In this document: positions 1 through 64,000 of the stretch, piece by piece
How the letters are laid out: each line of letters opens with the position of its first letter
How positions within the stretch are numbered: position 1 is the stretch's first letter
DNA from: Haplodiscus bocki
Taxonomy: Eukaryota
Assembly: GCA_965655095.1 (NCBI GenBank)
Contig: OZ296648.1
Location: 104,718,001 to 104,782,000 of the forward strand
DNA length: 64,000 nt
Direction of reading: 5' to 3'
Notes under the pieces: model-generated
Seen by the model: the letters and a program-made list of their open reading frames with translations, nothing else
What the model was told of the DNA's origin: nothing
Database searches by the model: none
Made by a program: the position numbers and the translations under genes

Positions 1-1899
1 TCAGGAAATGGATTCAAAAGAGGTCGCGCCACTAAAACTATGTATAGCAACTGATATACGACTTGAAACTGAGAAAAAAACAAAAGACCCATGTATTGCT
101 ACCTTTTTGACCTGGAGAAAGCGTTCGACTCGATATATCATGATCTAAAATTGTGCTGCTTGTTGCAGAGAAGTATACGGCGAAGAACAATTCCGTTCAC
201 TGAAAACCTTCTGAAAACAAAAGAAGCTACCATCAGAGTGATTGATATCCGCGAAACAACGTTCGACCCATCAATTGGCGTTCCCGGCGTGATGTTTTAT
301 CGCTTTTGTTTTTCATCCTTTTTTTGAAGGGTGCCATCGAAAAATACGAAACGAATTAACTTAAAAAAAACTGCTGATGACAATTCCAACTTCTGTAGAC
401 CCAGTGAATTACCTCAAAGTTTTGACGCTCCCTAAGAGTTTAGCAGAAAATGTAGACTTGTGAAAAAGGATCCCCAAATTGAACAGATGTTGTTTAATTT
501 ACATAATACTGCTGATCAATAGCAAACTGCTGACATTGTCAAATCTTCAACGGATTGGTTGGATCGAAACTTGAAATTGGAGAGCCGCGTTGATCAGTTG
601 AAAGCTTCAAATGTCTTCACAAGGAACACTTTCAAATGCATACTGAAACAACCAATCAATCCAAGTTCTCGATTGAAGCTATTCAAAATATGCATTCGAC
701 CAACATTAGGTTGTAGCAATGAAGTATGGTATAACAGCAAACCATCTTTTCTAATTGGTCTGTGCTAGAATGCAAAAAAAAAATAAATCTCAGAAAAATA
801 ATAGACTTTTAAAACAATTTATTTTACAACACTCGACTTTCGTTCAACACAGAGAGCATCGTTTTCGAAAACATGTCAACGTATCTGACTTCTGTAGAAT
901 GTGGTCACTCTTTGAATCCAGTATGTCTGGATAGGCGTATCAGTGGTTGCCGAAATTGTCTTCGGATTTCATATGTGAGTTATGAACAGGCAAGAATGGA
1001 TTGCATGAAAGACTTCACAAACTTTGTTCAAGCAAGAAATGAGGCAACCTCAAAACTGTCAACCAAAACTGCTCTCACTACACACGGCAAGGTAAGACAG
1101 ATTCAAAATAAGCGCTATCAGACTACTGTGGAACGAAAAATGGCAAAAAAATTGTGAATCTACTGGACAAAACAAAATCCAACAAAGAACAATCTCAATT
1201 TTTCAGACTTCTGTTAAAAAAAGGTGGTCGAAACGAATTCAAATGAAAACGTTAGAAGGCAGTATTTTTGTTATGCTGTTGTGGTAGATACGACACTCCA
1301 ACGCACACCATTTTCTTGTGCGAAGATTAGCATCGCACGCAGGCAAGATGTTGGGGAGCATAATCGATAACAGAATCAGAAAAAGGTTTCAAAAAAAGTC
1401 GCGCCACCATAACTAAGTATAGCAACTGATATACGAATTGAAACTGAGAAATAAAACAAAAGACCCATGTATTGCTACATTTCTTGACCTGGAGAAAACG
1501 TTCGACTCAAAATATCATGATCTAAGTTTGTGCTGCTTATTGGAAAGAAGTATACGGCGTAGAACGAATCCGTTGACTGAAAAGCTTCTGAAAACAAGAG
1601 AAGCTACCATCAGATTGATTGATAACCGCGAAACAACGTTCGACCTATCAATTTGCGTTCCCCGGCGTGATGTTTTATCTTTTTGTTTTTCATCCTTTTC
1701 TTGAAAAGTGTCCCTGAAAAAAATGACACAAAACAAAATAAAAAAACGCTGATGATAACACCAACTTCTGTTGCCCCAGTGAAATAAATCAAAGTCTTGG
1801 CGCTCCCTAAGAGTTTAGCAGAAAATGTAGACTTGTGAATAAAGATCCCTAAACTGAACAGATGTTGTTTAATGTACAGAATACAGCTGATCAATAGCA

Positions 1900-4800
1900 A
1901 ACTGCTGACATTGTCAAATTTTCAATGGACTGGTTGGATCGAAACTTGAAATTGAAGAGCCGCGTTGATCACTTGAAAGCTTCAAATGTCTTCACAAGGA
2001 ACTTTTTCAAATGCATACTGAAAAAACCAATCAATCCAAGTTCTCGATTGAATCTATTCAAGATATGCATTCGACCAATATTAGGTTATAGCAATGAAGT
2101 ATGGTATAACAGCAAACCATCTTTTCTAATTGGTTTGTGCTAGAATAAAAAAAATTTAAATCTCAGAAAAAGAATAGATTTTTAAAACAATTTTTTTTAC
2201 AACACTCGACTTTCGTTCAACACAGAGAGCATCGTTTTCGAAAAAATAACAACGTATCTGACTTCTGTAGACTGTGGTCACTCTTTGAATCCAGTAAGTC
2301 TGGATAGGCGTATCAGTGTTTGCCGAAATTGTCTTCGGATTTCATATGTGAGTTATGAACAGGCAAGAATGGATTGCAAGAAGGACTTCATAAACTTTGT
2401 TCAAGCAAGAACTGAGGCAATTTCAAAAATCTCAACCGAAATTTTACTCACTACACACGGCAAGGTAGGACAGATTCAAAATTAGCGCTATCAGATTAAA
2501 CTGGAATGAAAAATGGCAAAAAAAAGTCAATCTACTGGACAAAACAAAATCCAACAAAGACCAATCTCGACTTTTCAGACTTCTGTTAAAAAAACATGGT
2601 CGAAACGAATTCAAATGAAAACGTTACAAGGCAGAATTTTCTTTATGCTGTTGTGGTAAATACAACACTCCAACGCACCTCATTTTCTTCGGCGAAGTTT
2701 AGCATCGCACGCAGGCAAAATGTTGGGGATCATAAAGGATAACAGAGTCAGGAAACGGATTCAAAAGAAATCGCGCCACTAAAACTATGTATAGCAACTG
2801 ATATACGACTTGAAACTGAGAAATAAAACAAAAGACCCAGGTATTGCTACCTTTTTGACCTGGAGAAAGCGTTCGACTCGATATATCATGATCTAAAATT
2901 GTGCTGCTTATTGCAGAGAAGTATACGGCGAAGAACAATTCCGTTCACTGAAAACCTTTTGAAAGCAAAAGAAGCTAGCATCAGAGTGATTGATAACCGC
3001 GAAACAACGTTCGACCCATCAGTTGGCGTTCCCGGCGTGATGTTTTATCGCTTTTGTTTTTCATCCTTTTTTTTGAAGGGTGTCAATGAAAAATACGAAA
3101 CGAAACAAATTAAAAAAACTGCTGATGATAATTCCAACTTCTGTAGACCCAGTGAAGTAACTCAAAGTTTTGACGCTTCCTAAGAGTTTAGCAGAAAATG
3201 TAGACTTGTGAATAAGGATCCCCAATTTGAACAGATGTTGTTTAATGTACAGATTACTGCTGATCAATAGCAAACTGCTGACAATGTCAAATTTTCAATG
3301 GATTGGTTGGATCGAAACTTGAAATTGAAGAGCCGCATTGATCAGTTGAAAGATTCAAATGTCTTCACAAGGAACACTTTCAAATGCAAACTGAAACAAC
3401 CAATCAATCCAAATTCTCGATTGAAACTATTCAAGATACGTGTTCGACCAACATTAGATTTTAGCAAAAAATATGGTACAACAGCAACGAATCATTTCTA
3501 TTGGTCTGTGTTAGATTGCGAACACAACCATTATATCTTCGAAAAACAACAGATTTTAAAAAGATTTTGTATTTACAACACTCGAATTTCAATGACCACA
3601 GAGAGTATATTTCATGAAAAATTGTCAATGTATCTGACTTCTGTAGACTGTGCTCGCTCTTTGAATCTAGTAATTCTGGATAGGCTTATCAGTGTTAGCC
3701 GAAATTGTCTTCGGATTTCATATGTGAGCAATGAACAGGAAAGAATGGATTGCATGAAAGACTTCATAAACTTTGTTCAAGCAAGAAAAGAGGCAACCTC
3801 AAAACTCTCAACCAAAACTGCTCTCACTACACACGGCAATGTAAGACAGACTAAAAATAAGCGCTATCAGATTACTGTGGAATGAAAAATGGCAAAAAAA
3901 TTGCGAAACTACTGGACAAAACAAAATCCAACAAAGAACAATCTCAACTTTTCAGACTTCTGTTAAAAAAAGGTGGTCGAAACGAATTCAAATGAAAACG
4001 TTAGAAGGCAGTATTTTTGTTATGCTGTTGTGGTAGATACGACACTCCAACGCACAACATTTTCTTGTGCGAAGTTTAGCATCGCACGCAGGCAAAATGT
4101 TGGGGAGCTTAATCGATAACAGAATCAGAAAAAGGTTTCAAAAAAAGTCGCGCCACCAGAACTATGTATAGCAACTGATATACGACTTGAAACTGAGAAA
4201 TAAAACACAAGACCCATGTATTGCTACATTTCTTGACCTGGAGATAACGTTCGAGTCAAAATATCATGATCTAAGTTTGTGCTGCTTATTGGAAAGAAGT
4301 ATACGGCGTAGAACGAATCCGTTGACTGAAAACCTTCTGAAAACAAGAGAAGCTACCATCAGAGTGGTTGATAACCGCGAAACAACGTTCGACCCATCAA
4401 TTTGCGTTCCCCGGCGTGATGTTTTATCTTCTTGTTTTTCCTCCTTTTCCTGAAAGGTGTCCCTGAAAAAAAAGACACAAAACAAAGTAAGAAAACGCTG
4501 ATGATAACACCAACTTCTGTTGCCCCAGTGAATTAACTCAAAGTTTTGACGCTCCCTAAGAGTTTAGCAGAAAATGTAGACTTGTGAATAAAGATGCCTA
4601 AACTGAACAGATGTTGTTTAATGTACAGAATACAGCTGATCAATAGCAAACTGCTGACAATGTCAAATTTTCAATTGATTGGTTGGATCGAAACTTGAAA
4701 TTGAAGAGCCGCGTTGATCAGTTGAAAGCTTCAAATGTCTTCACAAGGAACACTTTCAAATGCATACTGAAACAACCAATCAATCCAAGTTCTCGATTGA

Positions 4801-7600
4801 AGCTATTCAAGATATGCATTCGACCAATATTAGGTTATAGCAATGAAGTATGGTATAACAGCAAACCATCTTTTCTAATTGGTTTGTGCTAGAATAAAAA
4901 AAAATTAAATCTCAGAAAAAGAATAGATTTTTAAAACAATTTATTTTACAACACTCGACTTTCGTTCAACACAGAGAGCATCGTTTTCGAAAAAATAACA
5001 ACGTATCTGACTTCTGTAGACTGTGGTCACTCTTTGAATCCAGTAAGTCTGGATAGGCGTATCAGTGTTTGCCGAAATTGTCTTCGGATTTCATATGTGA
5101 GTTATGAACAGGCAAGAATGGATTGCAAGAAGGACTTCATAAACTTTGTTCAAGCAAGAACTGAGGCAATTTCAAAAATCTCAACCGAAATTTTACTCAC
5201 TACACACGGCAAGGTAGGACAGATTCAAAATTAGCGCTATCAGATTAAACTGGAATGAAAAATGGCAAAAAAAAGTCAATCTACTGGACAAAACAAAATC
5301 CAACAAAGACCAATCTCGACTTTTCAGACTTCTGTTAAAAAAACATGGTCGAAACGAATTCAAATGAAAACGTTACAAGGCAGAATTTTCGTTATGCTGT
5401 TGTGGTAAATACAACACTCCAACGCACCTCATTTTCTTCGGCGAAGTTTAGCATCGCACGCAGGCAAAATGTTGGGGATCATAAAGGATAACAGAGTCAG
5501 GAAACGGATTCAAGAGAAATCGCGCCACTAAAACTATGTATAGCAACTGATATACGACTTGAAACTGAGAAATAAAACAAAAGACCCAGGTATTGCTACC
5601 TTTTTGACCTGGAGAAAGCGTTCGACTCGATATATCATGATCTAAAATTGTGATGCTTATTGCAGAGAAGTATACGGCGAAGAACAATTCCGTTCACTGA
5701 AAACCTTTTGAAAACAAAAGAAGCTAGCATCAGAGTGATTGATAACCGCGAAACAACGTTCGACCCATCAGTTGGCGTTCCCGGCGTGATGTTTTATCGC
5801 TTTTGTTTTTCATCCTTTTTTTTGAAGGGTGTCATTGAAAAATACGAAACGAAACAAATTAAAAAAACTGCTGATGATAATTCCAACTTCTGTAGACCCA
5901 GTGAAGTAACTCAAAGTTTTGACGCTTCCTAAGAGTTTAGCAGAAAATGTAGACTTGTGAATAAGGATCCCCAATTTGAACAGATGTTGTTTAATGTACA
6001 GATTACTGCTGATCAATAGCAAACTGCTGACAATGTCAAATTTTCAATGGATTGGTTGGATCGAAACTTGAAATTGAAGAGCCGCATTGATCAGTTGAAA
6101 GATTCAAATGTCTTCACAAGGAACACTTTCAAATGCAAACTGAAACAACCAATCAATCCAAATTCTCGATTGAAACTATTCAAGATACGTGTTCGACCAA
6201 CATTAGATTTTAGCAAAAAATATGGTACAACAGCAACGAATCATTTCTATTGGTCTGTGTTAGATTGCGAACACAACCATTATATCTTCGAAAAACAACA
6301 GATTTTAAAAAGATTTTGCATTTACAACACTCGAATTTCAATGACCACAGAGAGTATATTTCATGAAAAATTGTCAATGTATCTGACTTCTGTAGACTGT
6401 GCTCGCTCTTTGAATCTAGTAATTGTGGATAGGCTTATCAGTGTTAGCCGAAATTGTCTTCGGATTTCATATGTGAGCAATGAACAGGAAAGAATGGATT
6501 GCATGAAAGACTTCATAAACTTTGTTCAAGCAAGAAAAGAGGCAACCTCAAAACTCTCAACCAAAACTGCTCTCACTACACACGGCAATGTAAGACAGAC
6601 TAAAAATAAGCGCTATCAGATTACTGTGGAATGAAAAATGGCAAAAAAATTGCGAAACTACTGGACAAAACAAAATCCAACAAAGAACAATCTCAACTTT
6701 TCAGACTTCTGTTAAAAAAAGGTGGTCGAAACGAATTCAAATGAAAACGTTAGAAGGCAGTATTTTTGTTATGCTGTTGTGGCAGATACGACACTCCAAC
6801 GCACAACATTTTCTTGTGCGAAGTTTAGCATCGCACGCAGGCAAAATGTTGGGGAGCTTAATCGATAACAGAATCAGAAAAAGGTTTCAAAAAAAGTCGC
6901 GCCACCAGAACTATGTATAGCAACTGATATACGACTTGAAACTGAGAAATAAAACACAAGACCCATGTATTGCTACATTTCTTGACCTGGAGATAACGTT
7001 CGAGTCAAAATATCATGATCTAAGTTTGTGCTGCTTATTGGAAAGAAGTATACGGCGTAGAACAAATCCGTTGACTGAAAACCTTCTGAAAACAAGAGAA
7101 GCTACCATCAGAGTGGTTGATAACCGCGAAACAACGTTCGACCCATCAATTTGCGTTCCCCGGCGTGATGTTTTATCTTCTTGTTTTTCCTCCTTTTCCT
7201 GAAAGGTGTCCCTGAAAAAAAAGACACAAAACAAAGTAAGAAAACGCTGATGATAACACCAACTTCTGTTGCCCCAGTGAATTAACTCAAAGTTTTGACG
7301 CTCCCTAAGAGTTTAGCAGAAAATGTAGACTTGTGAATAAAGATGCCTAAACTGAACAGATGTTGTTTAATGTACAGAATACAGCTGATCAATAGCAAAC
7401 TGCTGACAATGTCAAATTTTCAATTGATTGGTTGGATCGAAACTTGAAATTGAAGAGCCGCGTTGATCAGTTGAAAGCTTCAAATGTCTTCACAAGGAAC
7501 ACTTTCAAATGCATACTGAAACAACCAATCAATCCAAGTTCTCGATTGAAGCAATTCAAGATATGCATTCGGCCAATATTAGGTTATAGCAATGAAGTAT
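1900..7600 (+). repeat. Higher-order block A: dimer, period 2,749 bp
   Basis: Identical or near-identical ORFs lie at exact 2,749-bp offsets (2285/5034, 3298/6047, 4187/6936, 2699/5448), while adjacent monomers differ visibly. Confidence 0.9.
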
Positions 7601-8049
7601 GGTAAAACAGCAAACCATCTTTTCTAATTGGTCTGTGCTAGAATGCAAAAAAAATTAAATCTCACAAAAATATTAGATTTTCAAAACAATTTATTTTACA
7701 ATACTCGACTTTCGTTCAAGACAGAGAGCATCGTTTTCGAAAACATGTCAACGTATCTGACTTCTGTAGACTGTGGTCACTCTTTGAATCTAGTAACTCT
7801 GGATAGGCGTACCAGTGTTTGCCGAAATTGTCTTCGGATTTCATATGTGAGTTGTGAACAGGCAAAAATGGATTGCAAGAAAGACTTCATAAACTTTGTT
7901 CAAGCAAGAACTGAGGCAATTTCAAAAATCTCAACCGAAATTACTCTCACTACACACGGCAATGTGAGACAGATTCAAAATTAGCGCTATAAGATTAAGC
8001 TGGAATGAAAAATGGCAAAAAAATATGTGAATCTACTGGACAAAACAAA

Positions 8050-11000
8050 ATCCAACAAAGACTAATCTCGACTTTTCAGACTTCTGTTAAAAAAACATGG
8101 TCGGAATGAATTCAAATGAAAACGTTAGAAGGCAGAATTTTCGTTATGCCGTTGTGGTAAATACGACACTCCAACGCGCTTCATTTTCTTCCGCGAAGTT
8201 TAGCATCGCACGCAGGCAAAATGTTGGGGATCATAAAGGATAACAGAGTCAGGAAACGGATTCAAAAGAAATCGCGCCACTAAAACTATGTATAGCAACT
8301 GATATACGACTTGAAACTGAGAAAAAAAACAAAAGACCCATGTATTGCTACATTTCTTGACCTGGAGAAAACGTTCGACTCGATATATCATGATCTAAAA
8401 TTGTGCTGCTTATTGCAGAGAAGTATACGGCGAAGAACAATTCCGTTCACTGAAAACCTTCTGAAAACAAAAGAAGCTACCATCAGAGTGACTGATATCC
8501 TCGAAACAACGTTCGACCCATCAATTGGCGTTCCCGACGTGATGTTTTATCGCTTTTGTTTTTCATCCTTTTTTTGAAGGGTGCCATTGAAAAATACGAA
8601 ACGAAACAAATTAAAAAAAACTGCTGATGATAATTCCAACTTCTGTAGACCCAGTGAATTAACTCAAAGTTTTGACGCTCCCTAAGAGTTTAGAAGAAAA
8701 TGTAGACTTGTGAAGAAAGATCCCCAAATTGAACAGATGTTGTTTAATGTACAGAATACAGCTGATCAATAGCAAACGCTGACATTGTCAAACTTTCATT
8801 GGATTGATTGGATCGAAACTTGAAACTGAAGAACCGCGTTGACCAGTTGAAAGCTCCAAATGTCTTCACGAGGAGCACTTTCAAATGCATACTGAAACAA
8901 CCAATCAATCCAAGTTCTCAATTGAAACTATTCAAGATACGTATTCGACCAACATTAGATTTTAGTAAAAAAATATGGTACAACAGCAACGAATCATTTC
9001 AATTGATCTGTGTTAGATTGCGAACACAACCATTATATCTTCGAAAAACAACAGATTTTAAAAACATTTTGTATTTACAACACTCGAATTTCAATGACCA
9101 CAGAGAGTGTATTTTATGAAAAAATGTCAACGTATCTGACTTCTGTAGACTGTGCTCGCTCTTTGAATCTAGTAATTCTGGATAGGCGTATCAGTGTTTG
9201 CAAAAATTGTCTTCGGATTTCATATGTGAATTGTGAACAGGCAAGAATGGATTGCATTAAAGACTTCATAAACTTTGTTCAAGCAAGAAATGAGGCAACC
9301 TCAAAACTCTCAACCAAAATTGCTCTCACTGTACACGGCAATGTAAGACAGATTCAAAATAAGCGCTATCAGATTACTGTGGAATGAAAAATGGCAAAAA
9401 AATTGTGAATCTACTGGACAAAACAAAGTACAACAACGAACAATCTCGACTTTTCAGACTTCTGTTTAAAAATGCGGTCGAAACGAATTCAATTGAAAAC
9501 GTTAGAAGGCAGTATTTTTGTTAGGCTGTTGTGGTAAATACGACACTCCAACGCACTTCATTTTCTTCTGCGAAGTTTGGCATCGCACGCAGGCAAAATT
9601 TTGGGGAGCATAATCGATAACGGAATCAGAAAAAGGTTTCAAAAGAAGTCGCGCCACCAGAACTATGAATAGCAACTGATATACGACTTGAAACTGAGAA
9701 ATAAAACAAAAGACCCATGTATTGCTACCTTTTGGACCTGGAGAAAACGTTCGACTCAAAAAATGATGATCTAAAATTGTACTGCTTATTGCAGAGAAGT
9801 ATACGCCAAAGAACAATTCCGTTCACTGAAAACCTTCTGAAGACAAAAGAAGCTACCATCAGAGTGATTGATATCCGCGAAACAACGTTCGACCCATCAA
9901 TTGGCGTTCCGCGGGTTGATCTTTTATCTCTTTTGTTTTTCATGCAATTTTTTGAAGGGTGTCATTGAAAAATACGAAACGAAACAAATTAAAACAAAAC
10001 GTTGATGATAACACCAACTTCTGTTGCCCCAGTGAATTAACTCAAAGTTTTGACGCTCTCTAAGAGTTTAGCAGAAAATGAAGACTTGTGAAAAAAGTCC
10101 TCTAAACTGAACCGTTGTTGTTTAATGTACAGAATACAGCTGGTCAATAGCAAACTGCGGACACTGTCAAGTTTTCAGCGGATTGGTTGGATCGAAACTT
10201 GAAATTGAAGGGCCGCGTTGATCAGTTGAAAGCTTCAAATGTCTTCACAAGGAACACTTTCAAAAGCATACTGAAACAGCCAATCAATCCAAGTTCTCGA
10301 TTGAAGCCATTCAAGATATGCATTCGAGCAACTTTAGGTTATAGCAATGAAGTATGGTATAACAGCAAACCATCTATTCTAGTTGGTCTGTGTTAGAATG
10401 CAAAAAAATTAAATCTCAGAAAAATAATAGATTTTTAAAACAATTTGTTTTACAACACGCGACTTTCGTCCAACACAGAGAGCATCGTTTTCGAAAACAT
10501 GTCAACGTATCTGACTTCTGTAGACTGTGGTCGCTCTTTGAATCCAGTAAGTCTGGATAGGCGTATCATTGTTTACCGAAATCTTCACCGGATTTCATAT
10601 GTGAGTTATGAACAGGCAAGAATGGATTGCATGAAAGACTTCATAAACTTTGTTCAAGCAAAAACTGAGGCAATTTCAAAAATCTCCACTAAAATTACTC
10701 TCACTACACACGGCAATGTAAGACAGATTCAAAATAAGCGCTATCAGATTACTGTGGAATGAAAGATGGCAAAAAAATTGTGAATCTACTAGACAAAACA
10801 AAATCTAACAAAGAACAATCTCGACTTTTCAGACTTCTGTTAAAAAAATGTGGTCGAAACGAATTCAAATGAAAACGTTAGAAGGCAGAATTTTCGTTAT
10901 GCCGTTGTGGTAAATACGACACTCCAACGCACTTCATTTTCTTCCGCGAAGTTTAGCATCGCACGCAGGCAAAATGTTGGGGATCATAAAGGATAACAGA

Positions 11001-14000
11001 GTCAGGAAACGGATTCAAAAGAAATCGCGCCACTAAAACTATGTATAGCAACTGATATACGACTTGAAACTGAGAAAAAAAACAAAAGACCCATGTATTG
11101 CTACATTTCTTGACCTGGAGAAAACGTTCGACTCGATATATCATGATCTAAAATTGTGCTGCTTATTGCAGAGAAGTATACGGCGAAGAACAATTCCGTT
11201 CACTGAAAACCTTCTGAAAACCAAAGAAGCTACCATTAGAGTGATTGATATCCGCGAAACAACGTTCTACCCATCAATTGGCGTTCCCCGGGTTGATGTT
11301 TTATCGCTTTTGTTTTTCATCCTTTTTTTGAAGGGTGTCATTGAAAAATACGAAACGAAACAAATTAAAAAAAGTGCTGATGATAATTCCAACTTCTGTA
11401 GACCCAGTGAATTAACTCAAAGTTTTGACGCTCCCTAAGAGTTTAGCAGAAAATGTAGACTTGTGAAGAAAGATCCCCAAATTGAACAGATGTTTATTAA
11501 TGTACAGAATACAGCTGATCAATAGCAAACGCTGACATTGTCAAATTTTCAGTGGATTGATTGGATCGAAACTTGAAACTGAAGAACCGCGTTGACCAGT
11601 TGAAAGCTCCAAATGTCTTCACGAGGAGCACTTTCAAATGCATACTGAAACAACCAATCAATCCAAGTTCTCGATTGAAACTATTCAAGATACGTATTCG
11701 ACCAACATTAGATTTTAGTAAAAAAATATGGTACAACAGCAACGAATCATTTCAATTGGTCTGTGTTAGATTGCGAACACAACCATTATATCTTCGAAAA
11801 ACAACAGATTTTAATAACATTTTGTATTTACAACACTCGAATTTCAATGACCACAGAGAGTGTATTTTATGAAAAAATGTCAACGTATCTGACTTCTGTA
11901 GACTGTGCTCGCTCTTTGAATCTAGTAATTCTGGATAGGCGTATCAGTGTTTGCAAAAATTGTCTTCGGATTTCATATGTGAATTGTGAACAGGCAAGAA
12001 TGGATTGCATTAAAGACTTCATAAACTTTGTTCAAGCAAGAAATGAGGCAACCTCAAAACTCTCAACCAAAATTGCTCTCACTGTACACGGCAATGTAAG
12101 ACAGATTCAAAATAAGCGCTATCAGATTACTGTGGAATGAAAAATGGCAAAAAAATTGTGAATCTACTGGACAAAACAAAGTACAACAACGAACAATCTC
12201 GACTTTTCAGACTTCTGTTAAAAAATGCGGTCGAAACGAATTCAATTGAAAACGTTAGAAGGCAGTATTTTTGTTAGGCTGTTGTGGTAAATACGACACT
12301 CCAACGCACTTCATTTTCTTCTGCGAAGTTTGGCATCGCACGCAGGCAAAATTTTGGGGAGCATAATCGATAACGGAATCAGAAAAAGGTTTCAAAAGAA
12401 GTCGCGCCACCAGAACTATGAATAGCAACTGATATACGACTTGAAACTGAGAAATAAAACAAAAGACCCATGTATTGCTACCTTTTGGACCTGGAGAAAA
12501 CGTTCGACTCAAAAAATGATGATCTAAAATTGTACTGCTTATTGCAGAGAAGTATACGCCAAAGAACAATTCCGTTCACTGAAAACCTTCTGAAGACAAA
12601 AGAAGCTACCATCAGAGTGATTGATATCCGCGAAACAACGTTCGACCCATCAATTGGCGTTCCGCGGGTTGATCTTTTATCTCTTTTGTTTTTCATGCAA
12701 TTTTTTGAAGGGTGTCATTGAAAAATACGAAACGAAACAAATTAAAACAAAACGTTGATGATAACACCAACTTCTGTTGCCCCAGTGAATTAACTCAAAG
12801 TTTTGACGCTCTCTAAGAGTTTAGCAGAAAATGAAGACTTGTGAAAAAAGTCCTCTAAACTGAACCGTTGTTGTTTAATGTACAGAATACAGCTGGTCAA
12901 TAGCAAACTGCGGACACTGTCAAGTTTTCAGCGGATTGGTTGGATCGAAACTTGAAATTGAAGGGCCGCGTTGATCAGTTGAAAGCTTCAAATGTCTTCA
13001 CAAGGAACACTTTCAAAAGCATACTGAAACAGCCAATCAATCCAAGTTCTCGATTGAAGCCATTCAAGATATGCATTCGAGCAACTTTAGGTTATAGCAA
13101 TGAAGTATGGTATAACAGCAAACCATCTATTCTAGTTGGTCTGTGTTAGAATGCAAAAAAATTAAATCTCAGAAAAATAATAGATTTTTAAAACAATTTG
13201 TTTTACAACACGCGACTTTCGTTCAACACAGAGAGCATCGTTTTCGAAAACATGTCAACGTATCTGACTTCTGTAGACTGTGGTCGCTCTTTGAATCCAG
13301 TAAGTCTGGATAGGCGTATCATTGTTTACCGAAATCTTCACCGGATTTCATATGTGAGTTATGAACAGGCAAGAATGGATTGCATGAAAGACTTCATAAA
13401 CTTTGTTCAAGCAAAAACTGAGGCAATTTCAAAAATCTCCACTAAAATTACTCTCACTACACACGGCAATGTAAGACAGATTCAAAATAAGCGCTATCAG
13501 ATTACTGTGGAATGAAAGATGGCAAAAAAATTGTGAATCTACTAGACAAAACAAAATCTAACAAAGAACAATCTCGACTTTTCAGACTTCTGTTAAAAAA
13601 ATGTGGTCGAAACGAATTCAAATGAAAACGTTAGAAGGCAGAATTTTCGTTATGCCGTTGTGGTAAATACGACACTCCAACGCACTTCATTTTCTTCCGC
13701 GAAGTTTAGCATCGCACGCAGGCAAAATGTTGGGGATCATAAAGGATAACAGAGTCAGGAAACGGATTCAAAAGAAATCGCGCCACTAAAACTATGTATA
13801 GCAACTGATATACGACTTGAAACTGAGAAAAAAAACAAAAGACCCATGTATTGCTACATTTCTTGACCTGGAGAAAACGTTCGACTCGATATATCATGAT
13901 CTAAAATTGTGCTGCTTATTGCAGAGAAGTATACGGCGAAGAACAATTCCGTTCACTGAAAACCTTCTGAAAACCAAAGAAGCTACCATTAGAGTGATTG

Positions 14001-16050
14001 ATATCCGCGAAACAACGTTCTACCCATCAATTGGCGTTCCCCGGGTTGATGTTTTATCGCTTTTGTTTTTCATCCTTTTTTTGAAGGGTGTCATTGAAAA
14101 ATACGAAACGAAACAAATTAAAAAAAGTGCTGATGATAATTCCAACTTCTGTAGACCCAGTGAATTAACTCAAAGTTTTGACGCTCCCTAAGAGTTTAGC
14201 AGAAAATGTAGACTTGTGAAGAAAGATCCCCAAATTGAACAGATGTTTATTAATGTACAGAATACAGCTGATCAATAGCAAACGCTGACATTGTCAAATT
14301 TTCAGTGGATTGATTGGATCGAAACTTGAAACTGAAGAACCGCGTTGACCAGTTGAAAGCTCCAAATGTCTTCACGAGGAGCACTTTCAAATGCATACTG
14401 AAACAACCAATCAATCCAAGTTCTCGATTGAAACTATTCAAGATACGTATTCGACCAACATTAGATTTTAGTAAAAAAATATGGTACAACAGCAACGAAT
14501 CATTTCAATTGGTCTGTGTTAGATTGCGAACACAACCATTATATCTTCGAAAAACAACAGATTTTAATAACATTTTGTATTTACAACACTCGAATTTCAA
14601 TGACCACAGAGAGTGTATTTTATGAAAAAATGTCAACGTATCTGACTTCTGTAGACTGTGCTCGCTCTTTGAATCTAGTAATTCTGGATAGGCGTATCAG
14701 TGTTTGCAAAAATTGTCTTCGGATTTCATATGTGAATTGTGAACAGGCAAGAATGGATTGCATTAAAAACTTCATAAACTTTGTTCAAGCAAGAAATGAG
14801 GCAACCTCAAAACTCTCAACCAAAATTGCTCTCACTGTACACGGCAATGTAAGACAGATTCAAAATAAGCGCTATCAGATTACTGTGGAATGAAAAATGG
14901 CAAAAAAATTGTGAATCTACTGGACAAAACAAAGTACAACAACGAACAATCTCGACTTTTCAGACTTCTGTTAAAAAATGCGGTCGAAACGAATTCAATT
15001 GAAAACGTTAGAAGGCAGTATTTTTGTTAGGCTGTTGTGGTAAATACGACACTCCAACGCACTTCAATTTCTTCTGCGAAGTTTGGCATCGCACGCAGGC
15101 AAAATTTTGGGGAGCATAATCGATAACGGAATCAGAAAAAGGTTTCAAAAGAAGTCGCGCCACCAGAACTATGAATAGCAACTGATATACGACTTGAAAC
15201 TGAGAAATAAAACAAAAGACCCATGTATTGCTACCTTTTGGACCTGGAGAAAACGTTCGACTCAAAAAATGATGATCTAAAATTGTACTGCTTATTGCAG
15301 AGAAGTATACGCCAAAGAACAATTCCGTTCACTGAAAACCTTCTGAAGACAAAAGAAGCTACCATCAGAGTGATTGATATCCGCGAAACAACGTTCGACC
15401 CATCAATTGGCGTTCCCCGGGTTGATCTTTTATCTCTTTTGTTTTTCATGCAATTTTTTGAAGGGTGTCATTGAAAAATACGAAACGAAACAAATTAAAA
15501 CAAAACGTTGATGATAACACCAACTTCTGTTGCCCCAGTGAATTAACTCAAAGTTTTGACGCTCTCTAAGAGTTTAGCAGAAAATGTAGACTTGTGAAAA
15601 AAGTCCTCTAAACTGAACCGATGTTGTTTAATGTACAGAATACAGCTGGTCAATAGCAAACTGCGGACACTGTCAAGTTTTCAGCGGATTGGTTGGATCG
15701 AAACTTGAAATTGAAGGGCCGCGTTGATCAGTTGAAAGCTTCAAATGTCTTCACAAGGAACACTTTCAAAAGCATACTGAAACAGCCAATCAATCCAAGT
15801 TCTCGATTGAAGCCATTCAAGATATGCATTCGACCAACTTTAGGTTATAGAAATGAAGTATGGTATAACAGCAAACCATCTATTCTAGTTGGTCTGTGTT
15901 AGAATGCAAAAAAATTAAATCTCAGAAAAATAATAGATTTTTAAAACAATTTGTTTTACAACACGCGACTTTCGTCCAACACAGAGAGCATCGTTTTCGA
16001 AAACATGTCAACGTATCTGACTTCTGTAGACTGTGGTCGCTCTTTGAATC
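8050..16050 (+). repeat. Higher-order block B: dimer, period 2,753 bp, ~3 copies
   Basis: ORF triplets at 2,753-bp offsets: 8808/11561/14314, 9010/11763/14516, 9502/12255/15008, 10187/12940/15693. Confidence 0.92.
11000..12330 (+). pseudogene. Representative monomer-length stretch: frameshifted non-LTR retrotransposon RT (Jockey/I-like ORF2 fragment)
   Basis: Decayed RT motifs occur in canonical order, circularly permuted across monomers: ESTGQNKI (K-x-PGxDxI-like), a decayed YRPIxL..GKV segment, NGFKKSRAT (Q-x-GFR), CIATFLDLEK(A/T)FDSIYHDL (D-x-EKAFD-x-VWH), SIGVPRVDVLSLLFFILF (GVPQGSVLSPLLF), K(S/T)ADDNS (YADD), LDRNL, KLFKxxIRPxLxY..VW, HSLNP. Every monomer contains stops or frameshifts. 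Confidence 0.85.
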
Positions 16051-18999
16051 CAGTAAGTCTGGATAGGCGTATCAGTGTTTGCCGAAACTGTCTTCGGATT
16101 TCATATGTGAGTTATGAACAGGCAAGAATGGATTGCAAGAAAGACTTCATAAACTTTGTTCAAGCAAGAATTGAGGCAATTTCAAAAATCTCCACTAAAA
16201 TTACTCTCACTACACACGGCAATGTGAGACAGATTCAAAATTAGCGCTATCAGATTAAGCTGGAATGGAAAATGGCAAAAAAATGTGAATCCACTGGACA
16301 AAAAAAAATCCAACAAAGACCAATCTCGACTTTTCAGACGTCTGTTAAAAAAACATGGTCGAAACGAATTCAAATGAAAACGTTAGAAGGCCGAATTTTC
16401 GTTATGCTGTTGTGGTAACTACGACACACCAACGCACTTCATTTTCTTCGGCGAAGTTTAGCATCGCACGCAGGCAAATTGTTCGGGAGCATAATGGATA
16501 ACAGAATCAGAAGATGGATTCAAAAAAAGTCGCGCCACTAAAACTATGTATAGCAACTGATATACGACTTGAAATTGAGAAATGAAACAAAAGACCCTTG
16601 AATTGCTACCTTTTTGACCTGGAGAAAGCGTTTGACTCGATATATCATGATATAAAATTGTGCTGCTTATTGCAGAGAAGTATACGGCGAAGAACAATTC
16701 CGTTCACTGAAAACCTTCTGAAAACAAAAGAAGCTACCATCAGAGTGATTGATATCCTCGAAACAACGTTCGACCCATCAATTGGCGTTCCCGACGTGAT
16801 GTTTTATCGCTTTTGTTTTTCATCCTTTTTTTGAAGGGTGCCATTGAAAAATACGAAACGAAACAAATTAAAAAAAACTGCTGATGATAATTCCAACTTC
16901 TGTAGACCCAGTGAATTAACTCAAAGTTTTGACGCTCCCCAAGAGTTTAGAAGAAATGTAGACTTGTGAATAAGGATCCCCAAACTGAAAAGATTTTGTT
17001 TAATGTACAGAATACAGCTGATCAATAGCAAACTGCTGGCATTGTCAAATTTTCAGTGGATTGATTGGATCGAAACTTGAAACTGAAGAACCGCGTTGAC
17101 CAGTTGAAAGCTCCAAATGTCTTCACAAGGAGCACTTTCAAATGCATACTGAAACAACCAATCAATCCAAGTTCTCGATTGAAACTATTCAAGATACGTA
17201 TTCGACCAACATTAGATTTTAATAAAAAAAATATGGTACAACAGCAACGAATCATTTCAATTGGTCTGTGTTAGAATGCGAACACAACCATTATATCTTC
17301 GAAAAACAACAGATTTTAAAAACATTTTGTTTTTACAACACTCGAATTTCAATGACCACAGAGAGTATATTTTATGAAAAAATGTCAACGTATCTGACTT
17401 CTGTAGACTGTGCTCGCTCTTTGAATCTAGTAATTGTGGATAGGCGTATCAGTGTTTGCCGAAATTGTCTTCGGATTTCATATGTGAGTTATGAACAGGC
17501 AAGAATGGATTGCATGAAAGACTTCATAAACTTTGTTCAAGCAAGAAATGAGGCAACCTCAAAACTCTCAACCAAAATTACTCTCACTATACACGGCAAT
17601 GTAAGACAGATTCAAAACAAGCGCTATCAGATTAAGCTGGAATGAAAAATGACAAAAAAATTGTGAATCTACTGGACAAAACAAAAACCAACAAAGAACA
17701 ATCTCGACTTTTCAGACTTCTGTTAAGAAAATGTGGTCGAAACGAATTCAAATGAAAACGTTAGATGGCAGTGTTTTTGTTATGCTGTTGTGGTAAATAC
17801 GACAATCCAACGCACTTCATTTTCTTCTGCGAAGTTTAGCATCGCACGCAGGCAAAATGTTGGGGGCGCATAATCGATAACAGAATCAGAAAAAGGTTTC
17901 AAAAAAAGTCGCGCCACCAGAACTATGTATAGCAACTGATATACGACTTGAAACTGAGAAATAAAACAAAAGACCCATGTATTGCTACATTTCTTGACCT
18001 GGAGAAAACGTTCGACTCAAAATATCATGATCCAAAATTGTGCTGCTTATTGCAGAGAAGTATACGGCGAAGAACAATTCCGTTCACTGAAAACCTTCTG
18101 AAAACAAAAGAAGCTACCATCAGAGTGATTGATATCCTCGAAACAACGTTCGACCCATCAATTGGCGTTCCCGACGTGATGTTTTATCGCTTTTGTTTTT
18201 CATCCTTTTTTTGAAGGGTGCCATTGAAAAATACGAAACGAAACAAATTAAAAAAAACTGCTGATGATAATTCCAACTTCTGTAGACCCAGTGAATTAAC
18301 TCAAAGTTTTGACGCTCCCCAAGAGTTTAGAAGAAATGTAGACTTGTGAATAGGGATCCCCAAACTGAAAAGATTTTGTTTAATGTACAGAATACAGCTG
18401 ATCAATAGCAAACTGCTGGCATTGTCAAATTTTCAGTGGATTGATTGGATCGAAACTTGAAACTGAAGAGCCGCGTTGACCAGTTGAAAGCTCCAAATGT
18501 CTTCACAAGAGCACTTTCGAATGCATACTGAAACAACCAATCAATCCAAGTTCTCGATTGAAACTATTCAAGATACGTATTCGACCAACATTAGATTTTA
18601 ATAAAAAAATATGGTACAACAGCAACCAATCATTTCAATTGGTCTGTGTTAGAATGCAAACACAACCATTATATCTTCGAAAAACAACAGATTTTAAAAA
18701 CATTTTGTTTTTACAACACTCGAATTTCAATGACCACAGAGAGTATATTTTATGAAAAAATGTCAACGTATCTGACTTCTGTAGACTGTGCTCGCTCTTT
18801 GATTCTAGTAATTGTGGATAGGCGTATCAGTGTTTGCCGAAATTGTCTTCGGATTTCACATGTGAGTTATGAACAGGCAAGAATGGATTGCATGAAAGAC
18901 TTCATAAACTTTGTTCAAGCAAGAAATGAGGCATCCTCAAAACTCTCAACCAAAATTACTCTCACTATACACGGCAATGTAAGACAGATTCAAAATAAG

Positions 19000-21900
19000 C
19001 GCTATCAGATTACTGTGGAATGAAAAATGGCAAAAAAATTGTGAATCTACTAGACAAAACAAAATCTAACAAAGAACAATCTCGACTTTTCAGACTTCTG
19101 TTAAAAAAATGTGGTCGAAACGAATTCAAATGAAAACGTTAGAAGGCAGACTTTTCGTTATGCTGTTGTGGTAAATACGACACACCAACGCACTTCATTT
19201 TCTTCGGCGAAGTTTAGCATCGCACGCAGGCAAATTGTTCGGGAGCATAATGGTTAACAGAATCAGAAGATGGATTCAAAAAAAGTCGCGCCACCAGAAC
19301 TATGTATAGCAACTGATATACGACTTGAAACTGAGAAATAAAACAAAAGACCCATGTATTGCTACATTTCTTGACCTGGAGAAAACTTTCGACTCAAAAT
19401 ATCATGATCTAAAATTGTGCTGCTTATTGCAGAGAAGTATACGGCGAAGAACAATTCCGTTCACTGAAAACCTTCCGAAAACAAAAGAAGCTACCATCAG
19501 AGAGATTGATATCCGCGAAGCAACGTTCGACCCATCAATTGGCGTTCCCCGGGTTGATCTTTTATCTCTTTTGTTTTTCATGCAATTTTTTGGAGGGTGT
19601 CATCGAAAAATACGAAACGAAAAAAATTTAAAAAAAAAACGCTGATGATAACACCAACTTCTGTTGCCCCAGTGAATTAACTCAAAGTTTTGACGCTCTC
19701 TAAGAGTTTAGCAGAAAATGTAGACTTGTTAATAAAGTTCCCTAAACTGAACAGATGTTGTTTAATGTACAGAATACAGCTGATCAATAGCAAACTGCGG
19801 ACATTGTCAAATTTTCAGCGGATTGGTTGGATCGAAACTTGAAATTGAAGAGCCGCGTTGATCAGTTGAAAGCTCCAAATGTCTTCACAAGGAACACTTT
19901 CGAAAGCATACTGAAACAGCCAATCAATCCAAGTTCTCGATTGAAGCTATTCAACATATGCATTCGACCAACATTAGGTTATAGCAATGAAGTATGGTAT
20001 AACAGCAACGCATCATTTCTAATTGGTCTTTGTTAGAATGCAAACATAACCATTTTATCTTCGAAAAACAAAAGGTTTTAAAAACATTTTGTTTTCACAA
20101 CACTCGAATTTTGTTCACCACAGAGAGTATATTTTAGGAAAACATGTCAACGTATCTGACTTCCGTAGACAGTGCTCGCTCTTTGAATCTGGTAAATCTG
20201 GATAGGCGTATCAGGGTTTGCCGAAATTGTCTTCGGATTTCATATGTGAGTTATGAACAGGCAAGAAAGGATTGCATGAAAGACTTCATAAACTTCGTTC
20301 AAGCAAGAACTGAGGCAACGTGAAACCTCTCAACCAAATTTACTCTCACTAAACACGGCAATTTGAGACAGATTCAAAATAGGCGCTATCAGATTACTGT
20401 GGAATGAAAAACGGCAAAAAACTTGTGAACCTACTGGACAAAACAAAATCCAACAAAGAACAATCTCGACTTTTCAGACTTCTCGTAAGAGAACGTGGTC
20501 GAAACGAATTCAATTGAAAACGTTAGATACCAAAATTTTCGTTAGGGTGTTGTGGTAAATACGACAGTCCAACGCACTTTTTTTTCTTCGGCGAAGTTTA
20601 GCATCGCACGCAGGCAAAACGCTGGGGAGCATAATGGATAAAAGAATGAGAAAATGGTTTCAAAAAAAGTCGCGCCTCTAGAACTATGTATAGCAACTGC
20701 TATACGACTTGAAACTGAGAAATAAAACAAAAGACCCATGTATTGCTACGTTTTTTGACCTGGAGAAAACGTTCGACTCCATATATCATGATCTAAATTT
20801 GTGCTGCTTATTGGAAAAAAGTATACGTCGTAGAGCAAATCAGTTGACTGAAAACTTTTTGATAACAAAAAAGCTACCATCAGAGTGATTGATATCCGGT
20901 AAAAAACGTTCGACCCATCAATTGGCGTTCCCCGTTGTGATATTATATCTCTTTTGTGGAGATGCTTCATCCTTCTTCTGAAGGGTGTCCTTGAAAAATA
21001 CAAAAGGAAACAAAGTAAAAGAAACGCTGATGATAAAACCAACTTCTGTTGCCTCAGTGATTTAACTCAAAGCTTTGACGCTCCTTAAGAGTTTAGCAGA
21101 AAATGTAGACTTGTGAATAAAGATCCCTAAATGAACAGGTGTTGTTTAAACTACAAAATACAACAGTTGATCAATAGCAAACTGCTGACATTGTCGAACT
21201 TTCAGTAGAATGGTTGGATGGAAACTTGAAACTGAAGAGCCGCGTTGATTAGTTGCAAGCTCCCAATATCTTCACAAGGAACACTTTTGAATGCATACTG
21301 AAACAAGCAATCCATCCAAGTTCTCGATTGAGACTATTCAAGATATGTATTCGACCAATATTAGATTATAGTAAAAAAGTATGGTATAACAGCAACCCAT
21401 CTATTCTAATTGGTCTGTGTTAGAATGCAAAAAAAAACATTAAATCTTACAAAAGAAATAGATTTTTAAAACAATTTTTTTTACAACACTCGACTTTCGT
21501 TCACCATAGAGAATTTGTTTTTCGAAAACATGTCAACGTATCTGACTTCTGTACACTGTGCTCGTTCTTTGAATCTAGTAACTTGGGATAGGCGTATCAG
21601 TGTTTGCCGAAATCATCTCCCGATTTCATTTGTGATTTATCATTAGGCAAGGGTGGATTGCATGAAGGACTTCATCAACTTTGTTCAAGCAAGAACTGAG
21701 ACAACCTCATAACTCTCAACAGAAATTACTCCCACTATACATGGCAAAGTGACACAGATTCAAAATAAGCGCTATCAGATTACTGTGGAACGAAAAATGG
21801 CAAAAAAATCTGAATCCACTGGACAAAACAAAGTCCAACAAAAACGAATCTCGGCTTTTTAGAATTCTGGTATAAAAACGTGGTCGGAACGAATTCAAAT

Positions 21901-24900
21901 GAAAACCTAAGAAGGTAGAATTTTTGTTATGCTGTTGTGGTAAATACGACACTCCAACGCACTTCATTTTGTTCGGCGACGTTTAGCATCGCACGCAGGC
22001 AGAATGTTGCGGAGCATAATGGATAACAGAATCAGAAAATGGATTCAAAAAAAGTCGCGCCACTAGAACTACGTATAGCAACTGATATACGACTTGAAAC
22101 TGAGAAATGAAACAAAAGACCCTTGTATTGCTACCTTTTTGACCTGGAGAAAGCGTTCGACTCGGAATAACATGATCTAAATTTGTGCTGCTTATTGCAG
22201 AGAAGTATACGGCGAAGAACAGTTCCGTTGACTGAAAACCTTCTGGAAACAAGAGAAGCTACCATCACATCGATTGATAACCGGGAAACAACGTTCGAAA
22301 CATCATTTGGCGTTACCCGGCGTGATGTTTTATCTCTTTTGTTTTCCATCCTCTTTCTGAAGGGTGTCATTGAAAAATACGAAACGAAACAAATTTAAAA
22401 AAAAACGCTGATGACAATTCCAACCTCTGTAGCCCCAGTGATATAAATCAAAGTTCTGGCGCTCCTTTAGAGTTTAGAGGAAAATGTACTTGTTAGTAAG
22501 TATCCCCAAATTGAACAGATGATGTTTAAAGTACAGAATACAGCTGATCAATAGCAAACTGCTGACATTGTCAAACTTTCAATGGATTGGTTGGATCGAA
22601 ACTTGAAACTGAAGAGCAGCGTTTATCAGTTGAAAACTCCAAATTCTTCACAAGGAACACTTTTAAACGCATAGTGAAACAACTGATCAATCCGAGGTCT
22701 TGATTGAAACTATTCAAGATACGTATTCGAGCAACATTAGATTTTATGATTAAAAGAATGGTACAACAGCAACCCATCTATTCTAATTGGTCTGTGTTAG
22801 AATGCAAAAATATCTTCTAAAAACAATAGGTTTTAAAAACGTTTTAGTTTTTACAACACTCGGCTTTCGTTCACCACAGATAGTTTGTTTTTCGAAAACA
22901 TGTCAACGTATCTGGCTTCTGTAGACTGTGCTCATTCTTTGAATCCAGTAAACTTGGATAGGCGTATCAGTTTTTGTCGAAATCGTCTTTGGATTTCATT
23001 AATGATTTATCAACAAGCAAGGAAGGATTGCATGAAAGACTTCATAAATTTTGTTCAATCAAGAACTGAGGCAACCTCAAAACTCTCAACCGAAATCACT
23101 CTCGCTATACACGGCAATGTAAGACAGATTCAAAATAAGCGCTATCAGATTACTGTGGAATGAAAGATGGCAAAAAAATTGTGAATCTACTAGACAAAAC
23201 AAAATCTAACAAAGAACAATCTCGACTTTTCAGACTTCTGTTAAAAAAATGTGGTCGAAACGAATTCAAATGAAAACGTTAGAAGGCAGACTTTTCGTTA
23301 TGCTGTTGTGGTAAATACGACACACCAACGCACTTCATTTTCTTCGGCGAAGTTTAGCATCGCACGCAGGCAAATTGTTCGGGAGCATAATGGTTAACAG
23401 AATCAGAAGATGGATTCAAAAAAAGTCGCGCCACCAGAACTATGTATAGCAACTGATATACGACTTGAAACTGAGAAATAAAACAAAAGACCCATGTATT
23501 GCTACATTTCTTGACCTGGAGAAAACTTTCGACTCAAAATATCATGATCTAAAATTGTGCTGCTTATTGCAGAGAAGTATACGGCGAAGAACAATTCCGT
23601 TCACTGAAAACCTTCCGAAAACAAAAGAAGCTACCATCAGAGAGATTGATATCCGCGAAGCAACGTTCGACCCATCAATTGGCGTTCCCCGGGTTGATCT
23701 TTTATCTCTTTTGTTTTTCATGCAATTTTTTGGAGGGTGTCATCGAAAAATACGAAACGAAAAAAATTTAAAAAAAACGCTGATGATAACACCAACTTCT
23801 GTTGCCCCAGTGAATTAACTCAAAGTTTTGACGCTCTCTAAGAGTTTAGCAGAAAATGTAGACTTGTTAATAAAGTTCCCTAAACTGAACAGATGTTGTT
23901 TAATGTACAGAATACAGCTGATCAATAGCAAACTGCGGACATTGTCAAATTTTCAGCGGATTGGTTGGATCGAAACTTGAAATTGAAGAGCCGCGTTGAT
24001 CAGTTGAAAGCTCCAAATGTCTTCACAAGGAACACTTTCGAAAGCATACTGAAACAGCCAATCAATCCAAGTTCTCGATTGAAGCTATTCAACATATGCA
24101 TTCGACCAACATTAGGTTATAGCAATGAAGTATGTTATAACAGCAACGCATCATTTCTAATTGGTCTTTGTTAGAATGCAAACATAACCATTTTATCTTC
24201 GAAAAACAAAAGGTTTTAAAAACATTTTGTTTTCACAACACTCGAATTTTGTTCAAGACAGAGAGTATATTTTAGGAAAACATGTCAACGTATCTGACTT
24301 CCGTAGACAGTGCTCGCTCTTTGAATCTGGTAAATCTGGATAGGCGTATCAGGGTTTGCCGAAATTGTCTTCGGATTTCATATGTGAGTTATGAACAGGC
24401 AAGAAAGGATTGCATGAAAGACTTCATAAACTTCGTTCAAGCAAGAACTGAGGCAACGTGAAACCTCTCAACCAAATTTACTCTCAATAAACACGGCAAT
24501 TTGAGACAGATTCAAAATAGGCGCTATCAGATTACTGTGGAATGAAAAACGGCAAAAAACTTGTGAACCTACTGGACAAAACAAAATCCAACAAAGAACA
24601 ATCTCGACTTTTCAGACTTCTCGTAAGAGAACGTGGTCGAAACGAATTCAATTGAAAACGTTAGATACCAAAATTTTCGTTAGGGTGTTGTGGTAAATAC
24701 GACAGTCCAACGCACTTCATTTTCTTCGGCGAAGTTTAGCATCGCACGCAGGCAAATTGTTCGGGAGCATAATGGATAACAGAATCAGAAGATGGATTCA
24801 AAAAAAGTCGCGCCACCAGAACTATGTATAGCAACTGCTATACGACTTGAAACTGAGAAATAAAACAAAAGACCCATGTATTGCTACGTTTTTTGACCTG

Positions 24901-27300
24901 GAGAAAACGTTCGACTCCATATATCATGATCTAAAATTGTGCTGCTTATTGGAAAAAAGTATACGTCGTAGAGCAAATCCGTTGACTGAAAACTTTTTGA
25001 TAACAAAAAAAGCTACCATCAGAGTGATTGATATCCGGTAAAAAACGTTCGACCCATCAATTGGCGTTCCCCGTTGTGATATTATATCTCTTTTGTGGAG
25101 ATGCTTCATCCTTCTTCTGAAGGGTGTCCTTGAAAAATACAAAAGGAAACAAAGTAAAAGAAACGCTGATGATAAAACCAACTTCTGTTGCCCCAGTGAT
25201 TTAACTCAAAGCTTTGACGCTCCTTAAGAGTTTAGCAGAAAATGTAGACTTGTGAATAAAGATCCCTAAATGAACAGGTGTTGTTTAAACTACAAAATAC
25301 AACAGTTGATCAATAGCAAACTGCTGACATTGTCGAACTTTCAGTAGAATGGTTGGATGGAAACTTGAAACTGAAGAGCCGCGTTGATTAGTTGCAAGCT
25401 CCCAATATCTTCACAAGGAACACTTTTGAATGCATACTGAAACAAGCAATCCATCCAAGTTCTCGATTGAGACTATTCAAGATATGTATTCGACCAATAT
25501 TAGATTATAGTAAAAAAGTATGGTATAACAGCAACCCATCTATTCTAATTGGTCTGTGTTAGAATGCAAAAAAACTTTAAATCTTACAAAAGAAATAGAT
25601 TTTTGAAACAATTTTTTTTACAACACTCGACTTTCGTTCACCATAGAGAATTTGTTTTTCGAAAACATGTCAACGTATCTGACTTCTGTACACTGTGCTC
25701 GTTCTTTGAATCTAGTAACTTGGGATAGGCGTATCAGTGTTTGCCGAAATCATCTCCCGATTTCATTTGTGATTTATCATTAGGCAAGGATGGATTGCAT
25801 GAAGGACTTCATCAACTTTGTTCAAGCAAGAACTGAGACAACCTCATAACTCTCAACCGAAATTACTCCCACTATACATGGCAAAGTGACACAGATTCAA
25901 AATAAGCGCTATCAGATTACTGTGGAACGAAAATGGCAGAAAAATGTGAATCCACTGGACAAAACAAAGTCCAACAAAAACGAATCTCGACTTCTTAGAA
26001 TTCTGGTATAAAAACGTGGTCGGAACGAATTCAAATGAAAACCTAAGAAGGCAGAATTTTCGTTATGCTGTTGTGGTAAATACGACACTCCAACGCACTT
26101 CATTTTGTTCGGCGACGTTTAGCATCGCACGCAGGCAAAATGTTGCGGAGCATAATGGATAACAGAATCAGAAAATGGATTCAAAAATCGTCGCGCCACT
26201 AGAATTATGTATAGCAACTGATATACGACTTGAAACTGAGAAATAAAACAAAAGACCCTTGTATTGCTACCTTTCTGACCTGGAGAAAGCGTTCGACTCG
26301 GAATAACATGATCTAAATTTGTGCTGCTTATTGCAGAGAAGTATACGGCGAAGAACAGTTCCGTTGACTGAAAACCTTCTGGAAACAAGAGAAGCTACCA
26401 TCACATCGATTGATAACCGGGAAACAACGTTCGAAACATCATTTGGCGTTACCCGGCGTGATGTTTTATCTCTTTTGTTTTCCATCCTCTTTCTGAAGGG
26501 TGTCATTGAAAAATACGAAACGAAACAAATTTAAAAAAAAACGCTGATGACAATTCCAACCTCTGTAGCCCCAGTGATATAAATCAAAGTTCTGACGCTC
26601 CTTTAGAGTTTAGAGGAAAATGTACTTGTTAGTAAGTATCCCCAAATTGAACAGATGATGTTTAAAGTACAGAATACAGCTGATCAATAGCAAACTGCTG
26701 ACATTGTCAAACTTTCAATGGATTGGTTGGATCGAAACTTGAAACTGAAGAGCAGCGTTTATCAGTTGAAAACTCCAAATTCTTCACAATGAACACTTTT
26801 AAACGCATAGTGAAACAACTGATCAATCCGAGGTCTTGATTGAAACTATTCAAGATACGTATTCGAGCAACATTAGATTTTATGATTAAAAGAATGGTAC
26901 AACAGCAACCCATCTATTCTAATTGGTCTGTGTTAGAATGCAAAAATATCTTCTAAAAACAATAGGTTTTAAAAACGTTTTAGTTTTTACAACACTCGGC
27001 TTTCGTTCACCACAGAGAGTTTGTTTTTCGAAAACATGTCAACGTATCTGGCTTCTGTAGACTGTGCTCATTCTTTGAATCCAGTAAACTTGGATAGGCG
27101 TATCAGTTTTTGTCGAAATCGTCTTTGGATTTCATTAATGATTTATCAACAAGCAAGGAAGGATTGCATGAAAGACTTCATAAATTTTGTTCAATCAAGA
27201 ACTGAGGCAACCTCAAAACTCTCAACCGAAATCACTCTCGCTATACACGGCAATGTAAGACAGATTCAAAATAAGCGCTATCAGATTACTGTGGAATGAA
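19000..27300 (+). repeat. Higher-order block C: trimer, period ~4,136-4,140 bp, 2 copies
   Basis: ORF pairs 19325/23465, 19827/23965, 21983/26119, 22183/26319 and 22885/27021. Private variants such as ctcttttgtggagatgcttcatcc occur only at ~20,950 and ~25,090. Confidence 0.92.
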
Positions 27301-30300
27301 AAATGGCAAAAAAATTGTGAATCTACTGGACAAAACAAAATCTAACAAAGAAAAATCTCGACTTTTCAGACTTCTGTTAAAAAAATGTGGTCGAAACGAA
27401 TTCAAATGAAAACGTTAGAAGGCAGACTTTTCGTTATGCTGTTGTGGTAACTACGACACACCAACGCACTTCATTTTCTTCGGCGAAGTTTAGCATCGCA
27501 CGCAGGCAAATTGTTCGGGAGCATAATGGATAACAGAATCAGAAGATGGATTCAAAAAAAGTCGCGCCACTAGAACTATGTATAGCAACTGATATACGAC
27601 TTGAAACTGACAAAGAAAACAAAAGACCCATGTACTGCTACCTTTTTGACCTGAAGGAAGCGTTCGACTCGACACATCATGATCTAAGTTTGTGCTGCTT
27701 TTTTGCAGAGAAGTATACGTCAAAGAACAATTCCGTTGATTGAAAACCTTCTGAAAACCAAAGAAGCTACCATTAGAGTGATTGATATCCGCGAAACAAC
27801 GTTCTACCCATCAATTGGCGTTCCCCGGGTTGATGTTTTATCTCTTTTGTTTTTCATCCAAATTTTTTGAAGGGTGTCATTGAAAAATACGAAACGAAAC
27901 AATTTAAAAAGAAACGCTGATGATAAAACAAACCTCTGTAGCCCCAGTGAAATAACTCAAAGTTTTGACGCTCCCTAATAGCTTAGCAGAAAATGTAGAC
28001 TTGTGGTTAAGGATCCCCAAACTAAACAGACGTTGTTTAATGTACTGAATACAGCTGATCAAAAGGAAACTGCTGACATTGTCAAGTTTTCAATGGACTG
28101 GTTGGAACGAAACTTGAAACTGAAGAACCCCGTTGATCAGTTGAAAACTCCAAATGTCTTCACAAGGAACACTTTTAAATGCATACTGAAACAACCAATC
28201 AATCCAAATTCTCGATTGAAACTATTCAAGTTACGTATTCGACCAACATTGGATTTTAGTGATAAAGTATGGTACAACAGCAACCCATCATTTTTAATTG
28301 GTCTGTGTTAGAATGCAAAAACAACCATCATATCTTCGAAAAACATCAGTTTTTATAAACTTTTTAATCTTACAACACTCGACTTTTGTTCACCATAGAG
28401 AGTGTATTTTTTGAAAACATGTCAACGTATCTGACTTCTGTAGACTGTGCCCGTTCTTTGAATCTAGTAAATCTGGATAGGCGTATCAATGTTTACCGAA
28501 ATCTTCAACGGATTTCATATGTGAGTTATGAACAGGCAAGAATGGATTGCATGAAAGACTTCATAAACTTTGTTCAAGCAAGAACTGAGGCAACCTCAAA
28601 AATCTCAACCGAAATTACTCTCACCACACACGGCAATGTGAGACAGATTCAAAATTAGCGCTATCAGATTAAGCTGGAATGAAGAATGGCAAAAAATTGT
28701 GAATCTACTGGACAAAACAAAATCTAACAAAGAAAAATCTCGACTTTTCAGACTTCTGTTAAAAAAATGTGGTCGAAACGAATTCAAATGAAAACGTTAG
28801 AAGGCAGACTTTTCGTTATGCTGTTGTGGTAAATGCGACACACCAACGCACTTCATTTTCTTCGGCGAAGTTTAGCATTGCACGCAGGCAAATTGTTCGG
28901 GAGCATAATGGATAACAGAATCAGAAGATGGATTCAAAAAAAGTCGCGCCACTAGAACTATGTATAGGAACTGATATACGACTTGAAACTGACAAAGAAA
29001 ACAAAAGACCCATGTATTGCTACCTTTTTGACCTGAAGAAAGCGTTCGACTCGACACATCATGATCTAATTTTGTGCTGCTTTTTTGCAGAGAAGTATAC
29101 GTCAAAGAACAATTCCGTTGACTGAAAACCTTCTGAAAACCAAAGAAGCTACCATTAGAGTGATTGATATCCGCGAAACAACGTTCTACCCATCAATTGG
29201 CGTTCCCCGGGTTGATGTTTTATCTCTTTTGTTTTTCATCCAATTTTTTGAAGGGTGTCATTGAAAAATACGAAACGAAACAATTTAAAAAGAAACGCTG
29301 ATGATAAAACAAACCTCTGTAGCCCCAGTGAAATAACTCAAAGTTTTGACGCTCCCTAATAGCTTAGCAGAAAATGTAGACTTGTGGTTAAGGATCCCCA
29401 AACTAAACAGACGTTGTTTAATGTACTGAATACAGCTGATCAAAAGGAAACTGCTGACATTGTCAAGTTTTCAGTGGACTGGTTGGAACGAAACTTGAAA
29501 CTGAAGAACCCCGTTGATCAGTTGAAAACTCCAAATGTCTTCACAAGGAACACTTTTAAATGCATACTGAAACAACCAATCAATCCAAATTCTCGATTGA
29601 AACTATTCAAGATACGTATTCGACCAACATTGGATTTTAGTGATAAAGTATGGTACAACAGCAACCCATCATTTTTAATTGGTCTGTGTTAGAATGCAAA
29701 AACAACCATCATATCTTCGAAAAACATCAGGTTTTATAAACTTTTTAATCTTACAACACTCGACTTTTGTTCACCATAGAGAGTGTATTTTTTGAAAACA
29801 TGTCAACGTATCTGACTTCTGTAGACTGTGCCCGTTCTTTGAATCTAGTAAATCTGGATAGGCGTATCATTGTTTACCGAAATCTTCACCGGATTTCATA
29901 TGTGAGTTATGAACAGGCAAGAATGGATTGCATGAAAGACTTCATAAACTTTGTTCAAGCAAGAACTGAGACAACCTCAAAAATCTCAACCGAAATTACT
30001 CTCACCACACACGGCAATGTGAGACAGATTCAAAATTAGCGCTATCAGATTAAGCTGGAATGAAAAATGGCAAAAAATTGTGAATCTACTGGACAAAACA
30101 AAATCTAACAAAGAAAAATCTCGACTTTTCAGACTTCTGTTAAAAAAATGTGGTCGAAACGAATTCAAATGAAAACGTTAGAAGGCAGACTTTTCGTTAT
30201 GCTGTTGTGGTAAATACGACACACCAACGCACTTCATTTTCTTCGGCGAAGTTTAGCATCGCACGCAGGCAAATTGTTCGGGAGCATAATGGATAACAGA

Positions 30301-32700
30301 ATCAGAAGATGGATTCAAAAAAAGTCGCGCCACTAGAACTATGTATAGCAACTGATATACGACTTGAAACTGACAAAGAAAACAAAAGACCCATGTATTG
30401 CTGCGTTTTTGACCTGAAGAAAGCGTTCGACTCGACACATCATGATCTAAGTTTGTGCTGCTTTTTTGCAGAGAAGTATACGTCAAAGAACAATTCCGTT
30501 GACTGAAAACCTTCTGAAAACCAAAGAAGCTACCATTAGAGTGATTGATATCCGCGAAACAAAGTTCTACCCATCAATTGGCGTTCCCCGGGTTGATGTT
30601 TTATCTCTTTTGTTTTTCATCCAATTTTTTGAAGGGTGTCATTGAAAAATACGAAACGAAACAATTTAAAAAGAAACGCTGATGATAAAACAAACCTCTG
30701 TAGCCCCAGTGAAATAACTCAAAGTTTTGACGCTCCCTAATAGCTTAGCAGAAAATGTAGACTTGTGGTTAAGGATCCCCAAACTAAACAGACGTTGTTT
30801 AATGTACTGAATACAGCTGATCAAAAGGAAACTGCTGACATTGTCAAGTTTTCAGTGGACTGGTTGGAACGAAACTTGAAACTGAAGAACCCCGTTGATC
30901 AGTTGAAAACTCCAAATGTCTTCACAAGGAACACTTTTAAATGCATACTGAAACAACCAATCAATCCAAATTCTCGATTGAAACTATTCAAGATACGTAT
31001 TCGACCAACATTGGATTTTAGTGATAAAGTATGGTACAACAGCAACCCATCATTTTTAATTGGTCTGTGTTAGAATGCAAAAACAACCATCATATCTTCG
31101 AAAAACATCAGTTTTTATAAACTTTTTAATCTTACAACACTCGACTTTTGTTCACCATAGAGAGTGTCTTTTTTGAAAACATGTCAACGTATCTGACTTC
31201 TGTAGACTGTGCCCGTTCTTTGAATCTAGTAAATCTGGATAGGCGTATCATTGTTTACCGAAATCTTCACCGGATTTCATATGTGAGTTATGAACAGGCA
31301 AGAATGGATTGCATGAAAGACTTCATAAACTTTGTTCCAGCAAGAACTGAGGCAACCTCAAAAATCTCAACCGAAATTACTCTCACCACACACGGCAATG
31401 TGAGACAGATTCAAAATTAGCGCTATCAGATTAAGCTGGAATGAAAAATGGCAAAAAATTGTGAATCTGCTGGACAAAACAAAATCTAACAAAGAAAAAT
31501 CTCGACTTTTCAGACTTCTGTTAAAAAAATGTGGTCGAAACGAATTCAAATGAAAACGTTAGAAGGCAGACTTTTCGTTATGCTGTTGTGGTAAATACGA
31601 CACACCAACGCACTTCATTTTCTTCGGCGAAGTTTAGCATCGCACGCAGGCAAATTGTTCGGGAGCATAATGGATAACAGAATCAGAAGATGGATTCAAA
31701 AAAAGTCGCGCCACTAGAACTATGTATAGCAACTGATATACGACTTGAAACTGACAAAGAAAACAAAAGACCCATGTATTGCTACCTTTTTGACCTGAAG
31801 AAAGCGTTCGACTCGACACATCATGATCTAATTTTGTGCTGCTTTTTTGCAGAGAAGTATACGTCAAAGAACAATTCCGTTGACTGAAAACCTTCTGAAA
31901 ACCAAAGAAGCTACCATTAGAGTGATTGATATCCGCGAAACAACGTTCTACCCATCAATTGGCGTTCCCCGGGTTGATGTTTTATCTCTTTTGTTTTTCA
32001 TCCAATTTTTTGAAGGGTGTCATTGAAAAATACGAAACGAAACAATTTAAAAAGAAACGCTGATGATAAAACAAACCTCTGTAGCCCCAGTGAAATACCT
32101 CAAGTTTTGACGCTCCCTAATACCTTAGCAGAAAATGTAGACTTGTGGTTAAGGATCCCCAAACTAAACAGACGTTGTTTAATGTACTGAATACAGCTGA
32201 TCAAAAGGAAACTGCTGACATTGTCAAGTTTTCAATGGACTGGTTGGAACGAAACTTGAAACTGAAGAACCCCGTTGATCAGTTGAAAACTCCAAATGTC
32301 TTCACAAGGAACACTTTTAAATGCATACTGAAACAACCAATCAATCCAAATTCTCGATTGAAACTATTCAAGTTACGTATTGGACCAACATTGGATTTTA
32401 GTGATAAAGTATGGTACAACAGCAACCCATCATTTTTAATTGGTCTGTGTTAGAATGCAAAAACAACCATCATATCTTCGAAAAACATCAGTTTTTATAA
32501 ATTTTTTAATCTTACAACACTCGACTTTTGTTCACCATAGACAGTGTATTTTTTGAAAACATGTCAACGTATCTGACTTCTGTAGACTGTGCCCGTTCTT
32601 TGAATCTAGTAAATCTGGATAGGCGTATCATTGTTTACCGAAATCTTCACCGGATTTCATATGTGAGTTATGAACAGGCAAGAATGGATTGCATGAAAGA
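27300..32700 (+). repeat. Block D: four near-identical monomers, period 1,380-1,381 bp
   Basis: ORFs at 28003/29384/30765/32145 and 28386/29767/31148/32528 have almost identical translations. Confidence 0.93.
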
Positions 32701-34638
32701 CTTCATAAACTTTGTTCAAGCAAAAACTGAGGCAACCTCAAAAATCTCAACCAAAATTACTCTCACTACACCCGGGAATGTGAGACAGATTCAAAATAAG
32801 CACTATCAGATTACTGTGGAATAAAAAAAGGGATAAAACTGTGAATCTACTGGACAAAACAAAATCCAACAAAGAACAATCTCGACTTTTCAGATTTCTG
32901 TTGAAAAAAAGTGGTCGAAACGAATTCAAATGAAAACGTTAGAAGGCAGAATTTTGTTATGCTGTTGTGGTAAGTACGATACTCCAACGCACTTCATTTT
33001 CTTCGGCGAAGTTTATCATCGCTCGCAGGCAAAATGTTGGGGAGGATATTGGATAACAGAATCAAAAAACGGTTTCAAAAAAAGTCGCGCCACTACAACT
33101 ATGTATAGCAACTGATATACGACTTGAAACTGAGAAACAAAACAAAAGACCCATGTATTGCTACTTTTTTCACCTGGAGAAAGCGTTCGACTCAATATAT
33201 CATGACCTAACTTTGTGCTGCTCATTGGAGAGAAGTATACGGCGTAGAACAATTCCATAGTCTGAAAACCTTCTGAAATCAAGAGAAGCTATCATCAGGG
33301 CGATTGATAATCGGGAAACAACGTTCGACACATCAATTGGCGTTCCCCGGCGTGATGTTTTATCTCTTTTGTTTTTCATCTTTTTTCTGAAGGGTGTCAT
33401 TGAAAAATACGAAACGAAACAAATGAAAAAAACAAACGATGATGATAATACCAACCTCTGTAGCCCCAGTGAAATAACCCAAAAATTTGACGCTCCATAA
33501 GAATTTAGCGGAAAAAGTAGACTTGTGAACAAGGATCCCCGAACTGAACAGATGTTGTTTAATGTACAGAATACAGCTAATCATTAGCAAACTGCTGACA
33601 TTGTCAAAGTTTCAGTGGATTGGTTGGATCGAAACTTGAAATTGAAGAGCCGCGTTGATTAGTTGAAACCTGCAAAAATCTTCACAAGGAACACTTTTAA
33701 ATGCATGCTGGAACAAGCAATCAATCCAACTTCTCGATTCAAACCATTTAAGACATGTATTCGACCTTTACTAGATTATAGTAAGAAAGTATGGTACAAC
33801 AGCAACCCATCATTTCTAGTTCCTCTGTGTTGGAATGCAAAAAAAAATATTATATCTTCCAAGAACAAAAGTTTTTATAAAGATTTTACTTTTACAACAC
33901 TCGACTTTCGTTCACCACACAGTGTATCTCCTTCGAAAACATATCAATGTATCTGACTTCTATAGACTGTGGTCGCTCTTTGAATCCAGTAAGTCTGGAT
34001 AGGCGTATCAGTGTTTGCTGAATTTGTCTTCGGAATTCATATGTGAGTTATGAACAGGCAAGAATAGATTGCATGAAAGACTTAATAAACTTTGTTCAAG
34101 CAAGAAATGAGACAATCTCAAAACTCTCAACCAAAATTGCTCTCACTATACACGGCAATGTAAGACAGATTCAAAATAAGCGCTATCAGATTACTGTGGA
34201 ATAAAAAAAGGGAAAAAATTGTGAATCTACTGGACAAACCAAAATCCAACAAAGACCAATCTCGACTTTCCAGATTTCTGTTAAGAAACGTGGTCGAAAA
34301 GAATTCAAACGAAACCGTTAGAAGGCAGAACTTTCGCTGTGCTGTTGTGGTGATTACAACACTCCATCATACTTCTTTTCTTCGGCAAAGTTAACGAAGA
34401 ATAGTTTTACTGACAAATTGAATCAAGAAAACATCGACAGATCATTGATTGCGTTGTAAAAATGCATAATTGATAGAGATATATTGGAACTAATTTTGTT
34501 TTCGAAACAGAAATCAGCATTACTGTTTCTTCTGATAGCTGAAGCACTTATATTGTCTAATAGAAACTATTAGGTTTTAGTCAAATGGAAATAAATTTGA
34601 GCAACCATGACAATAAAAGCTCTTTCTCCCCACCCCAT

Positions 34639-34646
34639 TCTCTCTT

Positions 34647-34719
<73 letters not shown>
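34639..34719. repeat. (CT)n/(GA)n microsatellite, ~80 bp
   Basis: Visible tctctctc run with a few interruptions; it produces the spurious ERER/SLSL ORFs. Confidence 0.97.
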
Positions 34720-34720
<1 letters not shown>

Positions 34721-34722
<2 letters not shown>

Positions 34723-35000
34723 CCTATGGACTTGAAAAGTGTAGTTTTGGCAACTTTGCCGAAAACGTTTGCTAGAAGGCCACAATTTTTGCACTCCGGT
34801 TCCAAAAACGATAAAAAATTATGAAATTTTTGGAAAAAAAGCCTTCAAAAAGTTCCTCTGGACAAACAAAAGCAGTTTGGACACCTGTGCCAAAAGTTTT
34901 TGCCAAAAGGACATTTTTCTTCAGCAATGTCCAGGAAGGTTGACAGAACTATTTTTTCATCAAAAAATTCGTCCTTCCTCAAATTTTTCCTCTTGAATAA
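34721..35000. repeat. Two (possibly three) degenerate copies of a ~130-bp unit
   Basis: tccctatggacttgaaaagtgtagttttggcaactttgccgaaaacgtttgctagaagg (34,721) resembles ttcctctggacaaacaaaagcagtttggacacctgtgccaaaagtttttgccaaaagg (~34,853). Confidence 0.5.
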
Positions 35001-35249
35001 AGCAATTTCCATCAGAACACAAAAGAAAGTTCTCAAAAACGTTCGCAAATAAAAATGCCTTAAAAGTTCGAGCAAAAGCATAGACACAAAATTTGATATT
35101 GAGTATTTTAAAAATGACTTTCTTCCAAATACTTGTATCTCGTGAAAGTACATTTTTTTCTTATTCCGAAAAAATAAAGAGTTGATGATGTTTTTGTCTG
35201 GGACATTTACGCTATCATCTAAAAAACATCTTCGAAATCGGAGCATGGA

Positions 35250-38060
35250 AAACATCCCGGTGGTTGCCGAGTGTCTTGTTATCTTTGTTTCCAGAAACAC
35301 GTCGAATTGCGTGTTAAAATGTTGTTTCTATACAATGAACTTGAAGTTACTTGTTCTAAGATATGTTTTACGCTAAAAACTTTGAATCTTTATGATATCT
35401 AATTGAAGACGAAACTTTTTGTCAAACAAACCGTATCACGGGGTTAAGGAATATTTGGATACTTCAGGGCACAAATCTACAGGAAAAAGGTTCTCCCAAC
35501 TTGTTCGATATTCGGACGAACAACGGTGAGTACTAAATTCCCAGAAGTTATCCAATGAGAGGAGTGCAAACTGAGAAGAAACAACCAAAACATTTTGGTT
35601 AAAAGACGTGAGGTAACGCCTTTAAGCTCCATCCTCTTAAAACAATATAGTATATTGAAAGGTTCTACATAAGTTTTCATTTCGATAGCCAAAAAATCAC
35701 GTGTAACATTTTGACGAATTGTGGACTTTGAATATTTTTGTTCCCACATTTATTTGATAATTTCGTTGAAATGAATATCCTTTTCCAACTCTATTGAAAT
35801 ACACAACTAAAAATATAACTTTTTAGTTTCTGGAAGTACTTTTGTTTGAATTAACAAAACCATTACATGAGTATATTGTCACTAATTAGGTGCTGGAATA
35901 GTTTGAAAGCAAGTTGTTTTCAGCATACGACGAGCAAGTTCCAGTAAGTTCTTCATTCACAAAGTAGCATGAAATATTAGAAGAGTACAATAGGTTAGTA
36001 CCATCTGCAGAAAGAGAAGTATGATGTTTTGACATTTGTTTGGTGGATCATCAGTTTTTAAAAAAAAACAACAAAGGACCAAGTGTTGACCCCTGGGGAA
36101 CTGCGCACTTAATAGCAGCACAACAAGAGAATGCATCCCCAGATTTTACACTGTGACACCCGTTGGCATAATCTGAGCAAAACTAGTCTAGGGCAACGCC
36201 GTTAATTCCGTAATATTCTAGTTTCATCAGTAGTCGGTCGTGGTCTTTTGTATCAAATGCTTCCTTTTTGGCGAGATGAAAGGAAACAACACGCCTGTCT
36301 TTGTGCAATACCTAGTTTTTTATTTTTCGCAATAACAACATCAGTGGTCAAAACAGTAAATTCAATCCAAAAGTGTACACTTTTAAAATTCTCAGATCTA
36401 ATTAGGCAACTTTGAATGCAATTATACATAGACAGTTCACTCAGAAATGGGACAACAGAGATGGGATTTTATTTTTGAACCATCGATTTTGATTCGATCT
36501 GGGTTTTTTTATTGGTGTTTTTGTAGCAATTTTAAAGCAATGTAAGGAAACGCCTTGAAAGAGAGATTTATAAAAAAGAACCAACAGGGTTGTGCTAAAA
36601 CATGTGCGCGAGCGTTCAAAACAAAAATTGATTTTTCATCCTTGCTAGTTGCTTTTTTTTCATTATCAAGCTCTTTTTTTTAGAATGTATTTTTTTCCAT
36701 CACTTCAAACTCGTAAAAAAACGGCTCTTCATTTATTTGTTATGCTCGCAGTAAGCAATCCATCAGAAAATGATTGAAAATAAGGTGAATTAATAATTTT
36801 TTTGTATTTCAACACCTATGGAAGGAAAAACGTCATTAAACAAATCAGCACAACTTTGTCCATTTCCTAATCGAACAAAAGAAAAAATTTTAAATTCGAT
36901 CTAGCAGTTGATGGTTCTTGTCCACTCGTTTTGGAGAAAAGTTTGAAACGCAGACAATTGATTTTCATGAGCTATGTCAACTTTTTAAAAAAGTGAAGCT
37001 TCCTCTCAACTCGAATAGCATTGGCAAATTCAATTCTCGACTCTTTTGTATTTGTTCAATCTAAAATCATTTGGAGAAGCGGTTAGGTCATGATAGAGAC
37101 GATTTCTCCTTTTGAGAATGTATTTGATATTTTTATCAAATCAAGAACAGAATTTCTGTTTATTCTTTACTTCAGTGCACTTTGTATTTTCAGCAATTGT
37201 TTGTTTGAGAATATTTATTAATTAGTTGATATCGTCGATAAGACAGGCACTCGGGAAAAAAAGTAATTTCTGTTCGAAGACATTGAAGTTTTGAGTGTTT
37301 TCAACAGAGTTGTAGAGAAACGGAGAAAAATTTCAGAATTTTTCGAATGATCTCTCCAAACGGTACGGGACGTGTATAGCACAATGATTGGTGATGTCAA
37401 CGAGTTCGTTTTAACTGATAAGGTTTGAAGAGCTTTTGTTGTGTTTCACGTGATCAGAAAGAGTTTTCTGGAGCTTTAGTCGGACGACTTGGCGTAGCTG
37501 TGTGCGTACATCCGTTTTGGGTTGAAACAGGATTTAAATAATCCACTCTTTTAGAACTTCCCGAAAGAAAAGTGTTGAAATCTGCATTTATTGTACATTG
37601 ACAGTTCATGTATTGAACATTCGTCAAGGTATTTATCAAATTGCAGTAGAAAACTTTTATTCAAAGACCAAGGAGACAGGCAAACTCAAAAGACTAAAGC
37701 GTGTTGTTCATTGAAACAATGAATAGTCAATTTATTGAATGTGCTACACGCGTTTTCAGTTTTCTCGAAGGAAATGCTTTGATGAATGAACATAGCGAGT
37801 CCGTTACATTTATATTATTAAACAGAATTAATTAGATAGCCGTCTTTCAATTTTATCAGCTCGAATGGTTGATCACTGGAGAGCCACATCTTGAAAAAAA
37901 AATTTGCTAGGTTTTCATTGATATTTGTCTTATAAGTGTTATAGGACATCAAAACATTACTGAATGAACGTTTTTCCATGGAAAGTGTATGAGCTTCAGA
38001 TTGCCCCTTCAAAAACTTCCGTTGAAGAGGTACTCTGTGTTTCAAATGATTTTTTTTGAA
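35250..38060 (-). pseudogene. LINE ORF2 remnant (AP endonuclease + reverse transcriptase)
   Basis: Minus strand APE-like motifs: KMWLSS (ETWL, ~37,890), NGLAMFI (GGVA, ~37,800), INADFN (GDFN, ~37,585), TPSRPT, VDITNHC (SDH, ~37,390). RT motifs: NPISVVP (RPIS, ~36,460), HLAKKEAFDTKDHDRLLMKLEYYGING (~36,200-36,280), CAVPQGSTLGPLLF (~36,070-36,108), SADGTNL (FADDT, ~36,000), KTYVEP (~35,665). Confidence 0.88.
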
Positions 38061-38129
38061 GGTCCAACTTCAAAAAAGGACTGATACAACCAATAAACAT
38101 TAACTTAACCCATTCATAGAGTTTTTACA

Positions 38130-38720
38130 GAGCAACATACACCTGTTCATTCGCATCATTCAAATAAACAATTATTTTCTCTTCTACAGAAGTAGAAATT
38201 GCCAGTCCCTCTTTTGATTTAAATTAATGGAGCAATTTACCTCTGAGTGATGTAATGTCATCATTAAAATATACTTCCCAACAGTTTCCTTTCAAATTTT
38301 TTGTTGGCAATTACGTTGTTTCATGTGGCGTCTCACAAACATTGCAATGATGTTGTTTGGTCCCGGTTATCAAATCGGTTGTCTGTGGCCGACGCTTCTG
38401 TCTTCTTTGGTGATAGCAAAACTTGCCTTTTGTGCAACATCAACCAGCTTTTGGTACACAGCCTCTCCAGACACATCAAACACATTTCAATCCTCACATT
38501 TTGTCGCCGACCATTTTTTCAGAAGCCCCGCTTTAAACATCCCCTTGAGAGGGATACATCATTCTTTGTAGGTCCACTCAGTGGACTCAATGGTTTCGCA
38601 CTTGGTTCACCACTGAGCAGGGCTCGCCGTCATCGTCAGTACTGTTACACTTCGTGAGATGCATTCTGTCACCGTCAGCATCCGACTTGTTGAGAAAGAT
38701 TTTTTGTCCTGCTAACGGGG
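38130..38720 (-). pseudogene. LINE ORF1 remnant (RRM/CTD type)
   Basis: Minus strand, across frameshifts: GRRQNVRI, GEAVYQKLVDVAQKASFAITKEDRSVGHR, GPNNIIAMFVRR, VYFNDDITSLRGKLL. This fits the R(R)xNxxI / DIxxxHR / PxxIIxKF / VYINxDLT pattern of LINE ORF1 proteins. Confidence 0.75.
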
Positions 38721-39099
38721 AAAATCACAACCTCTTTATTAGGTTTATCACAAATTTTAGGTTTTTTATCATAACGCTAGGTCTCAATTTGACTCAAAAC
38801 GTTCGAATCCTATCACTTCTAATTCACCGTTTGAGTGTCTAGATTTTGTATTAGGTTGCTATATTTGCCCCAGTTTTTTTATAAGTAATTTGAGTCAACG
38901 AGGAGCTCAGTATTTACAGTTTTGGATTTTTGAGCCTCAGATTCAATTGTCAGTTGCTTAACTTTTGAGGAAAAAAAAACAAAAATGTGAGGAGCATATC
39001 ACCCGTTGATCATCATCAGTTGCTTCGAAGAAAAATTGGAAGTTAGAAAAAAACGCTAAAGTTAGCAAACATTTATATACAGAGTGGAGATAGAAAGTA

Positions 39100-39540
39100 T
39101 CAAAGAAAGACAATCTTGTTTGAGCAGAAGGTGCGGATTCCGAGCATCATAACGATGATAGGCCTTGTTTGTTTCATGTAAATTCCTTCCAATCTCAAGA
39201 GGATCGAAATATCAGATTTTGAATCGAAGACTGAAGCATTTTCCTCTGTGAGTTTATGCTCAAAAAGTCGAAAATTACAGTTGTCAGGCGTTTTACTGAT
39301 CCCTTGATCTTTCAAGGCGCGTTGATAGGTGTCCAATACTTTGTTGGAAGAAGGTACTAGCACATGCTGGACACATTAGGGCATAAACGACTCAACTTCT
39401 AGGAAAAGTAGGGTTCATGGTCTTGAGATAGTAAAGTTTGTTTCTAGTTTTTGGGGGAGAGGAATAAAATGCAGAGCCTTGTAGTTGCTTGTCCTTTTTT
39501 CTATGAAATCTTGCTCAACATTCTTCCTGTTTTCGACAAA
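39100..39540 (-). pseudogene. Penelope-like element GIY-YIG endonuclease remnant (3' part of the split PLE ORF)
   Basis: Minus strand: FVENRKNV...QKLET.. KLYYLKTMNPTFPRS*VVYALMCPACASTFFQQSIGHLSTRLE, then KTP..LTEENASVFDS..LLRLEGIYMKQTRPII. This matches the PLE VVY-x3-C-x2-C-x3-YVGQT-x-R-x-L-x2-R and LE-x3-I-x4-P-x-(L/I)N pattern. Confidence 0.8.
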
Positions 39541-42500
39541 AGTAGAAGAAGAGTGAGAAAAGGTGACGATGGGGGGAGGGGGGGTGGAAGACTTTATGTA
39601 TCAAGATAGGTTAGAGCAAGCCGAATGGAGCCGAGAGCCAGGAAGGGTCTTCAAACATAGCCGTGAGCTCTCGGGTGACGTACTGCTCAATTCACTTTGG
39701 TTGATCAGAAGTCTTTACAGAAACACTTGGCCTTCGTTTAGTGCTTTTGAACTCTTGGTTGAATCTAATACTTCCTTCCTGTGGATCCAAAAATTGTCCT
39801 TTCGCTGCATATACGCTCGCATTGAACCTGAATTTGAAGACGTTCCGGAAAAAAAGGCACAAACCGATACTTCAACTGAACAATATTCACATTCTGATGC
39901 AATACTTTCAGGCTATGTCTTGCAATAAGTAGTATATGATAGCAAGGGCCAGATAGACTTTTGTTGCATGGGTTACAGGGCGATTTCAAAAGTAAATTAA
40001 ATTTTTTTCATAGTGTTCTAGCGGAACGATCGAAAAAAATTCTTCCTAAATTGAGATGAAAAAAGGCATTGTTTGTAGCATAAAAGCAGCCGCTTTTACT
40101 GTAAAGCTGTCTACTCAATTCATTCTCAATCATTATTTGACTTGATTGAAGTACAAGCAAACAACCTAATTCATACATGTAATTATATGGACACAAAAAT
40201 CAGACCATTACCATAACAAAAAGTTGCGTTGACCAATCACTTTGCAAAATTTTTAGTGACCTGGTTTGTGCCTATCAAAGTTGAAAAACATTTCCGTGAG
40301 TGCCTGGCATCGAGAATCTACAATCCAGATGCAGTGACAAAGGCGTGCATTAACCTTATAGTTAGTTGTTGTTTGAAATGTTTGCAATAAACAAGTGAGA
40401 AAAACTTCTTCAAAATAAAGATAATTACTGAACCAACCTGCACCACACAACAAAGAGATTACTGCAAAATGTGTTGTTTCAGGTCAAAAAAAACAAAGTC
40501 CGGACACTGAACGGAAACTACAAAGACTACTGAGTAAACTACTATGGTGAAAAGAACTTGAAGGGCGCTTTTTCAATTTCTTATTTGCAAGAAAACAATT
40601 TTCAGCTCTCAAGAGTTTTTAAATGTTCAAAAGCACCTGGTTTTTGTCAACAAAACGTGCAGTCAAGTTTTTCCGGTCGTTTGAGAAAACTAAAGGAAAG
40701 AGGACAGGTGAGACTGGGAAATTGTTAAGAAAAGTATACACAGTTTAATGAAGCATCCGTGTTGAGCTTCTCTTCATATGTCGTTCAAAAAACTTCTTCT
40801 AGTTTCTGTTCCGTATTTGTCACAAGTATATCTTTCCTTGTGACTGAGTTTGGTCTTTTCACTAATCCTTGTTTGACAAACTAACCTGAGATAAGTTATT
40901 GTTATGTAATGTAACCAAGTGAACAGTAACAATGCGAGAATAATAGTGACGGTTTCAAAGTGGCAAAATACTGTGTTGATGCTGTCACTATACATGGAAA
41001 AACCCAACACGCAGGAATTGTTTCAAGCTTAACTAGATAAGGAAGCATTACTTAGTAGTAATTCCATAAAAGGAAAGTCTGGTTCTCAAAAGTTAAACAA
41101 AATCTGTTAAAGTCAAATAATTCTTTCGTCAATGTCACCGGCGGCAAGAAGCGATAACATTTTAACTATCTCAATCTAATATTCTTGTACTGGTGATATT
41201 CTGTCCAACAAAAACAACCAAATGAAACACTGATCCTCAGATGAAGCGACAGACTGTCTGTGAAAGACAAGCAAGTGGCAGAATTTCCCCTGGTTAGGAG
41301 ACACGTTTTCTAGAAGAATTAGCCAATTGAATCAAATTGACCTAATAAGGAGACACCATTTGTGAGAAACATTTTTTTTCCACTACGTATTTTGTCTTTT
41401 CAACTCTCAATTAAAATGTCTTCCGTGGAAAGAAGAATAAATGCGTGTAAAGCTGAACAATTTGTCTGGATGTCGAAGACTTTCGATGACAGACCCATAG
41501 ATTTATCGACGTAAACTAATGCCTTACACCAACATAACGAACTTACCGAGCCCAATAAAGTTTTCAACCAGTACACCAATTTTCAATATATAAATGTATA
41601 CACTATACGAATCAAGTTTTATACTAATGCACAGCCTGATCTTCGAAAAAGAAATAAATCAAAATCCGAAAAATTTTGTAATTTATAATTCAAAATCAAC
41701 TGTTTTTAGAGAAAAACAAAAATACAAAATGTGTCGAACCAGAACGTGATTTTTTAAACGGAAAATTTTTTGAAACGCTGACAACTTTCAAAAGTTTGAT
41801 TTCAAAATCTGACGCATTGTGACAGTTTTATTTCAAAGTATGACGCGTCTTGAGAAAATCGATTCGAAATCTGACTTGCTGTATAATTTTCACTTCAAAA
41901 TTTAACACGTCATAAAAAAATGAATTCAAAATCAGGCGCGTTGTAAAGTTTTTATTTCAACATCGGATACGTTGTAAAATCATTGGATCAAAAAGTGACA
42001 AGTTGTAAAAAATTTTATAAAAGTTTCTGAGTTGTTTTGAAATTTCGGATTCAAAATGTGACTTTTTACTTTTTTTTCGGGTTCTCACCGATAGATAACT
42101 TCTGTTACAGAGTTTCGATAACTTTGGCAAAGAAGAGTTTTTGAGAAACGTTTGTAGTTTTTCGAGTACCAGATGAGAACCGCTCGTAAAAGAATAGCAA
42201 CCGTCTGATTGTTGAAGACACTTTCTGAACAAATGGCTCTAAGCAAGGTACGCAATCAGTGGCGAAAGTTTTCACTAAAACTTGCCTACGATGTAAGTCA
42301 GCGCTCAATTTTGTCGAAATTGAGTAACTTTTCCTTTTTGAATGAAGCGATACACTTCTACAATACAACCCAAACTTCTACTTTTGATCCTACAAAGCTT
42401 GCAAGTTTTTCTAATTTGCGCCCAAGTTTACTTCCATATTGAATTTGCCGTCTTATGTTCGAGAAAGCGTTTCCTTCAACAACAAGGTCTTTTCGAAAGA

Positions 42501-43979
42501 TTAAGAGAACACTCTGATTTATGTTGATTTTGAGTGTGGCAAAAGTTTCTACCCTGAAGCTCCGAAAAGTGGGACAATTCAACAATCGAAAACGGAAGAA
42601 CGTTTCCAGATGCTGTAGAAAAACGAGGTGCATCCAAAATAACTACCAAGGGAAATGTTCTAGTGATAAGCAGAACTCCTCTAAAATGTTTCTCAACCAG
42701 TATAATTCTTGAAAAATGGAAACAGCTGCTGTTGTCTCATTCAAACACAATACTGACTGGGACTGTTTGTCCAATCCTTATTCTGAAAAAAAACCAGTCA
42801 ACAGCCTAGAACAGACTTAAATTCTTTGTTCTCTTCATTGCGCCGGATAGACAGTAAAAAGAGCGGATTGCGCCTCAATTTTGCTTCCTTTTCAAAAAAC
42901 TAACCAGACGGACCAGTAAACGAAACAATTGCTACGGTTGATGAGTTGAGTGATATTTTCGGAAGCCCGCAGCAAGGAGTGGAGTTCCACCGTTTGTGAA
43001 GAACGGTGGCTGGATTTAACAGTAGCTCTCTGTTTAAGGTCTTTGACTTCTCTTGATTACAGGCTCAAAGTTTATGAAGTGTTTTGAAAATTTGGATTTC
43101 TTGTTCGTTTTCTCTGAAGATTTTGAGTCGGAATTAAAACTTCGTCAAGAAGAACTACAAAGTAACACTCCCATAAGCCGCCAAAACCACAATGCATGAG
43201 CTCACCCTACCAAAATACCTAAGTAAACAAACTTCTCAGCCTCCACTCTCTATAACCTAGTTCAAATTTTGAACAAGTTGACTCTTTGTTGTTTCATAAT
43301 ACAAAACAATATCATAAAAGAGTCTTTGAAACCAAACTACCTATATTTGTACATTCCAAACCCTATGGTCTTTAGTAAGACATTTCTTGAAAACCATTCG
43401 CTGTCTAAGTATATTGATGAACACACTTGGATTGGATTGCTTGTCCTAAAAGAGACTAATACATTGATCACCGTTTGGAGACTCGAATTTTATCCGAACA
43501 CTTTGATTTCATCAACAAAAGAAACACACATCGTACACTAAATCAAAAATGAAACGTCCCCTATTCAAAATATTGGATAATGAAGTAACGAATTGCAAAA
43601 AAAGGTCAGATCAAAATCTGACGCTCCTCAAAAACCTCAATTCAACTTCCAAAACGTAAAAAAATTCCTCCGAGATGTGTTTTTGAGTTCTATTCTCGGA
43701 CTCTAAGTCAATGATCATACCAGTTGTCATTGATAACACCAATTTGTTGGGAGGATGTATTTCAAAAAACAATAAATCAAGGTCTGTTTTAGATTTTGTC
43801 GCCAATTGTACCTCCAAAAGCTGCCAATCGTCAATTCGCTCCTCAATCTGCGGATAAAAACGTTATTACAGCACACAATTTTCAAAAAGGCTATAGACAG
43901 AACTCTGTGGATCCTAAGAAGGAGCAGATCATCAGTTTTTCCAATTATAGACAATTGTAAAAGCAAAGGAAGACGCGCT
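39541..43979 (+). repeat. Left arm of the large inverted repeat
   Basis: Reverse-complement matches to the right arm throughout: 40,070-40,170 vs 48,715-48,820; 40,790-40,940 vs 47,945-48,100; 42,730-42,900 vs 45,770-45,940; 43,260-43,500 vs 45,180-45,420; 43,741-43,930 vs 44,746-44,935. Confidence 0.95.
41780..42060 (+). repeat. Degenerate ~31-bp minisatellite (approximate consensus ttcaaaatctgacgcgttgtaaaatttttga), ~8-9 units
   Basis: Successive units: ttcaaaatctgacgcattgtg, ttcaaagtatgacgcgtcttg, ttcgaaatctgacttgctgt, ttcaaaatttaacacgtcat, ttcaaaatcaggcgcgttgt, ttcaacatcggatacgttgt. Confidence 0.75.
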
Positions 43980-45989
43980 TGAGCAATGTTATAAAATCGG
44001 AAAAAACCAGCAAGTTATTAGATGAAGTTGTTCTTGAACATTGGGTTAGGATTGGTAATAGCTCGGCATTGTAAGAAAGTAGGGTTTCCTTGGGCAAATT
44101 TTTGAAATAGGGTACCTCTCAACACTTTAAAAAAACAAGGTGTACCTCAGCAAAGTATTAAGACAGCGTGTAAGACACCACAAGGTAAAAAGACAGAGTT
44201 TACTTAGGCAGTGTAACACTGTATGGTGTAGATACGGGTGTCGGCGTCATTAATCTGACATAACATTAAGATTTCTGTGAAAACCGAGCGCATCAGACCG
44301 TCAGTGTATTAAGATGTGCAGTCCGAGCTGATTTTGTTCGATAACGTAATTTGATAGCTTTTAGAGCCGGTCTGTGCATACAATGAAAATTGGTGGAGTA
44401 GTCAAGAAGCTGAGAAGTTGCAGGCTTATGTTTTAAGTACGTTTCAATTCTGCAACTTTTGAATACAAACTATAGGCGCGGGAATTTTTGGGACACCTGA
44501 GGTATGTTTCGAGCCACACATGTCTTGAGTTTCGATTTTCCATCAAGCACTGCCAGTTTTGATTGTTGTCAAGATTGTGGTAGGAAATGTCTCTCACCCA
44601 GTTTCAGGTAGATTCTGTGTAGGTGTCAGCTTCTTTCCATCGCTTTTTCTGCTTGCTCACACGAAACGAGGAAAAAATGGACGGAATTTCATCTGCAGTG
44701 CGTCTTCTTTTGATTTTACAGTTGTCTTTATTGAGAAACACTATTGATCTGCTCCTTTCTAGGATCCACAGAATTCTGTCTATAGCCTTTTCGAAAATTG
44801 TGTGTTGTAAAAACGTTTTTACTCGCAGATTGAGGAGCGAATTGACAATTGGCAGCTTTCGGAGGTACAATTGGCAACTAAATCTAGAACAGACCTTGTT
44901 TTATTGTTTCTTGAAAATTATCATCCCAACAAATTAGTGTTAACGTTGACAGCTGGTATGATCATTGACTCAGAACCCGAGAATAGAACTCAAAAACAGA
45001 TCTCGGAGAAAATTTTTTAGGTGTTGTAAGTTGAATTGAAGTGTTTGCGGAGCGTCAGATTTTGAGCTGACTTTTTCTTGCACTTTGCTACTCCATTATC
45101 CAATATTTTGAATAGGGGACGTTTCATTGTTCAGTGTACGATGTGGGTTCTTTTGTTGATGAAATCAAAGTGTTTGAATAAAATTCGAGTCTCCAAACAG
45201 TGATCAACGTAATAGTAGCTTTCGGGACAAGCAATCCAATCCGAGTGTGTTCATCATTATACTGAGACAGCGAATGGTTTTCAACAATGTCTTACTAAAG
45301 ACCATAGGGTTTGGAATTTACAATTATAGGTAGTTTGGTTTCAAAGACTCTTTTATGATTTTGTTTTGTATTATGAAACAACAAAGAGCCAACTTGTTCA
45401 ATTTTTGAACTAGGTTATAGAGAATGGAGGCTCAGAAGGGTGTTTACTTAGGTGTTTTGTTGGGGTGAGCGTGTGCAATGTGGTTTCGGCTGCTTATGGG
45501 AAAATTATTTTATGGTTATTCTTGATGAAGTTCTGAATCCGGCTCAAAATCTTCAGAGAAAACGAACAAAAAATGCAAATTCTCAAGACACTTCTTAAAT
45601 TTTGAGCCTGCAAACAAAGGAAATTAAAAAACTAGATCAAAGAGCAACACTTAAATTGAACTACAGTTCATCACAAACGGTGAATCTCCACTTAGTCCTC
45701 TGGCCTTCCAAAAAGACCCACTCAACTCACCAACGGTAGCAACTGTATCATTTACTCGGCCGTCCGGTTAGTAAGTTTTTTGAAAGAAAGCAAAACTGAC
45801 GCGCAATCCGTTCTTTTTACTGTCTTTCCGGCGCAATGAAGAGAACAAAGAAAATCAGTCTGTTCTACGCTGTTGACTTGTTTTTCGAGGATAGTGATTG
45901 GACAAAGAGTGTCGGTATTGTGTTTGAATGACATAACAGCTGCCGGTTCTATGTTTCATGATCTGTACGGTTTGAGAAAGAGATTAGAG

Positions 45990-46796
45990 GTTTGATGCTC
46001 ATCAAAACAACATTTATTTTGACAGTTACTTTGGATGCATCTGGATTTCTCACAGAATTTGGAATTTTTCTTCCGTTCCCTCTTGATGAACTGTCCGACC
46101 CTTCTAGGAACTTCAGGTTAGAAAGTATTACCACAGTCAAAATTTACATAAGTCAAGAAGTTCTGCCCTCAATGACAAAGACCCTGTCAATGAAAGAATC
46201 TGTCTCCAGGTACTTATGAGCCAAAAATGTTTTAAATTAAACCTCTGGGTGCAAAACAAAATAAAATGCAAGCTATGTAGGAGCAGAAACAAATTGTTGG
46301 GTCCTGTTATAGTTATACATCACTTCATGCAAAAAGGACAAATTAATCAATTTCGACAAAGTTGAGTAGTGATTTCTGATCGTAGTGAAGCATTGGTGAG
46401 AACTTTTACCATTGGTCAGGTAAGTTGGCATCTGGAAGAAGCAAGTTACTTTTGTTGAAAACATATTTTAAAGAGTGCGTTTTCAGGGTAACAAGATACT
46501 CATTTTCTACGGTTTTAACCAATTCATACCTACTTTATAAGAATAACTTTCATTTTGGTCAGAGTCATAGCAAATTCCTTATATGGAAAGTGTTTACTTT
46601 TTGGGGTCTTAGTGCATGTTTCAAAACTGTTTTGTCTTTTAAAGTTATTTGCTCAGAACTGCCATTCAACAATCAGACGGTTGCTGTTTTTTTTACAAGC
46701 GGTTACCATTTGTTACGCGAAAAACCAATGAAGTTTTTCTATAAATCTGTTCTGTGCAACCTTTCGAACTTCTGCAACAGCTATATCTGGCAGTGA
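45990..46796 (+). pseudogene. Decayed Polinton accessory gene (QSDGC-motif family, function unknown), right-arm copy; mirrored on the minus strand at ~42.1-42.7 kb
   Basis: aacaatcagacggttgctg at ~46,668 matches the reverse complement at ~42,196-42,214 (ORF 41957: KCLQQSDGCYSFTS) and aacaatcagacggctgctg at ~61,258 (ORF 61164: NFFKQSDGCCYVAS). Confidence 0.55.
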
Positions 46797-46819
46797 GAAC
46801 CCGAAAATCCAATTTGAAA

Positions 46820-47105
46820 ATCACTTTTTGAATCTCAAAAATGGAAACACGTCTGAAGTTAGTATAAAAGTTTCACAACGTGTGACTTTTTGCATCAAAA
46901 CTTCACAACGTATACGATTTTGTTTTAGGAAATTTACAACTCGCCAGACTTTGAATTCACTTTTTTACGACGCTTTAAAGTTTGAAGTGAAAACTTTACA
47001 ACGAATCAGCTTTCGTTTAATTTTTTCAAGACGTGTCATACTTTGAAAGAAAAATTTCACAAGGCCTCAGATTTTGAAAAAAACTTTTGAAACTTGTCAG
47101 CGTTC
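46820..47105 (-). repeat. Mirror copy of the ~31-bp minisatellite in the right arm
   Basis: Units acaacgtgtgactttttg, acaacgtatacgattttg, acaactcgccagactttg, acaacgaatcagctttcg and acaaggcctcagattttg are reverse complements of the 41.8-42.06 kb units. Confidence 0.75.
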
Positions 47106-49181
47106 AAAAAAATTTTCCGTTCAAAAAGTCATATTTTGGTTCGATATGTTTAGCTTTTTTTGTTTTTTTTTCAAAAAAAGCTTGATTTTGATTTTTAAAT
47201 GACAAAACTTGTTGAATTTTGATTTTTTTTCGAAGATCAGACTGTGCCTTAGTATATTACTTGATTTGTATAGTCTATACAATTATACATGAAAAAACAG
47301 TGGTGTACTAGTTAAAATTTCATTAGGCTGGGTAGCTTCTTTATGTTGGTGTAAGTCGTTAGTTTACGTGGGTTTGTGATCTATGGGTCTGTGAATCCAT
47401 AGGTCTGTGATCGTAAGCTTTCGACATCTGGTATAAATGTTCAGTTTTACACGCAATTTTTTTTTTCATGGAGGACTTATTGATTGAGAAATGAAAAGAA
47501 AAGAAACTTGGTGAAAAAAATAGTTTTCTCGCAAAAAGTGTCTCTTTATCGATTAAATTTCTTTCAATTGGCTATTTATTCCAGACAACTTGACTCCTAA
47601 CCAGGGGAAATTGTGCCCTTTGCTTGTCTTTCGCAGACAGTCTGTGGGCTGATCTGAGGATCTTTGTTTCACCGGATTGTTTTTGTTGGACAAATAATCA
47701 CCAGTAGAAGAAGAATAGTTTGAGATGGTTAGATTTTTCTCGCTTCTTGCCGTTGGTATCACGACGAAAGAATTGATTGATTTTAACAGAGTTTTTTAAA
47801 TTTTCAGAACCAGACTTTCTCTTCAGGGATTTATTACTAAGTAATGCTTCCTCATATGGTATTGCTCAAAACATTTCCTGCTTGTGGGTACCTTTCATGT
47901 ATAGTAACAGCATTCAAACAGTCTTTTGACTCCCTAATTTTCAATATTCTTCTTGCATTGTTACTGTTCACTTGGTTACACTACTTATCATTATTTTTTC
48001 TCAGGTTATTTTGTCAAACAAGGATTAGTGAAAAGACCAGTCTCAATCGCAACGAAAAATTGATTTTTGACAAATATAGAACAGAAACTAGAAGAGATTT
48101 TTTTGGTTAGCATAGGAAGAGTTGCTCAACTGCGACGCTTCATCGTATTCATTGTCCCATTCTCTCAATAACATCACAGACTCACCTCTCTCTACGTCTT
48201 TAGTTTTCTCGAATGACTGTTGAATTTTGACAGCAGTTTTTGTTGAAACAGTGAGGCTCATTTGAACAAATAGCTCGTTCTGAGAGCTTGGAATTGTTTT
48301 TTTTCAAGTAACAAAATAGCAAGCAGCCTTCAAGCACTTTCCAAACCAGTACTTTATTGAATAGCTTTTGTAGCTTCTATTGACTGTCCGGACACTGGTA
48401 TTTTGCCCAGCGAGAACACATTTTGTGTTATTTTCAAGTTGTGTGATTGAAGCTGATCCAGGGAATGTCTGTATACGAAAAAAGTTTTTTTCACTAGTTT
48501 TTTGCAAGTTATTCAAATAACAATTATCTAAAACGTTAATCCACGCTTTTGTCGCTGCATCTTGATTATTTCTCGATGTCAGCCACCTACGGAAATGATT
48601 TAGAAGTTTGAGAGTCTTAAATCAGGTTGCTAAAAGTTTTGCAAATTGATTGTCAACGGAATTTCTTCCTATGGTAATGGTCTGAACTTTGTGTCCATAT
48701 GAGTATATTTATGTTTTAGGTTGTTTGCTTGTACTTCAATCAGGTCAAATACTGACTGAAAATTAATTGAGTAGACAGCTTTACAGTAAAAGCGGCTGCT
48801 TTTTTGCTACAAACGATGCCCACTTCCTTCTCTTTTTAGAAAGATTTTTTTTTTCGTTCATTCCGCGAGAACACTATGCGAAACAATTATTTACTTTTAT
48901 AAATGCCTTGTAACCCAAACAACAAAAAACTCTTCCTCATCTGGCCCATGCTACCATATAAAACTTATTGCAAAAGATTGCCGGAAAAGGCGTTTGACAA
49001 ACTGAACGACCTTCAGTTCAAGTTTCAGTTTGTGGTTTTTTTTCTGGAACGTGTTCAAGTTCAGATTCAGTGGGAGCGTATGTGCAACGAAAGGACAACT
49101 TTGGTTATACTGGACAAAGTTTTTAAATTCAGCCAACACTTCAACCTAATTGAACGACTGCCAAGTGTTTCTATAGAGACT

Positions 49182-51000
49182 ATTGAGAGATTAATTAAAG
49201 CAACAGCTAACTTCAACTTCAGGGAATACAAATCTTGAGAAGGCTAAAGCGACAGAGTTGCTGAAAGGCATTGTAATTATCAATAAAAGTGAGCAACAGA
49301 TTGATTCCTTGAGATCAATAAATGCTCTGGGGTTTGGTAATTTTGAAGCTTACTTTGTTTCTTTGATAATTAAAATTTCGATTGAGCTACATTTAACGGG
49401 CTAAAATTGCGCAATTGAGTCTGAGCAGTTAATGGGGAGAGCTTGACTTGATATCAGATGTTTAATTCTTTCTTTAGTTTATCAGTCAAGAGATGGGTGC
49501 TTCACAGTGTCAGTCTCTTTTCATGCCTACTTCTGTTGGTTTTTGACACTGTCTTGAATCCGCCGCGGGCGGGAACATGCGTAATACATAATTTCACATC
49601 ACCAATCAGTACGGAAGTAAGCAACGGTCCTTTTCGATTTCACGTCTTCTGCCTCAACTTTTCTCCTAGTTTCTTCTCCGAAACTTCCAGAACATTTGAA
49701 GTTCAAACCAAGAACAGACAAACGACACATGATATCGTATTTGGCTAGAAACATGCATCAAACTAGAAAGTTGAAAAACTTGTCTTTATACTTTCTGAAT
49801 TTCAAACCATGACTCCGCTATCAAATTTTTTGTCAAGTTGCCGGGCCTCAAATTTCGCGGGAAGCCTGATATCATACTTTTCCTGTCAATTTTTACAAAA
49901 CTTCAGGGGTAAGTTGAGTATTGCAGACTCCGTTGCTGAATGTTGCTCATTGAATTTCTTTTTTGTAAAACTGGCGGCTCTTCGTCGCAGGAGTACTGCT
50001 TGTTTGTGAAGCTGTAATCATGAACTATCTTCTTGCAGTCTCTCAATTAGAAGCTACTGAACACTTGTCCCAAAACCAATTCACCTGACAAATTAAAGAA
50101 GCAATACCAATAAAAAAATTGAGCAATTCTGGAAAAATGTCAACTACTTGTCACAAACGTCTGACTGTACGATTGAGATGTGTATTATTCAACCTGTCTA
50201 TTTCGCTCATCAAAGAAATTTTTCAGCCCAATATACTTTGAAGTTGAATTTGGCAAGTGATGTCTTTGCTTGTTTATTGCGATTACAGAGAACGGGAAAA
50301 ATAGGGTTCGGACGATGAACGATGTCTTTTTTACTTCAAAAACTCTAACATTATCTCAACTTAAGTTGCTGTAGTACACAAAATTTGTCAAAGAAACTTC
50401 AACTTGATACATTGATTGAACTATAATATCTTTTTACATTATCGAACGTCCTTGTTTTCCATAGGACATTTGCAGTACTTTAAAACATTGACGGAATCGA
50501 AAACGACGCTGAAAACCGAAATTTTTTTCAAAATCTGATAAGGAAACATTGCAGAAATGTAATAGCAATAAAAATGAGTATCCGCAGGCAAAACAATTAA
50601 TTGCAGATGCAGAAAATTATCTGCAGGCGTACTGAACTATCCGCGAGCGTAAATGACTATTCTCACGGGCGGTGGCCAGCAACAGTTGATCCAGAAGCTT
50701 TCTTAGAAAAAAACCATTTCCTCGTAGAAACAGTAGTCTGACAGTGCCGAAAAAACCACAGTTTTTATTGCGTTGCAAATCTTTAGAACTTAATCTACAA
50801 CATTTACGAATACCATTTCCTATATGGAAACATTATTGAAAATCTTTCCTTACCTTACTATATTGCCGATTTATGCCCTATGTTAAAACTTTGACAAACT
50901 CCACGCTATCTTAAAACCTTGATAAACCATGCCCTCTTTTTTTACAATGCTTAGCTGTACCCTACATTAAGAGAATGCCGAAAGAGTGTCCGTGCGGAAA
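49182..51000. other. ~1.8-kb segment present only in the right arm (probable secondary insertion; possibly a LINE ORF1-like remnant on the minus strand)
   Basis: Arm homology stops after ccaagtgtttctatagagact (49,161-49,181) and resumes at aaacttcgtaaaccaacc (51,001). A weak minus-strand DRKSMISGFP near 49,870 resembles R-x-x-N-I-I-I-x-G-L-P. Confidence 0.55.
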
Positions 51001-51168
51001 AAACTTCGTAAACCAACCAGAATCAAGTTTTACGTCATCCGAGACCTCTCAGTTACGCTTGAATACACGTTTCGAATGTCGGTTCTACTCAACTTTTGCC
51101 TATCGTACTACGTAATATTGTTCAACCGCCCCCCCCCCACCGTCAGCTCTGCTCACTCTTCCGCAGCT

Positions 51169-52480
51169 GACAGGCTTTGTGCCGGAAATTCCTGGTCTGT
51201 GCGGTCCATCTTTGATTATATATTTTTTTTTGAACAGGTGATGATTTTATTCAAAGTAGCATTAGTGACGAGTTCGATGAGATGTTTTTGCAAATTGGTT
51301 GTTTGTGAGAATCGTGTGGGCCACAATGAAAAGAATACAGAACAGTTTTCTATCGCAACAGATTTTAAAGATCCTGCGTAGCATATCAGCTCCTAATGAC
51401 CTTCTGTTGAGATCGAGATTCGAATCATGAAACATGAGCGGGACGCCAGCGTCGACATTTTTCCTGAATGACTGTGAGAATAACATTCCATCATCAAGTT
51501 TTTGGAGTTCCATATCGAGGAACAAAGTAATGAAGTGATTTTCCGGTTTTGTTAAGTGAGTTTCAGGTGTTCATGCGTTGTGTTGACAAAGTCAAGTAAA
51601 CCAATCTCAACACCAAGTTGTAGGGTTCTGATAACATTGTATCGTAAAAAAATTCCTGAACCTTCCCAATTCAGAATCATATTTCGATACAAAATTTGTT
51701 GCGCGTGGCGAACCAAATGAACTGCCCCCAAGCAACGCCGTCACTCTGCTTGAAGTATCCTTGATAGGTTAGCTTGATTAAGTCTTTCACAATCGTTTTG
51801 AGAAAGACTTTGAAAGTAGACTAGCTAACACAGATAGGTGCATGACAAGTGGTAAAAACGACTCAACTGGGTAACAAATGCTAAAGTAGAAGGGGACTTC
51901 TCTTAACTCTCATATCTAAACTCAACATCTACTTCTTTGCCTAGAGACGATATTGGGTTGGTCTTGAGGGCATCCTTCCAGTCGGACATGATATTGGCCT
52001 AAGACAGTTGTTTCAGGATACCAGAAGGAGAGACGGAGAGACTTTCGTTTTGTGAGTCAGCAATTGGGAATACTGTCATTGTCGGAAAATTTTTTCGATG
52101 TGAATACACCAGAACATAAAACCTTACAGCCTGTGATTCTACTGGATGGACTGTCTTGTACAGCTTTTCGGAGAATAATCCATTTCTTTGCATGTCTAAC
52201 AACTTCTTCCAAAACTTCGTTTCTTTTTACATATTGAAGTCAGCAGAGGCCTCGGTTTTTTCCAAACTGTGGATCGTTGAAAAACTTGTCCATTTCTTTG
52301 TTCTCTTTCTTCATGAGGATAAAACGGGTTCCAATGTTGTACGGTAGGGCTAGTGTTTCTTTGCATTTCAGGCTTTCTGCAGTTTTTGATCTTTTGTGGC
52401 TGTCTTTGTCCTTTGCAATGTTCAAGATAGCCTTCAGTGAGTGCAGTTATTTTGATTGTTACCTCCACCGGAGCTTCTCT
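51169..52480 (-). pseudogene. Penelope-like element reverse transcriptase remnant (5' part of the split PLE ORF)
   Basis: Minus strand: LPYNIGTRFILMKK (PxDKG), LYKTVHPVESQAVRFYVL..H (P-x-GS-x-P-x-R-x-YGLPKxHK), YFKQSDGVA/GSSFGSPRATNFVSKYD (Y-x-Q-x-x-G-x-AMGS-x-L-x-P-x-LANIF, ~51,685-51,760), FLRYNVIRT (RYVDD site decayed), FLDMEL..FRKNVDAG..H..RRSL..MLRRIFKICC..ILTNNQF, TLNKII. Confidence 0.88.
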
Positions 52481-52489
52481 AGTGTTAGT

Positions 52490-53030
52490 TTGTGTGCTGT
52501 GCAAGAGTGAGTCTTTGTGTGTTTGTGCATTTTCTTCGGTTGTGCTTCCTTGTTCTGTTTTTTATCCTTTCGTGACAGTTTAAAAATTGTGTTTATATGC
52601 TTTTTTGTGAGATTGTGCCCGTGTACAATTGTCTGCTGGTGCTTGTGTCTGTGAGTGATTTTGTGTGTATGTGTGTGTGTTTGTTTTTGAGACTTTTTGT
52701 TTTTTATTATCCGCTAGTGTGTGTGCTTGCCTTTGCGTTTGTGTGTGTGTGTGTGCGTGTGTTTCTGTCTTTTTGTTTGTTCGTTAATGTATTTTTATGT
52801 TTCTTTTTGGTTGGATAAGGATTGTGCTTTTTGTGATCTTATGAGAGAGATAGAGTGAGAAGTTAGTGTAGGCGTTTTTGTGTAAGTCTGTTTTCCTCCG
52901 TGTGTGTGTTTCTTCGTCTGCATGTAATTCTGCGTGTGTGTCTTAAAGCATGTTGTTTTTGTGTTCATGCGTTTGTGTGTTTGCCTGTGTTTTTGAGTAT
53001 TAGAGAGATGATTTGATAAAGTGACTGAGA
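52490..53030. repeat. (GT)-rich low-complexity / degenerate microsatellite tract
   Basis: Many gtgtgt runs in a T/G-skewed tract; source of the spurious V/C/F/L-rich ORF 52597-52818. Confidence 0.85.
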
Positions 53031-53664
53031 GATTGGAGACCCTATGTTTTAGGATAAATTACACTGAGCCCAAAGGAGTCAAGCGCCGAGAAGTTATTTC
53101 AACTGTTAGTTGGAGCCTTCGGGATACGTATTATTTGAACCTGATTGATTGACAAATTTTTACAGGTTGAATTAGCGGCCAAATCCTCAATGTAATAAAA
53201 AAGAGCGGCCTTGCGTTGGTTTTGGCTAAATTTCGTCAAAATAAAACATAGCGCGACAAGGTGTTACGCAGGCTATAATTCGGTATTGCATTACAACAGG
53301 GTACACATGGGCAATGTTTTAGAATAGGGTGACAATTTTTCACGATTGGGTGCACCTTATAAAGATAAAAACATAGGATATTTTTTGGTTTCGATTAATG
53401 GGGATATACACGATACCGCTAAGTTAACGGCGGATCAGATGAATAGCTGATTGAAACTCTAAAATCTCAACCGAATGCGGATTTGAACCTGAACGGACGG
53501 CGTGCGGAGAAGTTTTACGGCTTGTACAAAATTTAATGCCTGCCGATAGTGTTGTGATTCAATGGTATGTAAAAAGCTCAATTCATAGTTTACCATAAAG
53601 TTTTTAGAGAATAGGAATATCAACAAAACCTCGTCTATTTCGCAAAGTTATATTGTGAAAAAAC

Positions 53665-54055
53665 ATCATGTTGAGTTACTTTTAAACCGAAGGAAGTGCA
53701 ATAACATCGTTGATTCTATTTTTTTCTATCACGAACTTAAAGATTTGAAATGCTGCAAAAACCATGTACAAACAACAAACGCTATGATGGGACTTTACTG
53801 GCTCTGCCTTTATCTGCCGGTAGTGTTTCTGGAGGATAGTGTACGTTCACGTCCATGATGACCAGCAAAATACAATGTGTGACAAGCGTTTGGTATATTT
53901 ATCCAATGCTAACCCTGATTAGATCTGGGTTGCATTTCTATGCGAGCAAAAGTCTCAAAGAAACATTTGTAACAAATTCTGGAGGAAATGAACAGAAGTA
54001 CCGAGACTTCGGTAGAAAGATACAATAGAATAATTGCTGGAGAACCAATTTATCC
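53665..54055 (-). pseudogene. Polinton adenain-like (C5/Ulp1-fold) cysteine protease remnant
   Basis: Minus strand: RYFCSFPPEFV (G-x-F-P-x-D), QPRSNQG*HWI (GEHW catalytic His), TLYFAGHHGR (YFDSxG), EPVKSHHSVCCLY (Q-x5-CG catalytic Cys). Confidence 0.8.
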
Positions 54056-54061
54056 GTTTGA

Positions 54062-55400
54062 GATATTCTCTTCATTAACGCCAAACTTAATTAATGCAAC
54101 CCTTGACGTTCATCTTTTTAATACACTGAGTTCGGAAACGTTTTCAAGAGGGAGCGCAAAAACTATTTCCAGCCTCAGTGACTTTCTCACTTGTTCGTGG
54201 TAAAAAAAATCTCTTATGCAACATTTTGTAATGAAGTCAAATCGAACACTAGTGCACAGGGTTCAATGAACTCATCATTTGCATTTGACCAGATGTCTTG
54301 AAAGTTCCTTGCGTTAATCGTCGGAACATATAGGCGAAAATTGTCAGCAGCATCAAAATCAACCAGTGGTGCTACCCTATGGATTTTCCAAACTGATCCG
54401 GATCAACCTGTTGATACCAGAACGGAATCTAAGTATACGATTTAGTCAACGCAGAGTTTGTGTTCATTGCAAAAACAACCTGAGGAACTAGAATGGTCAG
54501 AATTGTTCTCGTGAAGGGATTGTTTTTTGTCGATTGTAAAAAACTTAATTTTCTGTTAGAGTCTCCAAATAGTCATATTCCACTTTAGTATAGGCAAGCA
54601 TGCCCCAATATTCTTGTGATGAACCTCTTTTAATGCAATAATTCGAGTGTAAGGCGCAAAATTAGTTTTTCCAAGAGTAACTTTGGTGTTGTAGCTAATC
54701 ATCTAAGGAAGAAGTCTGGTTGTGATTGATCGTCGCTTAAGTTTAATATTTAGCCTAAACAACTCAGAAGTGGAGAAAAAGTCAAAAAACCATACGAAAA
54801 AGCCATCGAGTTTACTAAGCATTTCATTTTACTTGTGAAAAAAGGTTCAGACAAAGGTGAATCAAATTTTTCAACAGAACATTCTTCATTGTCATAGGTT
54901 TTACAGTGCAAAACGTTTTCGATTGAGAGATTGCTTGCCTAGAATCGTTGGAAATGTAGTTTTTCTGCGCGTATGATTGCTCAGAGGTGAAAAGTTACTA
55001 TTTTTCCAAGTGCCACTTCAACAATGAAAAACATTGAATAGAAAAAACTGTTTTGATGAGTAACCAGAAAAACTGGAATATCTTCCTTCGTCTTCTTCAT
55101 CTGGAGGCGTGTCTTCCTTTTCTTCTTGGTTTTCATTAAGGAGTTTTTGGCCTTGTAAGTTTCGTAATCAAAACTTTTAACAAATTTCAGCTTCAAAAAT
55201 GAAAAATCTGTCTGAAGTTAAGATAATAGTTCCAATGTTTTCAAAGTTAAAAATCTGTGCCGTTTAGTTTGAGTGAGGTGACACAGTCAAATTCAATTCC
55301 GTAGGGAAGACAAAAGATCGTCAACTACTGGGATTTTCCTTCCACGGTTTCCAGAAAATTCCACATTTGTTTAATACCAAATCCTTTTAGACGTTCTTAG
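54062..55400 (-). pseudogene. Polinton major capsid protein (double jelly-roll) remnant
   Basis: Minus strand, across frameshifts: LKLKFVK, VTHQNSFFYSMFFIVEV (N-x-x-HS-x-F-x-x-V-x-V), DFFSTSEL..IKLK, AMNTNSALTKSYT*IPFWYQQ (G-x4-NPF-like), VDFDAADNFRLY, ALVFDLTSLQ (FDLT), SLRLEIVFALPLENV (LRLE-x-x-F-x-x-PL). Length is about 440 codons. Confidence 0.85.
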
Positions 55401-55496
55401 TGAGAATTGTTTGTAAAAGCGTTCTTCGCAACCAAGTGATTTGTTTTGCAGAATTTGCGGGAATTCTGCTCGCAAGTTTCTTCTTGCTACCACTAT

Positions 55497-55754
55497 TTAA
55501 CTTTTTTTTAAGATTTTGTCTTCCCACGTTGTGGGCTGCTCTCCTAAATTTCTTTTCGCCACATACAACATCTGCGTTTCTGGTGGAACACTTTCTAACA
55601 AGTCAGCAAAGATATGTTTTGCAGTTAGATTGACATATTTTGGCAAATAGAGAATTGCGGTTTTTCCATTAACCTGTGCGACTCCACGAAATCCTCGTTC
55701 ACGTTGTCGGCCAACACTTCTGTTGGAAAAATTTGCTGAATTTTTTGTAGCCAC
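55497..55754 (-). pseudogene. Small basic virion core / membrane-lytic-like protein typical upstream of Polinton major capsid genes
   Basis: ORF with RQRERGFRGVAQV (decayed Q-R-G-x-G protease-site motif followed by an amphipathic stretch), located between the minor and major capsid genes. Confidence 0.6.
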
Positions 55755-55777
55755 CCTCTTTTAGCGTTCTTTTTCGG

Positions 55778-56544
55778 TTAAAAATGAAAGTTGGAGGCTT
55801 TTTCGAACATCAAAAGCAACCGATTGAGACAAGCAGTTACTAGGAAGTTTTTTCATTGTTATTGCGTCTCAAATCGTGGTGAAAACTATTTTATACTTTT
55901 AAAGCAGCATTTTTAACTCTAGCTTAGGAAAGGTCTGATAATTCATGTGTTGTCCAGAAATTCTAAATTCCGCAGACTTTGGTTTTGAAAAAACAAGAAA
56001 GCAACGCAGATTCGAAACTGTGAGAGTGTTTATATTGAGAAAGTAAATGTGGATATCGTCCGAAACGAAATCTGTCTTTTTGAACTCTTTTCTTTCTCTA
56101 AATCACACCAAATGTTTTGCCTACATTACTTCCAAAAACTTTTTTCAAAACAGTACTGAAAGATGCAGTACCAGATGTTTCCTACTCATGCTGTTACCTA
56201 GCTTTTCGAATTTTTCGAGACACTTTAGTTTTGATACAACTTCCGATGTTAATGTGTCTCTCTGGAACGATATTGCTTTTGGCTTAGACTTTATTGAGAG
56301 TGGAAGGGTAAAGACCGGGCTCCATATGGTATTTAACGGACGAATTTGAATGTTTTTTTTTCAAATCAAAGACATTAGTATCCCCTCCGAAACTTTTTGT
56401 GCTTTCATGGGTGACAGAGTTCCAGAACTGCAAATTCAGATTGCTTTCCGGATTGTTTGGTCCAGCAAAACGCTCGAAAAAAATCGACTCTTTTGTCTAG
56501 AAGTCGCTGAGCCGATACAGCATCTCAATCGTAAACTAATCCAT
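55778..56544 (-). pseudogene. Polinton minor capsid (penton-like) protein remnant
   Basis: Starts MD*FTIE (F-x-I-x-L-x-SN-type start), internal CIKTKVSRK..VLKKVFGSNVG, ends VRKASNFHF*. About 255 codons, directly after the integrase. Confidence 0.65.
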
Positions 56545-56547
56545 TGT

Positions 56548-57430
56548 TCAAGGACTTTGTTCAACCCTTTTTGAGAAAAATCAACTCGTCCGTTCGCCTT
56601 CTGTTCATCATTTTTAGGGTATTTTGGCAGTTTTGTGGAACCATTTGCAATAAAATCAGATTGTTTCTGTGTAAGCTGTATTTTATAACACTTGCTGAAT
56701 GGTAAATCAAACTCGAAAATGCGAATTCTGTCTTCATTTCTGAGCGTGGATTTTCCTTTTCCTCGTAGTGCCTTGCTGTTTAGAATTGTTACAAGTTCAG
56801 AAATCTTGGCAATAATTAGGATCAAGTCTCTCCGTCAATTCTTTCTAGAACTCAGAGTGGAGGCAGAACGAGATATTTGCAGTTGTTTATTCCTCCGTAA
56901 CTTTCGACGTAACGGTGAAAAGCTTATTCCAAGGACCGTAATGTGCGTTCAGCAAACGCGACTTTTGTCAGATACAATTTAGAAGACATTGGTATCCTCT
57001 CAGCTTTGCAAAACTTCGCAAGCTCTCCAGCAGTGCCTTTGCGAAATCAATGTTCCTTGAGTCGATGGTTTTCTACTGTCTTAGATAAAAGTGTGTGAAC
57101 AGTTACCTCAGAAACTTTTGTTTGTTCACCATCTGCATCTACGGTTCTATCAATCAGGTTTGGGTGAACTAGTAAATACCGTTTTCATTTTTGCTACTCT
57201 CCAAATATATGCCAACGTCAAGTTTCATTTGGAACTTCAGTAAAAACCTCGACTCTTTCGAAATTACTTCTGGCCACAGTGAATGTTTTACAAGGAACCT
57301 TTGGATGCAAAGTTTGTTTAGCCTTTGTGCTGGTAGATTGCTAGTTTTCACTAAAATGCGAACAGACCCTTACGGTGCACCACACTGTGTGTAAAAAGTT
57401 TGTAGCTTCTGACGGTGAAGTTTCGAAAAT
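56548..57430 (-). pseudogene. Polinton retroviral-like (rve/c-INT) integrase remnant
   Basis: Minus strand: YTQCGAP*GSVRIL (Y-x5-A-x-GS), KNENGIY, AGELAKFCKAE, VAFAERTLRSL (A-x-x-AER-x-x-R-T/S-L), LNS, EDRIRIFEFDLPFSKCYKIQLTQ (GDxVRI..F-x-KGY), PKY..DE..DFSQKGLNKV (FY-x-x-EL-x-KV). Confidence 0.85.
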
Positions 57431-58040
57431 CTTCCAATTTACCCTCTCTTTGGACCCGGCATCGTCTTTCTGAATCACAGTTGGAGAAAAGCCAACAGCG
57501 TCAACAGAAGTAAAGTAGTCATATGGCGCAAGTAAAGCAGTTTTTCAACCATCGAATTGGTTCGAATGAGAAATTGAAAGCCTAATGCTAGGAGAAGACA
57601 TACTTTTTTCTACTAAGATGTCAACTCTAGCGAACATTTCTCTTGTTTTTTTTCAATCAGAGACAGACAATTTGCTATGTAGGTTTTTATTTAATTCGAT
57701 GTTTTAGAAGCTGTTGTTTCGAAATTGACTGCGTAGTTAATCTTTTTTTTCACCAAGATGCAGAGACGAGAACAAACTTCTTCATCAGGAAAAATGTTAG
57801 ATGACTGGAAAACTGTTGACTCCTCTGAGTTGTGAAAATTTTTTGGATGCTAAAGCGTGTCTTTTTTGCTTCCTAGTAATTCTTTTCTCAAATGTGAAAC
57901 AAACTTCGTTTGGAACTTTTGCCACTTGATGTCTTTTTATGCTTAGCAAATTTACCTTGAATAAAATTAAAATGTTTTCGCCGGAATACCGCATAAATTT
58001 TTCTGGGCAAGACAATAAGAAATGTTTCTGATTTAACGGG
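57415..58040 (-). pseudogene. Two small Polinton accessory ORF remnants between ATPase and integrase
   Basis: MKKFVLVS... (57,793) ending KERVNWKIF; and LLSCPEKFMRYSGENILILFKVNL..KQKRHALASKK (E-x3-N-x-L-x-GN-like pattern of small Maverick ORFs). Confidence 0.45.
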
Positions 58041-58069
58041 AGAATGCTGAATACACTTAGGCAATCAAG

Positions 58070-58710
58070 AGATTTTGCGTATCCATGGTACCAAAGAATG
58101 TTGCAACTGTTCGAGGTTAAAAAACTCCTACATGTAACATATCCGCTGTTTTTAGAGTACTTTGAACGTTCGTCTGTTCGTGGCGACAATTAAACTGACA
58201 TCGAACCCAAAACAAACGGACATCGCATCTCAAAACCAGGTAACCAGTTACGAGCGGAGACCTAACTGTCCATTTGGCAAAGTGACTTGCATCACAACAC
58301 GGAAGATTTGCAGAGAACAAAGTCTGTTTTTGGGAGCTCATCGTCCCGACTTAGTTTACATTGATGAAAAATTATGTGTTCAAAATATTTTGTACTCAAC
58401 CACGACATTTTCCAGCAGCAGCAATATCAACGAATGTTTTTGAATTGCAAGTATCTTCGCATGAATCGTCAAGGATTGACAAGTGTTTTGTACGAATAAA
58501 ATGATACTCTACTTCTTAAACAAAATCCAAAGTTTCAATCTCTTCATGAATAATAACGTGAAGTAGCCAATAGTTTTTCCACAATTTTTCTTCAAATTTA
58601 GGCTGAAACGTACCAGTTTTTAAAAAAAACTATAAAAAAGTGCTGTTTCTGAAAATCGGAGGGCCCAACCAATGATAAGAGAACCCAATCAACTGAGAGA
58701 GTTACCTTGT
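58070..58710 (-). pseudogene. Polinton A32/FtsK-like DNA packaging ATPase remnant
   Basis: Decayed Walker A SLVGPSDFQK (~58,650-58,680) followed by TGTFQPKFE, Walker B LSILDDSCE (~58,460-58,485), AAGKCRG (RH arginine motif), HNF, QVTLPNGQLG, LSPRTDERSKY. Confidence 0.82.
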
Positions 58711-59079
58711 TTACAGTCTTGGCGATAGTAAATTGTATCTTGTGGCACTTCACAAACGGTCCACACATATGTTCGTTTGGTCAGACGTCTCTGAGAGATG
58801 ATTTCTCCAGTTGCAACTTCAAACGAACAACAGAATGACAAAAATTCGGGTGAAAACGAAAATGAAGGTTCTGGAAAACTTTTCAAACAAACAAAACCAC
58901 AATTTTTTTATTCTTGTCGCCAAAGACAAACTTGCTGTGAAGGAAATTATATTCTCCATCAGCCACTTAGGTTGAACGCCCATATAGTAGAATTAAACTT
59001 GCAAAAATGAATCAATCAAATAATTTCTTGACGTAGACACAACCAAAACAATCCACACTACATTCACAACAACTGTCTA

Positions 59080-59529
59080 AGTGCTGCAATGTCCTCTTAC
59101 TACGCAATTTTGTCTTGAGCTCTGCGAAGTGAAATTTTGTTCCGTGTGAAAAAATGTAGTTTTGATCTGTTGCAGGAACACGAGCAAATATACAATTCCT
59201 CGGCTGCTTCGGGTTGTGAAAGATCTTGAAAAACCATAATCATACAGGTTTTCTAACTCTTGACTGAATCATTCGCATAGCAGTTTGCACTCATCTGTCT
59301 TTTGGGCAACATTTTCACCCCGTAGGATTCAAAAAACAATGTTTAGGTGCAGACTGTAACCCAAATTGCCACTGTCTTTACAATTGCGTGCAAATTTCTT
59401 GTTCACCAAAATGCTTGTTTTGAGGATTAATACTTTTATGGAGAACTAGATGAGTACCCCTGACAGAGCTACCAACTCCCTTTAAACGTTTTTATCAGCC
59501 AGCTCAATATCCAGTGAGAGGTACAACAT
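59080..59529 (-). pseudogene. DEDD-like 3'-5' exonuclease-family accessory gene remnant
   Basis: LSLDIELADKNV*REL (D-x-E..I-K-E-L Exo I-like start), KQAFW*TRNLHAI (W-x-T-x-x-x-HG-I-like), and a Cys/His-containing C-terminus. Confidence 0.5.
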
Positions 59530-60299
59530 AGTGCTTCAAAAGTTTACAGGATGGAAAATCGAAGGCAGACAGTTTTGAGTGGAGACCAATTAGTAGTCCA
59601 GTTACCCGACCAAAGAAACGTAAAATGGGTCCTCGTCCAATCATGTAACAGTAACCAGTTCCACTGCCTGTATGTGAACGTACTCCTACGGCAGCATCAA
59701 CTGTGCTAATTTTTAGTGCAACTACTTTGAAGTAGCAAATGACAAAGACCGAGTACGAGTCTCCTCAAAGAATGATTCCCTCAAAGCGAAAGTTTTGGCC
59801 CATCTCGGGTGGGATTCCATCGCTTCACTTTTACCAAGCACTTAGAAGAAAACTTTTTTGCAAATGCACTTGCGTCCAAGTCTTAATTTTAATTCCGATT
59901 AGGATTGCACATTGCTCATTGGAAGAAACATTAATTCAAGATGAAGTTTATTTCACTTGTGAAACGTTGTTTTGTCGTGGACGAGGCAACATTCAAAAAC
60001 ATGTCATTGTGACTCAATATGTATGCCCGTTTCTCCGAAATCGTCTGAGTTTTTGTTACTTTCAGATCATTAACAATGTCTTTGTTGTTAGAAACGTTTT
60101 CGTAAAGGTACATGACGTCGCTCAACATGTCTGTTGCAGTCATCTCTCTGGAAAACTACACGTTTTTCGTCTACCACTGTAGGTTGTCCACAGGGTTAAA
60201 AAATATTTATTTGGAGTAATAGTTCTAATATCTGGTAGTTATTGCTTTCCAACTAGACGTAGCCTCAGTTTTTTGGGAGAAGTTGTTGGATTTTTGATT

Positions 60300-61360
60300 A
60301 CAATATTATTACGTCCTTTTTTGATTCTTGATTGACAAAGAGGTTTCGATCATTTCAAAAAAACCAACTCATTCTCTTTCAAACAGTGAAAAAAAAGGTC
60401 AAGAGTGAAAAGGTACACATACTTCAACAAGTCCTTACAAATGCGTTGTTTTGCATTGACTTCATCACAAACAAAATGTTTTTCTGTGGGAGTTTTTGTG
60501 AAGACATCATATTAATTTTTCACATTGACGAATCAATGGGTTTTCTATTCTTTTTATGTTTCTCGTAATTATTCGGACTTGAGCATTCGAACTCTCTGGT
60601 TTGTCCACTTTTCACCACAGCAGAGTCCCTCAAGTTTTTCTGTTTAGACGATCCAAATTGTCAACTACTTTCTTAGCCAATTGAGTTGTTCATCCAATTA
60701 TCTTGACGAAGTTAGCATCTGCAATGGAGACAAAATTTGTTTTCTGCTGAAACTTCTCCTGAAGGAAGTAGCTGACTTTCTAATAGCATAAAATGATTGA
60801 AGTCTGCCAACCCTTTATGAGACTTTGTACAATCGAATGTCTCTGTTATCATCTCTTTGAAAGGACTCGAGTTAAATATCCAAAACAAAGGAGTCATTTA
60901 TAGACCGGCAAATTTATTCAAGTCTGTCATTGCTTTTCAAAATTCCAATTAGTCTAAAAAAGCATTAGTATTGTGAGCCACGGGTTCTTGTTGTTCAGAG
61001 ATCAAACTGGTTATTTAAGAAAATGTCTTTTATCCCTTGAAACTCAAACAACGGAAGCTGCAAATTGTGGCTTATAGACGCTCCTGTAATTTCTATTTGG
61101 TCACCATCACGCGAAAGTCCTTCAAAAAGATGTTCTTTTTCTAAGATCAAGGAAAGTAGATAATTGCATCAAAGGAACTTCTTCCCTTTTATAGTTTGCT
61201 TGTGCAAAAAACGTGATATTTTGTTGTTCAGAAGCGTTTATGCACCAAATTTCTTCAAACAATCAGACGGCTGCTGTTATGTTGCAAGCTTTTCACGGAT
61301 CTTACACAGAAATTCGGAAAAGAGTGTGTTTAATTCTGCAAACAGACGCAAAAGTGCAAA
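60300..61360 (+). pseudogene. Polinton accessory gene remnant (QSDGC-motif family)
   Basis: ORF 61164 RNFFPFIVCLCKK..FFKQSDGCCYVASFSRILH aligns by eye with ORF 46425 (WKVFTFWG.., FFTSGYHLL) and ORF 41957 (QQSDGCYSFTSGSHLV). The 5' boundary is a guess. Confidence 0.5.
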
Positions 61361-64000
61361 AGGCACTTCAAACACGATGAGATTTCCGTTGCCAGACACA
61401 ATCAAAATATGTGCATTCTGCCCAGCCTCAGATATCACAATTTACTCAAGGAAGACATTGAAAATTTACCTCAAAACTTGGACTTTTTTATCACGTACCA
61501 ACAAATGGACAATCTATATACACTCTTTAAGTATCGGTCCACTGACGAAGAGTTGCAAAGACGACCAAAGGTTTGGTACTGCGCACAAAAACAGTTTACG
61601 CAAACAAAATCACATAGGAGTGCAGAGACTGTCTATATCGCAAAAAAAATGATTAAACTGGCTCCCGTCGGAAAAAATTATCCCAAATTGATGGAAACTC
61701 GTGGAATGTTGCAAACTCAGGTTGTTTTTGTAGTAGCTTTTTTTTAGAACAGAGAGTGTCTTTTATATCAGATCTGTACAACAAGGTGTTCTTGACGTTA
61801 GCAACAGAAAAACTTTTTCACCGGGAACCTGAAAAAAATTGGAAAACAGAGTCTGACTCAAAAAAATTACAACACAGCAGTTTATGAAGTCATTAGAATC
61901 TGAAAACGGCAGAAGTTTGAAAAAACCCGATTTTCAAGAAACATGTTTTGGAAAATCCTATTCCGTAAGATTTTCAAAGTTTTCGGACTTTCTGCTAAAT
62001 TAAGAGCACAGTTTTGAAACAAAGTTTTTGAGAAAAAAAAACAAAACTTTTACAACGTTTTCGGTTGTTGCAAGGTAATTTTCCTGAATTTTAGAGCTAA
62101 TTTTTGACCCAGTTCTTCGACACAAAGTTTTGTTTGACAACGTTTTCATCCATACCATCATGATCAGTATATGGCATACGATGTGTCCGTCAAATGAATT
62201 ATAGCAGTCACCTTTCAGGGAATAGTTCATGTATTTGTTTTCACGAGGAATGTGTCTTTTAAATTCGCGGTGTCGCCCAGAGTTTTTCATTACAACAATT
62301 TCTAGGTATGCAAAAACCAGCTGTTACCACTAAGATTAAGGATTAGGAAACTAGAATTACTCTGTTTCTCTTGTTTGTGTGTTGTTCTTGGAAAACTTTT
62401 ATGATTAAACGTAGCATACTCAGTATGTGTTTTGCTGAAATCACATACACAAAAATACAAAACGATCTGTTGAAACAACTTAGCATAGTCATACTGAAAA
62501 ACATTTCCCTTTCGGGTTCTGAAGGGTCGACTTCTCAGCAACCTGGAATGTTCATTTCGTTGCTCAGATCCTGGGGCAGATGTTGGCGGAAATTCAATAA
62601 CTTCCATATCAGACACCTGAAACCGCTTCTATCCACCTCTTGCGCGCAAACACTTGCCTCAATAGTCTGCAAAGTTCCTGGCTGGTTCTCCGTTCTTCGA
62701 AGCTGCGCTAAATGATCGTCAAAAACTGTAAAATCTTCTAAAGTGGCAAGTTCAACGCAGCAACGGGAAGTTTTGCCGAGCTGATTGTCATTGGTTAGTC
62801 AAGATCTTTCACGTTCAAAATTACAGACTTTTGCCCAAAATCAAAAAACCCGTGGAAACCAGCAATAGAGACTGCGAAAAATGTGCTGTTTTTCATTGAA
62901 CTGAATTTATGTGAAAAGAGACATGAAAAAAAACATTTGGTTAATTGTATCAGCCAATGAAAGCTCAACACGACTATGCTATAAATGCATGAATGGAAAT
63001 ATTTTCGCTATTTTCGTCCGGGTGTTCCTGATTGTGTTCGGCGGAGATTCTTTTGTAGCGAGCGGATGCTTTGTTTGCGTCGCAGTCACGATTCTACTTT
63101 TGGCAAAAAAAGTTTTTCCATCAACACCACAATCTGTAATTGTTGATCGCTAGAATTAACTTTCAAAAAGTGACACCCTTTGCGCTGGGGACCTCTATAA
63201 CAACTTTAATGTTTTTCATCCACGTTTGGACATGGCTAAAAAATATCTTTCAGATCGACCAACAAATCCAATAACGTCTATAATTATCTTTTGTCCCTCT
63301 TGATAAATATGAACCCCTTGTCACTCATCAAGAGGAACAAATACGCATCAATTTCAAAGAGATAACTGCGCCCCTGGCTTGCGGACGCTAACACTTGACA
63401 TTGACAATCACATCTGCCGATTGGTTTGAAATTTTTTTCCACGCAAAGTTTGCTGGAACGCACTCTCTTTGGACAACAGACGTTAACAAAAACAATAGTA
63501 ATGCTCCCTTCAAGACAACAATCAATGTCGTTTGTGCCACACATTGAAAATTCTTTCAAAAAATTTACTTTTGTGCAACGTAACGTTGGTTTTTTGAATG
63601 TAGTAAGCTTCGCGACAGTTAAGCATGACAAATTCCAAATGTATGAGTAGATAACTATGTTTTTCAAACTTTTTGGGAGGAAGAAATGCAGGTTTTGTTA
63701 TTTTGGAAAGGGGAAACTGAACAAGTTTCTCTGATGGAACGTTCAATAGTAATGAACAAAGACTTTGTCTTTTTGTTTTGACGATCCGCTTTCAATTTTG
63801 GATGTCGGTAGTGCAGTCTGTGGAAAGTTGATTGCTGGACCAAATATTTCAGAAAGTCGAGCAATTCTTGATCAACAAACAAAGTTTTCTTGGAACTTTC
63901 ATTCCTTCTTGCAAGTTAAACTGCTGTGCTGTTGTGTCCTCAAATCGAAAAAGTTGGACAAATTTTCGTGGAAATTTTTCATTGGAGTCTTGGCTGACTC

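What the first reader, a model, noticed from the sequence alone, without database searches (positions are those of the whole stretch)
1..34392. A >34-kb macrosatellite whose monomer is essentially one whole dead LINE reverse-transcriptase domain
Seen: about 25 direct tandem copies of ~1.38 kb with no ORF1, no endonuclease, no poly(A) tails and no spacer or TSD between copies. Each carries RT motifs from the domain-0 region through the ADD motif to the C-terminal HxNP-like motif (~460 codons). Known: TE-derived satellites exist but are usually short pieces of LTRs, UTRs or MITEs. Inference: one already decaying 5'-truncated LINE or RT fragment was amplified at the DNA level (unequal exchange or rolling circle) rather than by repeated retrotransposition. 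It may now act as structural satellite (centromeric or pericentromeric) or as a small-RNA source.
Basis: partly seen in the sequence, partly recalled or inferred. Interest (0 to 1): 0.8.

Follow-up and report, generated by a model that had tools for sequence, protein, structure and literature searches.

The report
Satellite grown inside one dead LINE
A 1.38-kb inner piece of one long-dead jumping gene (a CR1/L2-type LINE) was copied head-to-tail 41 times in place, making a 57-kb repeat array that still sits between that element's own front part and tail; this is a very clean but ordinary example of a satellite born from a transposon.

Summary
Window 1-34392 holds 24 full and 2 partial head-to-tail units of 1372-1386 bp (85-100% identical), with no poly(A), spacer or TSD between them. 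The window shows only the last 24.9 units. The array is exactly 41 units (56,731 bp, C1:104,695,662-104,752,392), and three shorter interrupted blocks lie upstream.

Each unit matches aa 534-1016 of an intact 1050-aa LINE ORF2 from the same genome. It runs from the middle of RT motif 1, through motifs A, B and a decayed xADD box, to the C-terminal Cys-His motif. Domain 0 is not included.

The array is colinear at both edges with a single LINE copy. The element's endonuclease-to-RT-start segment lies directly 5', and its last 24 codons, 3'UTR and (CT)n tail lie directly 3'. The unit junction is a 4-bp microhomology (AGTT) found only at this locus.

Higher-order repeats, a divergent edge unit and shared frame-breaking lesions point to DNA-level in-situ amplification of an already defective element. 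I found no evidence of function: it is a single locus with no conserved box, no Rfam hit and no RNA run on record.

LINE-ORF2-derived satellites are already known. I verified two further independent LINE-derived arrays in this genome (C2, C11), and the scan has noted more on other DNA.

The parts
1..34392 (+). Last 24.9 units (u17 partial to u41) of a 41-unit, 56,731-bp tandem array of a 1.38-kb LINE-internal segment. The array begins outside the window at C1:104,695,662.
   Evidence: periodicity, copies, identities; upstream continuation, 41 units.
28869..30249 (+). One unit in native register (u38, 1381 bp). It starts 'SLA.HAGK..G.I.DNRI' (second half of RT motif 1) and carries motifs A, B, a decayed xADD box, the thumb region and the C-terminal Cys-His motif. 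It corresponds to aa 534-1016 of an intact 1050-aa ORF2.
28869..28872 (+). Example of the unit-to-unit junction: AGTT, a 4-bp microhomology shared by the 3' breakpoint (..GGCAAAGTT|aacg) and the 5' breakpoint (..gcatc|AGTTTAGC). No poly(A), spacer or TSD.
   Evidence: all junctions and both array edges aligned; junction found only at this locus, 40 of 40 scored matches.
1324..16454 (+). Domain of dimeric higher-order repeats (u18-u28). Best matches lie at lag 2, up to 99.9% identical, while adjacent units are only 87-89% identical.
19211..27486 (+). Two copies of a trimeric higher-order repeat (u31-33 = u34-36, 98.3-99.6% identical; adjacent units 86-87%).
27487..33009 (+). Young monomeric run (u37-u40; adjacent units 97-99% identical).
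33010..34392 (+). Terminal unit u41, the most divergent of all (best match 87.7%). This is the edge effect expected under unequal exchange.
34393..34619 (+). Unamplified 3' remainder of the same LINE copy: the last 24 codons of ORF2 after the Cys-His motif, then a short 3'UTR ending '..CCATGACAATAAAAG'. Colinear with dispersed family copies across the array edge.
   Evidence: single HSPs spanning the edge; alignment with L007, L008, L012.
34620..34719 (+). (CT)n tail of the LINE. The same tail follows the same last bases in three dispersed copies.

Best explanation
One old, already defective copy of a CR1/L2-lineage non-LTR retrotransposon sits at C1:~104.68-104.75 Mb. Its family has an ORF1 with a PHD finger, an ORF2 with APE endonuclease, RT and a C-terminal Cys-His motif, and a (CT)n tail.

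A 1.38-kb internal segment of this copy, from the middle of RT motif 1 to the last Cys of the C-terminal motif, was first duplicated in tandem by an illegitimate, microhomology-mediated (AGTT) DNA event. Candidates are a replication template switch or end joining between sister chromatids. This step is inferred.

The dimer was then expanded and continually reshuffled by unequal exchange. That produced 41 units with dimeric, trimeric and monomeric higher-order domains and divergent edge units. The pattern is shown; the process is inferred.

A later illegitimate join (register position 753 to the element's 5' region) created larger 4-6-kb repeats upstream that also contain the endonuclease part.

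The array is most likely non-functional DNA: a single-locus macrosatellite caught with its source element still attached on both sides.
For: Embedding in one LINE copy:
- Single BLAST HSPs from dispersed LINE copies run colinearly across both array edges: 2407 bp across the 5' edge and 1107-1212 bp across the 3' edge.
- The 5' flank reads '..YRSI' in frame with the unit's 'SLAS.AGK', so motif 1 is split by the breakpoint.
- The 5' segment X carries EN aa 139-324 and RT aa 498-574 of the ruler ORF2.
- The 3' flank plus the (CT)n tail align with three dispersed copies.

Array anatomy:
- The array is exactly 41.0 units. It starts at register position 867 and ends at 870.
- The junction has 4 bp of microhomology and no tail or TSD. 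It exists only at this locus.
- Units lack the element's 3'UTR and tail, so they cannot be separate retrotranspositions.
- Nearest relatives lie at lags of 1, 2 or 3 units with up to 99.9% identity, against 85-89% between subfamilies. Edge unit u41 is the most divergent.

Decay:
- At least 4 frame-breaking lesions are shared by at least 90% of units and at least 1 by all 41. The longest open stretch is 204 of ~460 codons.

Secondary and independent support:
- The secondary junction 753|X is repeated three times upstream.
- Short-read contigs from two samples bridge the 3' edge, one with 0 differences.
- Family assignment: Exo_endo_phos_2, RVT_1 and PHD hits on a dispersed copy. The same architecture occurs in an intact relative. 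ORF1 with PHD plus CCHC is reported only in the CR1 and L2 lineages (PMC4120745).
Against: - The first duplication cannot be told apart from an RT template jump at insertion, or from rolling-circle/eccDNA amplification followed by homologous re-integration. All three give the same final anatomy.
- Shared lesions could have been spread by homogenisation instead of being inherited from the founder.
- The unit count rests on one assembly. The public runs are held only as short-read contigs, which confirm the edge and the multi-copy state but not 41 units.
- Lack of function is argued from absence of evidence. No chromatin, FISH or small-RNA data exist here.
- Clade assignment rests on domain architecture and tail type, not on an RT phylogeny with reference elements.
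Confidence: 0.85

Rival explanations
1. The first tandem duplication was made by the LINE's own reverse transcriptase. During target-primed reverse transcription the enzyme jumped from RT motif 1 back to the Cys-His region of the same or a second template, so the copy was born with an internal duplication. Only the later expansion was DNA-level.
For: The 4-bp microhomology at the junction fits template jumping as well as DNA repair. Several LINE-derived arrays occur in this genome (scan notes).
Against: At least 1-4 frame-breaking lesions are shared by nearly all units, suggesting the segment was already dead when it was multiplied. The three verified arrays have different breakpoints in EN/RT coordinates. 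The same locus shows a second illegitimate junction (753|X) that joins the 3' part of a unit to the element's 5' region, which is not what a jump during reverse transcription would give. Unchecked scan notes list many non-LINE macrosatellites in this genome.
Confidence: 0.1
2. Rolling-circle origin. The 1.38-kb segment was excised as a circle closed at the AGTT microhomology, replicated as a concatemer and re-integrated by homologous recombination into its source copy.
For: Such a re-integration would give whole units in register with the source copy on both sides and a microhomology junction, as seen here.
Against: Nothing requires it. The nested higher-order repeats, the divergent edge unit and a graded age structure (0.1% to 15% divergence) are the expected products of stepwise unequal exchange. 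A single burst would give a star-like set of units.
Confidence: 0.12
3. The array is a functional satellite: a centromere or pericentromere component, or a small-RNA (piRNA-like) source against this LINE family.
For: It lies near the middle of a 198-Mb scaffold (104.7 Mb), in an ORF-poor, TE-rich stretch. All units have the same orientation.
Against: It is at a single locus and no other chromosome carries it. It is only 57 kb in a 1.5-Gb genome. The longest invariant run among non-redundant units is 9 columns, against ~10 in shuffles, so there is no conserved box. There is no Rfam family and no RNA run on record. The units are only 66-76% identical to the surviving dispersed copies, which is poor for small-RNA targeting.
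Confidence: 0.08
4. Assembly artefact: a few units were over-expanded by the assembler.
For: Some dimers are 99.9% identical. The copy number has no long-read confirmation available here.
Against: Units form structured subfamilies that differ by up to 15%, with distinct indels (1371-1414 bp). An artefact would not create this. Summed word depth is roughly 5-20 times higher in array bins than in flank bins in two samples, which is qualitative only and by the tool's own caveat not a copy number. Contigs bridge the 3' edge exactly.
Confidence: 0.03

Closest known systems
LINE-ORF2-derived satellites: PROsat (Phodopus roborovskii, L1 ORF2), Pvc20 (harbour seal, L1 ORF2), chicken HinfI/SCR1 (CR1 3'UTR plus part of ORF2), as tabulated in review PMC9659126
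   Same: The monomer derives from LINE coding sequence and was amplified as DNA, not by retrotransposition. The chicken case also involves the CR1 group.
   Different: Here the array is at a single locus and still embedded in register in its source copy, with both breakpoints readable. The unit is a long continuous block (46% of ORF2, about 460 codons). I did not examine the listed satellites' sequences, so the comparison rests on the review's table.
Two-stage model of satellite birth from TEs: tandemization of a TE subsegment, then expansion (review PMC12628747)
   Same: Exactly this sequence of events is inferred: a founding microhomology duplication followed by unequal-exchange expansion with higher-order repeats.
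   Different: That review lists UTRs of LINEs and gag/pol of LTR elements as sources. An RT-to-C-terminus block of a LINE is a less commonly listed source.
Tandem TE dimers by double insertion, later expanded (McGurk and Barbash 2018, Genome Research; cited from my own knowledge, not read here)
   Same: A TE provides the seed of a satellite, which is then expanded by unequal exchange.
   Different: In that model the junction joins a TE's end to a TE's start around a target site. Here both breakpoints are internal, and the units lack the element's 3' end and tail. The defining feature is not met.
Tandem arrays of site-specific or telomeric LINEs (R1/R2 in rDNA, HeT-A/TART; from my own knowledge)
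   Same: Head-to-tail LINE sequence in one orientation.
   Different: Those arrays grow by successive retrotranspositions, so each unit has its own 3' end. Here no unit has one.
Sibling arrays in the same genome: C2:56,310,546-56,332,001 (2,073-bp unit, at least 10 units) and C11:~51.365-51.376 Mb (1,983-bp unit, 5.6 units)
   Same: These are also kb-sized, degraded LINE-internal segments in tandem. The C2 array is preceded by its element's ORF1 PHD region in the same orientation.
   Different: They come from different LINE families (30-42% aa identity to our RT piece). Different segments are amplified: EN aa ~100 to RT aa ~775 in C2, and a block containing RT aa ~491-775 in C11. So there is no common breakpoint.

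Membership tests
Non-LTR retrotransposon (LINE), CR1/L2 lineage | Reverse transcriptase of the RVT_1 type with LINE motifs | tested here: met
   Window piece 11064-11438: RVT_1 E 8e-6, 26.1 bits, below Pfam's 29.6 cut-off. Dispersed family copy L028:2755-3000: 40.5 bits, above cut-off. Units align to an intact ORF2 across aa 534-841 with motifs A, B and a decayed C.
Non-LTR retrotransposon (LINE), CR1/L2 lineage | APE-type endonuclease N-terminal to the RT in the same element | tested here: met
   Exo_endo_phos_2 on the dispersed copy. EN aa 139-324 of the ruler found in the X segment directly 5' of the array. It is absent from the units themselves.
Non-LTR retrotransposon (LINE), CR1/L2 lineage | C-terminal C-x1-3-C-x7-8-H-x4-C motif in ORF2 | tested here: met
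   Present in dispersed copies and in the ruler at aa 1000-1016. Its remnant is at the 3' end of 32 of 41 units.
Non-LTR retrotransposon (LINE), CR1/L2 lineage | ORF1 with a PHD finger (reported in the CR1 and L2 lineages, not Jockey; PMC4120745) | tested here: met
   PHD hit upstream of EN in dispersed copy L028 (E 4e-4, below Pfam's cut-off), supported by a tblastn match to the ruler's ORF1. The ruler's ORF1 has PHD plus zf-CCHC. The host copy itself keeps at most the end of ORF1.
Non-LTR retrotransposon (LINE), CR1/L2 lineage | Microsatellite-type 3' tail rather than poly(A) | tested here: met
   A (CT)n tract follows the same terminal bases in the host copy and three dispersed copies.
Non-LTR retrotransposon (LINE), CR1/L2 lineage | Placement inside the CR1 or L2 clade in an RT phylogeny with reference elements | not tested
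   No reference LINE set (Repbase/Dfam) is available in these tools. Database hits carried no clade names.
Satellite / macrosatellite DNA | Head-to-tail units of at least 1 kb forming an array of tens of kb | tested here: met
   41 units of 1371-1414 bp, 56,731 bp.
Satellite / macrosatellite DNA | Local homogenisation or higher-order repeat structure | tested here: met
   Best matches at lags 1-3 with up to 99.9% identity, against 85-89% between subfamilies.
Centromeric satellite | Presence at the centromeres of several chromosomes, or binding of centromeric histone | tested here: not met
   High-identity copies and the junction occur only at one locus on C1. Histone binding is not testable with these tools.
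TE tandems made by double insertion or successive retrotransposition | Each unit carries the element's own 3' end or tail, with target-site sequence at junctions | tested here: not met
   Units stop 227 bp short of the element's end and lack the (CT)n tail. The junction is AGTT microhomology only.

The most novel reading that the evidence does not exclude
The array is one instance of an unusually active, sequence-agnostic process in this 1.5-Gb genome. That process would turn kb-sized segments of dead mobile elements into 10-60-kb arrays in situ. LINE cases are shown here three times. According to about 98 unchecked scan notes, the sources also include Polinton/virus genes, a provirus-host junction and non-coding DNA. 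If so, the genome would be a natural series of satellites caught at birth, with source copies and breakpoints intact. From such a series the founding mechanism (replication template switch, or circle re-integration) and the rate of array growth could be read directly.
Probability: 0.4. Interest if true: 0.55.

Novelty: new member of a known kind. Interest (0 to 1): 0.33.

Why it matters
The origin of a satellite can rarely be reconstructed, because the source and the founding junction have usually been lost. Here both breakpoints, the 4-bp microhomology, the unamplified flanks of the source LINE, a second-order junction and a graded series of higher-order repeats are all readable in one locus. 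It is a textbook-quality specimen of the two-stage model: an illegitimate duplication followed by unequal exchange. On its own it adds an example, not a principle. Its wider value depends on whether the many similar arrays noted in this genome prove real and share a mechanism.

Tried and rejected
- TRF found nothing because its period limit is 500, so I used k-mer offsets and BLAST instead.
- Most stop-free pieces of the units have no Pfam hit.
- tblastn of intact ORF2s against single units is weak because of frameshifts. It was rescued with looser settings.
- My first regular expression for a YxDD box found none. The alignment shows it decayed to TADD/NADD.
- Search for a conserved box in the unit: none beyond chance.
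- Rfam over the whole window: no family.
- Sequencing runs: only four DNA-type runs from one study, held as contigs, and no RNA. So there is no read-level copy number and no expression test.
- Repeated retrotransposition, double insertion and a mobile tandem variant are rejected.
- (CT)n as an insertion target rather than a tail: no (CT)n tract was found in the 30 kb scanned from C1:104,668,001, which covers the host copy's 5' side, or anywhere in the 10-kb locus holding the full dispersed copy. I therefore treat it as the tail.
- The database search with the intact relative's RT half gave about 1000 relatives but no clade names.
A Peptidase_C5 family search of the genome found no array. That lead remains untested.
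- The flanks of the C11 array gave no LINE match, so its embedding is unknown.
- The C2 array runs into an assembly gap (N), which I left alone.
Lesion counts were made on alignment columns only.
- The organism was not identified. An earlier agent's 'probable coral' was not tested.
Full report
**Observation**

A k-mer offset spectrum of the window peaks sharply at about 1.38 kb and at two and three times that value from position 1 to about 33,000. It vanishes after about 34,400. TRF reported nothing only because its longest period is 500.

BLAST of one unit against the window finds 24 complete and 2 partial copies. All are on the + strand, they abut each other, and the last ends at 34392. Pairwise identities run from 85 to 100%, mean 89.5%. 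The base composition is uniform and A-rich on the + strand across the array, and it changes at about 34 kb. The described object is therefore real and far beyond chance.

**True extent**

The window is G000:C1:104,718,001-104,782,000 in a 1.5-Gb assembly. I fetched the 50 kb upstream. The array continues without interruption to C1:104,695,662.

Re-cut in its native register, it is exactly 41 units and 56,731 bp. The eight 5'-most units are 1409-1414 bp and the rest are 1370-1385 bp.

Further upstream, at C1:104,682,877-104,695,661, lie three shorter blocks. In each, one to three units end at register position 753 and are followed by a 1.6-kb segment I call X.

**What the unit is**

Dispersed copies on many chromosomes match the unit at 66-74% identity, but in the permuted order [867-1381][6-859] of my first register. 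This gave the native order.

One dispersed copy (L028) carries the following, in order: an ORF1 remnant with a PHD finger, an APE-type endonuclease (Exo_endo_phos_2), RVT_1 (40.5 bits), and a 3' end at '..CCATGACAATAAAAG' followed by (CT)n.

An intact, more distant relative in the same genome served as a ruler. Its ORF1 (L038:6753-7916, minus strand) has PHD plus a zinc knuckle. Its ORF2 (L038:3567-6719, minus strand) is 1050 aa, with EN at aa 10-203, RVT_1 at 516-763, 'YRPITL' at 530, FADD at 686 and the Cys-His motif at 1000-1016.

In these coordinates the unit begins at aa 534, immediately after 'YRPI' of motif 1. It contains motif A (DLEKAFDS), motif B (GVP..VLS), a decayed catalytic box (TADD/NADD) and the thumb region. 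It ends at the last Cys of the C-x1-C-x7-H-x4-C motif. It therefore covers about 46% of ORF2. It does not include domain 0, the endonuclease, the last ~24-34 codons, the 3'UTR or the tail.

An ORF1 with PHD plus CCHC is reported only in the CR1 and L2 lineages (PMC4120745). Together with the microsatellite-type tail, this places the family there. I could not run a reference RT phylogeny.

**The array sits inside one LINE copy**

- *5' edge.* The flank reads '...YRSI' in frame with the unit's 'SLAS.AGKMLG.IIDNRI'. A single 2.4-kb HSP from a dispersed copy runs colinearly from X across the edge into the first unit. X carries EN aa 139-324 and RT aa 498-574 of the ruler.
- *3' edge.* Single HSPs of 1.1-1.2 kb from three dispersed copies run from the last unit across position 34392 to about 34,620. 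The alignment shows the same terminal bases and the same (CT)n tail at 34,620-34,719.
- *Whole locus.* It is one roughly 3.4-kb, 5'-truncated LINE copy in which an internal 1.38-kb block has been multiplied, inflating it to about 73 kb.

**Junctions**

All unit junctions read '...TTCTTCGGCGA-AGTT-TAGCATCGC...'. The unamplified 5' breakpoint is 'gcatc|AGTTTAGC' and the unamplified 3' breakpoint is 'GGCAAAGTT|aacg'. The join therefore lies within 4 bp of microhomology, AGTT. By the usual (k+1)(1/4)^k(3/4)^2 expectation, 4 or more bp occur by chance in roughly 1-2% of random joins; this is my own calculation.

There is no poly(A), no (CT)n, no spacer and no TSD at any junction. A 90-bp probe across the junction finds 40 scored matches in the genome, all at this locus. 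The tandem form is therefore not a mobile variant.

A second, different junction (register position 753 joined to the element's 5' region) is shared by the three upstream blocks. This shows a later illegitimate duplication whose 4-6-kb unit includes X.

**Dynamics**

Each unit's closest relative lies 1, 2 or 3 units away, at up to 99.9% identity, while neighbouring units in the dimeric and trimeric domains are only 86-89% identical. The 3' terminal unit is the most divergent of all, with a best match of 87.7%. This is the classical signature of expansion and turnover by unequal exchange, with edges that take little part.

The deepest unit-to-unit divergence is about 15%. That is similar to the mutual divergence of the three dispersed copies I compared (12-15%). 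Units and those copies differ by 24-29%. The array is therefore old but still turning over, and the host copy belongs to a subfamily with no closer survivor among the matches scored (best match outside this locus 74%).

CpG observed/expected is 1.0 in the array and 0.84 in the rest of the window, so there is no sign of methylation-driven decay.

**State of the coding sequence**

No unit keeps more than 204 stop-free codons; the median is 109. A minimum-lesion path over alignment columns needs at least 4 stops or frameshifts shared by at least 90% of units and at least 1 shared by all 41.

**Independent support and function**

Four public runs from one study hold the stretch, all as short-read contigs, and none is RNA. 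Contigs from two samples bridge the 3' edge: 34183-34562 with 0 differences, and 34086-34469 with 11. Summed word depth is several-fold higher over the array than over the flank, which is qualitative only.

I found no evidence of function:
- single locus;
- no conserved box, with a longest invariant run of 9 columns against about 10 in shuffles;
- no Rfam family;
- an ORF-poor, TE-rich neighbourhood.

The mid-scaffold position (104.7 of 197.9 Mb) is compatible with a centromere-near location but proves nothing.

**Recurrence in this genome**

Searching the genome with an RT piece revealed other regularly spaced matches. I verified two of them.

- *C2:56,310,546-56,332,001.* It has at least 10 units of 2,073 bp spanning EN aa ~100 to RT aa ~775. 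An ORF1-PHD match precedes it in the same orientation. It is cut off by an assembly gap, which I left alone.
- *C11, about 51.365-51.376 Mb.* It has 5.6 units of 1,983 bp containing RT aa ~491-775.

Both come from different LINE families (30-42% aa identity to our RT piece) and have different breakpoints. There is thus no LINE-specific hotspot.

The scan's earlier notes list further LINE-RT arrays on other DNA of this genome. One was followed up with the same conclusion as mine. About 98 'macrosatellite' notes have monomers from Polinton or virus genes, a provirus-host junction and non-coding DNA. I could not test these.

**Comparison with the known**

Satellites made by tandemizing TE subsegments are a recognised class with a two-stage model (PMC12628747). 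LINE-ORF2-derived satellites are on record: PROsat, Pvc20 and chicken HinfI/SCR1 from CR1 (table in PMC9659126).

The present case fails the defining feature of double-insertion or successive-retrotransposition tandems, because its units lack their own 3' ends. It also fails that of a centromeric satellite, because it is not multi-locus. It is best filed as a single-locus macrosatellite born inside a CR1/L2-type LINE copy: a new member of a known kind.

**Verdict**

- Observation: confirmed.
- Core interpretation (DNA-level amplification of a dead LINE piece): supported, and refined to an internal segment of a still-flanking copy.
- Functional speculation: unsupported.
- Interest: modest for the single locus. 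It would be higher only if the genome-wide abundance of such arrays proves real.

Noticed in passing
G000:C2:56,310,546-56,332,001 (L029-L032): An independent tandem array of at least 10 units of 2,073 bp (94-100% identical). It derives from a different LINE family and spans endonuclease aa ~100 to RT aa ~775. An ORF1-PHD match precedes it on the same strand, and a 200-N assembly gap cuts off its 3' side.
   Followed up: partly
G000:C11:~51,364,600-51,375,800 (L033-L035, minus strand): An independent tandem array of 5.6 units of 1,983 bp (94-100% identical), each holding RT aa ~491-775 of a third LINE family. No LINE match was found in its flanks.
   Followed up: partly
G000:C6:92,246,001-92,266,000 (L036-L037): Complex nested direct repeats with offsets of about 5.3, 5.08, 3.7 and 3.3 kb around two RT matches 5.3 kb apart. 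Structure not resolved.
   Followed up: no
G000:C1:104,682,877-104,695,661 (L014-L015), upstream of the window: Three second-order repeats of 4-6 kb. Each consists of the LINE's 1.6-kb EN-to-RT-start segment (X copies 96-97% identical to one another) plus 1-3 array units ending at register position 753. All share the same illegitimate junction.
   Followed up: yes
G000:C1:104,679,659-104,681,526 (L014:1659-3526): A 1.87-kb stretch interrupts the 5' part of the host LINE copy. It is absent from the duplicated X copies, so it is either a later insertion or was deleted in them. Identity unknown.
   Followed up: no
L038:3567-7916 (G000:C2:71,385,567-71,389,916, minus strand): An apparently intact LINE of the same architecture: ORF1 of 387 aa with PHD and a zinc knuckle, and ORF2 of 1050 aa with EN, RT and the Cys-His motif. 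It was used here only as a coordinate ruler. Its RT is 24-36% identical to the array units over the local matches.
   Followed up: partly
window 35,247-35,280: Many short-read contigs (9-14 per run, in both samples) end or diverge at these two places. This suggests the boundary of another dispersed repeat just downstream of the LINE tail.
   Followed up: no
window 1-34,392 versus 34,720-64,000: CpG observed/expected is 1.01 in the array and 0.84 in the rest of the window. The array shows no CpG depletion despite its age.
   Followed up: no
window 39,100-52,480: Another first-reader note describes a Penelope-like ORF split by a foldback element here. I did not examine it. Only three ORFs of at least 140 aa exist in 34.7-64 kb.
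   Followed up: no

What the first reader, a model, noticed from the sequence alone, without database searches (positions are those of the whole stretch)
1900..32700. Alpha-satellite-like layered higher-order structure: dimer A, dimer B, monomer pair, trimer, homogeneous monomers
Seen: the best-match period changes along the array, from 2,749 bp (~1.9-7.6 kb) to 2,753 bp (~8.0-16.0 kb), ~1,378-1,380 bp (~16.6-19.0 kb), ~4,138 bp (~19.0-27.3 kb) and 1,381 bp (~27.3-32.7 kb). Higher-order copies are near-identical while neighbouring monomers are clearly diverged. Known: such higher-order repeats typify primate alpha satellite and arise by out-of-register exchange. Inference: this TE-derived array undergoes active local turnover, although the neighbouring TEs are heavily decayed.
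Basis: seen in the sequence. Interest (0 to 1): 0.72.

Follow-up and report, generated by a model that had tools for sequence, protein, structure and literature searches.

The report
Layered tandem array from a LINE fragment
A dead jumping gene (a LINE retrotransposon) had a 1.38-kb inner piece copied head-to-tail about 47 times at one spot, and blocks of one, two or three copies have since been re-copied; this is a real but ordinary way for satellite DNA to arise.

Summary
Window 1-34386 is the right half of a 69.5-kb, single-locus tandem array (window -35123 to +34386) of 47 units of about 1.38 kb.

**Recent blocks (98.9-99.4% identical; neighbouring units 86-89%)**
- 1801-7632, period 2749
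- 8108-16074, period 2753; one 2.5-kb stretch has a single mismatch
- 16654-18995, period 1380
- 18965-27610, period 4140
- 27316-32752, period 1381

**Origin**
- The unit is an inner piece of the reverse-transcriptase region of a roughly 4.4-kb LINE that carries an APE-type endonuclease.
- The array sits inside one copy of that LINE. The element's upstream part lies on the left. Its last 233 bp and a (CT)n tail lie on the right.
- All 47 units form one clade against dispersed copies, which are 66-74% identical.
- The founding junction shares 4 bp (AGTT).
- No unit keeps an open frame, and substitutions show no codon bias.

**Reading**
This is a neutral, in-place amplification reshaped by out-of-register homologous exchange, in three age layers. 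It resembles alpha satellite in layout only: blocks have 2-4 copies, and nothing points to a centromere.

The scan has already found similar Copia-, Maverick- and Helitron-derived layered arrays elsewhere in this genome. No read-level check of the assembly was possible.

The parts
1..34386 (+). Right half of the tandem array. It holds units U23 (part) to U47 of 47. The whole array is window -35123..34386, that is G000:C1:104682878-104752386.
   Evidence: BLAST of a reference unit against the window plus 50 kb upstream. All copies lie on the + strand. There is no N in the region.
1801..7632 (+). Dimer block A: period 2749, about 2.1 copies, 99.25% identical (units U24-U28, types A-B-A-B-A).
8108..16074 (+). 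Dimer block B: period 2753, about 2.9 copies, 99.41% identical (units U29-U34, types B-C-B-C-B-C). Within it, 9468-12014 and 12221-14767 differ by one base.
16654..18995 (+). Unit pair U35/U36: a 964-bp tract at period 1380, 98.96% identical. The whole units are 97% alike.
18965..27610 (+). Trimer block: period 4140, about 2.1 copies (U37-39 = U40-42 at 100, 98 and 99%). Borders are sharp, and the first 370 bp occur a third time at 27245-27610 (97.6%).
27316..32752 (+). Homogeneous units: period 1381-1382, about 3.9 copies (U43-45 are 99% alike; U46 is 97%).
33010..34386 (+). Last unit, U47. It is the most diverged (84-88% to all others) and runs on without a break into the 3' end of the parent element.
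34387..34619 (+). The last 233 bp of the parent LINE, which are not part of the repeat unit. They end in CATGACAATAAAAG, as in dispersed copies.
34620..34724 (+). CT-rich microsatellite tail of the parent LINE insertion.
   Evidence: Dispersed copies L006, L007, L008 and L012 end in the same kind of tail.
28858..28881 (+). Example of the founding unit junction, ...TTCTTCGGCGA|AGTTTAGCATCGC (break at 28868|28869). It joins element position about 4215 to about 2820 and shares AGTT.
   Evidence: A 120-bp probe across the junction matches only this locus in the genome.

Best explanation
**What it is.** This is a non-coding, single-locus macrosatellite that grew in place inside one old copy of a non-LTR retrotransposon (a LINE with an APE-type endonuclease and a reverse transcriptase).

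**History, shown or inferred.**

1. *Founding duplication.* A 1.41-kb inner segment of the reverse-transcriptase region was duplicated in tandem. The segment is positions about 2820-4215 of the roughly 4.4-kb element. The two break sites share 4 bp (AGTT). This points to an illegitimate, microhomology-type founding event (inferred).

2. *Early amplification.* The duplicate amplified early into many units. These now differ by 11-15% and form a star-like tree base.

3. *Spread of a deletion variant.* A variant with a 32-bp deletion spread over most of the array.

4. *Second junction type.* This junction re-copied the left edge three times, as a 1.6-kb upstream piece of the element plus following units.

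5. *Middle layer.* A two-unit (B-A) pattern spread across about 17 units. Same-type units in it are now about 94-95% alike.

6. *Recent layer.* Out-of-register homologous exchange between misaligned units duplicated tracts of one, two or three units. These tracts tile nearly the whole array and are 0.04-2.5% diverged.

The array carries no detectable function. The units are dead gene fragments drifting neutrally. Exchange homogenises the middle of the array and leaves the edge units most diverged.
For: **The array sits inside one element.**
- The left flank, -36473..-35124, matches element positions 1470-2818.
- The right flank, 34387-34619, matches positions 4215-4454 and is followed by a (CT)n tail.

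**The parent is a LINE.**
- Dispersed copies carry Exo_endo_phos_2 (38.1 bits, above the Pfam cut-off).
- An RVT_1 match lies in the unit (26.6 bits, E 6e-6).
- There is a weak match to the R2 reverse transcriptase, and the nearest Atlas clusters are reverse transcriptases.
- Dispersed copies share the 3' end and differ in their 5' extent.

**Single origin and single locus.**
- All 47 units form a 100/100 clade against six dispersed copies.
- All 40 scored hits of the junction probe fall in C1:104687167-104751067.

**Founding junction.** The junction and the AGTT overlap are shown.

**The 32-bp stretch.** It is present in the outgroups and in U1, U2 and U7-14. It is absent in U3, U4, U6 and U15-47.

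**Layers.**
- Clade B has 9 units (support 100/99), clade A has 6 (95/95) and clade C has 3.
- Identity matrices are; diagonals are.

**Exchange signature.**
- Offsets are whole numbers of units, and border phases are scattered.
- The trimer duplication has sharp borders and a pre-existing similar 370-bp tract at the exchange points.
- Edge units U1 and U47 have the lowest mean identity (86.2%, against about 89-90% in the middle).

**Neutral decay.**
- The longest stop-free stretch is 204 aa.
- Substitutions by codon position are 668/570/654.
- The 32-bp deletion shifts the frame.
- There is no Rfam family and no tRNA.
Against: - No reads could be laid on the array, so the copy number of each block rests on the assembly alone.
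- Four bases of microhomology can arise by chance.
- The star-like tree base could reflect a burst by another mechanism, such as a rolling circle. It could also reflect mosaic units blurring the tree.
- Absence of function is argued only from sequence. Transcription, small RNAs and chromatin were not tested.
- Codon position 2 has somewhat fewer changes than positions 1 and 3 (chi-square p = 0.01). I take this to be a composition effect, but I did not test that.
Confidence: 0.8

Rival explanations
1. Some or all of the near-identical blocks are assembly artefacts. They could be extra passes through a repeat loop, or two haplotypes joined in tandem.
For: - Block divergence of 0.6-1.2% is in the range of heterozygosity for many marine invertebrates.
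- Several blocks have close to two copies.
- No read check was possible.
- No alternative-haplotype contig of the array exists in the assembly for comparison.
Against: - Copy numbers are not uniformly two: about 2.1, 2.9, 2.1, 3.9, and eight units of the 1413-bp type.
- Divergence ranges from 0.04% to 2.5% between blocks.
- Differences between copies are 167 substitutions against 12 one- to two-base indels. That is not the pattern of long-read error.
- There is no N gap anywhere in the 114 kb examined.
- The older 94-95% dimer layer and the tree structure cannot be artefacts.
Confidence: 0.07
2. The founding amplification was a burst, not stepwise exchange. The 1.4-kb segment was excised as a circle closed at the AGTT microhomology and copied by rolling-circle replication. 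The resulting concatemer then recombined back into the parent element. Later layers arose by unequal exchange as in the main reading.
For: - The tree base is star-like, with about 15 lineages leaving one unresolved node at similar depth (0.06-0.09).
- A single junction type is shared by all 1.38-kb units.
- Rolling-circle replication is one of the mechanisms discussed for tandem transposable elements (PMC5932611).
- Several other arrays built from element fragments in this genome were noted by the scan (unchecked).
Against: - In-phase flanks and a single junction are predicted equally by one tandem duplication followed by rapid unequal exchange.
- Low support at the tree base may come from mosaic units.
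- No circle or other direct trace can be seen in the sequence.
Confidence: 0.15
3. The array began with two insertions of the element at the same site (the double-insertion model of McGurk and Barbash) and then expanded.
For: This is the documented route for tandem non-LTR elements such as R1 and jockey dimers in Drosophila (PMC5932611).
Against: - Units lack the element's last 233 bp, its AATAAA block and its (CT)n tail.
- The junction joins two internal positions, with no tail and no target-site duplication.
- The missing 3' end occurs once, after the last unit.
Confidence: 0.02
4. The array is kept because it does something. It might be a centromere-associated repeat (it lies at 53% of a 198-Mb chromosome), or a one-strand source of small RNAs against the LINE family.
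For: - Its mid-chromosome position.
- All units lie in one orientation.
- It shows recent homogenisation.
- CpG is not depleted (observed/expected 1.05).
Against: - It is only 69.5 kb long and occurs at a single locus.
- An apparently intact 323-aa EF-hand reading frame lies about 7 kb from the array's first unit (about 3.6 kb from the last detectable piece of the parent element).
- The target LINE family is long dead (66-74% identity).
- There is no sign of selection on the sequence.
- Other, shorter-unit satellites in this genome are better centromere candidates according to earlier scan notes (unchecked).
Confidence: 0.05

Closest known systems
Primate alpha-satellite higher-order repeats
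   Same: - Units lie head to tail.
- Neighbouring units are clearly diverged (86-89%), while blocks of n units are near-identical (99%).
- The array has age layers, with the most diverged units at its edges.
- The presumed driver is out-of-register exchange.
   Different: - The unit is 1.38 kb, not 171 bp.
- Each block has 2-4 copies, not hundreds to thousands.
- The whole array is 69.5 kb at one locus.
- The unit is a retrotransposon gene fragment.
- There is no evidence of centromere function.
Satellites derived from LINE ORF2 pieces: chicken HinfI/CR1, Phodopus PROsat/L1 and harbour-seal Pvc20/L1, as listed in the review PMC9659126
   Same: The tandem unit is derived from part of the second open reading frame of a non-LTR retrotransposon.
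   Different: - Here the parent copy is still visible on both sides of the array.
- The founding junction can be read.
- The array is small and confined to one locus. It is not a genome-wide satellite family.
Tandem transposable-element arrays formed by double insertion or LTR recombination (McGurk and Barbash 2018, PMC5932611; R1 array of the D. melanogaster X)
   Same: A transposable element supplies the substrate, and later growth is by unequal exchange.
   Different: - The junction here is internal-to-internal, within one element.
- It has no element ends, tails or target-site duplications between units.
- The founding step was therefore an internal tandem duplication, not a double insertion.
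Other layered arrays built from element fragments in this same genome (earlier scan notes: Copia-derived 1.21 kb, Maverick-derived 1.13 kb and 979 bp, and a 1.53-kb array)
   Same: - Kilobase-sized units.
- Arrays of 30-90 kb at single loci.
- A young middle with older edges.
- The unit is a dead piece of a mobile element.
   Different: The parent element here is a LINE.

Membership tests
Higher-order-repeat satellite of the alpha-satellite type | Head-to-tail units in which blocks of n units are far more alike than neighbouring units | tested here: met
   Identity at n+2 or n+3 is 98-99%, against 86-89% at n+1. None of 5000 order shuffles reached the observed excess.
Higher-order-repeat satellite of the alpha-satellite type | One higher-order unit repeated many times to form a long homogeneous domain | tested here: not met
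   Each block has about 2.1-3.9 copies. The array is a patchwork of different short duplications.
Higher-order-repeat satellite of the alpha-satellite type | Roughly nucleosome-sized unit (about 171 bp) | tested here: not met
   The unit is 1372-1414 bp. Tandem Repeats Finder found no period of 500 bp or less at score 200 or above.
Higher-order-repeat satellite of the alpha-satellite type | Centromeric location and binding of centromeric histone | not testable with these tools
   Only position is known (104.7 Mb on a 197.9-Mb chromosome). An EF-hand reading frame lies about 7 kb from the array's first unit.
Satellite or macrosatellite derived from a transposable element | Unit homologous to a dispersed mobile element | tested here: met
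   There are dozens of dispersed matches at 66-74% identity on many chromosomes. The unit matches positions 2820-4215 of the representative copy L009:1223-5676.
Satellite or macrosatellite derived from a transposable element | Units share one origin, distinct from the dispersed copies | tested here: met
   The units form a 100/100 clade of 47 against 6 dispersed copies. The junction probe matches only this locus.
Non-LTR retrotransposon (APE-type LINE) as parent | Apurinic-type endonuclease domain upstream of a reverse transcriptase in one element | tested here: met
   Exo_endo_phos_2 scores 38.1 bits (cut-off 27.4) at L009:2690-3076. RVT_1 lies downstream, inside the unit.
Non-LTR retrotransposon (APE-type LINE) as parent | Reverse-transcriptase domain reaching Pfam's own threshold | tested here: inconclusive
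   The best RVT_1 score is 26.6 bits, against a cut-off of 29.6. Support comes from a match to the R2 protein at E 0.003 and from Atlas reverse-transcriptase clusters. The frames are decayed.
Non-LTR retrotransposon (APE-type LINE) as parent | Copies share a 3' end with a tail and are cut short at the 5' end to varying degrees | tested here: met
   Dispersed copies span 1.1-4.4 kb and end at the same point. The common 3' end carries an AATAAA block followed by a CT-rich tail. The LINE clade was not determined.

The most novel reading that the evidence does not exclude
This genome may have an unusually active way of turning inner fragments of unrelated mobile elements into 30-90-kb single-locus arrays of kilobase units. 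Examples are the LINE here and, by earlier scan notes, Copia, Maverick and Helitron elements. One candidate mechanism is circle formation at microhomologies, followed by rolling-circle copying and recombination back into the parent. The star-like founding burst seen here would be one trace of that mechanism.
Probability: 0.12. Interest if true: 0.55.

Novelty: new member of a known kind. Interest (0 to 1): 0.3.

Why it matters
The array is a clean case history of how satellite DNA is born from a transposable element. The following are all still readable at one 69.5-kb locus:
- the parent element on both sides of the array;
- the founding junction with its 4-bp overlap;
- a 32-bp deletion that marks the lineage that took over;
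- a second junction type;
- three age layers.

That makes it a useful teaching or model locus for unequal-exchange dynamics. It could also serve as a marker whose copy number is likely to vary between individuals. It does not change what is known: satellites derived from LINE ORF2 pieces and higher-order layering outside primates are both documented, and this genome holds several similar arrays.

Tried and rejected
- **Tandem Repeats Finder** found nothing at score 200 or above, because its longest period is 500 bp. I replaced it with k-mer offsets and BLAST.
- **Self-BLAST with identity cut-offs** merged young and old tracts and gave no usable borders. I replaced it with maximal-scoring segments on the unit alignment.
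- **Coding function** is rejected. There is no intact frame, no excess of changes at the third codon position, and most unit reading frames have no Pfam family.
- **RNA-gene array** is rejected. There is no Rfam family and no tRNA.
- **Penelope-like parent** is rejected. The endonuclease is of the APE type and lies upstream of the reverse transcriptase.
- **Double-insertion origin** is rejected on the anatomy of the junction.
- **LINE clade** was not determined. I judged the large protein search not worth its cost for that point.
Full report
**1. Observation**

The window is G000:C1:104718001-104782000 in a 1.5-Gb animal genome.

K-mer spacing is dominated by 2753, 1381, 2749, 1380 and 4136-4140 bp. 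Tandem Repeats Finder saw nothing because its period limit is 500 bp.

BLAST of one unit places 25 head-to-tail copies on the + strand from window 1 to 34392.

Maximal near-identical tracts are:

| Tract | Offset | Identity |
|---|---|---|
| 1801-4883 = 4550-7632 | 2749 | 99.25% |
| 8108-13321 = 10861-16074 | 2753 | 99.41% |
| 16654-17617 = 18034-18995 | 1380 | 98.96% |
| 18965-23474 = 23105-27610 | 4140 | 98.85% |
| 27316-31337 = 28698-32717 | 1382 | 98.98% |

Neighbouring units in the dimer and trimer blocks are 86-89% alike. Units two or three apart are 98-99% alike. No shuffle of unit order out of 5000 reached the observed excess.

The stated range, however, is only part of the object.

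**2. Full extent**

I fetched 50 kb to the left of the window. The array runs from window -35123 to +34386, which is 69.5 kb. It holds 47 units of 1263-1428 bp.

Three 1.6-kb spacers interrupt its left part: -33818..-32203, -28119..-26508 and -23955..-22339. They are 95-97% alike.

The upstream half has its own blocks:
- eight units of a 1413-bp variant at 96-100%;
- two further dimer duplications, with offsets 2745 and 2755.

The recent duplications therefore tile almost the whole array.

A 120-bp probe across the unit junction matches only C1:104687167-104751067. All 40 scored hits, out of 50 candidates, fall there. The array is confined to one locus.

**3. What the unit is**

A search of the genome with one unit finds dozens of dispersed matches at 66-74% identity. 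In them the unit's two halves appear in swapped order. This means the natural start of the unit is at position 869 of my first reference unit.

Ten dispersed copies were fetched. They share homology over as much as 4.4 kb and have a common 3' end.

Evidence that the element is a LINE:
- An Exo_endo_phos_2 endonuclease match above the Pfam cut-off.
- Downstream of it, inside the unit, an RVT_1 match. It is just under the cut-off (26.6 against 29.6 bits, E 6e-6).
- A weak match to a solved R2 retrotransposon protein.
- Reverse-transcriptase clusters as the nearest matches in the Atlas.
- An ending of CATGACAATAAAAG followed by a CT-rich tail.

The parent is therefore an APE-type non-LTR retrotransposon. 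Its clade was not determined. The unit is positions about 2820-4215 of the representative copy L009:1223-5676.

**4. The array lies inside one copy of that element**

Left of the first unit, -36473..-35124 continues with element positions 1470-2818. A further piece, positions 1099-1327, lies at -38566..-38339.

Right of the last unit, 34387-34619 continues with positions 4215-4454, the element's true 3' end. A CT run follows, to 34724.

The spacers are the element's upstream part again, from about position 1190 to 2818. Each is joined to a unit cut at its position 1268. This is a second junction type, identical in all three cases.

The main junction reads ...TTCTTCGGCGA|AGTTTAGCATCGC. Comparison with the two intact edges shows that both break sites contain AGTT.

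The units lack the element's last 233 bp and its tail. There is no target-site duplication between units. The double-insertion route described for tandem non-LTR elements (PMC5932611) therefore does not fit. The founding step was an internal tandem duplication.

**5. History**

A maximum-likelihood tree puts all 47 units in one clade (100/100) against six dispersed copies. The base of that clade is largely unresolved and star-like, with lineages 0.06-0.09 deep.

Within the clade:
- a well-supported type B has 9 units;
- type A has 6 units;
- type C has 3 units;
- these alternate along U18-U34, giving an older two-unit layer in which same-type units are about 94-95% alike.

A 32-bp stretch is present in the dispersed copies and in U1, U2 and U7-14. 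It is deleted in U3, U4, U6 and U15-47. The units that keep it are the ones directly after the element's upstream part (U1, U2, U7), together with U8-U14, an in-place expansion of the U7-type unit. This fits the spacers-plus-first-unit being copies of the original left edge.

The edge units U1 and U47 have the lowest mean identity to the rest (86.2%).

The youngest event left 2547 bp with one mismatch.

**6. Mechanism of the recent layer**

- Offsets are whole numbers of units.
- Borders fall at unit phases 200, 478, 672, 830, 1133, 1200, 1237 and 1287. They are not tied to the founding junction.
- The trimer duplication has sharp borders: 84% identity just outside and 99.7% inside.
- Its first 370 bp occur a third time at 27245-27610 at 97.6%, with 89% just beyond.

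That last pattern is expected if a misaligned exchange took place within a stretch that was already very similar at both points. I infer homologous out-of-register exchange. Replication-based template switching cannot be excluded from sequence alone.

**7. No sign of function**

- The longest stop-free stretch in any unit is 204 aa.
- Inferred substitutions by codon position are 668, 570 and 654, with no third-position excess.
- The dominant variant carries a frame-shifting 32-bp deletion.
- There are no Rfam families and no tRNAs.
- CpG is not depleted (observed/expected 1.05).

**8. Assembly**

There is no N anywhere in the 114 kb examined.

Differences between the near-identical copies are 72 transitions, 95 transversions and only 12 indels of one or two bases. 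Copy numbers and divergences vary from block to block.

These points argue against loop over-traversal or haplotype joins as a general explanation.

The direct test with reads could not be made.

**9. Context and novelty**

Satellites derived from LINE ORF2 pieces are on record: chicken HinfI/CR1, Phodopus PROsat and seal Pvc20 (review PMC9659126). The two-stage model of a small tandem followed by unequal exchange is standard (PMC5932611).

Earlier notes of this scan describe Copia-, Maverick- and Helitron-derived layered arrays elsewhere in this same genome. I did not re-test them.

This is therefore a new member of a known kind. It is well preserved but not surprising. The likeness to alpha satellite is one of layout only.

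**10. Limits**

- No reads, no expression data and no related genomes were available.
- The LINE clade was not determined.
- The star-like founding phase may be a real burst or an effect of mosaic units.

Noticed in passing
L001:6867-7838 (-), that is window -43133..-42162: A single 323-aa open frame with several EF-hand calcium-binding domains (Pfam EF-hand_7, E 7e-20). It is apparently intact and lies about 7 kb left of the array's first unit (about 3.6 kb from the last detectable piece of the parent element). The array therefore lies next to ordinary gene-bearing DNA.
   Followed up: partly
L002:1661-3527 (window -38339..-36473) and L001:5227-6985 (window -44773..-43015): A 1.87-kb piece occurs only twice in the genome. 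The two copies lie 6.4 kb apart in the same orientation and are 98.6-99% identical. One copy sits inside the 5' part of the parent LINE. The other overlaps the last 118 bp or so of the EF-hand frame. This is a local, non-tandem duplication of about the same age as the array's young blocks.
   Followed up: partly
L002:3110-3213 (window about -36890..-36787): A 104-bp insert is present in only one of the two copies of the duplicated piece. It has many 99-100% identical copies on most chromosomes. This suggests a very young, short mobile element (MITE- or SINE-like) that is, or was recently, active.
   Followed up: no
window 1-34386: CpG observed/expected in the unit is about 1.05, and CpG sites change only mildly faster than other sites (1.83 against 1.34 changes per site). 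This repeat shows no methylation-type CpG decay.
   Followed up: no
L003 and L004, window -22338..-11047: Eight units of a 1409-1414-bp variant keep the ancestral 32 bp.
   Followed up: yes
window 39100-52480: An earlier scan note reports a Penelope-like frame split by a foldback element here. It is unrelated to the LINE that gave rise to the array, whose endonuclease is of the APE type.
   Followed up: no

What the first reader, a model, noticed from the sequence alone, without database searches (positions are those of the whole stretch)
39541..51168. 11.6-kb giant foldback element with Polinton-type ends: candidate copy-back (snap-back) defective Polinton
Seen: about 4.4 kb at each side is one long inverted repeat around a ~717-bp unique spacer (43,980-44,696). 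The termini align as AG...CT, the flanks are a 4/6-matching 6-mer (gacaaa / gacagg), and the arms contain a homologue of a gene in the neighbouring Polinton. I found no pPolB, integrase, ATPase or capsid inside. Known: Polintons have 5'-AG...CT-3' ends, 6-bp TSDs, TIRs typically of a few hundred bp, and are proposed to replicate by protein-primed strand displacement through panhandle intermediates. Inference: a template switch duplicated one Polinton end into a hairpin genome keeping both origins/integrase sites, and it was then integrated in trans. That would be a fossil defective-interfering particle or a non-autonomous foldback Polinton class, which I do not know to be described at this size.
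Basis: partly seen in the sequence, partly recalled or inferred. Interest (0 to 1): 0.88.

Follow-up and report, generated by a model that had tools for sequence, protein, structure and literature searches.

The report
Decayed giant foldback transposon copy
This 11.6-kb stretch is an old, worn copy of a gene-less, mirror-image ("foldback") jumping-DNA family present in many copies in what is probably a stony-coral genome; its ends and 6-bp insertion footprint look like those of Polinton/Maverick virus-like elements, so it may be a parasite of such elements, but it is not a one-off defective virus genome.

Summary
Window 39,541-51,168 is one element with inverted arms (77-79% identical), the stated termini, and flanks gacaaa/gacagg. 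The element belongs to a repeated family. I fetched copies from 7 other contigs of the same ENA metagenome assembly and fragments from two JGI coral metagenomes. Nine termini align from the same first base (five start AG), and flanks are unrelated. A young complete copy (L010:311-14545, 14.2 kb, arms 96% alike) has a perfect 6-bp target-site duplication. In the papers read, 6-bp duplications with 5'-AG ends fit Polinton/Maverick; other 6-bp families end TA..TA or TG..CA. No copy shows any coding signal or Polinton gene. No neighbouring Polinton exists in the window, and the claimed shared gene is not supported. The mirror layout, about 6-7 kb per arm around a homologous centre, is the family norm. 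The window's arms are unequal and its spacer looks unique because its left arm lacks about 1.8 kb, 210 bp and its inner end. Arrays of a 28-bp motif sit in mirrored clusters, and patchy arm identity points to arm-to-arm gene conversion. Best reading: a non-autonomous foldback transposon family with Polinton-type ends. Its mobiliser was not found.

The parts
39535..39540 (.). left copy of the decayed 6-bp target-site duplication (gacaaa)
   Evidence: matches the right flank at 4 of 6 positions. A 6-bp duplication is perfect in the young relative L010.
39541..51168 (.). whole element: old copy of a non-coding palindromic (foldback-type) transposon family
   Evidence: Homology to copies on 7 other contigs stops at these two bases.
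39541..39709 (+). left terminal domain (starts AG; G-run; one surviving 28-bp motif site at 39,596; conserved ~42-bp block)
39541..43979 (+). left arm (4.4 kb), shortened relative to the right arm and to other copies
41797..41960 (.). 62-bp tandem repeat, 2.6 copies, inside the left arm
   Evidence: Homologous repeats occur in other copies.
43980..44163 (.). remnant of the central sub-repeat arrays (decayed 28/56-bp units)
   Evidence: Matches the central arrays of L003, L004, L006 and L007.
   Evidence: the stretch 44,140-44,980 occurs in both orientations in L003, L004 and L007. 72% identity to coral-metagenome contig L025.
44697..51168 (-). right arm (6.5 kb), the more complete arm
   Evidence: Collinear with the arms of L003-L008 and L010.
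46428..46637 (.). 210-bp stretch present in the right arm and in other copies, absent from the left arm
   Evidence: alignments to L003, L005 and L006 run through it.
49188..51001 (.). ~1.8-kb outer-arm stretch present in the right arm only within this copy, but in both arms of L005; includes one subterminal repeat unit at c. 50,848-50,983
51004..51168 (-). right terminal domain (reverse complement starts AG)
51169..51174 (.). right copy of the decayed 6-bp target-site duplication (gacagg)

Best explanation
Window 39,541-51,168 is an old, eroded insertion of a non-coding, non-autonomous DNA transposon family whose normal form is a giant palindrome. SHOWN: two arms of about 6-7 kb mirror each other around a short centre that is homologous between copies. 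The ends are defined and usually start 5'-AG. Insertion duplicates 6 bp of target. Homology between copies stops at the termini. No copy has coding signal. Each arm carries three mirrored clusters of a 28-bp motif (terminal, mid-arm, inner). The two arms of one copy are each other's closest relatives, with patches of near-identity. The family occurs on many contigs of one eukaryote, probably a stony coral or an associate, and in Cyphastrea coral metagenomes. INFERRED: the element is moved in trans by an enzyme that makes 6-bp staggered cuts and recognises the AG-type ends. The most likely candidate is a retroviral-type integrase of a Polinton/Maverick-like element of the host (about 50% likely, given the family reading). 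The 28-bp arrays are its reiterated binding sites, or those of a partner protein. Arm similarity is maintained at least partly by arm-to-arm gene conversion after insertion. The window copy then lost about 1.8 kb, 210 bp and the inner end of its left arm, and nearly all motif sites.
For: Inverted arms and termini. Family: the deep protein search with window:46389-46793 gave 18 relatives, which lie on other contigs of ENA assembly ERZ26859043. Both arms, the spacer and the 1.8-kb stretch are homologous to L003-L008 and L010 at 65-75%. Nine termini align from one base, five starting AG, with unrelated flanks. Perfect 6-bp duplication AAGATC/AAGATC around L010:311-14545; 4 of 6 in the window. Arms of one copy are nearest neighbours: 95.6%, 94.8% and 78.7%, against a mean of 72% between loci. 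Patchy identity in all six palindromic copies. No coding: codon-position counts flat, indels not in threes, frames interrupted in other copies; no Pfam or PDB match. Motif arrays: 35 sites of a natural 20-mer in L010, all inside the element, 0.07 expected; 11-30 in other copies; none in control loci. Coral relatives: L025 and L022. Literature: 6-bp duplication plus 5'-AG ends is the Polinton/Maverick signature; IS3EU/GingerRoot end TA..TA and Ginger/LTR elements TG..CA (PMC10045372, PMC6839031).
Against: No Polinton gene or any other transposase was seen in the window or in about 190 kb of fetched sequence from the same assembly, so the mobiliser is unknown. Only two copies with both ends were available, so the 6-bp duplication rests on one perfect and one 4-of-6 case. 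Four of nine termini do not start AG (two GG, one AA, one unclear). Arms of 6-7 kb are far beyond the few hundred bp usual for Polinton TIRs and the ~2 kb reported in butterflies (10.1101/2025.02.07.637071). A 6-bp duplication also occurs in IS3EU/GingerRoot. The internal motif clusters could instead mean a compound origin.
Confidence: 0.72

Rival explanations
1. One reading: a single copy-back (snap-back) event during protein-primed replication duplicated one end of a Polinton into a hairpin genome, which was integrated once, leaving a fossil defective genome at this locus.
For: Mirror layout, AG ends, 6-bp-type flanks and absence of genes. Copy-back defective genomes are known for protein-primed adenoviruses (my own knowledge, not checked here).
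Against: The same layout, with homologous arms, centre and ends, recurs in at least 7 other loci and in another coral's metagenome. The arms contain no Polinton-derived or other coding sequence, even in a copy with 96% identical arms. There is no neighbouring Polinton and no shared gene. A weaker form, that the founder of the whole family arose this way, is not excluded; I put it at about 0.1.
Confidence: 0.04
2. A foldback-type non-autonomous element of a cut-and-paste superfamily that also makes 6-bp duplications (IS3EU/GingerRoot-like or an undescribed DDE transposase), unrelated to Polintons.
For: 6-bp duplication. Modular TIRs with internal tandem repeats and a non-coding middle, like classic foldback elements (PMC4079207). 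No Polinton found nearby. GingerRoot relatives are reported in corals and sea anemones (PMC6839031 abstract).
Against: IS3EU/GingerRoot termini are TA..TA, occasionally TG..CA (PMC10045372). Here five of nine termini start AG and none starts TA or TG. Classic foldback families have 7-10-bp duplications (PMC4079207).
Confidence: 0.2
3. Not mobile: an inverted segmental duplication (local palindrome) formed next to a satellite array, or two independent head-to-head insertions of one repeat.
For: It lies 5 kb from a 34-kb satellite in gene-poor DNA. The arms are only 77-79% alike.
Against: Nine termini share one end point and unrelated flanks. A perfect 6-bp duplication flanks the whole palindrome in L010. 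The two arms of each copy are sister sequences. The centre is homologous between loci.
Confidence: 0.02
4. Assembly artefact: a foldback chimera of long reads.
For: One related contig (L006) starts exactly at a palindrome centre, showing that assemblers struggle there.
Against: Artefactual foldbacks give near-identical arms. Here the arms differ by 21-23% and by several indels, and independent contigs show the same design.
Confidence: 0.01

Closest known systems
Polinton/Maverick elements (self-synthesising, virus-like transposons)
   Same: 6-bp target-site duplication and 5'-AG-type termini (PMC10045372, PMC6839031). Terminal inverted repeats. Cnidarians are listed among Polinton hosts (my own knowledge of Kapitonov and Jurka 2006, not re-read here).
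   Different: No polymerase, integrase, protease, ATPase or capsid gene, and no coding signal at all. Arms of 6-7 kb make up almost the whole element, instead of TIRs of some hundred bp. Arrays of a 28-bp motif. No sequence link to an autonomous Polinton was shown.
Polintons with ~2-kb gene-bearing TIRs in Pieris/Euchloe butterflies (bioRxiv 10.1101/2025.02.07.637071)
   Same: Multi-kb inverted terminal repeats in integrated elements with Polinton-type insertion.
   Different: Those TIRs carry hexon and adenain genes and flank a full gene set. Here the arms are non-coding and nothing lies between them but about 1 kb of repeats.
Classic foldback transposons: FB, Galileo, Tetris (PMC4079207, PMC4168063)
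   Same: Non-autonomous. Long modular TIRs with internal tandem repeats, a variable non-coding middle, many rearranged copies, and repeats that seed tandem arrays. Compare L008, where an inner arm segment is amplified about four times.
   Different: Duplications of 8-10 bp in Tetris (PMC4079207), and 7 bp for Galileo and 9 bp for FB by my recollection; here 6 bp. Arms here are mostly unique sequence of about 6 kb rather than mainly tandem repeats. Ends start AG.
IS3EU / GingerRoot (integrase-related cut-and-paste transposons)
   Same: 6-bp target-site duplication; present in corals and sea anemones (PMC6839031, PMC10045372).
   Different: Their termini are TA..TA, occasionally TG..CA, and their TIRs 100-150 bp. 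Here AG-type ends and 6-7-kb arms.
Snap-back (copy-back) defective genomes of protein-primed linear viruses such as adenovirus incomplete particles (my own knowledge; no paper read here)
   Same: A long inverted duplication of one genome end that keeps two identical termini.
   Different: Those are sporadic replication by-products with variable junctions. This is a heritable, multi-copy genomic family with a conserved centre and no viral sequence.

Membership tests
Polinton/Maverick (autonomous element) | [quoted passage not shown] | tested here: not met
   No such Pfam family in 144 open frames (>=60 aa) of window 34.4-64 kb, nor in the open frames of the best-preserved copy L010.
Polinton/Maverick (autonomous element) | retroviral-type (rve) integrase gene | tested here: not met
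   Same scans. Called genes of L003-L010 have no Pfam family on record.
Polinton/Maverick (autonomous element) | morphogenetic module (capsid proteins, packaging ATPase, adenain-like protease) | tested here: not met
   No match in Pfam or PDB sequence searches. Pfam may lack models for divergent capsid proteins, but the flat codon-position counts argue against any coding.
Polinton/Maverick (ends) | 6-bp target-site duplication | tested here: met
   L010: AAGATC on both sides of 311-14545. Window: 4 of 6. Only two complete copies were available.
Polinton/Maverick (ends) | 5'-AG termini | tested here: met
   Five of nine aligned termini start AG, two GG, one AA, one unclear. Criterion from PMC6839031.
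Non-autonomous derivative of a Polinton | terminal sequence shared with an autonomous Polinton of the same genome | not testable with these tools
   The assembly cannot be scanned by DNA. Nothing was found in IMG/VR.
Non-autonomous derivative of a Polinton | internal sequence derived from a Polinton | tested here: not met
   No coding remnant in any copy.
Foldback-type transposons (structural class) | very long modular TIRs with internal tandem repeats, and a short non-coding middle | tested here: met
Foldback-type transposons (FB/Tetris/Galileo lineages) | 7-10-bp target-site duplication | tested here: not met
   6 bp here. Tetris has 8-10 bp (PMC4079207).
IS3EU/GingerRoot | 6-bp duplication with TA..TA (rarely TG..CA) termini | tested here: not met
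   Duplication length fits, but no terminus starts TA or TG (PMC10045372).
One-off copy-back defective genome | unique junction; both arms copies of one end of a parental genome | tested here: not met
   The same layout and a homologous centre occur in at least 7 other loci. A parental genome was not found, so that half is untestable.

The most novel reading that the evidence does not exclude
A non-coding 'satellite' of Polinton-like elements in a coral: a 12-14-kb palindrome that keeps only the integrase recognition ends and dozens of reiterated protein-binding sites. It would be copied and inserted by a helper Polinton's machinery, with the mirror design regenerated or favoured by protein-primed, panhandle-type replication. 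That would be a heritable counterpart of defective-interfering genomes for this class of virus-like elements.
Probability: 0.15. Interest if true: 0.8.

Novelty: new variant of a known kind. Interest (0 to 1): 0.55.

Why it matters
Non-autonomous foldback transposons are well known, and so are Polintons. A gene-less family of giant palindromes that combines foldback design with the Polinton-type insertion signature (6-bp duplication, AG ends) was not described in any paper I could find. If a Polinton-like integrase does move it, the family would show that these virus-like elements have their own genomic parasites. It would also offer a natural catalogue of the end sequences and reiterated sites that the machinery recognises. 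The copies further illustrate three general processes: arm-to-arm gene conversion in large palindromes, transposon segments turning into tandem arrays, and non-coding repeats entering public protein collections as spurious proteins. For the window itself the finding is modest: one old, eroded copy.

Tried and rejected
1. Coding content. Pfam scans of all 144 stop-to-stop frames >=60 aa of 34.4-64 kb, of L010 frames and of four relatives gave nothing significant; nothing in PDB. The best hit, DUF3915 at 1.5e-4, falls in open frames near the TC dinucleotide repeat at the satellite edge (34,639-34,719) and is probably low complexity; I did not check it further.
2. Mirrored open frames as a dead gene. 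Only one of three pairs aligns, and codon-position counts are flat within the window and across copies.
3. Non-standard genetic code. No code opens long frames; the public gene caller evidently read TGA through on these contigs.
4. Shared gene with the flank at 61.2 kb: E = 0.04-5.
5. The ~1.8-kb right-arm stretch as a nested insertion with its own TIR and duplication. Rejected, because L005 has it in both arms.
6. L006 as a lone half-element. Rejected: the contig starts at the palindrome centre.
7. Each arm as a complete smaller element, making the palindrome a head-to-head dimer. The internal modules lack the outermost ~40 nt of true ends, so this is not supported but stays open.
8. A conserved terminal hairpin: z-scores -1.3 to +1.2 in four of five termini.
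9. Rfam and tRNA scans were empty.
10. The terminal block was not found in JGI metagenomes or IMG/VR; the motif was not found in IMG/VR.
11. Exact look-ups of two window ORFs were not on record; the terminal ORF has no relatives.
12. The satellite and the window flanks are unrelated to the family.
Full report
OBSERVATION. The window has three parts. Bases 1-34,392 are a tandem satellite with a period of about 1,376 bp and a higher order of about 2,750 bp, 87-92% identical between units. The remaining 30 kb is gene-poor: only four ORFs of 150 aa or more in the whole window, no tRNA and no Rfam family. Within it, 39,710-43,979 pairs in inverted orientation with 49,181-44,697 at 76-81% identity, E = 0. 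The outermost ~170 bp, 39,541-39,709, pair with 51,168-51,004. Both ends start AG, and the flanks read gacaaa and gacagg. Global arm identity is 77-79%, with transitions about equal to transversions. This is an old structure, not a recent event and not an assembly foldback.

NO GENES, NO NEIGHBOURING POLINTON. I scanned all 144 stop-to-stop open frames of at least 60 aa between 34.4 and 64 kb against Pfam, each on its own. None matched a polymerase, integrase, ATPase, protease or capsid family, or anything else significant. tblastx between the arms scores alike in all six frames. Substitutions between the arms fall evenly on the three codon positions of every open frame. The 'homologue of a gene in the neighbouring Polinton' comes down to a 66-nt, 73% DNA match near 61.2 kb and blastp E-values of 0.04 to 5. 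I found no Polinton anywhere in the window.

THE TURN: IT IS A FAMILY. A profile-free search of 1.84 billion proteins with the longest open frame of the right arm (46,389-46,793) returned 18 relatives at 37-52% identity. Eight of them were traced to their contigs; P0015 and P0024 lie on one contig, and all seven contigs belong to ENA metagenome assembly ERZ26859043, as does the window. The remaining hits also come from ENA. These 'proteins' are artefacts: the public gene caller read TGA through on these gene-poor contigs. They nevertheless led to DNA. Each fetched locus is homologous, at 65-75%, to the window's arms in both orientations, to its 'unique' spacer, to its terminal domain and to the ~1.8-kb stretch of the right arm. 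Nothing outside 39,541-51,168 has a match in any locus.

ENDS AND TARGET DUPLICATION. Nine termini align from the same first base: both of the window, both of L010, and one each of L003, L004, L005, L006 and L008. Upstream of that base the flanks are unrelated. Five termini start AG, two GG, one AA and one is unclear. L010 holds a complete young copy, 311-14,545 (14.2 kb, arms 96% alike), flanked by a perfect 6-bp direct repeat, AAGATC. The window's 4-of-6 match is what such a duplication looks like after the amount of decay its arms show. According to the papers read, 6-bp duplications are rare among eukaryotic transposons. They occur in Polinton/Maverick (ends 5'-AG), in IS3EU/GingerRoot (ends TA..TA, rarely TG..CA), and in some Ginger2 and LTR elements (TG..CA) (PMC10045372, PMC6839031, PMC2836005). 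The family's ends fit the Polinton signature best.

ANATOMY OF THE FAMILY. The normal form is a palindrome of about 12-14 kb: two arms of roughly 6-7 kb around a centre of about 1 kb. A 28-bp motif is reiterated in arrays just inside each terminus (24 units in L006), at mid-arm in the opposite orientation, and as 56-bp double units on both sides of the centre. All clusters are mirrored between the arms. A natural 20-mer of this motif (L010:359-378), allowing four mismatches, occurs 35 times in L010. All 35 lie inside the element, against 0.07 expected by chance. Other copies hold 11-30 sites, two satellite-only control loci hold none, and the window holds one, at 39,596. A block of about 42 bp, found 115-160 nt from the true ends, recurs beside the internal clusters. 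The centres of L003, L004, L005, L006 and L007 are homologous, and L006 begins with a 184-bp, 91% palindrome. In L003, L004 and L007 the stretch equal to window 44,140-44,980 is present in both orientations. The ancestor was therefore a more complete palindrome than the window copy. The window's left arm lacks three things that its right arm and other copies have: about 1.8 kb, 210 bp, and its inner end with part of the centre. Other copies are rearranged in their own ways. L008 has an inner arm segment amplified about four times with a period near 3.2 kb, L003 has a 3,086-bp tandem duplication, and L004 and L005 have truncated left ends.

NO CODING IN ANY COPY. The best-preserved copy has open frames of at most 217 aa, without Pfam or PDB matches. 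Across copies these frames show flat codon-position counts and indels mostly not in multiples of three, and they are interrupted several times in every other copy. The family is non-coding and hence non-autonomous.

HOW THE ARMS RELATE. Over a segment shared by 11 arm copies, the two arms of one element are always nearest neighbours: L003 95.6%, L007 94.8%, window 78.7%. The tandem units of L008 are 90-94% alike. Different loci average 72%, range 67-83%. Along the arms, identity is patchy in all six palindromic copies: 500-bp windows of 97-100% sit in backgrounds of 76-95%. Such patches are the mark of arm-to-arm gene conversion after insertion. Arm identity is therefore not a clean clock, and the higher identity near the window's centre needs no special explanation. 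Whether the arms are also made identical at each round of copying cannot be decided from these data.

HOST AND DISTRIBUTION. The contigs carry a coverage tag (20-63x) and come from one metagenome assembly. GC content is 36-38%. A reticulocalbin-like, intronless 321-aa gene lies on a contig that shares the satellite, with a 98% identical copy on the window's own contig. Its closest named relatives are fish reticulocalbins at about 30-36% identity. A scan of JGI metagenomes found two true relatives. L025 covers about 1 kb of the element's centre at 74%, and the window's spacer at 72%. L022 covers the subterminal arrays at 75%. L025 comes from sample Ga0126343, which a preprint names as a Cyphastrea sp. 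2 coral metagenome (10.1101/391565). The host is thus probably a stony coral or an organism living in one. This is an inference, not a determination.

MECHANISM. Shown: a discrete, multi-copy, non-coding palindromic element that inserts with a 6-bp duplication at varied sites. Inferred: it is moved in trans by an enzyme making 6-bp staggered cuts at AG-type ends. The most likely candidate is the integrase of a Polinton/Maverick-like element, about even odds, with an IS3EU/GingerRoot-like or unknown transposase as the main rival. The 28-bp arrays are likely reiterated binding sites, by analogy with Galileo and other foldback elements (PMC4079207). As an account of this locus it fails.

COMPARISON AND NOVELTY. 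In structure this is a foldback transposon, like FB, Galileo and Tetris, but with a 6-bp duplication, AG ends and mostly unique 6-kb arms. By its insertion signature it resembles a Polinton but lacks every defining gene, so I do not file it as a Polinton. Polintons with ~2-kb gene-bearing TIRs are reported (10.1101/2025.02.07.637071). I found no description of a gene-less foldback family with Polinton-type ends. Repbase could not be searched. I rate it a new variant of a known kind.

LIMITS AND DISCLOSURES. Only two copies with both ends were available.

Slip: I derived the 20-nt degenerate pattern used from the repeat units that Tandem Repeats Finder printed. On noticing this I stopped using the pattern and repeated the count with a natural 20-mer read from L010. 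The loci found were verified with natural sequence by blastn.

For coordinate mapping I also wrote a file to /scratch that joins L009 and L010. These are two overlapping fetches of one public contig with an identical 14,566-bp overlap, and nothing was altered. Later work used L010 alone.

Noticed in passing
window 1-34392; also L001:12059-20345 and L002:9172-13254: A 34.4-kb tandem satellite with a period of about 1,376 bp (higher order about 2,750 bp), 87-92% identical between units. It has a recurring 195-aa ORF without known domains. Further arrays at 86-88% identity lie on the window's contig and on a 482-kb contig. It is unrelated to the foldback family.
   Followed up: partly
L008:1-11728; L003:4362-8548: An inner arm segment of the family is tandemly amplified about four times (period near 3.2 kb) in L008 and duplicated (3,086 bp) in L003. 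This is a transposon segment on its way to becoming a tandem array, as described for the foldback element Tetris.
   Followed up: partly
P0006-P0026 and the called genes of L002-L008: Public protein collections hold 'proteins' that are translations of this non-coding repeat. The gene caller appears to have read TGA through on these gene-poor eukaryotic contigs (the tool reports 'translates_to_query: no').
   Followed up: partly
L001:5101-6066 (minus strand); 98% copy P0027 on the window's contig: An intronless 321-aa reticulocalbin-like (multi-EF-hand) gene, the only convincing gene seen near these repeats. Its closest named relatives are fish reticulocalbins at about 30-36% identity.
   Followed up: partly
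L006:1-189: The contig starts about 97 bp before the symmetry centre of a palindromic copy (184-bp palindrome, 91%). This suggests the assembler broke at the palindrome.
   Followed up: no
window 52001-54000: Strong strand asymmetry (GC skew +0.20, AT skew -0.19) in the right flank of the element. No ORF or domain explains it.
   Followed up: no
window 61164-61649: The longest open frame outside the satellite (162 aa). No Pfam match, and the sequence looks like junk.
   Followed up: partly
L004:1-1875 and 2-577 / 2425-3002: A further partial copy of the family abuts the left arm of the L004 element in inverted order, giving a second, different palindromic junction.
   Followed up: no
window 34639-34719: A (TC)n dinucleotide repeat of about 40 units at the edge of the satellite array. 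It is the likely source of the weak DUF3915 Pfam hit.
   Followed up: no
L013, L017, L018, L020, L023, L026, L028-L030 (project JAAUXW01): Many single exact motif hits fall in one sequencing project. Only L017 and L029 show short further similarity (37-70 bp) to the element; the rest may be chance or very distant relatives.
   Followed up: partly
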